Shown here one piece after another: positions 1-64,000 of a stretch of DNA of 64,000 nt. How positions within the stretch are numbered: the first letter of the stretch is position 1; each line of letters starts with the position of its first letter. The notes under the pieces are model-generated. The model saw only the letters and a list, made by a program, of their open reading frames with translations, was not told where the DNA came from and ran no database searches. The translations under genes and the position numbers were made by a program. Source of the DNA: Octopus vulgaris. Taxonomy: Eukaryota. The stretch covers positions 79,980,001 to 80,044,000 of the forward strand of contig OX597827.1 in the NCBI GenBank assembly GCA_951406725.2, in the 5' to 3' direction.

Positions 1-429
1 GTAGAGATGCTGTGGTTATTGATGCAGTTATCAGAAGTCAGTTCCAGTGGAGTTGGGCTTCAGATTTTACTCGAACTGAACAGACTTAAGGCCAAAGATG
101 TTCTGACCAAGACCATCTCTCGTTTTCAATGTCAAAACATGCATTGTTCAGTGTATCTTTTCTTAAGACGTTAGAGTGTGCATTTAGGGAATTCACCTGC
201 TATTTCCAACAGTTTGAGTGACCATGCATAGACTCCTTTGTTGGTTTGTATTGATGTTATTAAATATTAAGGGGTCAGGTCTGTTTAAGCAGATTTCTAA
301 CTCAATAACCAAAGTTGATAGACCAGCACAGAATTTAATCCATGTGTCATAATCAATGTGGCAGCCATGTCACTGTGCTATGTGTGGGTTTGTTAGAGAT
401 TTGATTTCCCAGAAGATGACCAAAAACAT

Positions 430-945
430 TGCACAGAGAGCATCAACCCATGTTTCATCACTGGTGATGATGGTCTTTCTTCATGAAGTCTGGGTCATGG
501 TTTGCACAGTCCAGCATGTCCTGGAGTTGCTTTTGCTGCTTTGCCAGCACCTTGGGGAGGGGTTTTGCCTACACTCTCCACATGCACAAATCCTCTCTTA
601 AAATGCAATGCACTGGTCCTTGTGCTTATTTCCATTTTGTGAGCCATTTCCTGGATTGTTACACAAAGGTCTCCCATGACTGTTTGCCGAATCTTTTCAA
701 CTGGCTCCTCGTTTCTGAAAACCAAGATGTCCTGAGTGTGCATTGCTCTCCGCTGAGGTGCAGCCATGTTTGAAGCAGTTGTAGCACTCCTTCATCTTAG
801 TCCTACCCATGCTGTTATCATCACCAAACGCCTGCTGAATCTCTGGATGCCTTGAGTTTGAGCATCTCTAAACTTTTGGCAAAACTTCATGCAATATCTC
901 TGCCTGATGCATTTGGTGAAAGCAAAATTCCGATGAGTGTGCACC
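430..945 (-). mobile_element. Degenerate mariner transposase fragment
   Basis: Fragments read RNEEPVEKIRQTV..DLCVTIQEMAHKMEIST / EDLCMWRV / DPDFMK / IITSDETWV, typical of the mariner HTH region and first catalytic Asp motif; stops and frameshifts. Confidence 0.75.
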
Positions 946-3900
946 GCTTGCTGCTGGCGAGGGGGAGCAAGTCAACATTCCCTCTGACCAGAAAGCTACT
1001 CTTTTGTAGGGGGACCCATTTACAGCTGGGTGGATGGGACCAACATGAAATGAAGGGTTTTGCTCAAGAACATAATGCATCACACCATTTGGCAATCAAA
1101 CCCACAATAGTGATCGTGAATGCAAGCCTCCCTAACCACAAGGCCTTCATCGTTTTTCACGTATATAATGTAACTGAGCGTGTGACTGAGGAGTTTGCCT
1201 CCAACCCGTGGGGTCTTTGGTTCACTCTTCCTGCTGCACATGATCCCTTGGGCAGGGGTCTTCTACTGTAGTCCCAGGTTGATTAAAGCCTTATGAGTGG
1301 ATTTGGTAGATAAAAACTGGAAGAAGCTAATCGGGTGCATGTGTGTAGTATGTGTTGTGTATCTATGGATATATCCAACACTGCCCCTTGACAACCAGTG
1401 TTGGTGTGTTTATGTCCCTGTAACTTAAAGTGGTTTGACAAAATGGGATGGGACTGCTAGAATAAGTACAAAGCCTAAAACAAGTACTGGGGTCGATCCG
1501 TTTGAGTGAACCATTTATGGCCACAGTCCAGTGACTGAAACAAGTAAAAAAGAAGACATCATCATCATTGGGTTAATGTCTTCTTTCCCATGTCTGTAAG
1601 TGTTGCATGGAATTTCGTTGAGGCTTGCTTCTCGACCACATAGTTTCAGGTTCACTTTCACTGTGTGGTACCTTGGCCTTCCACTCTAGTCCCAGAACAA
1701 CAAAACCTTGTGAGTGGGTTTGGTTGATGGAAACTGAAAGAAGCTTGTTATCCTTATAAAATCATATCATTTTATAAGCACAGGATTTAAATGTGAGTCA
1801 CCATAATTTTCCTACTTGGATGGTACAGTGACCAAACACACTTGTAAAGAATGCCAGATGCTATCCTGAAATTGTTCAGTTCCCCCAAATAAACATGGCT
1901 GCTCTGTAAGAAGAACAAGCAAAGAAAAGATTAACATGGAAAAGAAAGAGGAAAATGAGAAAAAGAAAGCTTGAAAGGCAGAGAGATTAGAGTTATGTCC
2001 CTTCGGTCCATTAAGAGGGGAATTAACAATGATTGATGTGATTAATCCAACAGGGAAAGGCTAAAGAAAACTGTTTGTCTAATTTGGAGAAGATGGGATT
2101 CTCCAGTTTAATAGTAGAAACTTCTCAAGATGCTAGCATTTTGTGAAAGTTTCTGATCCCTGAATTCAGTAGGAAAGAAATTCTTAGATTTAAGAAAGAC
2201 ATGAGGTCTTTCAGTAATACAAGGCCTGGCAGAACCTGATCAGTCATTCATTTCCAATATTCAGTAAAAAAAAATGTCTGGCCCTGGGAAAATACTACCT
2301 TGCTAGGAAACAAGTGAGGGTTGGCTATAGGAAGGGAGTCTGGCTGCAGAAAATCTGTCTCAACAGACTCTGTCTGCCCCATAAGCAAAGTGGATATTAA
2401 AACAATGACAATGATCTGAGAGAGAGAGAGATCTTTCTTTTCATTTTTCTCTATTTACATAAGAGATATAGCAATCATTTCCCTCCAAGAATTCAAAATG
2501 GAAGACTTTGGTTGTTTTAGCAATAACTTTACTATAGAAACTTCATTACTTCTAGGCTGTTCCTTGTTCCAGCAACAAAACTATTCAACATGCCTTAAAA
2601 GTACAAATCAAAGTTTATTACAACTTTTCCCCGTCCACAATAATGTCTTTTATTGCGAATTAAAGCAGCTAATGACAGCTGGCTGTTCGTTAGAGTCTCA
2701 AATTTATATTTCTTCAATCAAAATTTGCTAATAAAAAAATTGTTGGTATCTTGGGGAACAAATTACAGCTTTAACAAGCTTTCCGGTTGATACTATCAAT
2801 TTAAAATGAATAGATTCTCCATACCTTTGACCTGTTATTTAGTCCCAGTTTAACCCTAATTAAACAGACCTATAATCAAAGAACATCCCTTTTTTTTTTG
2901 TTACCCAGACATCTTGGGCTGCATTTCTTTTGTAAGCTGATAGAAAATAAATTCTAAAGGAAATCTTGCTGCTATTTCTAGCAGTCATTTGTTTAGCTTA
3001 TGGTTTGAGGAGCGTCTGTCTATTCAACATTTTAATGGTGTATTCAGGTAATTTTTATTCTTCAATGAATGATAAACAAAAACAAGACAAATATCTCAGA
3101 CTATTAACCTCATCTCAGTTTCAATCTTTGATGTCTTACTCTGCGATGTATATATATATTATCTGAGACTAGATTCAAAGTAGGAATCTTCATTTCTAAA
3201 CTAATAGTTGAAACGCATTCATCCATTATGCTGCTGCTATGACTGTCACAAAACACAAAAGTGGACAGGACATTTTTTAACAACTGATCCCAATCCTTCA
3301 AGTTTCACACGTTGCTCCTCAGTAATTCTTGCTCCACATTAATTTCTCTTCCTGTTCTTTTTCTTTGCAATGTTAACGAATTATGTCAAGCAAGGAGGAA
3401 AAAAAAACCTTATCCTTACTTTTGCATTGTATATACATTTTATGCTACAATATTGGGTTGTTTCAATGTATTTTTCAGTAATAGCAAGCATTTTGAGTTA
3501 ATGTCAGAGCAGGACTTACTGTTTGGGTAACTCAGTGTTGAGCTAAGGTCAGTGCTAGGTTTATTACCTGGGGTTTCAGCCAGCTTTTTACAAATTTCTT
3601 TTTTCTATTTCCCCACCATGATTCTTTATCAGTTATAGAATCAATTCACTCCATAGCAAAACAATTCCATTTCTTACATCATGTCTCTCCAACTGTTCAT
3701 GACAATTTCTCCCCTCTCTAAGACTTTTATATAATATTTCTTAATTCTTACCTTTACGGACCTCCCAGATTCTCTCTTTAAGACTTGTCAGCTAAAAGGA
3801 TGCAATAAGTGTAGTAAATGTAGTTTCTATATTCTGGCCATTCCTAGGTAAGTTTCAATTTGGTGAGAAATCATCAAAATGTGATGTTACATATGAACAC

Positions 3901-4388
3901 AGTTCTGATATTATAATTGTTGTAGATTTTGTGAGCCCTCTCAATCCCTTCCAGTAAAGTAGAAACACAGAGAATTTTATTTGATCCCTACCTTAAGCTT
4001 GAGGGTGGTTGTGAATCTACTGTGATAGGCTGTGAGTCTGCAGTGAGTCTTATATGAGAGGCAAGACATTTGTTATGCAGGAAGGTAGTTTTCAGGTAAT
4101 TCATATCGTCTGCATAAGCGAACACCTCAATCCACATTGTTTTTGCCTGGTGTTGTAGACACTTAATACTGAAGGGATGCTGTGGTGAGACTCATATTTT
4201 AGCTATTATTGTTGTATAACCCTAGGTTAATGAGCATACCTTTGATGAAAGGCATCCCAGCCATGAACCATCCCATCTTTTCCAATATGTCTTTGCTGTT
4301 TTTGTGGTGGTACAATTTGAGGGAGATTTAGCAGCTATTTCTAAACAGATTGAACAATCATATAAAGACTCTCTCAATTACAGATTAA

Positions 4389-4559
4389 CCCATTAGCATT
4401 TAAACTGGCCATATCTGGCCAAAAGTATTCTGCCTGTTTTATGTTCAAAATTAACAGCTACCTCATCAAAATCTCATAGCTACAAGATAATGCCTGATTA
4501 GTTCAAAACAATGTGGATGAAGACTTTAATTTTGATAGAATAATGCGAACACTAAAGGG
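4389..4559. mobile_element. piggyBac-like MITE
   Basis: TTAA|CCC...GGG|TTAA ends with imperfect short TIRs; a related inverted copy lies at about 11870-12055. Confidence 0.55.
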
Positions 4560-5326
4560 TTAAATAGATTTCAGTGTCAGCAGGGATTTGATCCACTGAT
4601 CTTCTGTATTTTTCACCAGTATATATGATGGCATGCTGGTTGGTTATATCCTTTTCCATCTTATACTGAACTGATGCACGTAGACAGAGTCTATGTCATC
4701 TACCTACATCTCGGACTTCCTGTTGAGGCTTCCAAAGCATGAGGCTGTCATTCACATATCTTAATCATTGCTGTCATTTCTAGAACTAAATCTTCAGAGC
4801 ATTTCAGGTAAATGAGTGCCATTGCTTTGATGATGATGGAAAACAGTTATTTATTCCTTGCACTTTTTGGTAAATTTCATAATCAATTTGGAAATCAGTG
4901 TCCTTAAGGCACAGTGCTAACATCTCTTTGATGTCACCAGTTGGTATTTTGGTGCCTTCATCTTTAAAGATGTGCTTTTTACTTATTGGGGAAAGGCAGT
5001 AATTGCATGAACAACAACTTACCTTAAACACTTCAAATAAAATATAACTGAAATATTTACAATGTGTTGTATCTTTCACAGAACTGAACTGCTGGCAATA
5101 ACGATGCATTCGCTCTCTCTACTCCCTGCCTTTTATTCTGATCCTATAATGACCTCTGCTCCTCAGATCTGGCTGGGCTCATGTCACCTCCACTCAGCTA
5201 TTCCCATTTTACTGAGCCAGCCAGGTGAGAGGGGGACATGAACAGCAAATCAAAGATTCCTCCCTTAGAAATGTTTCATATAGTCAACACATAGACATTC
5301 ATTCAAATGGAAAATATATATATATA

Positions 5327-5688
5327 CTAGCCCTATGACCCAGCAATGCCGGGTCATAATGCTAGTGCATGCATATACAGCTGCGTGCGCACATAAACGC
5401 GAGTACTGTCCAAATCTCTGACCAATCACATACAGCTAGCTGGCATTCAATTCGTGTATCTAGTTTCGGGCATTTTGATTGGGTTTTGGATAGAAAATTT
5501 ACAAAAAAGTAACTTCTTTCGATTTTTTAATGGCTTTGCGGGGTGACTGGGGAAATGTAAAGATGTGCACAACCACCCTTGGATGGTTTTGAATGACCAT
5601 AGAAAGTGCGGGCCTTCTAACTGAAAAATTGTGGATTTGTATAAAGGATACACACACAGACATTTTGCCGTTTATATATATAGAGAGA
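5327..5688 (-). mobile_element. Non-autonomous Helitron-like element
   Basis: Minus strand begins TC, ends with the hairpin GACCCGGCA-t-TGCTGGGTC followed by CTAG, and sits between A and T. Confidence 0.6.
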
Positions 5689-5699
5689 TTCCATTTGCA

Positions 5700-5945
5700 T
5701 AGTGGCATGTAAAAAGCACCATTCAAACGTGGTTGATGCCAGTACTGCCTGACTGTGGCACTTAAAAAGCACCCACTACATTCTCAGAGTGGTTGGCATT
5801 AGGGAAGGGCATCCAGCTGTAGAAACTTTGCCTGATCAGATTGGAGCCTAGTGCAGATTCCTACAGCTTCTAGACCTCAGTCAAACCGTCCAACCTATGC
5901 CAGCATGGAAAGCGGACATTAAATGACAAGGATGAAGATAATGAT
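5700..5945 (+). mobile_element. RTE-LINE 3' tail or RTE-tailed SINE fragment
   Basis: Same sequence as the 3' end of the LINE at 45470-45640 (cacccactacactc...gggcatccagctgtagaaac...gcatggaaagcggacattaaatga); further copies at 25130-25358 and 36520-36700. Confidence 0.7.
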
Positions 5946-6000
5946 ATATATATATAAAGATCCAATTGATCATGGTAAAACAGCTAGTTAACCTCTAGCA

Positions 6001-6037
<37 letters not shown>

Positions 6038-6589
6038 TTCCATCATTATCAGCATTTGCATGAGATGAGTCAAAAGGAATTTCTTGAGACAGACATTTTG
6101 TAGCTGAATGTCTTTTCTGTCACTCAGCCACACCAGTTTCAATGCAAAGCAATATTTTCTCATAGCTAGACATGCTTTTTACAGAAAATGAAATGAACCA
6201 TGCTTGTATTGAACTGTGTATGATGATAATGTTCATTTCATCACAGGATGTTTAAACAAGGGTAAACACAAAACAGGCTTCATTTACAAAATCTGTTCAT
6301 AAGGCTTTGACCAGCCTGGGGTTGTAGAGTTATAGCAGGAGACACTTGACTGAAATAAGCAAAAGATAGAAGATGCTTATTTCCTTTTTATACTCATTTT
6401 TGGTGTTATGTCTATACAGTCAACAGTGAATTGATTCTTGTGTTTTGAAAGCATTTCCACTCTTGTGTCAGAGTCAACTACAGCTAATACAGTTCTGTAA
6501 TTAATATTATGTTGTTCACTGCCATGTCTCAATTATGGAATGCCAATGAGGTTGTCTGTTTTCTATTCTTTCTAATAGGTATGCATGCA

Positions 6590-6624
<35 letters not shown>

Positions 6625-6893
6625 CAAAGTATCATCAGAGACAGAAATCCCCATAAAATCCATCAAATCAGATGATATATATATATATATACAAAGTAGA
6701 ATCTGTTTTCGAACAGCTCTGATCATGAATAAATCATACTTTATCTCCTGCCTTTTTCAGATTCATTTAATACAGTTGTACCTCGGTTTACGAATGCCTC
6801 AGATCACAAATACATTGTGCTTTATATCTACCTATCTATATATATATCTATCTATCTAAATTATATATATATATATATTACAATGTAAGCCAG

Positions 6894-7033
6894 TTTATGG
6901 GGTTACGCTGGTTTTCTTGTTCATAAGGGGTTTAGTCTTTGATGTAATCTTCAGCCCCCAAACACTACTGGTCTGAAGATATGCTGTAAGGCTAAACCCC
7001 TTATGAGCGAGAAACCCAGGGTAACCCCATAAA
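6894..7033. repeat. Imperfect palindrome (MITE-like hairpin)
   Basis: tttatggggttac...aaggggtttag pairs with ctaaacccctt...gtaaccccataaa. Confidence 0.7.
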
Positions 7034-7127
7034 TCGAGCTAACTCCCCCCCCCACTATAGCACTAACTGCTCTACATCTTAGAGTCTGCTTCTCCTCCTG
7101 ATTTATGTATTTCTACAAATAATCCAT

Positions 7128-7161
<34 letters not shown>

Positions 7162-7893
7162 GCTCACACACACATGCATGCAGGCATATTATTTTAGACA
7201 TGAAAATTGATGAGCTTGTCTCTAGGCAGTCATTTGAATTACCTGAAACAGCAGTCACATCTCCTACAAAACTCCTTACTTAAACAGAGAAAAGCTACAT
7301 CAAATGATATATTCAGTGTGGGATGCACTGCTCCTGGAAATAGTGTTTGGAAAGCCTTTGATCAATAAGTCTGTTCAGTGAGGGATGACTTGGAGCTAAA
7401 TAACAGCAAAATAGGACAAATGTCATTATGTAGGCATAGGCATGGCTGGGTGGATATGGAGAGCACTTTGCTACGTTGTGGTCTTGAGTTCTATTTCATT
7501 GCGTGGCACTTCAGGCAAATGTCTTCTATTTTAGCCTCAGGTGGATCAAAGCTTTGTGAGTAGAACTGGAGGGCAGAAACTGTATCGAAGCCCAGATATA
7601 TAATTTGTGTCTACAAGAATTTTGATCTTGTAAACCATTTGTTGAAATCAGTTGTTATATTTGGGAAGAATCATAACTAACAAAGCCAGCATCAACCTGT
7701 ATCCTTTTCAAGATGTTTATTGAAAAGACTACATGTTGATGTAGTGAAAAATATTTTAGGGGACATAAACAAACAAACAACTGCTTTAAAAAAAGAAGAG
7801 AAGTATAGACAAGCAACAACTGGTGTGTTTATAGGTTTTATTGATTATGCCACTTCCCTTATAAATGTATAAAAAACCATGTACATGTGTGTA

Positions 7894-7929
<36 letters not shown>

Positions 7930-9693
7930 ATTTACATTGTGTGAAAAGGATTAAAGGTAAAAACGGTGATGTTTGTTGACAGCACTTTCAAGGATAAGAG
8001 AAATACAATACAAAAAGAAGAAAAAAATTACTTGCATGAAAAAAAAAGATGAAGCAAGAGAAAGGTGATCTGGATCTGAAACAAGGCCTCAGGGCCAGGG
8101 ATTCATTTGTTCCTTCAATCCATTCTAGCAGAAAACGAACAATGCAGACTTCATCGTTTCATGTGTTTATTTATTGTATGTCTGTGTGCATTGATGCGTG
8201 TCTGGCTGTAATTTTGTATGCTTTATCATTGATGAGTGTCTGTGGAAATCTGTATATAAGGTGGTATTTAAACAGTTAAATACACATACATGTGTGTGCA
8301 TTAATGATATATGTATAGGAAGATGAGTAAAAATAGAGCTGGCACAAAAGAATTGCTGCAGCTGAAGAAGGCAACGAGGCAGCATAAAGACAATGCAGGG
8401 GAGAGAAGCGTTTAGTGACCCTACAACCAGCTGAAGTTAAGAACCGAACTCTATTCACTGGAGAAACTGTAAACATTACCTCAAGCATCCCAACACGGGG
8501 CCAGGGAACTGAAATGATTTCATTGAATAACATAATAAAAGAATCTAAAATGACCCTCACCACTGACAAAAATATGAGACCCCAATCTCTCTCTGATAGC
8601 TCAGCCTGCTAAAGATAGCAATCAAATATCCCTCAAATCATACCAACTTGGATTTAAAAAAAGGGTGATGAATCCATAGTCCTATATAGGCCCTAAAATA
8701 TGGGATGGTCGGAGCTGGATTGTCTTTGATTATAGGCTGGTTAGTGTCAAAGTTTACCTGAGACTAAACAACAACAGCAAGAAACAGAATATTTATATCA
8801 ACAAAACAAAAAAACAAAAAGATAAACTTACAAAAACAGTGACAGGATGAGTGCCATGGAGCGTCCCCTGCAGTTAATGGTTGTATGTGCATGTGACTGT
8901 TAAATTAGTGTGGCAATAAGTTTATGCTGAGGATGAATGTAAGAGACAGACAGACAGACCAGTCAAACTACTTTCCCATCTTAGTTTTTGAATTTGTGTG
9001 TGAGTGGAACCTATTTTAATTGGATTAACCCATGATTAAAGGTTTCCCTCCACTTATCTATCATTTAAATATATTGTAAAGAATGAGAATTTGTACACTA
9101 ATTAATATCTCAGTGACAGAAAACAACAGATGGAAACAGTTTATTAAGAACAATTTAATGTTCATATGATTGCCGACAAATGATGTTGTTGTTAACAATA
9201 ACAATAATCAATAACAGGTGACCTTATTTTCTGCTTGAAAGAATAGAGCAGTCACCCGACTCATATGACATCTGGGTTCATATTCCAGCAGAGGGTTCTG
9301 TTACACTTAATCACAGCTGCTAATAATTACACTTTTTAATTTGAGATTGGTGATAATCTGAGTAATTTTTCTACATGATTAATATTTTTTTATGAAACTT
9401 TTAACTAACAAAATACATAAAATTGTTTAAAATATTGGTCATGTTTATTATACATCTACAAAACAAAAAAACAGTCTGTGAAGATAAAGCTTAAACCATA
9501 AAATAATGAGGTGATTAATTAAGGGCAACTTTGAAAATATTAATTTCTTGTTGGAATATCAATAAGGGGATGTTTCTTTTCTCAAACTCCAAGAGCAGAC
9601 GTTTATAAGAAGCTGACTTAAACTCCACTGGTGTAAGTCTTTATGTTCACTTTGAAAAATTATCCTACAATTGGTCGTCATGGTTGTTGACAG

Positions 9694-9780
9694 TCAATTT
9701 CTAGCAACACCTGGAGGTGAAGGTAATTGTCTCTCTGGAGTTTTCACAAGTCTGTCTTGGTAATGGTCTCTCTCTCACTG
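9694..9780 (-). pseudogene. Relic of a divergent protocadherin terminal exon, cut by a LINE insertion
   Basis: Translates as ERDHYQDRLVKTPERQLPSPPGVARN*, homologous to ERQQYQDRYVKPPERQLPSTPDVITN*; in-frame TGA upstream and a LINE fragment adjacent. Confidence 0.65.
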
Positions 9781-9784
9781 CTAT

Positions 9785-10265
9785 ACACTCCTAAAATAAA
9801 TATATTTCCCTGGGCATGGATTCACTGAAGCTCCGGCGTCTGGCAACTGACTTGGTAAACACCCACAAAGTTATCAACCACCTCACCAACAACAACACTG
9901 AACACCTTTTTGATCTCCATGTGTCCAACACACGTGGACATGCCTACAAAGTCAGAAAACAGCACAGCTCCCATGACTTTCGGAAACATTTTTTCACGCT
10001 CAGAGTTGTTGAAGCATGGAACAAATTGCCTGCGTCAGTTGTTGACTGCCATGACACTGCATCCTTTAAGGTCCTCATGCTTTCCGAAATCTGCCGAAAC
10101 TACACCTGATTGTCCCCCCTTCCATACTCATACACATATGTGTATGTCATGACTCATGCACTGTTCTTTTCCTGACGCTTGTACATTACCCTATGTACTA
10201 TACATACACTTTAGATGAGTTGTAGTGCACCTGAGCGCTGTACACAATGTTTTATTATTATTATA
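9785..10265 (+). mobile_element. 5'-truncated CR1/L2-group LINE 3' end
   Basis: ORF2 C-terminus TRGHAYKVRKQHS..RKHFFTLRVVEAWNKLP, then 3' UTR and (TTA)n tail. Confidence 0.8.
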
Positions 10266-10354
10266 TAGGTGTAGTGAGTAGGATTAATAATTTGCAGATT
10301 ATTCGTTAGACCCCCATTGACAGATGTTATGAAAAGGCAGTAGACATTTTAAAC

Positions 10355-10492
10355 CTAATTCTTCCAGGATTTCTTCGTGTTGTTTCTCTCTGCTCAATTC
10401 CAATTTGGTTGGAAGCCATTGTGAATTCTCAGAGATTCATCATGGCCAATGGTGTGTTGTTTCTGGTCCTCTGTAAGATGATTGTGATTCTG
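10355..10492 (-). pseudogene. Probable relic of the penultimate protocadherin cytoplasmic exon
   Basis: TAG-CAG acceptor and G|GT donor; ends SREKQHEEILEELG versus SSRQYEEIPAMSG; internal stop/frameshift; correct order relative to the 9694-9780 relic. Confidence 0.45.
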
Positions 10493-12439
10493 CTAAATAG
10501 AAAGAACAGACTAAATTAATAAACATCTACAGTAATTGATATAATTCAGTGCAGAGATAAAGATTAGACAGCAAAAAGTGGGAGAAAGATTAGATGGGAT
10601 ATTAGCAAGAAGTGAGAGATGATTAAAGCTGATGGCTTAGAGAATACAAGAAACATTATTGGGGATGGAATTACTGTTGAGAATTGGTGTTTTCTTCAGT
10701 TGTTAAATACATTCATACAAGATTCTTCTCACAAATGGATATTTGGTGTAATAGCCATGTCTACCACCAATAATTCCACTTCTTGGAGTGGTTTGAAAGG
10801 TGTATTGTGTTATAAAAACATAGACGTGTCGCATAGTTTCCATCTTAAAACATTTGGTATACGTTGGTTGGACAACACAATTTTGTGTCATTTATTTCTA
10901 CAGCATTGCTCTTTCACTTCAACAATCTTAAATGGAAGCATCTTCTTTGCTTCACTGAATTTCTCTCCCTTATCACTGACCAATAATATGATGGCCACAA
11001 CTGAAAAATTTCAGTAAAAGCTATATTGCTGAAGTTGATAACATCAACTTCTTCAAAATGAGAAGTACCTTATAAAAGTTTCCCCACATAGAATCTTCAT
11101 TTCTTCCTGAAATTCTTGGAGCAGAAACCATTCCAGTGAATGCCAATCATCTTCTTAATGTTCCCTTTTCCATGCTTTGCTGGGTCGGACAGAGTTTATT
11201 TGAAGCAGATTTTCTACAGCCGGATGCTCTTCCTGTTGCCAAACCTTACTTGTTCCTAAGGAAGGTAATATTTCCTCATGCCAGAAATCTTTTCACAGAA
11301 CCTGGGGAATTAGTGACATTCATTTACAACAATCACATGATGTCAAGACATGGACGGACACACAACAGGCTTCTTTCAGTTTCCATCATCCAAATCCACT
11401 CACAAGGCTTTTTGATCAGTCACTTTTTTTCTGCCTATTAATGTTAATTGAGTTGCTAATATTTAAATACCTTGATTATGGATGAATTATACCACACTGT
11501 AGTATCTACTTATAGAAAGTGACCTGGTCGTCAATAGTTAAAAGTTCTGGCTATGGAAAGAGTGGAGGGAAATACAGAAAACCTTCACTATTATTGCTAG
11601 AACTGACTTTGCTTGATGGACTCCCAGCTTCACAATGTGCAAAACATCCTCTCTTGACTGCATCCAGTACCTGTGCAGTATGGAATTTGGTGAGGTGGTA
11701 GCCTAGTGGTGAAGGTGGTAATAATGAAAATGTGGTGTTAGTGTTCAACCCAAGGTCAACACTGATCCAGTAGACCGATCATCAGACTTTCAAGCAGTGA
11801 CCCTCCAGTCTTTTATTCAGACATTGCTTTTCCAATGTGTCGTTCTTTTGTTTTTTTCAAGTGTGACTTGACCCCTTGGCATTATTCAGATTATTGTCAA
11901 ATGTAATCCTTATTCATCCACACTGTTTTCAGTTAATCAAGATTTCAATGATGTGATTGTTTATAATATTAGAATGACATTGAAGGGCTGCTTTGAACAG
12001 AAAAAAAGGTAGAATATTTGGGCCAGATTCGGCTGGTTCAAATGCTGAAGGGTCAAGGGAAATTTGGTTGTTATTTCTGTCTGTGTGACCATCTGCCAAG
12101 AAGCTGCCTCATTGGTTCAAGGTGATGCTGTTGTGTAGCAATAGTGTACACAATCACAGTGATGTAGTGGTGGGGATGCTATAAATGGTGCCAGTGTTTA
12201 TGGTGTGTATACAAATACACATACCTCTACACATCATATAGCAACATGTATGGGTGGTGTGATTCTGTGTATATGTTATTTCTGACACTAAAACATTCAG
12301 TATACACTGCTGACAGTGGCCCAGGAATGAAATTTGCTTACAGGATACAAGCTCAGGCCCAAATGTTTTTTTCAATCGTAATATCAAAATAAACACAGGT
12401 CTAGTAATATTTTTTTTAAATATATGGCAAAGCAATGCT

Positions 12440-13250
12440 TCAAATCATTCCCCAAATTTTTCCAAACTGGTTCGTTTTGGTGATGAAGTTTTCCCAGAGG
12501 ATGTGCAAAGTGTTTCCATTGCAGAAGTTTTTGCGTCCTTGCATTACAGCCCAGTGTGTCAGACGGTGTTGCGTCATTGTGGTATGGAGTGAGGTCTTCA
12601 AAACAGTGAAGTGTGCTGAACATTCTCTCACTTAATGCAACAGACACAGGCTTGCAACATGATGACAGTTTCATCACAAAGACTGGTCTGTAACACTTCC
12701 AGAAAAATGGTATTTTGGTGAACAAAGCTCAATGCATCAGTGGCCAGGGCAATCGTAGATCCAGCTTCTTGGAGGACAAAACCCAGAGAGTGGTTTCTGA
12801 AGTGTACAAAATATGTACCAGAAAACATGTCTTTTAATCTCTTTTGTGTGCCTGGAATGTTTCCGCTCATGGTACCTGCACCATCAAAGACAGAAGCAGC
12901 ATAATTTTGAGTCCAGAGAAATGTTTAGGCAACCAAAAACATCCAGAATAGCCTTAGTCAGTGTGTCCAAGGTGTGGTCAGGAGGGTCATCAAAGCTGAG
13001 GAAATCTTTGTGGACATCCTGGTTTTCAGAAATAAAACGACAATAATTGATTCTTGTTCCATGCCAGAGCAATCACATATAACATCAATAAACATGGAAT
13101 CTTCAACTTCTTTTCTCACCTCATGTGGGGTGTTATGAGCATGTGCCTCAAGGATTCCATTATGCAGGGTATCAGATAGGAAATGAACTCATCATTTAAG
13201 CTGCTGACTTATTTCCGCACCATATTCTTCAGCAAGTTCTTTTTTGAGAT
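12440..13250 (-). mobile_element. Degenerate hAT (ZMYM1-like) transposase fragment
   Basis: Fragments CRFISE..VHKDFLSF..TLTKAILDVF and MSGNIPGTQKRLK..FVHFRNHSLGFVLQEA resemble the hAT DGAxxMSG...VHCxxHxLxL region; frameshifted. Confidence 0.7.
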
Positions 13251-13735
13251 TTACATAGTTTCCTGTGATATGTGTCAACTTTCTCTTCAAAGACGGAACT
13301 AAGAACTTCTTTTATCTTTTACTAAGAATATTCCTTGATCCTTCAAATAGGGAACTATGAACTGCTATTGTCTTTCCCTAAGGATTTCTTTAATTCTCTA
13401 ACCACCCTTATCTTTCACTGAGTATGTTCTTTAATTCTTCGATGAACTGGTAACCACTAATATCCTTTATCAAAGATATTCCTTAATTCTTTCTCTCCAA
13501 AGACGGAACAGTTGGCTCACATGGAAAGCTTTGCTCAATGACATATGATCCCTATGCTCAGCTATTCTAGAAACAACCCTAAGAAACTTTACGTATAATT
13601 TCTTGATCCCTTATTTACTATAAATACTCTGCAATTATGCTTGAATTATAAATTACATGCTCTGAAGTGCACACCATACCAGTGTGAATACATAAATATA
13701 TATACATACACATATATACATACATACATGTATAT

Positions 13736-13870
13736 TTTGGGATAATAAAACATATAAAGGACATATTAAAATGACGTATTAAAATTCCAGAAATAATACA
13801 GAAAACATACAAAAATACAAATTTTAATATGTCGTTTTAATATGTCCTTTATATGTTTTATTATCCCAAA
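13736..13870. repeat. Inverted repeat with about 50-bp arms
   Basis: tttgggataataaaacatataaaggacatattaaaa pairs with ttttaatatgtcctttatatgttttattatcccaaa. Confidence 0.8.
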
Positions 13871-15289
13871 TTATTAATTTACCAATGTTTTATAACTTTA
13901 AGCGTAAATTCACTGTTTTGTATGTAGCACTGATTCTTATATATATTATATAATTTTTATCTATTTATATTATTATATTTATATATGTCGAGTTTTGTAT
14001 CCGTTCTGTAGATATAAATGAATATATGTATGTATTTGATCTTTGTGTGTGGATCTTCGTAATGTTCCTTTAGTTCCTGCTCACATTGCCTCCCTTCAAA
14101 CTAACAAGTGGAATATTTGGAGCACTACAACTCCAGTCTGTTTTATATTTTCACTATTGTTATTACTAGCTAACTCAAGACATAACTGTGTATTTTGTAT
14201 TTTATATATATGTATATATATATTTCGCGTGTGTATCATTGGCGATTTTTTTCCCTCCGTCTTCCCTTCCTTGGATCTTTCCCTTTTCTGTGTTTCTGAT
14301 GAAGAGCTCCGCTCGAAATGTTATATCTTCCTTCTTTCTTTCCTTTCCTGAGCATCCAATAACACTATACTTGTTCCACGTCCTTGCGTTTTCATGTTTG
14401 GATTAACTATATATATATATTTAAAACTATATATATATGTATATATACAAATATATACATATATGTATACAAATATATATATATATACACACACATATAC
14501 ATATATATATATATATATATATATGCCTCCCTAATGCCTGAGAGACTTGCGTGGTGTGGAAGTGAGTTTCTTTAAAACTAAGCTGGATCTCTTCTTGTCG
14601 GGGGTCCCAGATGAACCTACCTCTTAGCAGGAGACACAGTTGCGGGCAACAGCATCGAACTCCCTTGTTGATCAAGTGCCACGTATCAGAGGTGGATTCA
14701 CATACTAGTGTAGCTCATTCAGCGGTGGTGCCCCAGCATGGCCGCAGCCTTTGGGCTGAAGCATTTTTAAGGATTTAAGGATATACATACACATACACAC
14801 ATGTATATATATACACACACACACATACATGTATATATATACACACACATACACATACATACATGTATATATATATATAAATTATATTATATTCCCTGTA
14901 AATTTGGATTTACTCCCTAATATTATATATATACATACACATGAGATATGCATTGTTGAAGTTTTGTAGTAAACTTACTCCAAGAACACACACTTAAATT
15001 TTATGTATCTTCCATGACAAGTGGATGTAAAGGGGCTCTGCCCCATGTTATAAACCCCATTAGGGGGGGGGGGCTTATATAATAATGTAAGATGGTGAAA
15101 TTCTGAAAATCATCTTTATTTAGGAGCTGGTAGTTGTTATTTTCATTGAAATCGGAGGTATTTGGACTTTCACAGAGGGTGTTCCCCCCCACTTTAAGCC
15201 CCCAAACGACAATGGAAAGTAAATTTTATCTATCTTCTATTCCCTTTCATACTATACAGACACACAGATGTTGAGCATTATTATATAAG

Positions 15290-15317
15290 ATATATATATA
15301 TATACATACACACACAC

Positions 15318-15360
<43 letters not shown>

Positions 15361-15558
15361 CATACATATACATACATATATATTCATATATACACACATA
15401 TACACATATACAGATACATATATATATAAATATACATACACATATATAAATATACATATATATAGTTATACATATATATATATTATATATATACATATAT
15501 ATGTATATGTGTGTATATATATATGTATACACATATATACACATATATACATATACAC
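15290..15558. repeat. Compound (TA)n/(CA)n microsatellite (one of many in the window)
   Basis: Directly visible low-complexity dinucleotide array. Confidence 0.9.
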
Positions 15559-16312
15559 ATCCCCATATTTTGGCGGCTCAGCAGAAGAGTCCAATAGAAT
15601 AAGTACCAGGCTTTACAAGAAGCAATAAGTCCTGGGGTCGATTCATTCGTCTAAAAATTGTTCAAGGCGGTGCTCCAGCATGGCCGCAGTTTAATGACTG
15701 GAACAATTAAAGACTAAAAGACACACACCCACACCCACACACGTGCGAGTGTTTGTAGTCCTGAGAATAGACTTGAGTTGCTGTATAGACATGTAATACA
15801 AATGCATCTATGTGCTGTACACTCACATGACCCCTGCATGTCGTGTAGGAGGTCATGTATACAGCGAGTGTATATACGCAGCCCCCTAAGCAATCCTGCT
15901 ACATAAAGTCGCAGAAAGGAGAAGAATGTTTAGCAACGAAAACACCATCTTTAAAGCAAATTCCACGGCAGTCACCGCCGCCGCCAACCCTGACCGACAA
16001 TATTTATGTAAACAAAAAGAAAGCCAAACATTTGTTACAGAAAGAAGAGTGTTTGTTTATTCTCTGTGACTTGTCGAGTTTATTTATTATGTTGTGAGTT
16101 AAGTGAATTAATAATCGTTGTCTGCCGTGTGTGACTGCTGAGTTGGTTGTGTGACACCAGCTTACGTAGATGTTTTATCAATGGCGATAGGTATTGTAAC
16201 ATTCGTCTCACAGCTCTTTTCTCTCTCTCTCTCCGCCTGCCTGCCAGCCATAGTCGTAGGAGACTCCATAAACACATATTCACACAGCTGTCAATTTGTG
16301 ACACACGGGGAC

Positions 16313-16490
16313 ACACACACACACACAGCCAGCAGTGTGGGACATAAACCCACACAGCCGTACAGAGACACAGACACACACACACACACAGCAGTGAGTC
16401 TGGGACATAAACCCACACAGCCAGCAGTCAGTGTGGGACATAAACCCACACAGCCGTATAGAGACACACACACACACACAGCCAGCAGTT
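16313..16490. repeat. Short minisatellite (three copies of tgggacataaacccacacagcc with CA spacers)
   Basis: Direct tandem copies visible. Confidence 0.8.
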
Positions 16491-17149
16491 TAGCCTGAGA
16501 TCCAGCCAAGCATTTACGACTGAACGGGAAATTGAAATCACCGAGCCACACCTCCAATTTAGTTTCGCTTTCATCCAATTGATTAGACTTTTTCTAGACT
16601 AACAGATGCTACGTCACTTTAAAAGACAAATCAAATTAAATATAAATTCAATAATACTTGACCTAATTTTCGTAAATTACTTTTATTTATTTTTATAAAA
16701 ACTTCTCCAAATATTCCTTCGGAAGCGCTCGTGTGTGTGTGTGTATGTGTAATATCGATTCTTTACACAGACATGGAACTTGCTCGTTTTCCAGATAAAT
16801 GAGAGGAAGAACTTGTTACAATTGTGCTGTACTTAAATGGTTCACTCTGTGCTCTCATCTTGCTAGAAATAACAGCCAAATCTCCATCAGTCATTCAAAA
16901 GAAATGACACATTGGAAAATATAGTGTCTTCTCTGCAAAGACAAGATGGCCATGGTTAGAATGCCTGATAAAATTTCCTTCATCAGGGCTAACCTGGAGC
17001 TGGACAACAACAAAGGGTATAAATAAAGAATAAAGTGAAACGAATTCTTAGTGTTTGCCTTTTTGGTGGATTCTTTGTTTTTAAAATGAAGATCAGAAGA
17101 TATTTATGAACTAAGTTTTCCTCGATAATGTACACCAATATCTTTTTAT

Positions 17150-17562
17150 GGCAATCTTTCGTCTCTAGTAGACCTTTCCGTCGATTTCCGTAAAAATTTT
17201 TTTTTTTTTTTTACATATGGGCTTGCGGGAACTTTTGAAGTAATATACATACATACACATACACCGAGTAAAAAATTTCAATTATATCTCTATTTAACAC
17301 ATTACTCTGTCTGTCTCTTCCCACACACTAACAGAAGCACTTCACTTACACAACATACTGTCTGTCTCCCACACCCCATCAAACACACACACATGTACAT
17401 CATGCACGGTAACTTCAAAAGAACTTCCCTCGTCATACAATCGCTTTCTCTTAGTCTCTTTCGCTCTCATTACTTCAAAAGTTCCCGCAAGCCCATATGT
17501 AAAAAAAAAAAAAAAATTTTACGGAAATCGACGGAAAGGTCTACTAGAGACGAAAGATTGCC
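17150..17562. mobile_element. MITE with about 95-bp near-perfect terminal inverted repeats
   Basis: Arms 17150-17244 and 17469-17562 are reverse complements; tttttat on both flanks is a candidate TSD. Confidence 0.85.
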
Positions 17563-19548
17563 TTTTTATTATATTTTGGGGCACATCCTTATCGTCCCCC
17601 ATTTGTCAGTTTGAGCTTTTGTTTTTCTTTAATTAAAAAACGTGATAAATTCTTCCGTTCGTCTGAGGGTTTAGATGTCTTTATTTGGGGCTTTTGCGTC
17701 ATCTTTTCCCAGAGCAACCGATTTCGGCGAATCAGTCGTTTTCTGCGGAAGTTGATACTTTTCTCGGGGAAATGTTTTTTCTTCTCTGTAAATGTTGAGT
17801 TGTAATGGTTTATGCCTTCGCCTTATTCTGCTCAAGCACAATGTCCACCTACTATTGACAATTGTCTCTACATTTACGAATGCTGTCCTACAAGTCTAAT
17901 ACGGGATGTAAAGAGGTACCGTTGGCCGCTGGGGGAGAGTTAACAGGCGAACTGCATCATTTAAACACTAAATTATAATAAAGAAGAGGAAAACGGGATG
18001 AGGGGAGGGGAGAAAAGATGGTTCCGAATGTGCTACTACCCCAGATACAAGTATTTAGTTAATGGCGGGTATCTATCATTGTATTTCTATTACTTTCAAC
18101 CTCTCGATTTTACGATGCTTCTGAGACAAATTAAAGAACAACACGCATCATTATATACACTGGCCCATGCTATCGTTGCACACCAGTCTCTCTCTCTCTC
18201 TCAAGTCAGACACAAAAGCTGTGCAAATCGTAGTTTAAGCCAAACACGTTGAAAGATATTAATTAGATTGTAATTAAAGACTTTATTCTCAATGAAATAA
18301 TTAATACATAAAACTCATGTTTCGTTCGGGGGGGGGGGGGGCAGCCCAACGTTTTAGCAGATTCCGGTTCGTATATTTGTCAGATATTATACATATATGA
18401 CTACATATGACACTCTCCTTACTTTCTTAGTGGTAAGGTTTTGATTTGAAAGAGATTTAGCTGCTGTTTCTAGCATCGAGATTGGCACAGATGACATCCA
18501 AAAATACAACCTTCTGGGGCCACTGAGAAGGCTTCCCACAATAGTTCCTATTCGATTTTTACTTTCTTCTATTAGACTCTCAGGGACCATGAAAAGCCTT
18601 CCAACAGTGACCGTCACGTCTTTATGCATATCTACATCGTCTATCGGTTTTTAAGATGGAAGAGTGCGATCTGCGGAAGACATGGACTGATCTAGGTTAT
18701 CTCCATCATCCCTGTTACTGTCAGATTGGAAATTGACCTCGTCTCGTAAATCCAAGACAATCCAGTCACAACCCCCACCACAAATATCTTCGACTACATG
18801 ACCTTTTAAGACAGTCGGGTTAAAAATGAGAGTACTTGGCTGCTATTTCTAGCATGTCGGACGTAGAAACTGGATGTTGACAGAACGGTATCAATGGCTG
18901 ATGTTTATATAGCAAAATAATAATAATAATAATAAATAATTAATGACTTGATATAATTAATTTCGCTTTTAAATCAGAAATTGGAGAGGAAGAATAATCT
19001 GTTGGGATAATCCAATGAGAAATAAACCACTTTAGGAAAGAAAATGGTAATAATAGAGGAGGGAGGGATTTTGTAAATAAATAAAACAGAAGCACACACA
19101 CACAGACACACACAGACACTCCCTTAATTACACAAAAAAACAACTAAAAAATAAAAAAAACTTGGCATTAGCGAGGTTGATTGTTGGATTGGAAATGAAA
19201 GAGACTATTATAATTGGTGACAAAATCGGAATGGCATCATCACGAGGGAATGGCAGACGGAAGGAAGGAAGGAAATAGCATCTTCATCTAAAATTTTTCT
19301 ACATCCTAGATTAATGCTTCTTCATTCTCTCACGCACTTTCTCTCCTGCCTACATTTTTACCGCTTTTTTCTTTTTCACATGCATTTTGCATCAGTTCTT
19401 CTTCATATATTTTGTGTCCGTTTGAGAGAACATCTGTGCGAATATATATATACACGTATGTATGTGTAACCGTTATTCCATATAAAATATATCGACATAT
19501 AAACAGCTCGACCGTCTTTTATATATAATCATAATGGGGGTGGCCGGT

Positions 19549-19591
<43 letters not shown>

Positions 19592-19905
19592 ATAATTGAG
19601 GGTAAAATTAATTAGTTATTAATCAATTTCACCAAGTAGTGTTCAGTATGTAAAAGGACCATTTAAGGCGTATTCAAAATATTACTTTATATAATTAAGG
19701 GCTTAGTAAAATAAATTACTTTGCCACATACTGAACTTTCTAGAAATAGCAGCCAAAAAGTTTTTTTAGCCATTTCCACTACTTTAAGAAAAATTCTCCC
19801 AGATAATGTTTACTCAAAAATAACTCCCGAAGATATGGAGGTAGAACAGTAAAATATCACAAATACAATATATATATAGACAGTGAAATCAGTAAATGTA
19901 TTTAC

Positions 19906-19957
<52 letters not shown>

Positions 19958-21459
19958 CACACATTTATCGCTCTTTCCCTCTCTCTATGTATACACATAT
20001 TTAGTTTATTAAATTGCCGTCGTAGAGTATAAATACGATATTGTTACACATTGTCAACAGAGGAAATGTCTATTTCTCCGTGTGCTTGCGTGTGTGTGGG
20101 TCGATAGATAGATAGATAGACACACAAATGCATAAAAGCACGTTGGGCAGAGAGTAGATGTGTACCTTAATGTATTTATTTGCATATACAAGCATTCATT
20201 AATTAATATGTGCATATATAAATAGCAACATCTGTTCTGTGTGTGTGTGTGTGCAAAGAGAGGAGGAGGAGGGGGGAGGTGATGGTGTTTCATTCATCTG
20301 ATGGAATTGGTAATGTGTTTGGAATGCAATAAAACGGAATTCCAGTTGCATGGAACTGCTGTCAGTCAGTCACGTGTGCAACATGCACGGTTGATGGAGT
20401 AATGGCGGCAACACGAGGAAGACAACATGGTCGCCCGATCGGCTAGAAATGGCAGCCAACTCTCTCTCTCCTCGAATTAAAACATCTGTGGTATTTTGAG
20501 ATAGGAGAAAGGAGGCGATAGACAATAAGACAGAAACACGCGAACCCGGGGGATAGAGATGAGGAGAGCGAAGAACGATAATGGTAGAAGCACTTGTGTG
20601 TGGTGGTGGTGGTGGGGGCGACGAAATGACCGATTCCTTTTCTTAAGGATTTGGTCATTTCATTCCCCGAGCATGGCATCTTGATCAAATATTTTAAAAA
20701 TAGTTTAAGGTTAAACCTAAGCCTTGTGGGTGAAACAGGTTAGATGAGAACTGTGAGGAGCTCCAGCCACGCCACACATTGCTGATTTGCCCCGAGAAGT
20801 AGGGCAAGGGTGCATGTGTCTATGGAATACCCAGCCACGTTCAGCTGATTGAGCTACTGAATGCTAATCATTTACATTAATGAAAGATCAATTATCAATG
20901 TAAAACAGATTGTGCCCTTCAAGGAAACAGATTGGCTAATTATCTTAGCTAATTAATTAACAGCTTGCATGTAAACAATAGTTCATAAATTACTGTGACT
21001 TGCAGCTTTATAACGTTTATAAAAATTACTATTCAATTACTGGTGACAAATTGACTAATTAGATGGTAATAGTATTTTTGTTTTGTTTCTAATTTTGTAA
21101 GTCAGGAGACCCTTTTCAGGGGTTTTAAAGACTAACGAGAGGAAGGAAGAAAAAAAAGGGAGGATGTATGGTATTTCCAGACCAGAAACCTTGCCTAAAT
21201 GTCTGGACTTCACCAAAGGTCACAAATGGCAGGGTGGTGGTGGTGGTGGTGGTGTTATTGTGGCCAACAAATACCACCTTCATAGAAATAACTGCTTGAA
21301 GGAAACTGGCTTATTAACATTGCCATGCTGAAGACTGGGTCTTAGGGTTTGTTTGTACCTCCAATCCAGTTAATTCTTCACAAAGCTTTCCCTAATTTCA
21401 ACTGAAGCTTGCACATGTCAGAGTACTCTCTACTCTCTTTTACTCTTTACTCTCTTTTA

Positions 21460-21860
21460 CTTGTTTCAGTCATTTGACTGCGGCCATGCTGGAGCACCGC
21501 CTTTAATCGAGCAACTCGACCCCGGAACTTATTCTTTTGTAAGCCCAGTACTTATTCTATCGGTCTCTTTTGCTGAACCGCTAGATAACGGGGACATAAA
21601 CACACCAGCACGGTTGTCAAGCAATGCTAGGGGACAAACACAGACACACAAACACACACACGCATATATATATATATGTATATATATATATTATACGACG
21701 GGCCTCTTTCAGTTTCCATCTACCAAATTCACTCACAAGGCTTTGGTCGGCCCAAGGCTATAGTAGAAGACACTTGCCCAAGGTGCCACGCAGTGGGACT
21801 GAACCCGGAACCATGTGGTTGGTAGACAAGCTACTTACCACACAGCCACTCCTGCGCCTA
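21460..21860 (-). mobile_element. Near full-length tRNA-derived SINE
   Basis: Minus-strand head has A-box/B-box-like motifs (TGGCTGTGTGG; GGTTCAGTCCC), a central microsatellite, tail GGCGGTGCTCCAGCATGGCCGCAGTCAAATGACTGAAACAAG and short tandem tail repeats. Older copies at about 1180-1550 and 15570-15720. Confidence 0.8.
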
Positions 21861-23468
21861 TGTCAAACTTAAGCAATTAGTAAACTGGTTTAGTTTAGAA
21901 ACAGTTAACACTAACAATGGAAGATAGACTCCACCCCCACAAACATTGTGTATTGTTTCTTATAGAAGCAATGGACGGCAGAAGTTGTTGAGCATCAGAC
22001 AGAGACTACTGTGGGGTTTAGCCTCTGTTTTGAGGCTGAATCCTAACAAAGTCAAATTTGTCTTCAATTTTCTAGGATAAACGAAATAAAGGAACAGTTA
22101 CCGATCTTTCCAGTATATTTCTGGCTTCTTCTATCCACTCAGATTCCCCATTTACCAAGAATTGGAAAAAAAAATGAGAAAGATACATTCAACCCTGTTC
22201 TAAATAATGGTCATTGCTGCTATGTTTTGGATCTGCTGAACTAATGCTGATCTGGGACTTGACAGAATTGCCCAGATAATAATGAGCCAACAAAAGAGCA
22301 TCTATGTAGTCACTTAATGTGCTTAAAATAACAGCTAAATCACCTTCAAGTCACACTCTACTGTCTTAAATAACGAAAAGGTACAGAAGATAATGTAGGC
22401 TTCCACTCTTGTAAAGGAACAGGATGGTCTTGGTTGGAATGGTTTTGAACCTAATTTCTGCCCAACCAGGACCAGCCTAGGGCTCGAAACTCATTCGTTG
22501 TTATTATTTGATAACAAATAATGAAATCAATAAAGTAAACCATAACATTAATCAGTGTTTAGTGTTAATGAACCCGGCCCTCACTCCATCCAACAGCAAT
22601 TAGTTTTTGAACAGTGACAATACCCCAACATCCAATCAATACACACAAACAGTTACTTGACTGGCTAGAAGAAGCAGGCAAATCTCCCTCAAATCAAACT
22701 CCACCATCTTACAAGAGAACACATTTGACAACATGATGCTGGGTTCTCTGAATACAAGAAAAAGATGAGATGGTTGCAGTTGGAATACCTTTGATCGAAG
22801 CGAAGGTCTGCTCAATCAGGTACTGACTTAGAGCAAAACAACAATAATAATAATAATAAAGACTAAATTGGTGAACTGGCAAAATCGCTGGAGCACCAGA
22901 TGGAATGATGCTGTGTAGGATCAATTCTGGTTCTTTGCACTTTGAGATCAAATGTCAGTGAAGTCAACTTTGATCTTAATCTTTTCAGTACCAGGGGTGG
23001 GGGGGTCAATTCTTCTCCCTCCCTTTTTTTTTGGAATGTACCAGTAATTCAAAGGTCCAGCATAGCCACAATGTGTCATTCTGATTCTGTCTGAGAATAG
23101 CTTTAAGGGTACATATGTCTGTGGAATATTCAGCCACTTCGACATTCACTTCATTTCATAAGAATTCAGGTGTTCAAAGAATTGGAAACTCAATTGTGAG
23201 CATGTGTTTGTATATGTATGCACCTCTGTCTCCTTGTGTGTGCATGTGTGTGTTATGCAACTATGTACCATGTTTGTATGCATGGATGTGCATCTTTATA
23301 TGTATGGATCCTGTCTCCATATGTGTCTGTTCTTGTACCTATGTACCTATCCGTCTGTTGATCTGTCTATTTTCATGTCTATATGCTTACATGCAGAAAA
23401 AGAAAAAAAGGTGCATACACACACACACATTTATCTACCTGACAGTCCCCTAACCATTCTACTCTACC

Positions 23469-23679
23469 TGTGTAAACTGTGGGTATGGAGGTATGGTATC
23501 TCCTATTTAGTATTGGGGAGGTTTCATTTATAAGGATGTACTCCTGTATTTGTCCAAGCACCCAAAAGACCCAACACTCAGACAAATACGGGAGTACGTC
23601 CTTATAAATGAAACCTCCCCAATACTAAATAGGAAATATACATAGGAGATACCATACCTCCTTACCCACAGTTTACACA
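23469..23679. repeat. Inverted repeat (about 85-bp arms, MITE-like)
   Basis: tgtgtaaactgtgggta...gtatttgtc pairs with gacaaatac...tacccacagtttacaca. Confidence 0.8.
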
Positions 23680-25320
23680 TTGGAAGACTAAGATTTGCCT
23701 ACTGGCTTCTATCACAGTTTGACTGAAAAAAAATGTGATGATGATGAAGCCAGCAGCTTACAGATTGTGTTTTAATGATCATCATGAAATCAACCAAATA
23801 TGCACTTATACCGATTTTGAAAGTAAGCTCCTCTTTTGTTCTTGTCACTGTTGTTATTGATGCCATGGTGTTAACATTCAGTTCCATATTAATTAATCAT
23901 CATATCATAATGATTACGCCGAGAAGTAATTTGACTTCTTACCTGACAATTTTAGTGTCTTCTGCCCCAGTTTTGTTTCTCTTGTAATAGGTAAGTCAAT
24001 GATTGATGTATTTCTGCCATTATGGCAAGTCCTGCTGTCAAATAAAAATTAGATCTGAAGTTAAATTCCAATAGTAACAAGAATTTTGAGGAATTCTGTA
24101 GCAATATTCTCCTGGATGTTAACTGAAACTACATCAATGCAAAACTTGAAGCATGACTGCGATTAAGAAGTTCTCTCTTCAGAAGCAGATGCTTTTCAAA
24201 TTCACACTTTTTGATATCTTGAACAAATGTCTTTCACTACAGTCTCAGGTCAACCAAAGTCTTGCAAGTGAAATCTGATGGAGAGAATTCGTGTGGAAGT
24301 CCATCAGAGGGATTGATAGTGTCCTTCAGTTTGCAGACTAAATCCATCTTCTACTCTAAAGGCACCACCTGAACCTGGGGTACATTTTGCAGAGGTCACT
24401 CTTTTGCAAGTATTTAGGTGATGCCTCCTGCCTGAGGGTAACTATCTCACCTCCTCCCACCACTCGTGTATACCCTGAAATGCAGGCTGTGGAATACAAC
24501 AACAAAGTAATGGTGGTGGTGTGATGGGCATCAATGGAAGCTCTGATGACCAGTTTCCTCCTTTGCAAATGACACCTGCAACATTTCTCTTCCCCTATTA
24601 CAATAACTGTATAATTATAATGGAGTGAATGAGGGAACCACAACTTGTTAGAAACAGCAGCTAAATTTACCTCAAATCATTGCACACTACCTTAAGAACA
24701 AGAAGACAACATTGAAATATTAAGATCCTAGATACACTATGCTGAACTAAAGATGGAATGAATACTACTGGACCGTGTCTGATTACAGGTTTGGTTCAGG
24801 GCTGAGCTGGGGTTAAATTACAAACTACAAAAACAAGACATATTACACAATTTGTGTGTGTATAGACACACAGCAATTGCAGGACTCCATGTAACAATTC
24901 AACACAGACCTATCAGATGCAAAATCTTATAAAATGATGTTTGGTACAATGATCTTACTTCATTTACACCAGAGGGAGACATAAAAGCACAGCAGGCTTT
25001 CTCCTGGCAACTCAGAAATTTTCTGTGAATTGTCCTAACAGTATTTTCTATCTTTTAAAATATTATTTATTTTTTTTTGTCTCAGAATCCCAGATTCTCC
25101 CAGCTTCTGTTGTTTGCATTATTTAAGAAGCCTCGCCTGGCACCAGTGCAGGTGGCACGTAAAAAGCACCCACTACACTCACGGAGTGGTTGGCATTAGG
25201 AAGGGCATCCAGCTGTAGAAACATTGCCAGATAAGACCGGAGCCTGGTGCAGCCTTCTGGCTTCCCAGATCCCTGGTCGAACCGTCCAACCCATGCTAGC
25301 ATGGAGAACGGACATTAAAC

Positions 25321-25360
<40 letters not shown>

Positions 25361-25448
25361 GGAGAAATATTCAACATGAAACAAGACCAAAACTGAGCAA
25401 AGATGTGAGAAAGAATCACAAAGTAAAACTAAAATGAAAACTACTTAC

Positions 25449-25882
25449 ATTGATTGTGTGTAAAATCCTTTGTTGTATAAACTGTGACTTGGTCCCAATG
25501 TTCTGTTGTTAATGGTTGTCTGTGTCACTGCTGCTATGGTGTGACAATGGCTTCATGTTGATGGAATAGTGTTGGTGGTGAGTCAGTGGGAACCAGCAGT
25601 TCCCTCTCAGTCTTCCTTTGTGGATGTGTGGTGTATAATGTGTGTATGTGTGCGCGTATAAGGATGTAACATAGAAGGGTGATGCTTACTCCAGCTTCAT
25701 TCAGATTAGATGCTGTGTTCCTCATCAGTGAGGAGAACACACAATATCAGCCATAATAAATCCATATTAGACCAACACATCTGATGCAAAGACACTGACA
25801 CAAAAATGCTCAGCAAAAATTAATCTCTACAATAAAAATAGAGCCCATGCTGTTACTATATTAATAAATTGCTAGCTAACGG
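25449..25882 (-). promoter_or_regulatory. Second orphan protocadherin-type promoter/exon 1
   Basis: Near-identical duplicate of 26724-27172; donor AAT|GTAAGT at 25449. Confidence 0.6.
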
Positions 25883-26278
25883 TTAAAAAGAGTGTAAGAC
25901 AAAAGGTGTCACGTGTGTCTGATCTAATTCTGCGATGGAATAAGAAATGAAGTGAAATAGAAACAAACTCCACAAGTCTTGGTACTTTAAACATTCATTT
26001 TTTTTTCTTTTATTTTCGTAAACCAAATTTTGTTGTCTTTTTTATAAATGAAATTTTTCAAAAACTGTCATCATTTGCTAATTGAATCTTTTCTAAAAAT
26101 GTCCATAAACAGTTTTCTTTGGTTTTTGTTTTAGATTGTTCAATATACGAAGGAAATATTCAACATAGAAACACTGATTATAATTATCACATAATCTGTT
26201 ATAACTGAACAAATACATATAAAAAAACACAGTAAAAATTTAAGCAAGGAGTTCTCAACATTTTAATATTGAAGATTA

Positions 26279-26400
26279 TCAGATTAAGTTTGCATCAAGT
26301 GTTGAAAGAAACTGTCTTTCTGGGATGGGGTTTGTGTGTTTTCTTGATAATGGAGTTTCACATTGTTAAATGGTGGAGTGGTAGTTTGAACTGGAACCTC
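26279..26400 (-). pseudogene. Frameshifted relic of a protocadherin terminal exon
   Basis: Acceptor tctctttcag followed by HYQE and, in another frame, PERQFLSTLDANLI*; compare QYQD...PERQLPSTPDVITN*. Confidence 0.6.
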
Positions 26401-26723
26401 CTGAAAGAGAAACAATATTCAAGCATTTAAAATAAGTTTAATACATTTTGAAACAGAGAAACTTCAACAGGAAAATAACTCTTCTAGTCTACACAATGTT
26501 TTCTACATTTCAAATTCAAGTGGAAATTCTTTGCAGGATTCTCACATGGTGGGGACAGGGTCAGATGGAAACTGTTGTACAATAAGGTAAAATTGGTGAA
26601 AGAGAGGTGATATGTATATGATGATGATTAGAAAAATTTCCATGAATTACTTGACCAGAACTGACCAAGGGGACAAACAACAACAACAGCAATAGGTAAG
26701 TAAAACTAAATGTTGATACTTAC

Positions 26724-27260
26724 AGCATGTAAAATCCTTTGTTATAAACTGTGACTTGGTCCCAATGTTCTGTTGTTAATGGTTGTCTGTGTCACTGCTG
26801 CTATGGTGTGACAATGGCTTCATGTTGATGGAATAGTGTTGGTGGTGAGTCAGTGGGAACCAGCAGTTCCCTCTCAAGTCTTCCTCTGTGGATGGGTGGT
26901 GTATAATGTGTGTATGTGTGTGTGTGTGTGAGTGTGTGTGTGCGTATAAAGATGTAACATAGAAGGGTGATGCTTACTCCAGCTTCATTCAGATTAGATG
27001 CTGTGTTCCTCATCAGTGAGGAGAACACACAATATCAGCCATAATAAATCCATATTAGACCAACACATCTGATGCAAAGACACTGACACAAAAATGCTCA
27101 GCAAAAATTAATCTCTACAATAAAAATAGAGCCCATGCTGTTACTATATTAATAAATTGCTAGCTAACGGTTCATACAGATCTCATATTAACAAAACATC
27201 ACTGATATTGGTAAATATATTACTAACAGATGATGTTAATATAGAACAATTCTGGTTAAG
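26724..27260 (-). promoter_or_regulatory. Orphan protocadherin-type promoter/exon 1 (no ectodomain exon follows)
   Basis: Homologous to the exon-1 block; donor GCT|GTAAGT at 26724. Confidence 0.6.
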
Positions 27261-27597
27261 ACATGTTCATTTTAGTATTTATTTTTCTAAACAATAATTT
27301 CTTGGATGTAATATTTTCATAACAATATTTTAAATATATTCTAAATTAATTCAAGGGATATTTGGGAAATATAAAGAAAATATTAGCTTATATATAACAT
27401 TATGCAAAATTGTGTGTGTGTGTGTATACATGTAGGCTGAAATATTGCTGACTTCACCCTTAGTGTCTATATATTGTATCATATGTTGGTGTATAAAATT
27501 GGCAAAGAGAGAAGTTATTTTTATATTAGTTTGTATGAGTGTGTAGGGAGCATCACGTCTGAAATATAGTTGTCAATATTTAGTAAATGACCAGTGG

Positions 27598-27716
27598 TCA
27601 GTTAGTAATGACATCTGGTGTTGAAGGTAACTGTCTCTCTGGAGGTTTCACATATCTGTCTTGATACTGTTGTCTTTCAGGGTTCACTGGTGTATCCTGT
27701 TGGCTACCATAGATCC
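27598..27716 (-). CDS. Pcdh: Protocadherin A terminal coding exon (GIYGSQQDTP...PERQLPSTPDVITN*)
   Basis: Acceptor ttttgcag, phase 1 continues the frame to TGA at 27598-27600; recurs in all five units. Confidence 0.85.
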
Positions 27717-27884
27717 CTGCAAAACATTGTTTTAATGTAGCAATGTCTGAAACAATCACCATCATCAGAAATACTCTAGGGACACACAGACAGAACTAAT
27801 TACATCTCAGTCTACAACAATAATTAGTACAATAATTAGTAATGAATTACTGTAATATTAAATGAGAATGGATTGTTGTCCTAC

Positions 27885-28038
27885 CTGACATTGCTGGTAT
27901 TTCTTCATACTGTCTACTTGACCGCTCACTCCAGCACTGTCCACTGCTCTTACGACTGGTCAATGTGTCAGTGGGATAGTTAGAAGATGGTCTGTTGTCT
28001 CCATACGATGTCACCTCAATCGGTTGACTGTATTTCTG
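27885..28038 (-). CDS. Pcdh: Protocadherin A cytoplasmic exon (QKYSQPIEV...QYEEIPAMS, 154 nt)
   Basis: Acceptor aacag|CAG, open phase-0 frame matching the upstream donor, donor TCAG|GTAGG; same exon recurs in all five units. Confidence 0.85.
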
Positions 28039-29371
28039 CTGTTAAATACAATAGTAACCAGATATAATGCACAAATATCATTTGCGACTATCAATGCTAT
28101 ATCTAATATTGAATAATTTATCACAGTTTTGCCGTCAAATAACTTCAGTGCTGTAGCAGACAGGTGAGAGAGAGAGAGAGAGAGATTCTATAATTGGTCA
28201 GCCTTTGAACTAAATACACATTTATCTTTGCAAATATTATCTTAAATATTTAAAACAGGTTTGTGTTGAGGATTAATAAGATGTTATATATCCAAATATT
28301 TGTTTAAGGTCATTGTTTTGATAACAGCATTAACTAAATAAATTTCTGGAATATCTTCTGTGTTTCCAAATTTGTGACCATAAATTCAAAAACAAAATGC
28401 TAAATGTGTTCAAATTGATGAATCTTAGTTAAGCCCATCCTATCTTTCCTGCAGGTTGTGAAACTATACGTGTGGAATTGATTGTTGTCTACAATGCCTT
28501 CCTTTGCTCCAAGTAGAGAAGGTTCACTACAGGGATTTCACTTTGCATTGTCAGCCCAGTGTGAAGGCTGCTGCCACCAACAGAGATGCAGATACCAACC
28601 ATGTCTGTCCCAGAAGGGGGTAGACACTGAAAACATAACCAGAAGACAGTAATTCCCAGTCAGAAAAGAAGCAGCGGACGATGTCAAACAGAAGATATTG
28701 GTGACAAGAGTATTCGTTTGGCTAAAGTCATTTCAGGTAAATGGGTAAGTTGCCTGCAACAAGACACTCGTTAAAATGAGAAAAAAAAACAACAAAGAAT
28801 GCCTCAAATCTGATAGGGCTCATATAGATTGGCCCCCTTCATATAGGCAATCTTGCGGAGAAAACAGAGGAATAAAGTTGAAATGGTTCATATGTGACAG
28901 CAGTATTTATGTCAGATGTCAGCATTGATGTGAAGAGTAACTTGAAGAGAAATAATGGCAGTCTTCTTGACATCATCCAGCTAAATAATAATTAATTATC
29001 AACTATTTACAAGGGTTAAATCATATTCATTTCTACTATAGACACATGGCTATAATCTCTAATTTAGAGTATATTTAAATATACTGACCCTAGATTTTTA
29101 TTGTTTCCTTATCAATTAGTGAGGGGAGAAAGGAAGTGATCACCTCCACTAATTGCTCTAAACTGGAAAGAGTTGATGTTAAACTTGGTGACACATTCAG
29201 ATCTACAACCCCAGTAGGCTATGGTTAGATTTGAACTCAGAATATAAACAGCTGGTAAAAAATATTTCAAGCCATCCTCATCAATCAATCACTCATTCTA
29301 ATAGACCACTGACATGTACTTAGTTTTATTTTTGTCAAATACTCTCATAGTTTTCTAAAAATAATACTTAC

Positions 29372-31720
29372 CCTGGTTGATTTCTGGAGTGTTCTGTTCA
29401 TTGTAGACATCTTCCAGTCATCTGGATAGTAATGGCTCTTCGAATGACCATATCTGTCTGATATCTCTCCTCGATTACCTGACATCACAGACACACTGTT
29501 GTTACCTTGATAGATCAACTGTCTCATCTCATTGCGACATTGGTATGCCTGTTTCTCTTCTGCTGTTCTTTCAGATGAGCTATTTCTCACATTGTTACAT
29601 CTCACAATACACAGGGTTATAGAAACCACAATAGCTATAGATACTATCACAGCTGCTACTACAATGATAATCAACAATGTCGCATCTATTGTGTTATCAC
29701 TTGGTAGGTGCACAGCTGTGAACATTGGTGACGTCTTGTTACTAACAGTCAGTGTCAAAGACACACTAGTTGTTGCTGACAGAACTGGAGTACCACTGTC
29801 TTTCACAACAAACTCAAGCTTATATGATCCGGCATCATTTTGGTAAACTGTGCGAGAGTAAGATAACACACCAGTGAACGAATCCAGTTTAAATAACTGT
29901 CTCTCGTTACCTGAAACGATTTCATACCTGAGAAAAGCATTCATGTGACTGTCTATATCAGATGCTTTCAGAACTGTGATGTCGTTCTTACTTTGCGGAT
30001 GATAGTGGACATTAAGAGTGAAAGGGTCAACACTAGGAAATGTAAAATATGGAGCATTATCATTTCTATCCAATACTTCCACTTCAACATTCACTGTGTT
30101 ATTCAGAGATGGGCTTCCATTGTCTTTCACAAAAACCTCAAACTCATAGAAATCTCTGTGTTCTCTGTCTAAAGACTGGTTTGTTGAAATAAAGCCAGAG
30201 TTGATAATCTGGAATGGCAGACGATATTGCTGTTTATTTCTCAGAGAATAAGACAATTCACCTCCCTTACCAATATCTGGGTCTGTAGCATTGATAAAGC
30301 CAATAGGGAAATTAGCTTTGTCATTCTCATAGGTAAGGAACTTGAATGTGTCTTTCGTAAAGTGTGGTTCTACATCATTCACATCTAACACTTGGATTGA
30401 CAGATCTTTATCAGTTTTCAGAGCAGGTAATCCTTTATCTTCACACGACACAGTAAAGTGATAATGTTCCTGTGTCTCTCTGTCTACTGCTTTCTTTAGA
30501 ACTATTTTATATTCCTTCGATCCCATTGACTGTAGTTTGAATGTGTCATCTTTGATATGACAGTTCACCTGTCCATTGTGTCCAACATCATTGTCAGTGA
30601 CCATCACATAAGCAATGAAACTACCAACTTTGATGTCTTCCAGAATGGTAGCTGTGTTGTGATTCTGTGTAGAAATAAAGTTCACATCAATATTTGGGGG
30701 ATTGTTTTGTTGGTTGATGACATTTACCATAACAGTTGCTATGGAACTGAGGGGAGGTTTGCCACCATCTCTGGCTTCAATGTATAATTTAAATGATTTC
30801 TTCTTTTCTAAATTAGAATGTTTAGACTGGAATATTTCCCCTGATTGCTGTTCTATCCTAAAGTTGTTCATTGACTCTTTAGATGTTAATGAACTGATAT
30901 AATATGAAACTTTACCATTCTCTCCAATATCAGAGTCTTCTGCCAACATTACAACAACTGGTCTATTCCTTTGATGGTTATTTTGTATGGAGACATTGTA
31001 TGTTTTCTCAGAGAAAATTGGTCTGTTATCATTTTCATCTTTCACAGTTATGTGCACATTTAAGACACCCTGTTTGGGTGGATTGCCTCCATCCTTAGCA
31101 ATCACTTCTATATTATAGCTATCTTTCGTCTCCCTATCTAACTTTGCTTCTAAAACGATTTCTAATGATAGCAAACTATCTGCTATCTGAAATGTGGACA
31201 AAGAAAACTGTAGGTTATTTCCCTTCAATTCGTAATTCACTAATCTGTTCTGTAATCCAACATCTTTGTCAATCGCATTGGGAATCGATTGTTTTGTACC
31301 TTTACCTTCAGTTTCAGAATATTCCAGTTTAATTTCTTCGACAGGAAACTCTGGTTGATGGTCATTGATGTCTTCTATAATCACCTTAATTTTCAATATC
31401 TTTATAAATTTACCTGCTTTATGAACGGCTACCTTAATTGTGTGAAAGCATTCTTTCTCAAAAGTACACAGAGACTCAGCATCCAGTGTTTGTGTGGTGT
31501 ATATCTTCCCAGTGGTGGTCACATTAAACAGCTGTGTTCCCTTCTGTTGCAACTGACTGAACGATAATAATGCAGTGTCCTTTAACTGGGAATCAGCAGT
31601 AATGTCTCCTATGTTGATAACAGGACTGTTCTCTTCTTTCACATGGTAAACAATGTCTTTAGAGACAGAACAGTGAAGCAGAGACTGTAATATCCAAATC
31701 GCTATTAAGACCATCTTCAT
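29372..31720 (-). CDS. Pcdh: Protocadherin A, large coding exon (signal peptide, EC1-EC6, TM, proximal cytoplasmic tail; 783 codons)
   Basis: ORF with hydrophobic N-terminus, cadherin motifs (EDINDHQPEF, LDRE, DENDNRPIF, DVNDVEPHF, DRNDNAPYF), EC1 CX5C (CTFEKEC) and TM LLIIIVVAAVIVSIAIVVSITLCIV. Ends at phase-0 donor AGG|GTAAGT at 29372; acceptor TTTTCAG starts the exon at 31748. Confidence 0.95.
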
Positions 31721-33070
31721 TTGTTGAGTTTAATACCAGTCAATTGATCTGAAAATATAAAGGTACACAACTGCCAGTCACATTACAGAAACAAATAACA
31801 GATTTATAATATTTATTCTCTTAACCACAGCAAAATAAACATCTTTTTATTATATTAAATGTTTTCATTCTTTCTTGCTTTACCTTCATTAATCACAATA
31901 ATACCCAATATATTATATTTATAAAATGTGTAACGAAGCAGTATTAAGTTCATTATTGTTGCATAATTTACAGGAAGATGCGAGTTCTAATTTCCATCTT
32001 TGCTTCATTAACTAAACTTTAAAATACAATATTTTAAGCAGAATGTCACAGAATTCCAAGGAGCGATACTTGTTGTTTGTAAGAATGTTATATATGAAAT
32101 ATAAAGTATTTAATTGTCTTTTTAACTGATTTGGATAGATATTGGAGTGCTGTGATGTAACTGAGTGAAAAAAAACACAGCCAACCACCTCATCATGTAC
32201 AATCTATTTAATCACTCAAGTTAGATTTCATTCTTACCAGGAAATAAGAGAGAAGGACCATTGTAAATAATCCAAACTTTTCCTGATAAAGGATGAGTGT
32301 CTAGAGACATCAGAGTTAAGTAGACACAGAAACAGGAGATGATATGGAGAAGCTAGGCATGGAAGCTAAAAGATCTATGACTGTAGGGAGAAAGATTGAA
32401 ACACTTGCACCATAGATTGACTACTGAGAATTACAGCAAAATAATCTGCAAGGGCCATGGGATCTGAGTGACTCCCATTGAAACTGACGGTGACATGACG
32501 GCAGAATGATATAAAAGACAAAGAGACAGGCTTGGAAAACCCAGAAGGAAGGTGGTTGTAGGGAGCATTATCAAACAGCATGAAGGGTAGCTAGGCAAAC
32601 AGGTGTACATACTCAGCTCAGGGTAGGGCAGAAAAGAAGAAATTTGCACATGTTCTGCAACATAAGGATCAGCAACATGAAGTGTTGAGGATTGTAAGAC
32701 AATGTGAGTTAAAGAGAACTCAGATACCATTGGTGAGAAGTAAATTTGGAATTATGAAGGCACACTGGCCATTGCCATGGAAGATAAGAGACAAGGGAGT
32801 GCTTTTAGGAGAGGTTGTCGAATGTGGAGAATGGGGGGGGCTACTTCATGTTGAGCCTACAGAGGACCAGCAATTCAAGTTGACAGCAATGGTAAAGAAA
32901 TGAAGAGAAAGCAAGTTGTAGGGTCATCAAGGACAGATGTAGAGATGTCCAAGAGATCTGGTAAAGTAAGCTATATAGGATTACCACTTGGACAGGAAAT
33001 CAGGTTATACAATGACTGACATAACGGTATCACAGTGAACTGATACAAAAACAAAGGAGATGCCTTAGAG

Positions 33071-33601
33071 CAGGGGTTCCCAACTGATTTTTGGCCATGC
33101 CACACCGGATCATTTCTAAAATCCTGATGCCCTCTTTGTGATATTTAATTTTTGTTATTCAAAATTTGGTTAATGTTTACAATATTACCTGGAAACAAAA
33201 AAAAAAAAGAAAGAATAGTGCAACAGATGTAAAAAAATGTCTGGGAGGCACACATACGAGTTTACCTACGTTGTTTTCACATACCACTATATTGAAGGAA
33301 ATAATTTTATTCCCACTTTAGAGACATCAGATCTTATGAATAGAGCTGATGAAAATGCCATGACCTTGATGTCTCTAAAGTGTCAAATTTTAAATAACTT
33401 GATGTCTCTAAAGTGTCAAAAATTTAGTATACTTGTCCACAGAAGGGATGTAAAGAATTTTTTTTTTGTTAATAATTCATTCTCAAATTGCCTCTCTTTC
33501 TCTATTGAGATGCTAAACATTGAGTACAAAAGGTATAAGTTCAACATAACCCTACACATGCCTCACCAAAATATTACCATGCCCCACGTTGGGAATCACA
33601 A
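33071..33601. mobile_element. hAT-like non-autonomous element
   Basis: Begins CAGGGGTTCCCAAC and ends GTTGGGAATCAC (degenerate TIR). Confidence 0.5.
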
Positions 33602-33699
33602 GAGAAAATTACAGGGGAATAAAAAAAAAACTATGAAGGTTGCAGTGTGTCATAACATAATTGAGCCATAACAGAATATACTTAGAAGAGATGCAACTG

Positions 33700-34830
33700 T
33701 AGGAGAACTACTTTGCAAAGAGTCAACTGCTTTTCCTGACAATTGCTGATTTAGAGAAGGTATTTGAAGGGTACCATGTTCCCTAATTTGGTGGTTACTA
33801 AGCGTTGATGAATGGCTTGTGAAGTCTGTTCAGGCTATGTACAAAGATGCAGTAAAATAAGAGTCTACAACGATTTCAGTAATGAATTTAGAGGAACAGT
33901 GGGAATCCATCAAGGTTCAATCTCAGTGTTCTCCTATTCATCACAGAACATGAAGCCATCACAAAGAAATTTAAGATTAGATATCCATGGAAATTTGCAT
34001 TTGTTGATAATCCATTTCTCATAGTTGAATCTACAGAGGAATTAGAGAAGAAATTCCAGGCATGGAAGCTAAACCTAAAAATTAAGGTAAACCTAGTCAA
34101 GTAAGTAAGAAAGAAGACAGGATCCAGACATTGTAAATGGCCTTGGTTAAAATGCAGAAAAAGAATAGTTATAACTGCCATATGCTGCGTCCAATGTAAG
34201 TTACAGCTGCACAAGTGGTGCAGTGGAATCACAGGCAGACTAACAAAGCAGACTGTGTATGTGACACGAGCACAGAAACGGTTGTAGTATGAGAACACAA
34301 GAAATAGATTCTCTTCAATTCACAGGAAGTAGAGAAGAGTTTTTGTTACAGAGGAGACATAATTATCGGGGAAGATGGTTGCACTGAAAGTAGGGTAGCC
34401 AGAGTAAGTACAGGTTGGAAAATTGGTATTACTACTGCTGCTGGCAATAAAAAGCTTTCCCTCAGACGGAAGGGGAGATTGTTTGATACTCGTGTTAGAA
34501 CTGTGCTACTGCATGGCAGAGGGACCTGGGCCTCGAATGTAAGGGACTTGAGAAAAGTGGAAAGAAATGAACCAGCATGTCAGTGTGCATGAGTGACATG
34601 ATACGAAAATGTTGACTGAGCATATGAGGAATTGAATGTAGTGTGCCAGAAGGAAGACTGTTCTGGTGCAGCATGTGGATGAGGACAGCTGTTTGAAGAA
34701 GTATTGATCATTTAATGTAGATGGAGCTTGTGGAAGAGGGAAACCTAAAAAGATAGGATGAAGTAGTGAAGGTTGATCTCAGGAGCTTCAACTTCACAGA
34801 GATGACGAGCAAGATGTGATGATGTAAAAG
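33700..34830 (+). mobile_element. Old degenerate RTE-clade LINE in intron 1 of Pcdh A
   Basis: Collinear with the younger copy at 43735-45120 (DLEKVF, VGIHQGS, VRTVLLHG..TW); many stops. Confidence 0.7.
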
Positions 34831-37490
34831 ATCCACCCTTCCATGGAACAATGTACCCAAACACAAGTATAAGGATTAAAAGGCAATAACAATGATATGT
34901 ATATAGTGCTCTCCGTCAAGCCAGCCTTACCCCATGTGACCTTAAACTTCCCTTCCATGATTCCCACCTCTTCATTGCTCACAGAGCACTCCTTCCCAAG
35001 TTACCTCTATTGTTACCCCAAACTTATAGTTGTCTCATTAACCACCCCTGTATCCCAAGAATGCCCACTAGCATTTCTTTCCCTTTCTGTACCCTCTCTT
35101 CCCCTTGTCCTTTCCACTATCTCTCCATCTACTGTACTTTTGCAGCATCCACACCCAGCTCTCCCTCTCCTTCCTCCCTCCCTCCAGGGCCTCCTTTATG
35201 CCTCTTCAACAACCTTTCTCATCACTCCAATCCCCTCACCTACCCCACCACCACCACCACCACACCCCGCTTTCTTTCCATGATTCTCTCAGGATTCCAC
35301 TCCACCCTCATCTATTGTTCCCTTTCCCTCAGCCCTTGTGTTCCATAGCCTTCAACTCCTCCTCCTCCTCACACAACCCACCTAATCAGCTCTTCAACTC
35401 GATCCCTCCATTTTTCTCGACCTTGTCACCAACCCTTTCCCCCCTCTCCTGTTCCTTGCTACATTCCCCATTCTCTCCTCTTACCATCCCTCATCCACCT
35501 TTCCCACACTCTCTTCTACTCTCTCTCAGTTACAGGCGTCACTTAAGGGCTCCAGTTTTGCAAGTAATCAGACAGACATCACAAGTGCTGGTGCCACAAA
35601 ATGTCCACCCAGTTCACTCTGTGCAGCGGTTGACATTAGGACGGGTATCTAGCCACAGGAACCATTCCAGTGTACACACTTGCACATGACAGTCCACTAA
35701 CTTGACAGCCTCTATCAAAGTGTCCAACCCATACCAGCATCCTCCTCATCATCATCATCATGAACCTTCAATGTGGTTAAACAGCCAATCCCAACCAGTA
35801 GGGATCCACAGTACAGCTTGTACTATTCATCATTTTGATTGCTGAATACCAAACCCAGCTCACAAGACCTCCATTCAGATGAGTCCATCACAAGGTGTGG
35901 CCACAGGATGCAAGTGAATGAGAACTGCTGCTTGCTTAATGGGGTGTGGGACCCTCAGAAGAGGAACACTCAGGAAGATATGGGATGAAGTGGTGAAAGC
36001 TGACCTCAGCACTTTGCACCTCATGGATGAGATGACAAAGGACTGGGATCTCTCATAATATAAGGTTCTCAAAAGTACTGGGACTGAGTCCTTGAAGTGC
36101 TATATTTTGGAGACTCAATCTGTTTCAGAAATTCCCTCCCCTCACATGCTACATTTATCTCTTCCTCCACCCCCTCGTCCACCCCACCATCAGCAACTGT
36201 AGCATCATTACTACACTTGCTATGCCCTTTTCTCCCCACTCATCTGCATCCCTCAATCATCCTGAACTCACAACTCTTGTCTCCTACCCATTTTGGCAGT
36301 CTGCCCTACCCTTCATTCACCTTCCCAAACGAACTTATAAATTACCTTCACACACACACACACTTCTACCCAGCTTGTGCCTTGTGGGGTAACCCAAATC
36401 CCTTATCACCACTATGTTTTACAGCTCCTACACATCATTTTCCCTTCTTTATCCTTCTCTCTCTCTCCCCCCTTCCCTCCCTTTCAAGCTGCAAACTGCA
36501 TTGTGACCCCAGCAGTGCATGTGGCATGTAAAGCACACTCAGCCCATGCTATAAAGTGGTTGGGGGTTACGAAGGGCATCCAGCTGCAAAAACCATACCA
36601 AAGCGGACACTGGAGCTCCATGTCATCCTTGGAGGCACTGGTTCCCATCAAACGGTCCAATCCATGTCAGCATGGATAATGAACATTCAATGATGATGAT
36701 GAAGTTCTCTTTCATACACAAATGACAAATGCGTTATAAAAATACCATTATTGTATTATGAAGACAATAGTGTAATTCAAAGTAAATACAGTTCTCTTAG
36801 TCAATAAATTTTTACAGAAATATCTAATGACAGAAAACCTCCTCCATCAACACCACATTTAATTAAAAGACATTCATTAAACAAGACCAAAGATGACAAT
36901 GTTTTGGTATGAATGCAACAAATAGATTAAAACCAATAAACTTAGAATTTAGAAAGAGTTAAATGATACCACAACACAATATTGATGATTTATGTTGACA
37001 CTAAACCACCATCTTGTCAACTCTTCTCCCAGTTTCACTTTAATATTCTATATTAATATAACCCATTCTTACATATAAACACAATAATGATACTTGACTC
37101 TCTCAAAACATCCTTCACAAGAAACACTCAAATTCTTTTAAATACACACAATAAAGAACATCTTCTGGTTATATATTATACATTATCAATACTGATAATA
37201 ATTATGAAGATGTCTGCAAATAAGAGACAACAAACTGACTGGATTTAAATATATTTCACTTGGAAAATAACCATAATTAAATATTATTTCACACTTCCTA
37301 ACAGCAAAATATCAATCATGAACATATAAATATCAAGAGAAAGCGTGTAACTGGCAAAGACCATATTTAAATGTCTACTGACATAATTTCTATTTGTTAT
37401 ATTCTATAGTAAAAGATGGCTGAAGAAAGTTTCTACAACAATCATCAGTCAAATATCTTAATAATACAAAATAAACATTCATAGACTTAC

Positions 37491-37990
37491 CTTCATTGTG
37501 TGTAAAATCCTTTGTTGTATAAACTGTGACTTGGTCCCAATGTTCTGTTGTTAATGGTTGTCTGTGTCACTGCTGCTATGGTGTGACAATAGGCTTCATG
37601 TTGATGGAATAGTGTTGGTGGTGAGTCAGTGGGAACCAGCAGTTCCCTCTCAGTCTTCCTTTGTGGATGTGTGGTGTTTAGTGAGTGTGTGTGTGTGTGT
37701 GCATGTAAATGAGAGAGGGGGTGGGAGAGAAAGATGGGTGATGCTTGCTCCAGCATCACAAAGAAGAGGGAAAGGAAGGGAGAGAACAAACAATATCAGC
37801 TCCACTAACAGTCAGCCATAAGAAGTCTATATAACACCAACATGTCTGATGTGGAGAGAGAGAGAGAGACTGGCATAGATATATATATATATATTCAGTG
37901 TTTCATACGGATCTCATATTAACAAAACATCACTGATATTGGTAAATATATTACTAACAAATGATGTTAATATAGAACAGTTCTGGTTAA
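37491..37990 (-). promoter_or_regulatory. Putative promoter and non-coding exon 1 of protocadherin A
   Basis: Conserved block found upstream of each large exon, ending in a strong donor AAG|GTAAGT (37491/37490). Contains TGAGTCA (AP-1 consensus) and (GA)n/(CA)n tracts. TSS position unknown. Confidence 0.7.
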
Positions 37991-38487
37991 GATGTGTCTG
38001 ACCTAAATATACACCCAACCTATAATGGAGGATGTAGGAACAAATAGAGAAGGGATATTCTAATTTTCAGGCAGGTTTATTTTGGTATCATTTTTAAATA
38101 TAATTTCCTAAGTCTTAGATTTTAAAAACACTGTTGTAAAAAATAGAGAAATATATTTTAAATGTATTCTAATTTAATTTTAGATATATTTGAGAAATTT
38201 CATAAAGAGCACATAACTCAGAATATATTAGAAATTTCATAAAGAGCACATAACTGAGAATATCAGAGAAAATATTGGCTGAAATAATATAATATGTGAA
38301 ATTCTTTGTATATAAATATTAAAATGTTGCTGACTTCATTGTTAGTGTCTATATATTCTGTAATAGGTTGGTATATGATATTGCAACTGTAAGGTAAAGT
38401 TAGATGTTATGATATTTATGTGTGTAGGAAGAGTGTCATATTTGAAATCCTGTTGGAAGGGGTCAATATTTAGTAAATGACCAATGG

Positions 38488-38606
38488 TCAGTTAGTAATG
38501 ACATCTGGTGTTGAAGGTAACTGTCTCTCTGGAGGTTTCACATATCTGTCTTGATACTGTTGTCTTTCGGGGTTCACTGGTGTATCCTGTTGGCTACCAT
38601 AGATCC
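38488..38606 (-). CDS. Pcdh: Protocadherin B terminal coding exon
   Basis: Copy of the 27598-27716 exon, TGA at 38488-38490. Confidence 0.85.
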
Positions 38607-38731
38607 CTGCAAAAGATTGTTTTAATTAATTACATCTCAGAATTAATTACATCTCAGTCTACAACAATAATTAGTACAATAATTAGTAATGAATTAGTGT
38701 AATATTAAATGAGAATGGATTGTTATCCTAC

Positions 38732-38885
38732 CTGACATTGCTGGTATTTCTTCATACTGTCTACTTGACCGCTCACTCCAGCACTGTCCACTGCTCTTAC
38801 GACTGGTCAGTGTGTCAGTGGGATAGTGAGAAGACGGTCTGTTGTCTCCATAAGATGTCACCTCAATCGGTTGACTGTATTTCTG
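38732..38885 (-). CDS. Pcdh: Protocadherin B cytoplasmic exon (154 nt)
   Basis: Copy of the 27885-28038 exon with intact splice sites. Confidence 0.85.
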
Positions 38886-41032
38886 CTGTAAAATAAAACA
38901 GCAACCAGAAACACTTAAAGAAATCATTCATGATTGACAATGTTAATGAGTAACTCGTTATAATGTTGCATCTATAGAAAGATGCAGGGCATCATAATAA
39001 CCATAATAATCATCAATTAATGTCCATGTCCAAGACTGCCATGGACTGAATGGTTTAACAGGATCTGATGGGACAAAAGCCAGCATCATATTCCAGCCCT
39101 CAGCTATTCTATTGCTGGATGCATTTCCTAACACCAACCATTTTACACCATGCACAGGGTGTGTTTTTAGTGTCATTGGCACGAGCAAGTTCTGTATTTG
39201 TCTTATGAGATTGGGAATCCCAAGGATGAGGCCTTTATGGCAGGAGATAAGGGTTAAGGTATGAGAGGACGTGGGGCAGAGAAGGTTCTTATTGTAAAGG
39301 AGCTACTTGGTAATTAACATAGTGATGAGAGTGGGAAGGAATCATGAGAAGAGGTAATTAGTGGTAGGTAATGAGGCATCCAGGAGGAAGTTCAGGGTAT
39401 GAGATAAGTAGAATTGGGTGGGGACAGAGAAATTAGGAGCATGAGGTGGGGTTTCAGAGAGATAGGCAAAATGGAAGACGGTAAGGGAAGGAATCCAACA
39501 TCTGTAAAGATTGGGTTAAGTTGAAGGGTTTTGCAGGAGAGGTGAGAGCAGAGATCGTAGATAATCTGGTGGTTTGTGAGGGGACAAGGATAACAGGAGA
39601 AAGAACTATAATCCTTACATATGGGTGCAGAGAACACTCTGAATGGTAGAAAGAAAAACATAAAATGATCAGGAGAGGATCAGAGTGGGAGAGATGAAAG
39701 GGGTTACATGTGGAATTTGGATGAGTCACGGTGCACATATATGTAATATATACACAGGTAATGCATCCAAATTATGGGTGGGTCTCCTTGAGAACTACAC
39801 ATCACATGACACCCTTTATTTCTTTGCCATTCTTATCCTCTCTGCAAGGCTCAGAATCCTTGGGGCAGCCAACAACACTTCATAAAATTACACAAATTTC
39901 AAAAATCATTTCAATAATTCTCAACTCATGGTGGCCAATGGATTCTAGCTTGCCAGCCCTGGTCAAACCGTCCAACCCATGCCAGCATGGACAACGAACC
40001 TTCAACGATGATGATAATGATTGAATGTCAAATCTAGATAAAATTACTTTCGATAATTGTCAAAAATTATAAAGGACAATTTCGTTTTCGATGTAAATAA
40101 TTGCAAAATACTCTTAAGAATATCAAAAGAGCAGATTTCTGATTGTACACGAAAGATTATTGATTATTTATCAAACATTTCCTGGGACTGCTTTAGGTAC
40201 AAGACCACAAATTCTAGAATAGGGGACAGTTGAACGTATAAACATGATCAGTATGTGAATTTTTTTTAAATGTCATATGCAAGAGAAAAATCCAGTACCT
40301 ATAAGCATTTTCAGGCCCTCAATAACTGATACAAACGAAGAAGAGAAGAAAGGGGTTGATTATCCTCAAATTAGAGACGTGACCCAAATGCTTGCAACAT
40401 AGTGGCCTTCACTGCTCAAAGCACCCAACGACCAGTTGTTGGTGCTAAACAGAGCAACAGATTAAGTCTTCTATCCAAGCAGCCCATAGATGAAGTGAGA
40501 GGGAAAATAGTTAGAACAAATATAGCAAGGAACCACGAGTGATGCACAAATGCTTCTCTCAGTTCAATGCTCAAAAATGTACATCTTTTGTCAATCCCAC
40601 AAAGATAGAAGGCAAAGTAGTCCTTACTATAATTTGGAATACAGAAGGTAAGAAGTGAGAACAGATACAACAGGGTATTTCATCTACTGATTCTGGCAAT
40701 ACTAGGATGCTTATATCACCCACTAACGAATAAGGAAATTTATGCTTTAACATAAACAGGTGAAAGGAATTGACACAAGTCACTTAAGAGATACATATTC
40801 CCCACTGCACCAATCTACTGCCAAGCTATATATCTATGGCCACCTTCTGACCAATTTACTGCCTATGGTGTTGGGTTATACAAAGTGTCTTCAAGAAAAT
40901 CACATACTAACCACATGACACACAATTCTGAAAGGAAAATTTATCAGATATATGTCACCAAGGAATATTTATAGCAGTCAAATTATTATAACATGAAGAT
41001 GTTAACACAAATATATTGAAAATAATACTTAC

Positions 41033-43381
41033 CCGTGTAGATTTCTGAAGTGTTCTGTTCATTGTAGACATCTTCCAGTCATCTGGATAGTAATGGCTCC
41101 TCGAATGACCATATCTGTCTGACATCTCTCCTCGATTACCTGACATCACAGGTACACTGTTGTTACCTTGATAGATCAACTGTCTCATCTCATTGCGACA
41201 TTGGTATGCCTGTTTCTCTTCTGCTGTTCTTTCAGATGAGCTATTTCTCACATTGTTACATCTCACAATACACAGGGTTATAGAAACCACAATAGCTATA
41301 GATACTATCACAGCTGCTACTACAATGATAATCAACAATGTCGCATCTATGGTGTTATCACTTGGTAGGTGCACAGCTGTGAACATTGGTGACGTCTTGT
41401 TACTAACAGTCAGTGTCAAAGACACACTAGTTGTTGCTGACAGAACTGGAGTACCACTGTCTTTCACAACAAACTCAAGCTCATATGATCCGGCATCATT
41501 TTGGTAAACTGTGCGAGAGTAAGATAACACACCAGTGAACGAATCCAGTTTGAATAACTGTCTCTCGTTACCTGAAACGATTTCATACCTGAGAAAAGCA
41601 TTCATGTGACTGTCTATATCAGATGCTTTCAGAACTGTGATGTCGTTCTTACTTTGCGGATGATAGTGGACATTAAGAGTGAAAGGGTCAACACTAGGAA
41701 ATGTAAAATATGGAGCATTATCATTTCTATCCAATACTTCCACTTCAACATTCACTGTGTTATTCAGAGATGGGCTTCCATTGTCTTTCACAAAAACCTC
41801 AAACTCATAGAAATCTCTGTGTTCTCTGTCTAAAGACTGGTTTGTTGAAATAAAGCCAGAGTTGATAATCTGGAATGGCAGACGATATTGCTGTTTATTT
41901 CTCAGAGAATAAGACAATTCACCTCCCTTACCAATATCTGGGTCTGTAGCATTGATAAAGCCAATAGGGAAATTAGCTTTGTCATTCTCATAGGTAAGGA
42001 ACTTGAATGTGTCTTTCGTAAAGTGTGGTTCTACATCATTCACATCCAACACTTGGATTGACAGATCTTTATCAGTTTTCAGAGCAGGTAATCCTTTATC
42101 TTCACACGACACAGTAAAGTGATAATGTTCCTGTGTCTCTCTGTCTACTGCTTTCTTTAGAACTATTTTATATTCCTTCGATCCCATTGACTGTAGTTTG
42201 AATGTGTCATCTTTGATATGACAGTTCACCTCTCCATTGTGTCCAACATCATTGTCAGTGACCATCACATAAGCAATGAAACTACCAACTTTGATGTCTT
42301 CCAGAATGGTAGCTGTGTTGTGATTCTGTGTAGAAATAAAGTTCACATCAATATTTGGAGGATTGTTCTGCTGGTTGATGACATTTACCATAACCGTTGC
42401 AATGGAACTGAGAGGAGGGTTGCCCCCATCTCTGGCTTCAATATACAATTTGAATGATTTCTTCTTCTGTAACTCAGAATGTTTGTTCAAGTAAAGCTCT
42501 CCCGAATCTGAATCTATTAAGAAATGATGTTTTGCATTTGTTGATGTTGTTGGACTGAAATGATAAAAAACTTTACCATTCTCTCCAATATCAGAATCTT
42601 TTGCCAACATGACAATAACTGGTATATTTCTTTGATGGTTACTTTGTATAGAGACATTGTATGTTTTATCAGAGAAAATTGGTCTGTTATCATTTTCATC
42701 TTCCACAGTTATGTGCACATTTAAGACACCCTGTTTGGGTGGAGTTCCTCCATCCTTAGCAATCACTTCTATATTATAGCTGTCTTTCGTCTCCCTGTCT
42801 AACTTCCCTTGTAATATAATTTCCAGAGATGATACTCCATCAGCTCTTTGGAATGTGGTCAATGAAAACTGTTGGTTATTTCCCTTCAATTCGTAATTCA
42901 CTAATCTGTTTTGTAATCCAACATCTTTGTCAATGGCATTGGGGATGGACTTTTTCCTACCTTTTCCATCTCCTTCTCTAAGCTCCAGTTTAATTTCTTC
43001 GACAGGAAACTCTGGTTGATGGTCATTGATGTCTTCTATAATCACCTTAATTTTCAAAATCTTTATAAATTTCCCTGCTTTATGAACTGCTACCTTAATT
43101 GTGTGAAAGCATTCTTTCTCAAAAGTACACAGAGACTCAGCATCCAGTGTTTGTGTGGTGTATATCTTCCCAGTGGTGGTCACATTAAACAGCTGTGTTC
43201 CCTTCTGTTGCAACTGACTGAACGATAATAATGCAGTGTCCTTTAACTGGGAATCAGCAGTAATGTCTCCTATGTTGATAACAGGACTGTTCTCTTCTTT
43301 CACATGGTAAACAATGTCTTTAGAGACAGAACAGTGAAGCAGAGACTGTAATATCCATATCGCTATTAAGACCATCTTCAT
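41033..43381 (-). CDS. Pcdh: Protocadherin B, large coding exon (783 codons)
   Basis: Near-identical paralogue of A. True ATG (MKMVL) at 43381, acceptor at 43410-43411, donor CGG|GTAAGT at 41033; same 2349-nt coding length. Confidence 0.95.
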
Positions 43382-43734
43382 TTGTTGAGTTAAATACCAG
43401 TTAATTAATCTGAAAATATAAAAGGTACACAACTGCCAGTCACATCATAGAAACCGTTTACATTATAGGATAGATTGTTAACTGAACTGTAATATGCAAT
43501 ATTTTAAATGGAATGTCAATGAGAATTTTACTTGTTATTTGCAAGAATGTTATTCTATGTGAAGTATAGAATATTTAACTGCATGCGCTATAGACTTGGA
43601 TAGATGTTATCTATATAGCATTCTCTGTAATTGTCATGTATTCAAACAGTGTAATGGGGAGCATAATTATTCTATGACACTTTAGATACAAGTAATTATA
43701 AAGGTGACAAGATACAAAGAATGACAGAGGTATC

Positions 43735-45640
43735 AAGTTGTTAGATCAGGTAATGAAGGTCACGGAGAGAGTCATAGCCCAACTAATTAGGGAGAGAGTC
43801 AGTTTAGATGAGATGCAGGTTAGGTTCGTGCCAGGGAAAAGCACCACTGATGCATTATTTCTAGTAAGACAGCTGCAGGAAATATACCTAACCAAAGATA
43901 ATCCTCTGTACCTGGCTTTCGTTGACATGGAGAAAGCCTTTGACAGGGTCCCCCGATCTCTTATCTGGTGGTCAATGAGGAAACTAGGGATAGATGAAAG
44001 GTTAGCGAGAGCTGTGCAAGCTATGTACAGGGACACTGTCAGTAAGTGAGGGTTGGCAACGAGTACAGTGAAGAATTCCGGGTAGAGGTAGGAGTCCACC
44101 AAGGCTCAGTCCACATCCCCCTCCTATTTATCATAGTTCTCCAGGCAATAACAGAGGAATTCAAGACTGGATGCCCCTGGGAGCTCCTTTATGCTGACGA
44201 CCTTGCTCTAATTGCCAAGTCACTATCAGAACTGGAGAAGTTTCAAGTGTGGAAGTAAGGATTAGAATCGAAGGGCCTTAGAGTCAACATAGCTAAAACC
44301 AAAGTCAGAAGGCAGGCAAACTACAAATCCCTTCAGGTAGATGGCCCTGCTCGATCTGTAGAAAAGGCAAAGGTAGAAACTCTATAAGATGTACCCAGTG
44401 TAAGCTATGGACACATAAGAGGTGCAGTAATATCAAAGGAAGGCTAACTGAGAAGATAGTTCTTGTATGTGGCAGATGCTCAGGAACAATAAACACTGAA
44501 AATGTGCAGAGAACAACTTACACCACATTCCGGGGAGAAAAACTAGAAGTAGATGATAACTTCCGTTATCTACATGACAAAGTCAGTAGCGGGGGAGGGT
44601 GTGCTGAAAGTGTAGCTGCTAGAATAAGAATAGCCTGAGCAAAGTTCGGAGAGTTCTTACTTCTGCAGGTGACAAAGGGCCTCTCGCTCAGAGTAAAAGG
44701 TAGACTGTATGATGCTTGTGTACGAACAGCCATGCTACATGGCAGTGAAACATGGGGCGTGACTGCTGAGGACATGCCTAAGCTCACTAGGAATTAAGCC
44801 AGTATGCTCCGATGGATGTGTAATGTCACTGTGCATAACTCGACAGAGTGTAAGCGTCCTGAGAGAAATGTTGGACATAAGAAGCATCAGATGTGGTGTG
44901 CAAGAGAGACGACTGTGCTGGTATGGTCATGTGACGAGAATGGATTAGGATAGCTCTGAGAAAAAGTGCCACACCCTAGCGTTCAGGGAACTTGTGGAAG
45001 CGGTACACCCAGGAGGACCTGTGATGAAGTGGTAAAGCACGAACTTTGAACATTAGGCCTCACTGAGGCAATGACTAGTGACCATTGGAAATATGCTGTG
45101 CTTCAGAAGACCCGGCAAGCCAAGTGTGACCATAACCTTGTGGCCTATGCCAGGGGTGTAACCAGCCCACTTATGCAAACCTTTCCTTCATTGGACACTA
45201 GACTCTGTTTGCGAAGACCTGTTGAGGCAAGTGAAATCAAAATCGATGACAGCACCGCATGACTGGCATCCGTGCTAGTGGAGCGCCGAGAGCACCATCC
45301 GAGCATGAACGTTGCCAGAGTAGCTAACTGGCTTCTGTGCCAGAGGCACATGAAGAGACATTCGAGCGAGGTCGTTGCCAGTGTCACTGGACTGGCTCTT
45401 GTGCAGGTGTCATGTAAAAAGTACCATTTGAGCGTCGCCTGACTGACCCTCGTGCCAGTGGCACATAAAAGCACCCACTACACTCTCAGAGTGGTTGGCG
45501 TTAGGAAGGGCATCAGGCTGCAGAAACTCTGCCAGATCAAGATTGGAGCCTGGTGCAGCCATCTGGTTCGCCAGCCCTCAGTCATACGTTCAACCCATGC
45601 TAGCATGGAAAGCAAACGTTAAACAATGATGATAATAATG
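43735..45640 (+). mobile_element. 5'-truncated RTE-clade LINE in intron 1 of Pcdh B
   Basis: RT motifs FVDMEKAFDRV, VGVHQGS and LLYADDL, a Cys-rich segment, and a 3' UTR ending in (GAT)n-like tail; several stops and frameshifts. Confidence 0.9.
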
Positions 45641-47311
45641 ATGCCTTTTTCAGGGCGAGGAAATGGGGGTGGGAGTGGATGTAGTTTGGTTGTTATATGA
45701 GCAGATCAAACAATCTGATACACGTTCCCCTCCCCCTGGTTCAAACGTTGACACAGAGTTACTTTCCTTTAGTGTCCAGCACCATTCATATATGAAACAC
45801 AATGGGAAAATGACACAGTAAATTGAAAAGCTAGAGAACTACCAGAAAGGAACAAAAAATGCATAGATATCAATGTTAAACATTAAGGAGGTAATAAGCA
45901 AAGATTTTCTCATAAGGAACAAGTCTGAGAGTAATGGTGAATATATATTTCACACAGTAACTTTCTAGAATTGTCTGAGAGACAGAATTTAAGGAAAAGT
46001 TAAAATTGCAAGGGAAACAACATAAAATATAAATTGAAAAGAAAACACAAATGATTTACAGTAAATACTAATCAATATTCTTCATTTCTCTGCAAAGATT
46101 CTTATGGTTTCAGTGGATCAGTTTTAGAAGTTCTAATTAAAAATATTGCTATCAAATTTTGGCACACAGACAGCAATTTCAAGGGATGGGGCAATTCTCA
46201 ACTGATACTGAATTTATCAACCCCAAAAAGAATGGGAGAGAAAGTCTACCTCACCAGAATTTGAACTCAGGACATAAAGGCAGAGGAACTGCCACTAAGC
46301 ATTTTGCTTAGTGTGCTTATGATTCAGCCAAGATAGCTGAAAAATTAGCAAGGTTGGATTTGTTTTCTATAAAACACTATGTGATATCTCATATATAGAA
46401 ATGACAAATAATAAAAAATACATATATATTAAATGTATGATATATTATATAATAAATCCAACTGCAGTGGTTAATGGTAAATGTTGTGTTTAAAGGTGTA
46501 TAGATGCGATGGGCATGTGTATGCCTTTCAAGTAACCAAAGGAAAGGAAGTGTTAATTTTTACACAGCTCCCTTGGTCAATAAATTCATATTCATTTTTG
46601 TTTTTCAAAGAAACATCTAATGACAGAAAGCCTCTTTTAGCAACACTGCAAATCTGAATAATACCAGATTTAATTAGAAGACATTCATTAAACAAGACCA
46701 AAATAGGACACTGTTTCAGTATGAATACAACACACAGATTAAGACCAATAAAATTTTATATTAAATTTAGAAAGACTTAAATAATATCACAACACAATAT
46801 TGATTATTTATGTTGACACTAAACCACCATCTTGTCAACTGTTCTCCCAGTTTCACTTTAATATTCTATATTAATATAACCCATTCTTACATATAAACAC
46901 AATAATGATACTTGACTCTCTCAAAACATCCTTCACAAGAAACACTCAAATTCTTTTTTTAAATACACACAATAAAGAACATCTTCTGGTTATATATTAT
47001 ACATTATCAATACTGATAATAATTATGAAGATGTCTGCAAATAAGAGACAACAAACTGACTGGATTTAAATATATTTCACTTGAAAAATAACCATAATTA
47101 AATATTATTTAACACTTCCTAAGAGCAAAATATCAATCATGAACATATAAATATCAAGAGAAAGCGTGTAACTGGCAAAGACCATATTTAAATGTCTACT
47201 GACATAATTTCTATTTGTTATATTCTATAGTAAAAGATGGCTGAAGAAAGTTTCTACAGCAATCATCAGTCAAATATCTTAATAATACAAAATAAACATT
47301 CATAGACTTAC

Positions 47312-47830
47312 CTTCATTGTATGTAAAATCCTTTGTTGTATAAATTGTGACTTGGTCCCAATGTTCTGTTGTTAATGGTTGTCTGTGTCACTGCTGCTAT
47401 GGTGTGACAATGGCTTCATGTTGATGGAATAGTGTTGGTGGTGAGTCAGTGGGAACCAGCAGTTCCCTCTCAGTCTTCCTTTGTGGATGTGTGATGTTTA
47501 ATGAGTGTGTGTGTGTGCATATGCGTGTAAGAGAGAGAGAGAGAGAGGAGGGATGGGTGATGCTTGCTCCAGCCTCACACACACAAGATGCTGTGTTTCC
47601 CTCAAAGAGAAGAGAGAAAGAAAGAAAGAGAACAAACAATATCAGCTCCACTAACAGTCAGCCATAAGAAGTCCATATAATACCAACATGTCTGATGTGG
47701 AGAGAGAGAGAGAGAGAGAGAGAGACTGGCATAGATATTCAGTGTTTCATACGGATCTCATATTAACAAAACATCACTGATATTGGTAAATATATTACTA
47801 ACAAATGATGTTAATATAGAACAGTTCTGG
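47312..47830 (-). promoter_or_regulatory. Putative promoter and non-coding exon 1 of protocadherin B
   Basis: Copy of the same block with donor AAG|GTAAGT at 47312. Confidence 0.7.
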
Positions 47831-48278
47831 TTAAAATGTGTCTGACCTAAATATACACCCAACCTATAATGGAGGATGTAGGAACAAAAGAGAAGGGATA
47901 TTCTAATTTTCAGGCAGGTTTATTTTGGTATCATTTTTAAATATAATTTCCTAAGTCTTAGATTTTAAAAACTCTGTTGTAAAAAATAGAGAAATATATT
48001 TTAAATGTATTCTAAATTAATTTTAGATATATTTGAGAAATTTCATAAAGATTATGCAAAATTCCTGTGTGTGTGTGTGTATTTATGGATAGAAGTTGAA
48101 ATCTGTCTGACTTCCAGTTAGTGTGTATGTATTGTATAGTATGCTGATATATAATATTGTAATTGTGAGGAAAATATAAAACGTCTGTATTTTTCAAAAC
48201 TTGTATGAGTGTGTGGTTAGAGGTTCATATTTGAAATGGTATTGGTAAGGGGTCAATATTTAGTTAAGTGACCAGTGG

Positions 48279-48397
48279 TCAGTTAGTAATGACATCTGGT
48301 GTTGAAGGTAACTGTCTCTCTGGAGGTTTCACATATCTGTCTTGATACTGTTGTCTTTCGGGGTTCACTGGTGTATCCTGTTGGCTACCATAGATCC
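48279..48397 (-). CDS. Pcdh: Protocadherin C terminal coding exon
   Basis: Copy of the conserved terminal exon, TGA at 48279-48281. Confidence 0.85.
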
Positions 48398-48555
48398 CTG
48401 CAAAAGAGTGTTTTAATGTAGAAATGTCTGAAACAATCACCATCATCAGAAATACTCTACGGACACACAGACAGAACTAATTATATCTCAGAGTCTACAA
48501 CAATAATTAGTAATGAATTACTGTAATATTAAATGAGAATGGATTGATATCCTAC

Positions 48556-48709
48556 CTGACATTGCTGGAATTTCTTCATACTGTCTACTTGACCGCTCAC
48601 TCCAGCACTGTCCACTGCTCTTACGACTGGTCAATGTGTCAGTGGGATAGTTAGAGGATGGTCTGTTGTCTCCATAAGATGTCACCTCAATCGGTTGACT
48701 GTATTTCTG
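48556..48709 (-). CDS. Pcdh: Protocadherin C cytoplasmic exon (154 nt)
   Basis: Copy of the conserved exon with intact splice sites. Confidence 0.85.
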
Positions 48710-49930
48710 CTGTAAAATACAACAGCAACCAGAAACACTTAAAGAAATCATTCATGATTGACAATGTTAATGAGTAACTCGTTATAATGTTGTTGCATCT
48801 ATAGAAAGATGCAGGGCATCATAATAACCATAATAATCATCAATTAATGTCCATGTCCAAGACTGCCATGGACTGAATGGTTTAACAGGATCTGATGGGG
48901 CAAAAGACTGCATCGTATTCCAGCCCTCAGCTTTTCTATCGCTGGATGCATTTCCTAACACCAACCATTTTACACCATGCACAGGGTGTGTTTTTAGTGC
49001 CACTGGTACGAGCAAGTTCAGCATTTGGCTTACAAGACTAGGGAATCCCAAGGACGGGGCCTTTATGGCAGGAGATAAGGGTTAAGGTATGAGAAAAGGT
49101 GGGACAGAGAAGGTTCTCATTGTAAAGGAGCTACTTGGTAATTAACGTAGTGATAGGTAATGAGGCGTCCAGGAGGTAGTTCAGGGTATGAGAGGAGTGG
49201 AAGTGGGTGGGGACAGAGAAATTAGGAGCATGAGGAGGTGGGGGTTTCAAAGAGATGGGTAAAATGGAAGACAGTAAGGGAAGGAATCCAACATCTGTAA
49301 AGATTGGGTTAAGTTGAAGGGTGTTGCAGGAGAGGTGAGAGCAGAGATCGTATGTAATCTGGTGGTTTGTGAGGGGACAAGGATAACAGGGGAAAGAACT
49401 ATAATCCTTACATATGGGTGCAGAGAACACTCTGAATGGTAGAAGGAAAAATCAGAAAATGATGAGAGGATTACAGTGGGAGAGATGAAGGGATGACATG
49501 AGGAATTTGGATGGGCCCATTTGTGCACATATATGTAATATATGCACATTTAATGCATCCAGAAGTGACTTTTGCCATGATGCATGGGTCTCCGTGAGTA
49601 TTACACATTACATGACGCCCTTTTTCTTGTTCTTTGTTCTCACACCTCGATGAGTCTCAGTATCCTCAGGGCAACCAACAACACTTCATAACATTACTCA
49701 AATTTCAAAAATCATTTCCACCATTTCAAACTTATAGCAGAAATCAATATTCATTGATTGTAAAATCTTGATACAATCACATTTCATGACAAACTTGTCA
49801 GAACAATCTAAAGGACAATTTCACTTTAGATGTAAATATTGGCAAATCACTTTTAAGAATATTCTAAGTGCAGCTTTCTGATTGTCCCCGAAAGAAAATT
49901 GAATATTTATGAAATATTTACTGGTGCTGC

Positions 49931-49989
<59 letters not shown>

Positions 49990-50541
49990 CAAAGGAATAA
50001 GACCACAAATTCTACAATAGGGGACAGTTCCATGTATAAATATCAGTATGTGAATATATTTTAGACAAAAAGATCTAATACCTATAAGCATATTCAGGCC
50101 CTCAAACACTGATAAAATGTAGAGTAGTCCTTACTAAAATTTGGAATAAAAAGGTAAGAATTGAGAACAGATACAACAGGGTATTTCATCTACTGATTCT
50201 GGCAATACTAGGATGCTTATATCATCCACTAACGGATAAAGAAAGCCATGCTTTAACATAAACAGGTGAAAGTAATTAACACAAGTCATTTAAGAGATAC
50301 ATATTCCCCACTGCAACAATCTACTGCCAAGCTATATATCTAGGGCCACAATCTGACCAATTTACTGCCTATGATGTTGGGTTATACAAAGTGTCTTCGA
50401 GTAAATCACATACTAAACACATGATACACAATTCTGAGAGGAAATTTTATCAGATATATGTCACCAAGTAATGTTTATAGCAGTCAAATTATTACAACAG
50501 GAAGACAAACTTACAATATATATATTCCAAATAATACTTAC

Positions 50542-52890
50542 CCGTGTAGATTTCTGAAGTGTTCTGTTCATTGTAGACATCTTCCAGTCATCTGGATAGT
50601 AATGGCTCCTCGAATGACCATATCTGTCTGTCATCTCTCCTCGATTACCTGACATCACAGGTACACTGTTGTTACCTTGATAGATCAACTGTCTCATCTC
50701 ATTGCGACATTGGTATGCCTGTTTCTCTTCTGCTGTTCTTTCAGATGAGCTATTTCTCACATTGTTACATCTCACAATACACAGGGTTATAGAAACCACA
50801 ATAGCTATAGATACTATCACAGCTGCTACTACAATGATAATCAACAATGTTGCATCTATTGTGTTATCACTTGGTAGGTGCACAGCTGTGAACATTGGTG
50901 ACGTCTTGTTACTAACAGTCAGTGTCAAAGACACACTAGTTGTTGCTGACAGAACTGGAGTACCACTGTCTTTCACAACAAACTCAAGCTCATATGATCC
51001 GGCATCATTTTGGTAAACTGTGCGAGAGTAAGATAACACACCAGTGAACGAGTCCAGTTTAAATAACTGTCTCTCGTTACCTGAAACGATTTCGTACCTG
51101 AGAAAAGCATTCATGTGACTGTCTATATCAGATGCTTTCAGAACTGTGATGTCGTTCTTACTTTGCGGATGATAGTGGACATTAAGAGTGAAAGGGTCAA
51201 CACTAGGAAATGTAAAATATGGAGCATTATCATTTCTATCCAATACTTCCACTTCAACATTCACTGTGTTATTCAGAGATGGGCTTCCATTGTCTTTCAC
51301 AAAAACCTCAAACTCATAGAAATCTCTGTGTTCTCTGTCTAAAGACTGGTTTGTTGAAATAAAGCCAGAGTTGATAATCTGGAATGGCAGACGATATTGC
51401 TGTTTATTTCTCAGAGAATAAGACAATTCACCTCCCTTACCAATATCTGGGTCTGTAGCATTGATAAAGCCAATAGGGAAATTAGCTTTGTCATTCTCAT
51501 AGGTAAGGAACTTGAATGTGTCTTTCGTAAAGTGTGGTTCTACATCATTCACATCCAACACTTGGATTGACAGATCTTTATCAGTTTTCAGAGCAGGTAA
51601 TCCTTTATCTTCACACGACACAGTAAAGTGATAATGTTCCTGTGTCTCTCTGTCTACTGCTTTCTTTAGAACTATTTTATATTCCTTCGATCCCATTGAC
51701 TGTAGTTTGAATGTGTCATCTTTGATATGACAGTTCACCTCTCCATTGTGTCCAACATCATTGTCAGTGACCATCACATAAGCAATGAAACTACCAACTT
51801 TGATGTCTTCCAGAATGGTAGCTGTGTTGTGATTCTGTGTAGAAATAAAGTTCACATCAATATTTGGGGGATTGTTCTGCTGGTTGATGACGTTTACCAT
51901 AATGGTTGCTATGGAACTGAGAGGAGGGCTGCCACCATCTCTGGCTTCAATATATAATTTAAATGATTTCTTCTTTTCTAAATTAGAATGTTTAGACTGG
52001 AATATTTCCCCTGATTGCTGTTCTATCCTAAAGTTGTTCATTGAGTCTTTAGATGTTAAGGAACTGATATAATATGAAACTTTACCATTTTCTCCAATAT
52101 CAGAGTCTTTTGCCAACATGACAATAACCGGTATATTCCTTTGATGGTTACTTTGTATAGAGACATTGTATGTTTTATCAGAGAAAATTGGTCTGTTATC
52201 GTTTTCATCTTTCACAGTTATGTGCACATTTAAGACACCCTGTTTGGGTGGATTGCCTCCATCCTTAGCAATCACTTCTATATTATAGCTGTCTTTCGTC
52301 TCTCTGTCTAACTTTCCTTCTAAAACGATTTCTAAAGATAGCAAACTATCTGCTATCTGAAATGTGGACAAAGAAAACTGTTGGTTATTTCCCTTCAATT
52401 CATAATTCACTAATCTGTTCTGTAATCCAACATCTTTGTCAATCGCATTGGGGATGGACATTTTCATACCTACTCCATCACCTTCCTCAAAGGTTAATTG
52501 AATTTCTTCGACAGGAAACTCTGGTTGATGGTCATTGATGTCTTCTATAATCACCTTAATTTTCAATATCTTTATAAATTTGCCTGCTTTATGAACTGCT
52601 ACCTTAATTGTGTGAAAGCATTCTTTCTCAAAAGTACACAGAGACTCAGCATCCAGTGTTTGTGTGGTGTATATCTTCCCAGTGTTGGTCACATTAAACA
52701 GCTGTGTTCCTTTCTGTTGCAACTGACTGAACGATAATAATGCAGTGTCCTTTAACTGGGAATCAGCAGTAATGTCTCCTATGTTGATAACAGGACTGTT
52801 CTCTTCTTTCACATGGTAAACAATGTCTTTAGAGACAGAACAGTGAAGCAGAGACTGTAATATCCATATCGCTATTAAGACCATCTTCAT
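50542..52890 (-). CDS. Pcdh: Protocadherin C, large coding exon (783 codons)
   Basis: Near-identical paralogue; acceptor at 52919-52920, donor CGG|GTAAGT at 50542. Confidence 0.95.
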
Positions 52891-54850
52891 TTGTTGAGTT
52901 AAATGCGAGTTAATTAATCTGAAATTATGAGAGAAAAATGTCTTTCATATGTGAAGAAACAATAAAATATCGTTGGTAAAACGTAGAAATATAATATGTA
53001 AAACATGAAAAGCAACTTAGAATGGTCTGTAGTGTGGAATAGTATATCGGTGGAGGGGAAATGGTTGCACCCATAACTTAGCAGAGCATGAAGATGAGTT
53101 TGCCTGATGCAGGTCAAAGGCAGGAGAACGGTAGGATGCATCAGAGTTTAGGAGAGAAACAAATAAGAATATTTGTTAATATTATGGCTTGATTTGAGAG
53201 GAGGTGCACAGCTGGCTGAATCTATGAAGCAGAATCACATCTGTATGCATATCACTGATATGATTTACATTACACTGTCATTTACTGCAACAGTTCCATT
53301 GTGTTAATGGTTGTGTCCATGCTGGAGCACAATAAGTAACAACTATAGATGTTACCTTGGCAATTATCAAAATTTAACTATTAAAGAGAGACATTAAATG
53401 ATGGTGGTGGTGGTGATGGTCCAGATATGTCTCCATGATTCGATGTAGTTTCATCAAATTCTTTTAAAATGACTGAATTCAGCCATACCACACTTACCTA
53501 ATAACGTCACTTAGTACTGTTCCAATCTGATATACAATAGTATATTATATAAAATACTTTTAAAGATAATTTCTTAAACCAAAATTAAAATAACATTATC
53601 TTCTCTTGATAATGTTGACTGTTAAATTATTCTAGGAAATTTTCTGTACATTGAAATCAGTTAAATTACTGCAGAAACATGAATATTGATATTTCACCAA
53701 TGGTATAATCAGCAGAAGTATTAGTACTATGAATAAATATTCAAAAAAATAAGATATATAAATGAAATGGATTGATAAAATACATTTACAGTATATTTAT
53801 ATCAAATATATTATTATTTTTACTATTATCATTATTATTATTATGATTATTATTATTATTATGATTATTATTATTATTATGATTATTATTATTATTATGA
53901 TTATTATTATTTATTATTTATTGTGATTTAATGCAATCTTAGTATACTCTGACCTATATGACAAAAGACAAAAACGAATCAAGGGTAGCTATATTTCTTA
54001 AGCTACCAATAGTTATCATCATCATCATCATCATTTAACGTCCGCTTTCCATGCTGGCATGGGTTGGACTATAATATATTAATAATAATTCATTTGTATA
54101 TAGTTTTTAAGAAACAAATTGCCTTCAACAAGAGATTTTTTAAGTCAATGAAGGAAGGAAAATACAACTGGGATAAGATACACATAAATCTATAAAGCAA
54201 TATTTAATTAAAATATATATTTATAAACAAGACCAATATGATACTATTTCACCTTAAAGGCAGCAAATACATTAAAACCAATAAAATCTGATACAATATT
54301 AAATTTAGAAAGACTTAAATAATACCACAACACAATATTGATTATTTATGTTGACACTAAACCACCATCTTGTCAACTGTTCTCCCAGTTTCACTTTAAT
54401 ATTTTATATTAATATAACCTATTCTTACATATAAACACAATAATGATACTTTTGACTCTCTGAAAACATCCTTCACAAGAAACACTCAAATTCTTTTTTT
54501 AAATACACACAATAAAGAACATCTTCTGGTTATATATTATACATTATCAATACTGATAATAATATGAAGATGTCTGCAAATAAGAGACAACAAACTGACT
54601 GGATTTAAATATATTTCACTTGAAAAATAACCATAATTAAATATTATTTCACATTTCCTAACAGCAAAATATCAATCATGAACATATAAATCTCAACAGA
54701 AAGCGTGTAACTGGCAAAGACCATCTTTAAATGTCTACTGACATAATTTCTATTTGTTATATTCTATAGTAAAAGATGGCTGAAGAAAGTTTCTACAACA
54801 ATCATCAGTCAAATGTCTTAATAATACCAAATAAACATTCATAGACTTAC

Positions 54851-55380
54851 CTTCATTGTGTGTAAAATCCTTTGTTGTATAAACTGTGACTTGGTCCCAA
54901 TGTTCTGTTGTTAATGGTTGTCTGTGTCACTGCTGCTATGGTGTGACAATGGCTTCATGTTGATGGAATAGTGTTGGTGGTGAGTCAGTGGGAACCAGCA
55001 GTTCCCTCTCAGTCTTCCTTTGTGGATGTGTGATGTTTAGTGAGTGTGTGTGTGTGTGTGTGCATATGCGTGTAAGAGAGAGAGAGAGAGAGAGAGGGAG
55101 GATGGGTGATGCTTGCTCCAGCCTCACACACACAAGATGCTGTGTTTCCCTCAAAGAGAAGAGGGAAAGAAAGAAAGAGAACAAACAATATCAGCTCCAC
55201 TAACAGTCAGCCATAAGAAGTCCATATAATACCAACATGTCTGATGTGGAGAGAGAGAGAGAGACTGGCATAGATATATATATATATTCAGTGTTTCATA
55301 CGGATCTCATATTAACAAAACATCACTGATATTGGTAAATATATTACTAACAAATGATGTTAATAAAGAAAAGTTCTGGT
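54851..55380 (-). promoter_or_regulatory. Putative promoter and non-coding exon 1 of protocadherin C
   Basis: Copy of the same block with donor at 54851. Confidence 0.7.
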
Positions 55381-55814
55381 TAAGATGTGTCTGACCTAAA
55401 TATACACCCAACCTATAATGGAGGATGTAGGAACAAATAGAGAAGGGATATTCTAATTTTCAGGCAGGTTTATTTTGGTATAATTTTTAAATATAATTTC
55501 CTAAGTCTTAGATTTTAAAAACACTGTTGTAAAAAATAGAGAAATATATTTTAAATGTATTCTAATTTAATTTTAGAGATATTTGGGAAATATCATAAAT
55601 ATTATGCAAAATTCCTCTCTGTGCATGTGTGTGTGCACGTGTGTGTGTGTGTTGCTGACTTCATTATTAGTGTGTATGTATTATATCATATGTTTGGTAT
55701 ATAATATTGTAACTGTAAGGTAAAGAGAAAACTTCTGCATTTGTTTAAATTTGTATGTGTGTGTTGATGGAAATGTCATTGTAAAGGGTCAATATTTAGT
55801 TAAATGACCATTGG

Positions 55815-55933
55815 TCAGTTAGTAATGACATCTGGTGTTGAAGGTAACTGTCTCTCTGGAGGTTTCACATATCTGTCTTGATACTGTTGTCTTTCGGGGT
55901 TCACTGGTGTATCCTGTTGGCTACCATAGATCC
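55815..55933 (-). CDS. Pcdh: Protocadherin D terminal coding exon
   Basis: Copy of the conserved terminal exon, TGA at 55815-55817. Confidence 0.85.
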
Positions 55934-56091
55934 CTGCAAAACATTGTTTTAATGTAGCAATGTCTGAAACAATTATCATCATCAGAAATACTCTAGGGAC
56001 ACACAGACAGAACTAATTACATCTCAGAGTATACAACAATAATTAGTAATGAATTACTGTAATATTAAATGAGAATGGATTGTTGTCCTAC

Positions 56092-56245
56092 CTGACATTG
56101 CTGGTATTTCTTCATACTGTCTGCTTGACCGCTCACTCCAGCACTGTCCACTGCTCTTACGACTGGTCAGTGTGTCAGTGGGATAGTGAGAAGATGGTCT
56201 GTTGTCTCCATAAGATGTCACCTCAATCGGTTGACTGTATTTCTG
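56092..56245 (-). CDS. Pcdh: Protocadherin D cytoplasmic exon (154 nt)
   Basis: Copy of the conserved exon with intact splice sites. Confidence 0.85.
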
Positions 56246-57493
56246 CTGTAAAATATTATTGTATCCAGTTATAACAAAATGACGTGCCTCTGTAATCTAA
56301 AATATGCTTAGTACAAAATTCTAAAAGAAACAGATTTAACTGTCACATAGGTAATAATATCACTATATCATCTAAATATATTTTACATGTTTCTTTATTA
56401 AACAATTGTTTATGAAATAATTCAGAAACTCATTTTGCCACAATCCACAATGAATGCGAATAACGTCACACATACACCATGAGAAGGGATATACGAAGGT
56501 GTTTTCATAACAAATATTGATCAAATATTAATAGAAATTCATAAAGAGAAAATTATTGGTGAGATACTTTCAGAAGTCTTTGGATGTTTTGTAATAGGAA
56601 ACAACATTGCCAGTGACTTGCAGTTGAAATGATGCTATATAAGACTGTTCTTAAAAGTGCCATGTATTTACATAGCAGCTTTCATATCTTATTAAATATT
56701 AATACAGTGAATCTATTAGCAATTCATTTTCATTCTCTGTCCACAGTTACTTGTATGGTGAACCAGCTGTTATTACCTGAGATTAGAGATATGATTTCCA
56801 ACTATACTATGTGGTCAATGTCAGTTGTTGCTTGGAATATTTAACACATGAGCAAGTATTGCAGCTAACATGAAGTCAGATCTGTCATCCAGTTTGAGAA
56901 TATGTGTCAACTTAAATTTCTCAAGTTCTTGGAAGAGCTCTTGGTATTCAGACAGAACCCACACCAACAGAAAATGAAGGGCTGAAATACTGTTATTGAT
57001 ATTCATCAATGGTAAAACTTTACAACTTGTTCAATTCAAGAGGGAATCTTTCAATCAGGATATATACAGACGTTACTGTGTGATTTTTTTCCCACTTTCC
57101 TACAAAGTGTACCCTGTAAGCAAATCAGCATTCAATTTGTTCACAAACTATACAATGTATGGAACATTAGATGAATGTCTACATTTATCTAGCAGAATGA
57201 CCTTTATCAAGATTCAAATGGTTAACAAATGTCTTCCACTATCAGAATATGGTTTCAGAAAGAGTTAGTAGTTTACGATGCGTTGCATATTGTGTACTAT
57301 AACTTTTAATCGACAATCTTTTCTACGAAATGATCTTCTTTCATAACAATTCTGCTTAAGCAATAACAATGAAAAATGACATAATTTAGCAGTTGTAATT
57401 CATACAACATTACATTTATCCAGAGATGAAACAAATTAGGCATTTAATTTGGAGATTATTTACTTGAAGATGTTTACTGGAAATAGAGCTTAC

Positions 57494-59842
57494 CTTTGTA
57501 GATTTCTGAAGTGTTCTGTTGATTGTAGACATCTTCCAGTCATCTGGATAGTAATGGCTCCTCGAATGACCGTATCTGTCTGACATCTCTCCTCGATTAC
57601 CTGACATCACAGGTACACTGTTGTTACCTTGATAGATCAACTGTCTCATCTCATTGCGACATTGGTAGGCCTGTTTCTCTTCTGCTGTTCTTTCAGATGA
57701 GCTATTTCTCACATTGTTACATCTCACAATACACAGGGTTATAGAAACCACAATAGCTATAGATACTATCACAGCTGCTACTACAATGATAATCAACAAT
57801 GTCGCATCTATTGTGTTATCACTTGGTAGGTGCACAGCTGTGAACATTGGTGACGTCTTGTTACTAACAGTCAGTGTCAAAGACACACTAGTTGTTGCTG
57901 ACAGAACTGGAGTACCACTGTCTTTCACAACAAACTCAAGCTCATATGATCCGGCATCATTTTGGTAAACTGTGCGAGAGTAAGATAACACACCAGTGAA
58001 CGAATCCAGTTTAAATAACTGTCTCTCGTTACCTGAAACGATTTCATACCTGAGAAAAGCATTCATGTGACTGTCTATATCAGATGCTTTCAGAACTGTG
58101 ATGTCGTTCTTACTTTGCGGATGATAGTGGACATTAAGAGTGAAAGGGTCAACACTAGGAAATGTAAAATATGGAGCATTATCATTTCTATCCAATACTT
58201 CCACTTCAACATTCACTGTGTTATTCAGAGATGGGCTTCCATTGTCTTTCACAAAAACCTCAAACTCATAGAAATCTCTGTGTTCTCTGTCTAAAGACTG
58301 GTTTGTTGAAATAAAGCCAGAGTTGATAATCTGGAATGGCAGACGATATTGCTGTTTATTTCTCAGAGAATAAGACAATTCACCTCCCTTACCAATATCT
58401 GGGTCTGTAGCATTGATAAAGCCAATAGGGAAATTAGCTTTGTCATTCTCATAGGTAAGGAACTTGAATGTGTCTTTCGTAAAGTGTGGTTCTACATCAT
58501 TCACATCCAACACTTGGATTGACAGATCTTTATCAGTTTTCAGAGCAGGTAATCCTTTATCTTCACACGACACAGTAAAGTGATAATGTTCCTGTGTCTC
58601 TCTGTCTACTGCTTTCTTTAGAACTATTTTATATTCCTTCGATCCCATTGACTGTAGTTTGAATGTGTCGTCTTTGATATGACAGTTCACCTCTCCATTG
58701 TGTCCAACATCATTGTCAGTGACCATCACATAAGCAATGAAACTACCAACTTTGATGTCTTCCAGAATGGTAGCTGTGTTGTGATTCTGTGTAGAAATAA
58801 AGTTCACATCAATATTTGGAGGATTGTTCTGCTGGTTGATGACATTTACCATAACAGTTGCTATGGAACTGAGAGGAGAGTTACCACCATCTCTGGCTTC
58901 AATGTATAATTTAAATGATTTCATTTTGTCAAATTGCGATTCTTTGGCTAAGAATATTTCTCCAGTTTTCTCATTTATAATAAAATTATCTTTTGAATCT
59001 GTTGATGTTGTTGGGCTGATATAATATGAAACTTTACCATTTTCTCCAATATCAGAGTCTTCTGCTATCATTACAACAACTGGTCTATTTCTTTGATGGT
59101 TATTTTGTATGGAGACATTGTATGTTTTCTCAGAGAAAATTGGTCTGTTATCATTTTCATCTTCCACAGTTATGTGCACATTTAAGACACCCTGTTTGGG
59201 TGGAGTTCCTCCATCCTTAGCAATCACTTCTATATTATAGCTGTCTTTCGTCTCTCTGTCTAACTTCCCTTGTAATATAATTTCAAGAAATGATACTCCG
59301 TCTGCTCTTTTGAATGTGGACAAAGAAAACTGTTGGTTATTTCCCTTCAATTCGTAATTCACTAATCTATTCTGTAATCCAACATCTTTGTCAATGGCAT
59401 TGGGAATCGATTGTTTTGTACCTTTCCCATCTGCTTCTCTAAATTCCATCTTAATTTCTTCGACAGGAAACTCTGGTTGATGGTCATTGATGTCTTCTAT
59501 AATCACCTTAATTTTCAATATCTTTATAAATTTACCTGCTTTATGAACGGCTACCTTAATTGTGTGAAAGCATTCTTTCTCAAAAGTACACAGAGACTCA
59601 GCATCCAGTGTTTGTGTGGTGTATATCTTCCCAGTGTTGGTCACATTAAACAGCTGTGTTCCCTTCTGTTGCAACTGACTGAACGATAATAATGCAGTGT
59701 CCTTTAACTGTGAATCAGCAGTAATGTCTCCTATGTTGATAACAGGACTGTTCTCTTCTTTCACATGGTAAACAATGTCTTTAGAGACAGAACAGTGAAG
59801 CAGAGACTGTAATATCCAAATCGCTATTAAGACCATCTTCAT
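57494..59842 (-). CDS. Pcdh: Protocadherin D, large coding exon (783 codons)
   Basis: Near-identical paralogue; acceptor at 59871-59872, donor AAG|GTAAGC at 57494. Confidence 0.95.
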
Positions 59843-62032
59843 TTGTTGAATAAAATACCAGTCAATTGATCTGAAAATAAAAAAGGTACACCACTGGCAT
59901 TCAGATCATGGAAAACATCAAGAGATCAATGATATTTACTCTATTTACTCTATTAACCACATTGAAATAAATATCTTTTTATTGTATTAAATGTTTCTAT
60001 CTCTTCCTGCTTTACCTCTAGGTATTCCAATAATATTCACTATATTATTGATGATGATGAAGATGACAATGATGATAGTATAATTGTGAAATCTTTAATA
60101 AACCCTTATTAGCATTCATTATCATTTTTCAAAGGAGTGTGACTTTCTTGCTGTATGAGGAGACCATTCAGTTAGAGACAAGCAACCCAGTACATCAAAG
60201 GATGATACAGTGTCTGGCATTAAAACTATTTAAAACAGATTTAACTGAGGGACGACATTATATATTGAAAACCTGGAGAATCACCAGGAAAGGAAATACA
60301 ATAATGGTGTATTCCTCTCTATAATAAATAATGTTTCCATATTACCATATAAATGTTAAAACTCATGGAGGAATTTAAGCAAAGATTTTCAAGTAAATTA
60401 AGAAGCAGAACGTCTGTGGGTCATGGTGAATATATATATATATTTCACACAATAACTTCATATTTATCTGAGATACAAAATTTTGGGAAAAAGTTAAAAT
60501 CACCAGAGAAACAATGATCAAAAGGGTTTTCAATGAAGAGGTCATATTAAGTTAGAGTAATGACAACTGCATGATAAAATACAGAGTGACCAGAATAAAG
60601 AAAAGAAGAGACTTTCAGTCAATATTCAATTCAAATTTTGGCACAAGGCCAGTAGTTTAGGGGGGGGGGGATAAGTCAGTTACATCAACCCAAGTACTCT
60701 ACTGGTACTTATTTTATCGATCCTGAAAGGAGAAAAAGCCAAGTTGACATTGGTAGAATTTCAACTAAGAACGTAAAAACAGACAAAATGCTGTTAGGCA
60801 TTTTACCTGGTGCACGAATGGTTCTGCATGTTTGCCATCTTCTTTGCAGGAAATTCTGATCATTAACCTTCATTTGTTTGCAAATATTCTTATCATTTCA
60901 AAGCATCAGTTATGGAAATTCTTATTAAAAATATTCTTTTCTACTCTAGGCACAAGGCACGAAATTTTTGGGGAGGGGGCCAGTTGATTAGATTGCTCCC
61001 AAGAGGTGACTGGTACTTAATTTATCTTCCTCGAAAGCATGAAAAGTAAAGTCAACCTCAGCAGAATTTAGACTTAGAATGTAAAGCCATGAAATACTGC
61101 TAAGCATTTTGCCCGGTGTGCTAATGTATCTGCCAACTCATTGCCTTTCTTATAAAAACTATTGAGACGTAAAAACTGGCAAGATTGTATTCATTATATA
61201 TATGCAATGCACTTTTATTCTCTTTCATAAACAAATGACAAAAAGAGAATAAAAATACAATTACGATATTATTTAAATGAAATAACACATTTTACAATAA
61301 ATATAATTCCCTGGATGAATAAAATTTCACAGAAATATCTAATAACAGAAAAGCTCTTTTAGCAACACAGCAAATCTAAATAATACCAGATTTAATTAAA
61401 AGATATTCATTAAACAAGACCAAAATTGGACACTGTTTCAGTATGAATACAACAAACAGATTAAAACCTATAAAATTTTATATTAAATTTAGAAAGACTT
61501 AAATAATATCACAACACAATATTGATTATTTATGTTGACACTAAACCACCATCTTGTCAACTGTTCTCCCAGTTTCACTTTAATATTTTATATTAATATA
61601 ACCTATTCTTACATATAAACACAATAATGATACTTGACTCTCTCAAAACATCCTTCACAAGAAACACTCAGATTCTTTTTTTAAATACACACAATAAAGA
61701 ACATCTTCTGGTTATATATTATACATTATCAATACTGATAATAATAGGAAGATGTCTGCAAATAAGAGACAACAAACTGACTGGATTTAAATATATTTCA
61801 CTTGGAAAAAAACCATAATTAAATATTATTTCACACTTCCTAACAGCAAAATATCAATCATGAACATATAAATCTCAACAGAAAGCGTGTAACTGGCAAA
61901 GACCATCTTTAAATGTCTACTGACATAATTTCTATTTGTTATATTCTATAGTAAAAGATGGCTGAAGAAAGTTTCTACAACAATCATCAGTCAAATATCT
62001 TAATAATACCAAATAAACATTCATAGACTTAC

Positions 62033-62550
62033 CTTCATTGTGTGTAAAATCCTTTGTTGTATAAACTGTGACTTGGTCCCAATGTTCTGTTGTTAATGGT
62101 TGTCTGTGTCACTGCTGCTATGGTGTGACAATGGCTTCATGTTGATGGAATAGTGTTGGTGGTGAGTCAGTGGGAACCAGCAGTTCCCTCTCAGTCTTCC
62201 TTTGTGGATGTGTGGTGTTTAGTGAGTGTGTGTGTGCAAATGCGTGTAAGAGAGAGAGAGAGAGAGGAGGGATGGGTGATGCTTGCTCCAGCCTCACACA
62301 CACAAGATGCTGTGTTTCCCTCAAAGAGAAGAGGAAAGAAAGAAAGAGAACAAACAATATCAGCTCCACTAACAGTCAGCCATAAGAAGTCCATATAACA
62401 CCAACATGTCTGATGTAGAGAGAGAGAGAGAGAGACTGGCATAGATATATATATATTCAGTGTTTCATACGGATCTCATATTAACAAAACATCACTGATA
62501 TTGGTAAATATATTACTAACAAATGATGTTAATATAGAACAAGTTCTGGT
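62033..62550 (-). promoter_or_regulatory. Putative promoter and non-coding exon 1 of protocadherin D
   Basis: Copy of the same block with donor at 62033. Confidence 0.7.
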
Positions 62551-62997
62551 TAAGATGTGTCTGACCTAAATATACACCCAACCTATAATGGAGGATGCAG
62601 GAACAAATAGAGAAGGGATATTCTAATTTTCAGGCAGGTTTATTTTGGTATCATTTTTAAATATAATTTCCTAAGTCTTAGATTTTAATAACACTGCTGT
62701 AAAAAATAGAGAAATATATTTTAAATATATTCTAATTTAATTTTAGATATATTTGAGAAATTTCATAAATATTATGCAAAATTCCTGTGTGTGTGTGTGT
62801 ATTTATGGATACAAGTTGAAATCTGTCTGACTTCCAGTTAGTGTGTATGTATTGTATAGTATGCTGATATATAATATTGTAATTGTGAGGTAAAGATAAA
62901 ACGTCTGTATTTTTTTAAACTTGTATGAGTGTGTGGTTAGAGGTTCGTATTTGAAATGGTATTGGTAAGGGGTCAATATTTAGTAAATGACCAGTGG

Positions 62998-63116
62998 TCA
63001 GTTAGTAATGACATCTGGTGTTGAAGGTAACTGTCTCTCTGGAGGTTTCACATATCTGTCTTGATACTGTTGTCTTTCGGGGTTCACTGGTGTATCCTGT
63101 TGGCTACCATAGATCC
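62998..63116 (-). CDS. Pcdh: Protocadherin E terminal coding exon
   Basis: Fifth copy of the terminal exon, TGA at 62998-63000. Confidence 0.8.
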
Positions 63117-63272
63117 CTGCAAAACATTGTTTTAATGTAGCAATGTCAGAAACAATCACCATCATCAGAAATACTCTAGGGACACACAGACAGAACTAAT
63201 TACATCTCAGTCTACAACAATAATTAGTAATGAATTACTGTAATATTAAATGAGAATGGATTGTTGTCCTAC

Positions 63273-63426
63273 CTGACATTGCCGGTATTTCTTCATACTG
63301 TCTACTTGACCGCTCACTCCAGCACTGTCCACTGCTCTTCCGACTGGTCAGTGTGTCAGTGGGATAGTTAGAGGATGGTCTGTTGTCTCCATAAGATGTC
63401 ACCTCAATCGGTTGACTGTATTTCTG
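63273..63426 (-). CDS. Pcdh: Protocadherin E cytoplasmic exon (ectodomain exon presumably beyond the window)
   Basis: Fifth copy of the 154-nt exon with intact splice sites. Confidence 0.8.
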
Positions 63427-63649
63427 CTGTAAAATAAAACGGCAACCAGTTATACTGTAATGTTGTTATAGAATAAATTTGAGTAATTAAGTATTTTGAG
63501 TATATTTAATTATCCGTATATTACTTGAAGCAATTAAAAGATGTATATTTTTTCAGATACACTATGTCAGATAAAATGCTAAAGAAATGAAAAAAAAAAA
63601 TCAGGCAGTTATTGTTGACATAAGTGAGGAACACAGCGATTTAGATATT

Positions 63650-64000
63650 ACCAACTTTGTAAAATGCTGCAAGATCTTTTGTACTCAAAGTTTGGGTAGA
63701 ATTGGAAGCCTCTAGCAAGAATTTTTGAAGTGTATTAAAGAGAACTAAATTCTTCTAAATGTTTAGACTTTAGAAAGACACTGCAGTTCATCCAATGGAT
63801 TCAGAACATTATTGATTATGATCCCAGAAAACCAGTAAAGGAGGCCATGGTGAAGGAAATTCAAGCATTGGAATGGACTCGCAGAACTGAGGTGCACAAG
63901 CACATTTGACACCTGTCCTATGTACTGAGGAGAGGCTAATTCCTGTCTCCAAAGAACCAAGAAAATCATTTGACCTGTGCCAAGAGGTTACTTAACGAGG
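63650..64000 (+). mobile_element. Tc1/mariner-like transposase N-terminal remnant
   Basis: Plus-strand fragment RKTLQFIQWIQNIIDYDPRKP..AMVKEI..SYVLRRG..AKRLL resembles the HTH region of Tc1-like transposases. Confidence 0.5.

What the first reader, a model, noticed from the sequence alone, without database searches (positions are those of the whole stretch)
27598..63426. Every unit carries its own near-identical copy of the 'constant' cytoplasmic exons
Seen: five intact copies of a 154-nt and a 119-nt exon, one pair per unit. Vertebrate alpha and gamma clusters instead splice variable exons to one shared set of constant exons. Inference: the same variable-ectodomain/constant-tail output is reached here by duplication plus homogenisation, and short-read transcriptomes would misread this as shared exons. 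All donors are phase 0 and all acceptors equivalent, so splicing between units (for example ectodomain D to tail C, or exon 1 to a distal ectodomain) would remain in frame.
Basis: partly seen in the sequence, partly recalled or inferred. Interest (0 to 1): 0.7.

Follow-up and report, generated by a model that had tools for sequence, protein, structure and literature searches.

The report
Octopus protocadherins with copy-edited constant halves
A row of 24 octopus nerve-cell adhesion genes each carries its own tail exons, and the genes are nearly identical everywhere except the outer recognition domains, most likely because DNA is repeatedly copied between them; whole-gene duplication with such copying is already in print for cephalopods, and what is added here is where the copying starts and stops.

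Summary
Observation confirmed: five intact 154-nt/119-nt tail-exon pairs, one per unit. They end a 24-unit, minus-strand octopus protocadherin array; all 24 units have their own tails. The headline (full-gene duplication, no shared final exons, gene conversion) is stated in Albertin 2022 (PMC9068888). Added here: the constant part is far larger than the tail. Synonymous divergence is 0.50-0.58 in EC1-EC3, but 0.00-0.03 in EC4-TM. The tail exon and a non-coding exon 1 stay 97-98% identical between subfamilies whose flanking introns are at shuffled level. Argonauta copies carry their own fixed residues in EC4-tail but pair with Octopus orthologs in EC1-EC3: concerted evolution, as in fugu. Corrections: the 154-nt exon's donor is phase 1, exon 1 is non-coding, and the window's five tails differ by one residue, so cross-splicing would change little. 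Cross-unit splicing is untested; public O. sinensis models do join one ectodomain to three tail versions, real or artefact. The scan noted a similar pattern in another genome (e1-9545755).

The parts
63273..63426 (-). Tail exon T1 of unit E (array unit 20), 154 nt; its ectodomain exon lies beyond the window end
62998..63116 (-). Tail exon T2 of unit E, 119 nt to stop
62033..62215 (-). Predicted non-coding exon 1 of unit D (5' end is an alignment anchor, not a mapped start); GTAAG donor
   Evidence: no RNA evidence
57494..59870 (-). Big exon of unit D: signal peptide, EC1-EC6, TM, juxtamembrane part; near-constant from about 58817 down
56092..56245 (-). T1 of unit D (SSHY)
55815..55933 (-). T2 of unit D
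54851..55033 (-). Predicted exon 1 of unit C
50542..52918 (-). Big exon of unit C; near-constant from about 51865 down
48556..48709 (-). T1 of unit C (SSNY)
48279..48397 (-). T2 of unit C
47312..47494 (-). Predicted exon 1 of unit B
41033..43409 (-). Big exon of unit B; near-constant from about 42356 down
38732..38885 (-). T1 of unit B (SSHY)
38488..38606 (-). T2 of unit B
37491..37674 (-). Predicted exon 1 of unit A
29372..31748 (-). Big exon of unit A; near-constant from about 30695 down
27885..28038 (-). T1 of unit A (SSNY)
27598..27716 (-). T2 of unit A, last unit of the array
26728..26899 (-). Orphan exon-1 copy (97% identical) with no ectodomain exon after it
26290..26400 (-). Decayed T2-like exon with an in-frame stop
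25450..25631 (-). Second orphan exon-1 copy (99% identical)

Best explanation
This is the end of a tandem array of 24 complete octopus protocadherin genes, each with its own tail exons, in which DNA-level gene conversion most likely keeps EC4-EC6, the membrane helix, the cytoplasmic part and a predicted non-coding first exon nearly identical while EC1-EC3 stay distinct. Shown: the anatomy, the divergence profile, the drop in identity at exon edges, and lineage-specific fixed residues in the constant part. Inferred: conversion needs long homology, so it persists where selection keeps exons alike and dies where introns have drifted; selection removes conversions that erase EC2/EC3 identity. Inferred by analogy with vertebrate clustered protocadherins: EC1-EC3 (with EC4) would give each isoform its own trans-recognition surface, the common EC5-EC6 would allow mixed cis-dimers, and the common tail would signal the same way, likely by docking a Src-type kinase through a YEEI motif (T1) and an RxLPxxP motif (T2). 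Each gene likely splices mainly to its own tail.
For: Anatomy: 24 of 24 units in 464 kb have own T1 and T2 with AG/GT ends; 21 of 24 give an open spliced frame, 3 have frameshifts in the big exon. A DNA search of the genome with the tail region gave 41 matches, all on C14 79.99-80.22 Mb (lower bound), so no distant shared copy was seen. Divergence (21 intact units, 210 pairs): pS EC1 0.50, EC2 0.58, EC3 0.52, EC4 0.027, EC5 0.000, EC6 0.032, TM 0.015, juxtamembrane 0.14, T1 0.17, T2 0.28; a 332-nt run is invariant in 23 of 23 units compared (unit 4 left out). Between 13 upstream and 7 downstream units exon 1 is 97.8% and T1 97.0% identical while six intron flanks are 50-58% (shuffled within-group baselines 52-57%). 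Concerted evolution: 21 own vs 24 Argonauta hians proteins show 0 lineage-diagnostic columns in 334 of EC1-EC3 and 21 in 503 of EC4-T1; the EC1-EC3 tree pairs Octopus and Argonauta genes (SH-aLRT 99-100 at four nodes), the EC4-T1 tree puts 23 of 24 Argonauta proteins in one clade (100). Recombination: 405 of 903 site pairs fail the four-gamete test (20 units); T1, exon 1 and EC4-TM distances do not follow array position (rho 0.00, 0.05, -0.13) whereas EC1-3 does (0.54). DNA-level: a 2140-nt block with introns, spacer and exon 1 is 96% identical between units C and E. GC3 is 0.25-0.29 in EC2/3 and 0.35-0.42 in EC4-T1. Local tails in use: units 14 and 16 have their own divergent T2 types that resemble those of Argonauta P0023 and P0033 (by eye). 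Motifs: YEEI in 21 of 21 and [RK]xLPxxP in 20 of 21 own tails; YEEI in 42 of 85 more distant octopod protocadherins against 0.09 expected after shuffling.
Against: No transcript or read evidence was obtained, so exon 1 and within-unit splicing are predicted. Public O. sinensis models join one identical 787-aa big-exon product to three different T1 versions (5 proteins, 6 accessions), which does not fit strict within-unit splicing if real. T1 and the juxtamembrane part are less homogenised (pS 0.14-0.17) than EC4-TM, T2 falls into subfamily types (75% between groups) and unit 16's T1 has escaped, so 'constant tail' holds only within subfamilies. GC3 in EC1 (0.38) is as high as in the constant part. 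Both trees are quick searches without bootstrap; only 1 branch of the EC4-T1 tree is strongly supported. pN/pS in EC2/EC3 is about 0.3-0.4 overall; no site test for positive selection was run. Adhesion and Src docking are untested analogies; [RK]xLPxxP is in only 17 of 85 more distant proteins.
Confidence: 0.82

Rival explanations
1. Hybrid locus: besides local splicing, read-through transcripts regularly splice one ectodomain exon to the tail of a downstream unit, or one exon 1 to a distal ectodomain, as a regulated layer.
For: Big-exon donors are phase 0 and T1 donors phase 1 throughout, so joins stay in frame. Only 589-1359 nt separate a stop from the next exon 1. O. sinensis RefSeq-type models give the unit-1 ortholog three T1 versions, one (DSRPSSN) found in our array only in the next unit. 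PMC9712504 reports read-through fusions in PCDH annotation.
Against: The same models arise if short reads are misplaced among 97%-identical exons; the same annotations hold implausible 2-5-unit fusion proteins of 1718-4439 aa. No unit of 24 has lost its tail or its splice sites although flanking introns diverged. AATAAA/ATTAAA occurs in 22 of 24 spacers (weak in AT-rich DNA). Within the window a swap changes at most one residue.
Confidence: 0.15
2. No ongoing conversion: recent duplications plus strong purifying selection keep the constant part alike.
For: Units 19-24 and 2-14 are young groups in EC1 (pS 0.04-0.07); some neighbours share intron lengths (units 3/4, 10/12).
Against: pS is 0.000 in EC5 and about 0.03 in EC4/EC6 between genes whose EC1-EC3 have pS 0.6-0.7 in the same exon; Argonauta-specific residues are fixed across subfamilies older than the split of the two genera.
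Confidence: 0.03
3. Conversion is templated by reverse-transcribed mRNA, which would explain exon-limited identity.
For: Identity falls within about 10 nt of T1 and T2 splice sites in the upstream units; the non-coding exon 1 is also homogenised.
Against: No co-conversion across the intron: last 100 nt of the big exon vs T1 rho -0.02 (p 0.54), whereas T1 follows its adjacent intron end (rho 0.33, p 0.002; 22 units, 36 tests). No intron loss in 24 units. Intron-spanning 92-96% blocks exist in the window. The boundary at EC3/EC4 lies inside an exon.
Confidence: 0.07
4. Assembly artefact: collapsed or over-polished repeats, or haplotypes laid in tandem.
For: Three units carry frameshifts that may be base errors; polishing could erase a few differences in EC5.
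Against: All 24 T1 copies are distinct and sit in unrelated introns; the same variable/constant split is seen in 24 Argonauta and 7 O. sinensis proteins from other assemblies.
Confidence: 0.03

Closest known systems
Coleoid protocadherin sub-arrays (Albertin et al. 2022, PMC9068888; Styfhals et al. 2019, PMC6339937)
   Same: Head-to-tail multi-exon genes on octopus chromosome 14; diversity by full gene duplication, not by splicing to shared final exons; homogenisation by gene conversion suggested. This array is likely one of the sub-arrays they describe (inference).
   Different: The passages I read give no domain- or exon-level map of the conversion, no cross-genus test, and nothing on tail copies or exon 1.
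Fugu and zebrafish clustered protocadherins, regional gene conversion (PMC1852091, citing Noonan 2004)
   Same: Divergent EC1-EC3, discrete boundary at EC4 or EC5, about 99% identity downstream, higher GC3 in the converted part.
   Different: There the cytoplasmic constant exons are one shared set; here the small tail exons and a 5' UTR exon are separate copies homogenised across unrelated introns. The two expansions are independent.
Mammalian Pcdh-alpha/gamma and Pcdh-beta clusters (review PMC7811963)
   Same: One large exon for signal peptide, 6 EC, TM and juxtamembrane part; EC2/EC3 most diverse; beta genes are complete tandem genes.
   Different: Alpha/gamma splice to one set of three constant exons; beta genes are single-exon with no constant tail. 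The octopus units have a non-coding exon 1 and two private tail exons.

Membership tests
Protocadherin, coleoid clustered type | Six cadherin repeats with a protocadherin-type EC1, TM and cytoplasmic tail | tested here: met
   Pfam Cadherin and Cadherin_2 hits; best homologs are octopod protocadherins, 92% O. sinensis
Protocadherin, coleoid clustered type | Head-to-tail array of complete multi-exon genes | tested here: met
   24 of 24 units with own T1 and T2, same strand
Protocadherin, coleoid clustered type | Homogenisation by gene conversion | tested here: met
Protocadherin, coleoid clustered type | Neural expression of these genes | not tested
   No reads were laid; family-level neural enrichment is from PMC6339937 and PMC9712504
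Vertebrate Pcdh-alpha/gamma variable-constant locus | One shared set of constant exons downstream of many variable exons | tested here: not met
   Each unit has its own tail; no distant copy among 41 matches
Vertebrate Pcdh-alpha/gamma variable-constant locus | Variable exons spliced to non-adjacent constant exons in transcripts | tested here: inconclusive
   Only automated models of a relative, which cannot tell real joins from misplaced reads
Vertebrate Pcdh-alpha/gamma variable-constant locus | CTCF-bound promoter element and stochastic promoter choice | not tested
   Conserved blocks upstream of exon 1 seen; no motif scan run
Vertebrate Pcdh-alpha/gamma variable-constant locus | Isoform-specific homophilic binding through EC1-EC4 (works-like question) | not testable with these tools
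   Diversity sits in EC1-EC3 as in vertebrates; binding not assayed
Vertebrate Pcdh-beta cluster | Single-exon genes with no constant tail | tested here: not met
   Four predicted exons per unit

The most novel reading that the evidence does not exclude
The array is a two-way combinatorial locus: conversion has made every exon 1 and every first tail exon interchangeable, and read-through transcripts really do splice an ectodomain to downstream units' tails (including the different T2 types of units 14-18) or one promoter to several ectodomains, so cephalopods use cross-gene splicing on top of gene duplication, against the statement in PMC9068888.
Probability: 0.15. Interest if true: 0.72.

Novelty: new variant of a known kind. 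Interest (0 to 1): 0.4.

Why it matters
It shows that octopuses reached the vertebrate design (variable EC1-EC3, common cis-dimer and signalling parts) a second time by a different genomic route, with the conversion boundary at the same domain as in fugu. It names the domains to swap in adhesion assays and two candidate signalling motifs. It also warns that short-read and 3'-tag counts for these genes, and public gene models, are unreliable across most of the transcript. The main idea is not new.

Tried and rejected
Sequencing-run search: no RNA holder listed; only contig-type runs, and no reads were laid on the locus, so there is no transcript evidence either way. Albertin 2015 and Wang & Ragsdale 2017 are not held; they may already describe the exon layout and tail motifs. 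The supplement search of PMC9068888 covered 1 small text file with no hit; its supplementary figures were not seen. Literature searches found no paper mapping conversion by domain or testing cross-unit splicing in cephalopods. Pfam gives no family for the tail. The careful EC1-EC3 tree did not finish; the quick tree is used. Rows left out of trees: 5 of 58 proteins (mis-joined or partial models, or likely the same genes as ours) and the 3 frameshifted own units. Rejected: mRNA-templated conversion, selection alone, assembly collapse (see rivals). Ungapped exon-1 profiles are distorted by small indels; aligned identities are used instead. One search picked wrong donors for two units; replace it. 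One search used wrong acceptors for units 1 and 17, corrected. No structure or complex prediction was run.
Full report
Setting. The window is G000:C14:79,980,001-80,044,000. It holds four minus-strand ORFs of about 800 codons that are six-repeat protocadherins. Best homologs are octopod protocadherins (O. sinensis 92%, Argonauta hians up to 84%), and proteins labelled O. vulgaris match several units at 100% in EC2-EC3.

Observation. The five 154-nt (T1) and 119-nt (T2) exons are present at the stated limits with AG/GT ends, differ by 2-5 and 0-1 nt, and give 92-aa tails that differ only by N/H. The T1 donor is phase 1. Exon 1 (about 183 nt, GTAAG donor) is predicted non-coding: its last ATG gives a 4-codon uORF in the window's units and is in frame with the main ORF in only 3 of 22 units with a correctly placed acceptor.

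Extent. I fetched 400 kb of flanks. The array has 24 units over about 216 kb; each has its own T1 and T2. 21 of 24 give an open spliced frame; units 4, 8 and 17 have frameshifts in the big exon. All 41 genome matches to the tail region lie in this locus (a lower bound). T2 comes in types: one in 14 units (1-13, 17), one in 7 (18-24), and single types in units 14, 15, 16. Stop to next exon 1 is 589-1359 nt.

The constant part is larger than the tail. Over 210 pairs of intact units pS is 0.50, 0.58 and 0.52 in EC1-EC3, then 0.027, 0.000, 0.032 and 0.015 in EC4, EC5, EC6 and TM, 0.14 in the juxtamembrane part, 0.17 in T1 and 0.28 in T2. The switch lies inside the big exon at the start of EC4, about 1324 nt before the donor, and 332 nt are invariant in 23 of 23 units compared. 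Among the four window genes EC1 is also alike (pS 0.05) and only EC2/EC3 differ (0.28, 0.33). Between the two main subfamilies exon 1 is 97.8% and T1 97.0% identical, but intron flanks are 50-58%, the shuffled level. Selection on protein cannot hold synonymous sites at zero.

Concerted evolution. With 24 Argonauta proteins, EC1-EC3 has 0 lineage-diagnostic columns in 334 and EC4-T1 has 21 in 503. The EC1-EC3 tree pairs unit 16 with P0033, unit 18 with P0022, unit 1 with P0031 and units 19-24 with P0002/P0003 (SH-aLRT 99-100), so the subfamilies predate the split of the genera. The EC4-T1 tree groups 23 of 24 Argonauta proteins (100). Unit 18 is 79% identical to its ortholog and 60% to its paralogs in EC1-EC3, but 93% and 98% in EC4-juxtamembrane. 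Both are quick trees; 5 of 58 rows were dropped. 405 of 903 site pairs fail the four-gamete test, and T1, exon 1 and EC4-TM distances are unrelated to array position. The data favour DNA-level conversion over an mRNA template: no correlation across intron 2 (rho -0.02), no intron loss, and intron-spanning blocks such as 2140 nt at 96% between units C and E.

Likely function (inferred). In vertebrate clustered protocadherins EC2/EC3 set trans specificity and the membrane-proximal domains make cis contacts (PMC7811963, PMC10084454, passages). The octopus profile fits that division. The tail holds YEEI in 21 of 21 and [RK]xLPxxP in 20 of 21 intact units; YEEI recurs in 42 of 85 more distant octopod protocadherins against under 0.1 expected. 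Phospho-YEEI binds Src-family SH2 with raised affinity and an R-x-L-P-x-L-P peptide binds the SH3 (PMC4140816, passages); reading RxLPxxP as a class I SH3 motif is recalled. Docking of a Src-type kinase is a hypothesis.

Cross-unit splicing. I obtained no transcript data. Public O. sinensis models attach three T1 versions to one identical 787-aa big-exon product of the unit-1 ortholog (XP_036365169-174); one version matches our unit 2 only. That these accessions are one gene is inferred from their numbering. PMC9712504 (passages) says read-through PCDH fusions were corrected by hand. Against a large role: no unit has lost its tail or splice sites, unit-specific T2 types resemble those of Argonauta counterparts, and a swap among window tails changes one residue. 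I put regular, meaningful cross-splicing at about 15%.

What is known. PMC9068888 (passages) states that cephalopods do not splice multiple first exons to shared final exons, that diversity arose by full gene duplication, and that arrays show homogenisation by gene conversion. PMC6339937 (parts 1-2 of 5) notes very similar clustered sequences and octopus-specific motifs from Albertin 2015. PMC1852091 (passages) shows the same EC1-EC3 versus EC4/5-onward split in fugu. Albertin 2015 and Wang & Ragsdale 2017 were not available, and most supplements were not seen. Searches found no domain- or exon-level map for cephalopods. PMC7339444 gave only reference-list hits. Earlier scan notes describe a similar pattern in another genome and a neighbouring array; they are unchecked and not counted as support.

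Verdict. Real and well supported; headline known; the conversion map, the homogenised separate exons and the cross-genus proof are a modest addition. Interest 0.4.

Noticed in passing
T1 acceptors, e.g. window 56245; unit 15 at extended coordinate 106314: The T1 acceptor is a tandem CAG|CAG site. Seven pairs of O. sinensis models differ only by that one Gln; unit 15 has lost the first AG and keeps the second in frame.
   Followed up: partly
window 26899-25450: After the last unit: exon-1 copy, decayed T2-like exon, second exon-1 copy, i.e. a unit that seems to have lost its big exon and T1. The next intact protocadherin exon is about 62 kb further on (L-loci, extended coordinate -37028); one orphan exon 1 may serve it.
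   Followed up: partly
window 9774-9707 and just left of the window start (-77 to -325, -5635): Further relics: a T2 fragment (82%), a 97.6%-identical piece of the big exon's 3' part, and a decayed exon 1; signs of birth-and-death at the array edge.
   Followed up: no
about 150-300 nt upstream of each exon 1, e.g. window 62420-62280: Two short conserved blocks between microsatellites in nearly all 24 spacers, candidate promoter elements; exon 1 also holds a conserved 15-codon uORF.
   Followed up: no
units 4, 8, 17 (extended coordinates about 214665, 178188, 91.7 kb): Single-base frameshifts in the big exon; pseudogenes or base errors in the assembly, not resolved.
   Followed up: partly
EC2/EC3 of units 2-14 and 19-24: Variable positions look like a patchwork of short shared blocks rather than a tree, suggesting conversion also shuffles the variable domains (by eye).
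   Followed up: no
public proteins P0130, P0141, P0147, P0149, P0153, P0156: Automated annotations of three Octopus species fuse 2-6 units into single proteins of 1718-4439 aa, so gene counts for this array from such annotations are unreliable.
   Followed up: partly

Follow-up and report, generated by a model that had tools for sequence, protein, structure and literature searches.

Many octopod protocadherin tails share a tyrosine motif, joined in some groups by a candidate class I SH3 ligand, that may form a docking site for Src-family kinases

The expansion of protocadherins in cephalopods ranks among the foremost cases of convergence with vertebrate brains, and the locus described here raises the question of what the cytoplasmic tails of these receptors connect to inside the cell. 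In the available part of PMC6339937, the motif table for octopus protocadherins covers EC1, EC5, EC6, the transmembrane segment (TM) and PP1 only, and intracellular interactions are called unexplored. The window, by which we mean the whole stretch of 64,000 nucleotides that was analysed (OX597827.1, contig G000:C14 of our set, 79,980,001-80,044,000, in the 2.8 Gb genome of Octopus vulgaris), contains four long cadherin frames, all on the minus strand, at the low-coordinate limit of an octopus protocadherin array of 24 genes. An original prediction, made from the letters of the window, held that the tails encoded here carry paired ligands for the SH2 and SH3 domains of Src-family kinases. Neither motif is mentioned in the cephalopod protocadherin literature as searched, which included the available part of the PMC6339937 supplement and covered the field incompletely, and a literature search returned no phosphorylation or binding data for the octopus protocadherin tail.

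Within about 215 kb of a single strand, 24 sets of exons 1, 2 and 3 follow one another head to tail, at least one of them with a broken exon 1. Every one of the 24 genes owns its exons 2 and 3, and there are no shared constant exons. Exon 1 matches Pfam Cadherin in six stretches as well as Cadherin_2, and GT/AG sites join exons 1-3 into a single frame of 874 aa with a tail of about 170 aa (Table 1). Both motifs lie in this one spliced frame and on the cytoplasmic side. The exact intron-2 joint was bridged by contigs in three of four runs and the intron-1 joint in one of four, where the runs are presumed to be RNA and near-identical paralogues are indistinguishable, so that the joints are not assignable to one gene. 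The C-terminal sequence of an O. sinensis database model (P0002) is the same exon 2-3 sequence. The acceptor at 28038 is a NAGNAG in 22 of the 24 models, and database isoform pairs differ by one Gln.

A leader exon of about 200 nt is present in 25 copies with 93-100% identity (including those at 25450-25650, 26728-26918 and 37492-37693), which lie about 0.7-1.2 kb beyond the preceding gene's stop. The acceptor at 31750 was joined to a leader copy in three of four runs, and in one contig a 3' UTR is continuous with a leader copy. Downstream of the leader copies at 25.5 and 26.8 kb there is no intact coding exon, and a joint links 26723 to 26399. One array gene (G000:C14 about 80.19 Mb; extract 213355-215807) has an exon 1 split over two frames, either through a frameshift or through faulty assembly. 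A lone exon 1 fragment at L111:9668-9922, a short way ahead of the window start, comprises the TM and proximal tail, is 93% identical and has no upstream ectodomain.

Table 1. Positions of the exons, candidate motifs and decayed gene within the window
Feature	Position	Strand	Remarks
Large coding exon 1	29372..31720	-	Signal peptide, six cadherin repeats, TM helix and first ~80 aa of tail; from open reading frame and donor; phase 0
Exon 2	27885..28038	-	154 nt; middle of tail; phase 1; NAGNAG acceptor; from splice sites, frame and contig joints
Terminal exon 3, coding part with stop	27598..27716	-	Joint 27715/27884 in 3/4 runs
Conserved leader exon, likely serving the gene at 31.7-27.6 kb	37492..37693	-	~0.8 kb beyond stop of preceding gene
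YEEIP, candidate phosphotyrosine SH2 ligand	27895..27909	-	Tyr is tail residue ~122; exon-2 donor follows after 25 nt
RQLPSTP, candidate class I SH3 ligand	27616..27636	-	35 residues after YEEI tyrosine
IYG, second tyrosine, context like Src-family peptide substrates	27706..27714	-	Putative function
YVKP, YxxP-type site just upstream of SH3 ligand	27643..27654	-	Putative function
Motif pair, second copy	38506..38756	-	YEEIP from 38756, SH3 ligand from 38526
Motif pair, third copy	48297..48580	-	Starts 48580/48317
Motif pair, fourth copy	55833..56116	-	Starts 56116/55853
Motif pair, fifth copy	63016..63297	-	Starts 63297/63036; exon 1 just beyond window end
Decayed protocadherin gene	9694..11688	-	EC1 scraps 11688-11547; exon 2 about 10492-10355; exon 3 about 9790-9694

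As had been claimed, YEEIP and RQLPSTP are present in all five tail copies of the window (5/5), and both agree with the published consensus for Src-family SH2 and class I SH3 ligands (PMC6528292, PMC2888578, PMC4509517, as far as their available text goes). In 200,000 shuffles of the 172-aa tail, YEEI arose at a frequency of 0.0015, RxLPxxP at 0.0023 and both together at 1e-5. Over the whole array, YEEIP was found in 24/24 genes, RxLPxxP in 22/24 and [RK]xLPxxP in 23/24. A common interspersed repeat spells a match to RxLPxxP in non-coding DNA (window 7524 and 21768; L111, L117 and L122-L125) and produces false hits in six-frame translation.

Synonymous divergence among array genes was 0.36-0.65 over residues 1-350 (EC1-EC3), 0.00-0.04 over residues 351-750 (EC4 to the proximal tail) and 0.21-0.26 over the rest, in a profile of 21 of the 24 genes that leaves out the three with short or broken exon-1 frames. 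Mean identity of exon 2 was 94% versus about 61% at the flanking intron ends; the exon-2 boundaries of gene models 9 and 10 are off by one codon. To judge from these values, the array is a set of old paralogues homogenised by exon-restricted gene conversion. Regional conversion of this sort has been described for fugu protocadherins (PMC1852091), and homogenisation by conversion has been suggested for coleoid protocadherins (PMC9068888). Because such conversion homogenises the array, counts of 24/24 for YEEIP and 22/24 for RxLPxxP would arise whether selection acts on the motifs or not. The five window copies are not independent, and their identity was likewise rejected as evidence of selection. 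The conversion boundary is sharp, near residue 350, and the introns are near background (29372-31720 and its 23 paralogues, to 80.22 Mb).

The original prediction had also pointed to a divergent relic at 9.7 kb that keeps RQLPSPP. The letters are indeed present (9732-9712), in an exon 3 whose reading frame does not fit the nearest acceptor and in which Leu replaces the YVKP tyrosine. Exon 2 of the relic has an internal stop, and HEEIL at 10379-10365 replaces YEEIP, with loss of both Tyr and Pro. The relic belongs to a decayed gene and is therefore no evidence of selection; the observation stood, but its use as evidence of conservation did not. Its best match is an intact Argonauta protein (P0025), which keeps YEEIP and RKLPSPP.

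Conservation outside the array was followed in an octopod set of 132 proteins (120 listed of 269 matches, plus 12 from further searches), whose tails fell into 36 groups at <45% identity. Among the matches listed, mean identity between the groups was 26% for the tail versus 60% for the adjoining ectodomain, and the commonest 4-mer in the tails, found without a prior pattern, was YEEI, which occurred exactly in 13/36 groups (shuffle mean 0.04, maximum 2). The relaxed form Y[ED][ET][IL], a pattern picked after seeing the data, occurred in 23/36 groups versus 0.36 in shuffled tails, and in group representatives the tyrosine motif lay 127-156 residues from the membrane, again among the matches listed. 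In an alignment of the 36, no column except one at the membrane edge was better conserved than Tyr (25/30) and Glu+1 (24/29), against a column mean of 0.39. The tyrosine motif was absent from 13/36 groups among the matches listed, seven of which have tails long enough (7/30 long-enough groups). For the proline motif, [RK]xLPxxP was found in 10/36 groups versus 0.20 shuffled, at three positions, and strict RxLPxxP in only 3/36 versus 0.10 shuffled, both among the matches listed. As a control, 63 other cadherin-family tails (those detectable among 143 proteins, mostly giant cadherins) contained YEEI in none, [RK]xLPxxP in none and the relaxed tyrosine motif in two. The expectation that the motifs extend beyond recent paralogues was borne out across these 36 divergent groups; the shuffles exclude chance and not neutral retention, because the tail groups share ancestry.

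At the level of codons, [QH]YEEIP gave 81 matches genome-wide, 63 of them on OX597827.1 and 18 elsewhere versus 16 in the control, and synonymous variation was seen at all four motif codons among these matches. A looser genome-wide scan for YEEIP codons gave 414 matches versus 234 in the control and was set aside as too loose to read. The named matches of the homologue searches were all octopods among the matches listed, which is not evidence of absence in squid; a wider representative search was dominated by giant cadherins, the Atlas gave only generic cadherin clusters, and no squid or cuttlefish tail was obtained from them. A bivalve protein whose tail could be detected (P0255) contains neither motif. 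Class II PxxPx[RK], generic YxxPhi, WIRS and PP1 patterns were not enriched in the octopod tails among the matches listed, where the WIRS pattern occurred in 4/132 tails, below chance at the group level, and the PP1 RVxF pattern in 2/132. A Pfam search with four full-length proteins found no vertebrate or other tail family.

The two motifs are frequently found apart. Among the matches listed, the tyrosine motif and [RK]xLPxxP occurred together in 8/36 groups, that is, in 8/10 of the groups with an SH3 ligand, in 8/23 of those with a tyrosine motif and in 1/13 of those with exact YEEI, the other 12/13 having no SH3 ligand. In a neighbouring protocadherin family, 15/15 proteins among the matches listed have HYEEIP without [RK]xLPxxP, and in close relatives P0031 and P0033 the second proline is lost. 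Pairing is thus optional, with the tyrosine site as the probable family-wide core and the SH3 site as an optional second anchor. A second array at G000:C14:80.38-80.68 Mb shows 29 evenly spaced HYEEIP-codon matches, and its listed proteins have no class I SH3 motif.

In a tree built from EC4-TM of 39 octopod and 2 bivalve rows, with motif labels that depend on the isoform representing each group, the tyrosine motif spans the octopod radiation and is present in both halves. The SH3 ligand takes three forms in this tree: C-terminal KPLPxxP in an unresolved basal set, C-terminal R[QK]LPS[TP]P in the family of the window array, and R[RK]LPPVP in one nested clade, where it precedes the tyrosine. 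A profile of the long tails gave 38 matches, 28 with the tyrosine motif, 34 with the SH3 motif and 24 with both, counts that are not independent because the profile itself contained the motifs. In the long-tail group, Tyr stands two residues before the basic residue in 29/35 motif matches.

A kinase partner for these sites can be proposed from the same genome, in which we found 36 SH2 and 55 SH3 exon matches. One exon, L081, encodes a myristoylation-type N-terminus and an SH3 domain that matches c-Src SH3 with an E of 1.5e-24 and retains ALYDY, the RT-loop Asp, WW and PSNY. On the usual residue numbering, the class I SH3-binding residues named in PMC4140816 are present in L081. Two SH2 exons farther along the strand of L081, L058 and L067, best match Hck/Frk, and the three exons are treated as one gene by position and strand only. 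An SH2 exon on another contig, L079, best matches Fyn and has YYIT intact; at a position occupied by Thr in Fyn and L079, L067 carries Ala. As far as can be read from these exons, the predicted Src-family SH2 and SH3 domains of octopus keep the matching pocket residues.

Published measurements bear on how such domains would meet the tail. The peptide pYEEI binds Src SH2 at 0.5 uM, the tightest of eight peptides reported in the available text of PMC2888578, and the assay probe used there contains QpYEEIP, whose QYEEIP is shared with the octopus tail. When 102 SH2 constructs were surveyed, Ac-pYEEIE bound four of them, FES, FYN, YES and PIK3R3, two of which are Src-family (PMC12951562). A class I ligand placed C-terminal to the tyrosine lowered the Km of c-Src from 28.7 to 4.3 uM, about sevenfold (PMC4509517), and this substrate layout is the layout of the octopus array tail. 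IYGS, with which exon 3 starts, recurs in the peptide substrate that PMC4140816 gives for the Src family (compare the substrates in PMC4509517). The YEEI tyrosine, however, is preceded by Arg and Gln, unlike the acidic ideal Src substrate of PMC4509517. Without acidic residues upstream of this tyrosine, another kinase may therefore have to prime the site.

We lean towards the reading that the tail is a docking site for a Src-family kinase, of the type known from FAK and p130Cas. Adhesion would cluster the receptors and the SH3 domain of the kinase would bind RQLPSTP. The docked kinase would phosphorylate the tail tyrosines of YEEI, IYG and YVKP, and pYEEI would then hold the kinase SH2 domain, keeping the kinase open and active, while pYxxP (YVKP) could recruit Crk/Nck-type adaptors to actin. 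Conversion keeps the tail near-identical across 24 genes while EC1-EC3 diverge, and many recognition ends would therefore feed one output. The bipartite docking tail put forward in the original prediction thus gains from the in-frame motifs, their wide conservation and the matching kinase exons, but the evidence first offered for it does not show selection, and the pairing of the two sites is optional.

Alternatively, the two motifs could serve separate partners outside the Src family, with pYEEI, pYDEI or pYETL binding Fes/Fer, PI3K or a Nck/Dock-type adaptor and the proline motif binding another SH3 protein. SH2 and SH3 ligands are promiscuous, the 36 SH2 and 55 SH3 exon matches offer many candidates, and the motifs are often uncoupled, with 15/23 tyrosine-motif groups lacking an SH3 ligand among the matches listed. 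In addition, FES and PIK3R3 were among the constructs bound by Ac-pYEEIE (PMC12951562). We nevertheless regard this arrangement as rather unlikely, since the commonest form of the motif is the Src-family optimum, its variants stay close to that optimum, and 8/10 SH3-ligand groups also have the tyrosine motif (among the matches listed).

The tyrosine motif might also act without phosphorylation, as a YxxPhi sorting signal for AP-2-type adaptors, with the proline motif binding an endocytic SH3 protein. YEEI, YEEL and YETL all fit the YxxPhi consensus, and some short tails carry the motif close to their C-terminal end. Such a role is improbable, however, given that the class as a whole is not enriched (28/36 groups versus 24.7 shuffled, among the matches listed), that the conserved acidic +1 residue is no part of that signal, and that 127-156 residues from the membrane is beyond the usual distance.

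That a purine-rich splice enhancer and donor context, spread by conversion, merely happens to spell YEEIP, with the proline motifs as low-complexity noise, is very unlikely: although 16-25 nt separate the motif from the exon-2 donor or donor-like site downstream, its Pro codon often provides the CAG before the donor, GAAGAA occurs in 9/12 loci, conversion accounts for all identity within the array and the common repeat spells RxLPxxP in non-coding DNA, the GAAGAA excess is not significant (P 0.058 versus codon bias), synonymous changes occur at the Tyr, both Glu and the Ile codons, the peptide is constant while the donor distance varies, the protein variants are conservative (YDEI, YEEL, YETL), and Tyr, the most conserved residue, lies outside the purine run. 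Splicing may nevertheless make some contribution to the conservation.

Tandem SH2/SH3 docking, the preferred reading for the octopus tail, is a textbook mechanism. The Src-binding linker of FAK contains the same kinds of motif, RALPSIP at 368-374 and pY397, about 30 residues apart, with Src bound via both domains (PMC6528292). FAK, however, is itself a kinase, primes its own tyrosine and has the SH3 ligand first, whereas the octopus array has a receptor tail with the SH3 ligand second (PMC6528292, available text); the FAK order, with the SH3 ligand upstream of the tyrosine, was found in one octopod clade only. The SH3 ligand of p130Cas, RPLPSPP, is similar to the octopus RQLPSTP, RQLPSPP and RKLPSPP, and both proteins have YxxP tyrosines, although p130Cas, an adaptor in the cytoplasm, has 15 YxxP sites and the octopus tail, which is membrane-anchored, has one (PMC2956669). 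The motif set is real and conserved and apparently undescribed, in a known family and with a mechanism of a known kind, whereas the partner is one that we infer. If the reading is correct, what would be new is the presence of such docking on these receptors, its conservation across the family and the possibility that splicing and editing control it, and the self-recognition proteins of octopus nerve cells would have a signalling route. As the analysis names one candidate partner along with the residues concerned and simple mutants of them, octopus protocadherin signalling becomes directly testable.

The window genes correspond to the octopus clustered protocadherins, which have six cadherin repeats and a TM in one large exon, tandem whole genes and conversion (PMC6339937, PMC9068888), and which are reported to have no vertebrate CM motifs (PMC6339937, available text). 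Like the octopus array, vertebrate clustered protocadherins of the alpha and gamma type combine diverse EC1-EC3 with a uniform tail and show regional 3' conversion. Their tails are linked to FAK and Pyk2 and reportedly inhibit both, whereas the octopus tail is proposed to activate Src-family kinases (PMC7339444 and PMC1852091 for both comparisons, available text). The vertebrate genes are spliced to shared constant exons, whereas octopus genes have their own tail exons. Vertebrate alpha-protocadherins (CNRs) are reported to be Fyn interactors. One second-hand sentence on this CNR-Fyn link is found in the available text of PMC10695140, Fyn and Src have 0 occurrences in a 2020 protocadherin signalling review (PMC7339444) and in PMC7811963, and PMC10084454 has Fyn only in an unrelated reference. 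A convergence with CNR-Fyn signalling, as raised in the original prediction, is conceivable but thinly sourced.

Some database isoforms stop short of exon 2 or of the last exon, which leaves them with one motif or none. Isoforms of this kind, all of them predicted models, recur at matching lengths in three species, O. vulgaris, O. sinensis and O. bimaculoides. A different kind of change was seen in P0207, an O. vulgaris protein with no genome contig listed and presumably mRNA-derived, which equals its genome-derived twin P0307 at 851/852 residues. The sole difference, at residue 843, is Tyr to Cys in the YEEL motif of a gene other than those of the window array; in O. bimaculoides and Argonauta, the counterpart reads Tyr at the motif. 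This change possibly reflects A-to-I editing, with which it fits, although as a single record it may be an allele or an error. A-to-I editing is reported to be enriched in octopus protocadherins (bioRxiv 10.1101/714394, available text), and no further Tyr-to-Cys record was found among ten clusters, the listed members of which are almost all genome-derived models. It is unlikely, but conceivable, that protocadherin self-recognition in octopods acquired, independently of vertebrates, a Src-kinase switch common to the whole family, in which conversion would supply a virtual constant region and the output would be tuned by dropping motif exons and by editing the docking Tyr to Cys.

Some tails have further features of their own. 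The long-tail proteins P0086, P0096 and P0110 and their relatives have in common another conserved block (IDLKS, WNLP, NSFT) that immediately precedes the KPLP motif, and in the tail of P0208 many repeats of an aromatic-rich unit replace the usual motifs.

Follow-up and report, generated by a model that had tools for sequence, protein, structure and literature searches.

Short-block mosaics and a coupled EC2-EC3 loop pair in tandem protocadherin genes of Octopus vulgaris

The protocadherin genes studied here are near-identical in their 3' half and diverged in EC2 and EC3, which raises the question of how the variable pieces have been exchanged among the genes and whether all of them combine freely. 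An earlier note on the window, by which we mean the whole stretch of 64,000 nucleotides analysed from Octopus vulgaris (GCA_951406725.2 OX597827.1:79980001-80044000), had proposed that gene conversion or unequal crossover shuffles modules between four genes, here called A to D, and makes new recognition codes.

The 4 genes were colinear ORFs on the minus strand (Table 1). Genes E and F adjoin the window, just outside, and were compared with A to D as a six-gene set. All six genes were intact, each with its own exons 2 and 3, and A to D are complete three-exon units. Exon 1 of gene A encoded the signal peptide, EC1-EC6, the transmembrane segment (TM) and the proximal tail. This architecture of signal peptide, six cadherin repeats, TM and tail gave a full-length match to EC1-6 structures and matched the Pfam families Cadherin (5.7e-73) and Cadherin_2 (4.6e-8), with EC1 of the Cadherin_2 type. 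The large majority of the scored matches (37 of 40) came from the minus strand of a single contig (C14), in a region of about 1 Mb, which represents a tandem same-strand array. The genes were 94% to 97% identical to one another, and their closest relatives were octopod, with identities over residues 120-345 of 92% to O. sinensis, 90% to O. bimaculoides and 73% to Argonauta; EC1 differed from the O. sinensis proteins by 0 to 1 residue. A plus-strand ORF of 205 amino acids at 35072-35689 was dismissed, the DNA there being pyrimidine-skewed and of low complexity.

Table 1. Protocadherin exons, variable blocks and constant part, in window positions
Feature	Position	Strand	Details
Gene A exon 1	29372..31720	-	ATG at 31720; 783 codons; GTAAGT donor at 29371; EC2a "S-type", EC2c a, EC3a a, EC3b type 1
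Gene A exons 2 and 3, cytoplasmic tail	about 27883-28038, about 27601-27717	-	tblastn
Gene B exon 1	41033..43381	-	ATG at 43381; EC2a common to B and F, EC2c b, EC3a b, EC3b type 2
Gene B exons 2 and 3	38491..38885	-	ends approximate
Gene C exon 1	50542..52890	-	ATG at 52890; EC2a close to E, EC2c a, EC3a b, EC3b type 1
Gene C exons 2 and 3	48282..48709	-	ends approximate
Gene D exon 1	57494..59842	-	ATG at 59842; EC2a hybrid with A-like end, EC2c b, EC3a a, EC3b type 3
Gene D exons 2 and 3	55818..56245	-	ends approximate
Gene E exons 2 and 3	63001..63426	-	exon 1 just outside the window (L005, L031)
EC2a block, codons 131-149	A 31274..31330, B 42935-42991, C 52444-52500, D 59396-59452	-	
EC2c block, codons 170-227	A 31040..31213, B 42701-42874, C 52210-52383, D 59162-59335	-	
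EC3a block, codons 238-261	A 30938..31009, B 42599-42670, C 52108-52179, D 59060-59131	-	
EC3b block, codons 272-307	A 30800..30907, B 42461-42568, C 51970-52077, D 58922-59029	-	
Homogenised "constant" part of gene A, EC4-EC6-TM, codons 346-710	29591..30685	-	99-100% mean pairwise identity, 23 genes

The EC2a block corresponds to strand A', the A'-B loop and the start of strand B in EC2; it was mobile and coupled to no other block. The core of EC2c, codons 177-192, is the D-E hairpin of EC2, and this block was coupled to EC3b, which covers strand C, a C-D helix or Phe-X10-Phe-like loop, and strands D-E of EC3, and occurred in three types, type 3 being common to D, E and F. Strands A-B of EC3 make up EC3a. 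The block combination was distinct in each of the six genes: the differences among D, E and F lay chiefly in EC2a and those between A and C in EC2a and EC3a. The dimorphic motifs described in the earlier note were all present, and its reading of the EC2 and early EC3 blocks as a/a in A, b/b in B, a/b in C and b/a in D was recovered from the ORFs. The same holds for the late EC3 block (codons 272-307), in which A and C were 1 residue apart and PTTST was common to B and D, and for the N-terminal EC2 block, in which A and D shared GKGTKQ.

Among A to D, 57 quartet-informative sites were significantly clustered along the exon (p = 4e-5). The grouping AC|BD was supported at 19 of 20 informative sites in codons 149-227 and at 15 of 15 in codons 277-299, whereas AD|BC was supported at 6 of 7 in codons 137-146 and at 7 of 8 in codons 238-261. 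A PHI-like test was significant for the four genes and the six genes alike (p ≤ 5e-5), also with one site per codon, and in AU tests on the six genes the EC2a, EC2c and EC3a trees were rejected on one another's data (p-AU ≤ 0.004), as expected from the proposal that no single tree fits. Congruence of the block trees was nevertheless partial: EC2c and EC3b had the same topology, and the EC3b data did not reject the EC3a tree in the six-gene AU test (p = 0.058). Since EC2c and EC3b follow one tree, the four combinations in A to D need just one short EC3a tract. This tract, of 68 to 190 nt, was flanked by the unchanged EC2c/EC3b frame of the recipient, and such an internal swap implies conversion or a double crossover, so that of the two mechanisms first suggested a single unequal crossover falls away. 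The PHI-like test over EC2-EC3 was also significant in two other subfamilies, of 12 and 6 genes (p = 2e-4), so that recombination inside EC2-EC3 was found in three subfamilies. Restricted to synonymous sites, it was significant in the second subfamily (p = 0.013) but neither in the third (p = 0.16) nor in the six genes (26 sites, p = 0.59).

The combinations recurred in other octopod records, in support of a genuine exchange that is passed on by inheritance. The C-type combination a/b/1 was present in O. sinensis (P0002) and the A-type combination a/a/1 in O. bimaculoides (P0121), and a second O. sinensis protein (P0004) was b/hybrid/3, with a breakpoint inside EC3a. A breakpoint inside EC3a was also found in a contig of run X11, and in that run the B-type K261 was bridged to F272/H274. 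Furthermore, a 316-nt contig of run X1 had 0 differences from A across EC3a-EC3b, and a 174-nt contig of run X14 joined N213/K227 to E238/N247 across the A junction; this junction support consists of graph paths rather than single reads. The b/a/3 combination was found in three separate copies, each with its own flanks. It was also noted that run X3, like X17, left parts of gene B uncovered. EC2-EC3 is a patchwork with variable breakpoints, the block types predate the split from Argonauta, and combinations common to several species indicate a germline origin.

The 3' part of the exon showed the opposite pattern. Identity among 23 genes was 99.0% in EC4, 100.0% in EC5, 99.2% in EC6 and 99.6% in TM, including a run of 343 nt (about 30025-30367 in A) without any variation in all 23, whereas the EC1-EC3 blocks were 63% to 81% identical. 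The 13 Argonauta proteins compared from these subfamilies were 96% to 100% identical among themselves in EC4-TM and 94% to 96% identical to Octopus in EC4-EC6. The EC4-TM part is therefore homogenised within species, with paralogues closer within than between species, also at synonymous sites. In 20 intact genes, pS was 0 to 0.03 in EC4-TM versus 0.34 to 0.66 in EC1-EC3. In a purely descriptive comparison, GC3 was 0.33 to 0.37 in EC4-TM versus 0.23 to 0.33 in the EC2-EC3 blocks. The pN/pS values of the variable blocks, 0.26 to 0.48 and below 1 in every block, give no direct sign of positive selection, and none is claimed. Synonymous differences clustered within 3 codons of replacements in all 7 pairs tested of the 15 possible (p = 1e-4 to 0.018), the pairs not being independent.

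The pairing of the EC2 D-E hairpin with the EC3 C-D loop, about 95 codons apart, was retained across the reshuffled DNA in three gene sets (11/11, 14/14 and 14/15), although the coupled residue pairs differed from set to set and were chosen after looking. In the first set, EC3b type 1 occurred with EC2c type a in 5 of 5 genes and with type b in 0 of 6. On the a...1 background, every one of the four EC2a by EC3a combinations was present. In the second subfamily, T180 and A276/T300/S302 occurred together (7 of 7 genes, compared with 0 of 7; permutation p = 0.033); r2 was at most 0.33 at codons 185-264 between the coupled sites, and a single nucleotide at codon 180 had r2 = 1, with 0.2 and 0.5 at the neighbouring codons 179 and 182. 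The block-mean r2 of D-E against EC3b was only 0.11, so that the coupling in this subfamily rests on site 180. In Argonauta, L182 went together with I275 (5 of 5, compared with 1 of 10; Fisher p = 0.002). Among 146 sequences, 179:277 was the top covarying EC2 by EC3 pair (z 7.3), and the stratified block z of D-E by C-D, 1.94, was the highest of 30 block pairs, compared with 0.46 for D-E by EC3a. The top stratified pair, 209:254, was judged to be a rare-variant artefact. In an independent-pairs test of R179/P277 on a 145-row tree, 3.2 of 10 pairs changed the same way and 1.4 the other way (median p = 0.625). Shared ancestry, together with a mechanical resistance of diverged islands to conversion, means that the coupling could be retained ancestry. 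A complex prediction for two EC1-EC4 copies of A gave a score of 0.12 and a mark of 0.32 and is given no weight in either direction.

Such retained ancestry is the core of a neutral explanation, in which mismatches suppress conversion and the two blocks of greatest divergence still reflect the old gene tree, so that their coupling is only apparent. It agrees with the high divergence of the EC2c core and EC3b (pS 0.35 to 0.64 between types), with pN/pS below 1, with the non-significant independent-pairs test and with the single tract that is enough for A to D. However, EC2a is equally diverged (pS 0.46, pN 0.20) but moves freely, codon 180 of the second subfamily stands out from its immediate neighbours, and the same loop pair recurs in three gene sets, and we consider this explanation unlikely. 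The idea of a modular code, with identical spacers as fixed crossover points between which four blocks shuffle freely in the germline or in neurons, accounts for six distinct combinations in six genes, for the identical runs of 34 to 73 nt between the blocks and for the occurrence of all four EC2a by EC3a combinations on one background. It is difficult to reconcile with EC2c and EC3b being uncoupled in 0 of 11 genes, with the breakpoints inside EC3a (P0004 and the X11 contig) and with the 26 intervals needed over the exon of the six genes by the Hudson-Kaplan method, a figure inflated by recurrent mutation, all of which argue against fixed boundaries or free combination, the two features of programmed cassettes that were looked for. 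The species-shared combinations further count against its somatic form. We regard such a code as quite improbable, and the free combinatorial cassettes of the earlier note are not borne out: recombination is not free between the blocks likeliest to be in contact in trans, and the mosaics give no sign of a somatic or a dedicated mechanism.

Two further explanations dispense with DNA exchange inside EC2-EC3 or with the mosaics themselves. Convergent amino-acid changes, driven by selection at a few sites, would fit the non-significant synonymous-only test in the six genes, and EC2a motif types were shared across subfamilies with no excess of synonymous identity (0.503 versus 0.496, p = 0.60), for which reason no cross-subfamily transfer of these types is claimed. 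Yet otherwise diverged genes shared identical runs of 62 to 73 nt with identical codons, E and F had 0 differences over 114 nt where A differed from D, E and F at only 4, and the synonymous sites 244 and 257 went with the swapped block, leaving very little probability for convergence. Assembly chimeras, produced by switching haplotypes or paralogues at identical spacers, are conceivable in genes this similar; the b/b junction of B, with 36 nt between the markers, was not phaseable by contigs, and run X17 had no cover over EC3 of B. The same or further combinations in other octopod assemblies and in contigs of other samples, among them the bridged junctions and the three b/a/3 copies described above, make chimeras equally hard to credit.

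We therefore favour, as the probable explanation, short-block mosaics generated by germline conversion, with the D-E hairpin and the C-D loop kept coupled as a matched homophilic contact. Gene conversion between tandem copies in the germline is the likely source of the block mosaics and would also keep EC4-TM near-identical across the 23 genes, and the loop pairing likely marks a lock-and-key surface for self-recognition, with binding and geometry borrowed from vertebrate protocadherins. Non-allelic recombination would start in the long identical stretches and copy tracts some tens to a few hundreds of bases long, while selection would hold amino-acid differences at interface loops, giving islands of divergence. 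A tract replacing just one of the two matched loops would be purged; swaps of EC2a and EC3a would be tolerated and may tune specificity. Since EC4 is near-invariant across the 23 genes, EC2:EC3 would have to carry the specificity inside a subfamily.

For the protocadherins of cephalopods and fish, gene conversion has already been published. The coleoid papers describe tandem, same-strand, complete multi-exon genes, the layout also of A to F, and invoke recent duplication and homogenisation by conversion (PMC9068888, PMC6339937, PMC9795677). In the parts of these papers considered here whole genes are treated, and the domain-level pattern, the EC2-EC3 patchwork and the loop coupling are not described; a literature search found no paper on the latter two in cephalopods. 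In fugu (PMC1852091) and Xenopus (PMC4978886), the 3' part of exon 1 is reported to be more than 99% identical from EC4/EC5 on and the 5' part divergent, with a discrete boundary and the lowest synonymous divergence in EC5/EC6. The vertebrate clustered genes thus resemble those of the octopus in a conversion-homogenised 3' part and a divergent 5' part, but their EC2-EC3 is reported to escape conversion, whereas that of the octopus is itself a patchwork. The octopus genes also have their own tail exons, in agreement with PMC9068888, unlike the vertebrate alpha and gamma clusters, in which splicing joins variable first exons to shared constant exons, and the two families are independent expansions. 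Divergence peaks in opsins and haplotypes of MHC and self-incompatibility genes (PMC3924837) are likewise islands in homogenised duplicates, where short tracts give new haplotypes; the octopus differs in having two islands that stay coupled, as expected of a self-matching homophilic receptor.

An antiparallel EC1-EC4 trans-dimer is known for clustered and delta protocadherins (PMC5001838, PMC5106212, PMC6769022), which have six EC repeats, as here. The best fold matches were PCDH18, PCDH8.1, gammaC4 and alpha4, with no cephalopod structure among the best 60 of 161 PDB hits. In the octopus, the variable blocks correspond in position to the beta4-beta5 loop of EC2 and the Phe-X10-Phe-like loop of EC3, vertebrate specificity elements that contact each other in trans (PMC5001838). 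The earlier statement that EC2-EC3 set vertebrate specificity holds in that the blocks lie on or beside such elements, but is incomplete, EC1:EC4 contributing too (PMC5106212). EC4 was constant from one subfamily to another, and the usual acidic calcium motifs were missing from the EC3-EC4 linker, so that the dimer geometry may differ from that of vertebrates.

About 21 protocadherins per neuron are reported, some enriched in certain cell types (PMC9712504), and nothing was known of cephalopod protocadherin adhesion specificity according to PMC6339937. At the sequence level, the natural mosaics provide evidence for an EC2:EC3 contact like that of vertebrates in a family that expanded independently, and A to F are a ready panel for testing it. 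With a homogenised 3' half, whole-gene trees, "recent" expansion dates, short-read assemblies and read assignment are likely misleading, and whole-gene dating of the "recent burst" would be biased. More tentatively, octopods may possess a germline lock-and-key engine, with a constant EC4-to-tail part, a matched loop pair defining binding classes and mobile pieces that multiply specificities. If so, EC4-to-tail constancy by conversion would stand in for the spliced constant exons of vertebrates across dozens of genes, the EC2 A'-B and EC3 A-B pieces would diversify inside each binding class, and new neuronal recognition codes would arise and segregate in populations, in convergence with the EC2:EC3 interface of vertebrates.

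Four long open reading frames were identified on the minus strand of the window, each representing exon 1 of a six-cadherin protocadherin (genes A to D). Codon 783 is followed by a GTAAGT donor, and each gene has two tail exons of its own. A search with the EC2-EC3 region of A, in which 40 of 134 candidates were scored and 30 loci (L001 to L030) retrieved, revealed two further close copies just outside the window, here called E and F. The window is part of contig C14 in genome G000 (2.8 Gb), and by its protein relatives the animal falls within the octopuses. To set domain limits, linker motifs were used together with an AlphaFold2 model that covered EC1-EC4 (mean pLDDT 84.5). The motifs and block combinations of A to D described in the earlier note were all found in the sequence: A, B, C, and D are a/a, b/b, a/b, and b/a for the blocks EC2c (codons 170-227) and EC3a (codons 238-261). 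Quartet-informative sites supported AD|BC at codons 137-146 (6 of 7) and 238-261 (7 of 8) and AC|BD at codons 149-227 (19 of 20) and 277-299 (15 of 15), and were clustered along the genes (p=4e-5; PHI-like test, p<=5e-5).

Among the six genes, EC2c separated {A,C} from {B,D,E,F}, EC3a separated {B,C} from {A,D,E,F}, EC3b (codons 272-307) formed three types, {A,C}, {B}, and {D,E,F}, and EC2a (codons 131-149) grouped B with F, C with E, and A with D. The AU test rejected the EC2a, EC2c, and EC3a trees on each other's data (p<=0.004, six genes), in agreement with the claim that no one tree accounts for the blocks; the conflict involved these three trees, whereas EC2c and EC3b had the same topology. 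EC2-EC3 recombination was also detected in two more subfamilies of 12 genes (frameshifted L015 and L024 excluded) and 6 genes (p=2e-4 each). At synonymous sites alone, the PHI-like test was significant in the 12-gene set (p=0.013) and not in the six A-F genes (p=0.59) or the six genes of the third subfamily (p=0.16). It was also noted that a small number of EC2 A'-B motif types (codons 131-146) recurred across subfamilies and species among the 30 loci and the octopod proteins; no excess synonymous identity was seen in these, and they reflect either convergence or very old exchange.

That the mosaics are assembly chimeras was made unlikely by other octopod records and by contigs from other sequencing runs. 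Octopus sinensis P0002 was a/b/1 (EC2c/EC3a/EC3b) as in C with an A-like EC2a, O. bimaculoides P0121 was a/a/1 as in A with a C/E-like EC2a, and O. sinensis P0004 was b/hybrid/3. A 316-nt contig in run X1 matched A across EC3a and EC3b with zero differences, and a single 174-nt contig in X14 joined N213 and K227 of type a to E238 and N247. In X11, whose contigs were interpreted from difference tables, one contig differed from B at three sites, all as expected of the EC3a of C, and a B-like contig carried N247 and K252 before b-type residues and the F272/H274 of B. These were graph contigs from 8 of the 24 listed runs, with RNA status guessed. As far as can be tested, the mosaic, in which the b/b junction of B is unphased, is not an assembly artefact.

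The earlier note had attributed the mosaic to cassettes shuffled by conversion or unequal crossover at identical spacers. Exchange was upheld, whereas freely moving cassettes were not: because EC2c and EC3b share a topology, the four combinations of A to D need just one internal tract, of 68-190 nt (inner bounds nt 714-781, outer bounds 638-828), and the P0004 and X11 forms have breakpoints within the EC3a "cassette". Since the tract is internal, it implies conversion or a double crossover, and we consider gene conversion very probably the cause. The pN/pS values were 0.26-0.48 across the four blocks. The mosaic is real, and is better read as a variant of known concerted evolution than as a cassette system.

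Concerted evolution is also the wider pattern around the mosaic. In 23 genes over about 215 kb, mean pairwise identity was 99-100% from EC4 to TM, compared with 63-81% for the EC1-EC3 blocks and 86% at the end of EC3. EC5 contained 0 segregating sites in 315 nt versus 42 in the whole of EC4-TM (p=6e-7 if uniform). A 343-nt run over EC5 was identical in 23 of 23 genes (L001-L017, L019-L021, L024, L026, and L028), synonymous sites included, and is possibly a conversion hotspot or the product of a recent sweep. Both block lineages (P0003 a...1-like, P0006 b-like) and the same subfamilies were present in Argonauta. Its paralogues shared 96-100% identity with one another over EC4-TM, and 94-96% with Octopus over EC4-EC6. 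Within EC2-EC3, synonymous differences clustered next to replacements, a pattern of divergence islands of the kind reviewed in PMC3924837; such islands can also arise by neutral escape from conversion.

Several irregular copies were also noted. Exon 1 of L015, L017, L022, and L024 was not a single open frame from the signal peptide; these are likely frameshifted copies, potentially still conversion donors, or else assembly errors. L018 is a domain chimera of EC1-EC3 of the second subfamily and the shared EC4-EC5; starting at about codon 584, within EC6, its sequence is unrelated, TM and tail included. In O. bimaculoides, model P0001 fuses two half-genes that both end within EC4, likely because the identical EC4-TM region was collapsed in the assembly.

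Coordinates of features in the window and of locus L018
Feature	Position	Description
Regions of about 2 kb downstream of tail exons	36849-38208, 46603-48732, 54202-56255, 61325-63449, 25443-27172	B, C, D, and E 92-96% identical to one another; copy of A rearranged, with internal duplication
Invariant EC5 run	~30025-30367
EC3-EC4 linker of A	30692-30716	codons 335-342
Match to last protocadherin tail exon	9697-9774, minus strand	degenerate, 69%; no own first exon in window; probably a relic
L018	G000:C14:80260750-80264450

In the A-F subfamily, EC3b type 1 occurred in 5 of 5 sequences with EC2c type a and 0 of 6 with type b, and on the a...1 background EC2a and EC3a were found in all four combinations. 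In the second subfamily (14 genes), A276, T300, and S302 were present in 7 of 7 genes with T180 versus 0 of 7 without it, and across EC2a and codons 185-264 r2 with T180 did not exceed 0.33; 3.3% of permutations produced a perfect balanced pair among 5175 state pairs. Among 15 Argonauta proteins, I275 accompanied L182 in 5 of 5 versus 1 of 10, and the best EC3 partners were positions 275 and 278. Across 146 sequences (the 30 loci and the 116 of 130 retrieved proteins left after filtering by identity and coverage, with duplicates of G000 loci down-weighted), 179:277 was the top covarying EC2 x EC3 pair, and D-E x C-D was the top block pair within subfamilies. The AlphaFold2 model placed residues 172-190 in the EC2 D-E hairpin and 272-289 in EC3 strand C, helix, and strand D. 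By cadherin topology, these elements presumably lie at opposite ends of EC2-EC3 and would not touch within a chain.

Because a homophilic receptor would have to fit itself, exchange of one loop alone is predicted to be harmful. [quoted passage not shown] Several points count against coupling: shared ancestry of the genes could produce the same associations, the coupled residue pairs vary from set to set and were picked after inspection of the data, and an independent-pairs test of R179/P277 was not significant (median p=0.625). We regard selective coupling of the D-E hairpin and the C-D loop as rather likely. The EC3-EC4 linker reads N-Q-x-N-N-x-P in place of D-x-N-D-N-x-P: of the 101 sequences in alignment A1, 3 start the motif with D and all 101 have N as its fourth residue. 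Conserved DRE or PE motifs are likewise absent from EC3, whereas the EC1-2 and EC2-3 linkers are invariant. Calcium binding at the EC3-EC4 junction may be slight, and the junction may bend.

The underlying process, concerted evolution, is already known: gene-level conversion has been proposed in cephalopod protocadherins (PMC9068888, PMC6339937), and a constant-3', variable-5' pattern was described in fugu (PMC1852091). In vertebrate protocadherins, EC2-EC3 is described as spared by conversion (PMC1852091, PMC4978886), whereas in these octopus genes it is not spared. For cephalopod protocadherins, the titles and abstract beginnings searched showed no paper on mosaicism within EC2-EC3, on coupled loops, or on assays of binding, and a domain-level remark may stand in supplements. 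A burst at 8-14 Ma was based on pairwise distances between paralogues (PMC9795677); the subfamilies are common to Octopus and Argonauta, and conversion may give the array a falsely young look. The probable loop coupling gives a sharp, testable prediction on the binding interface.
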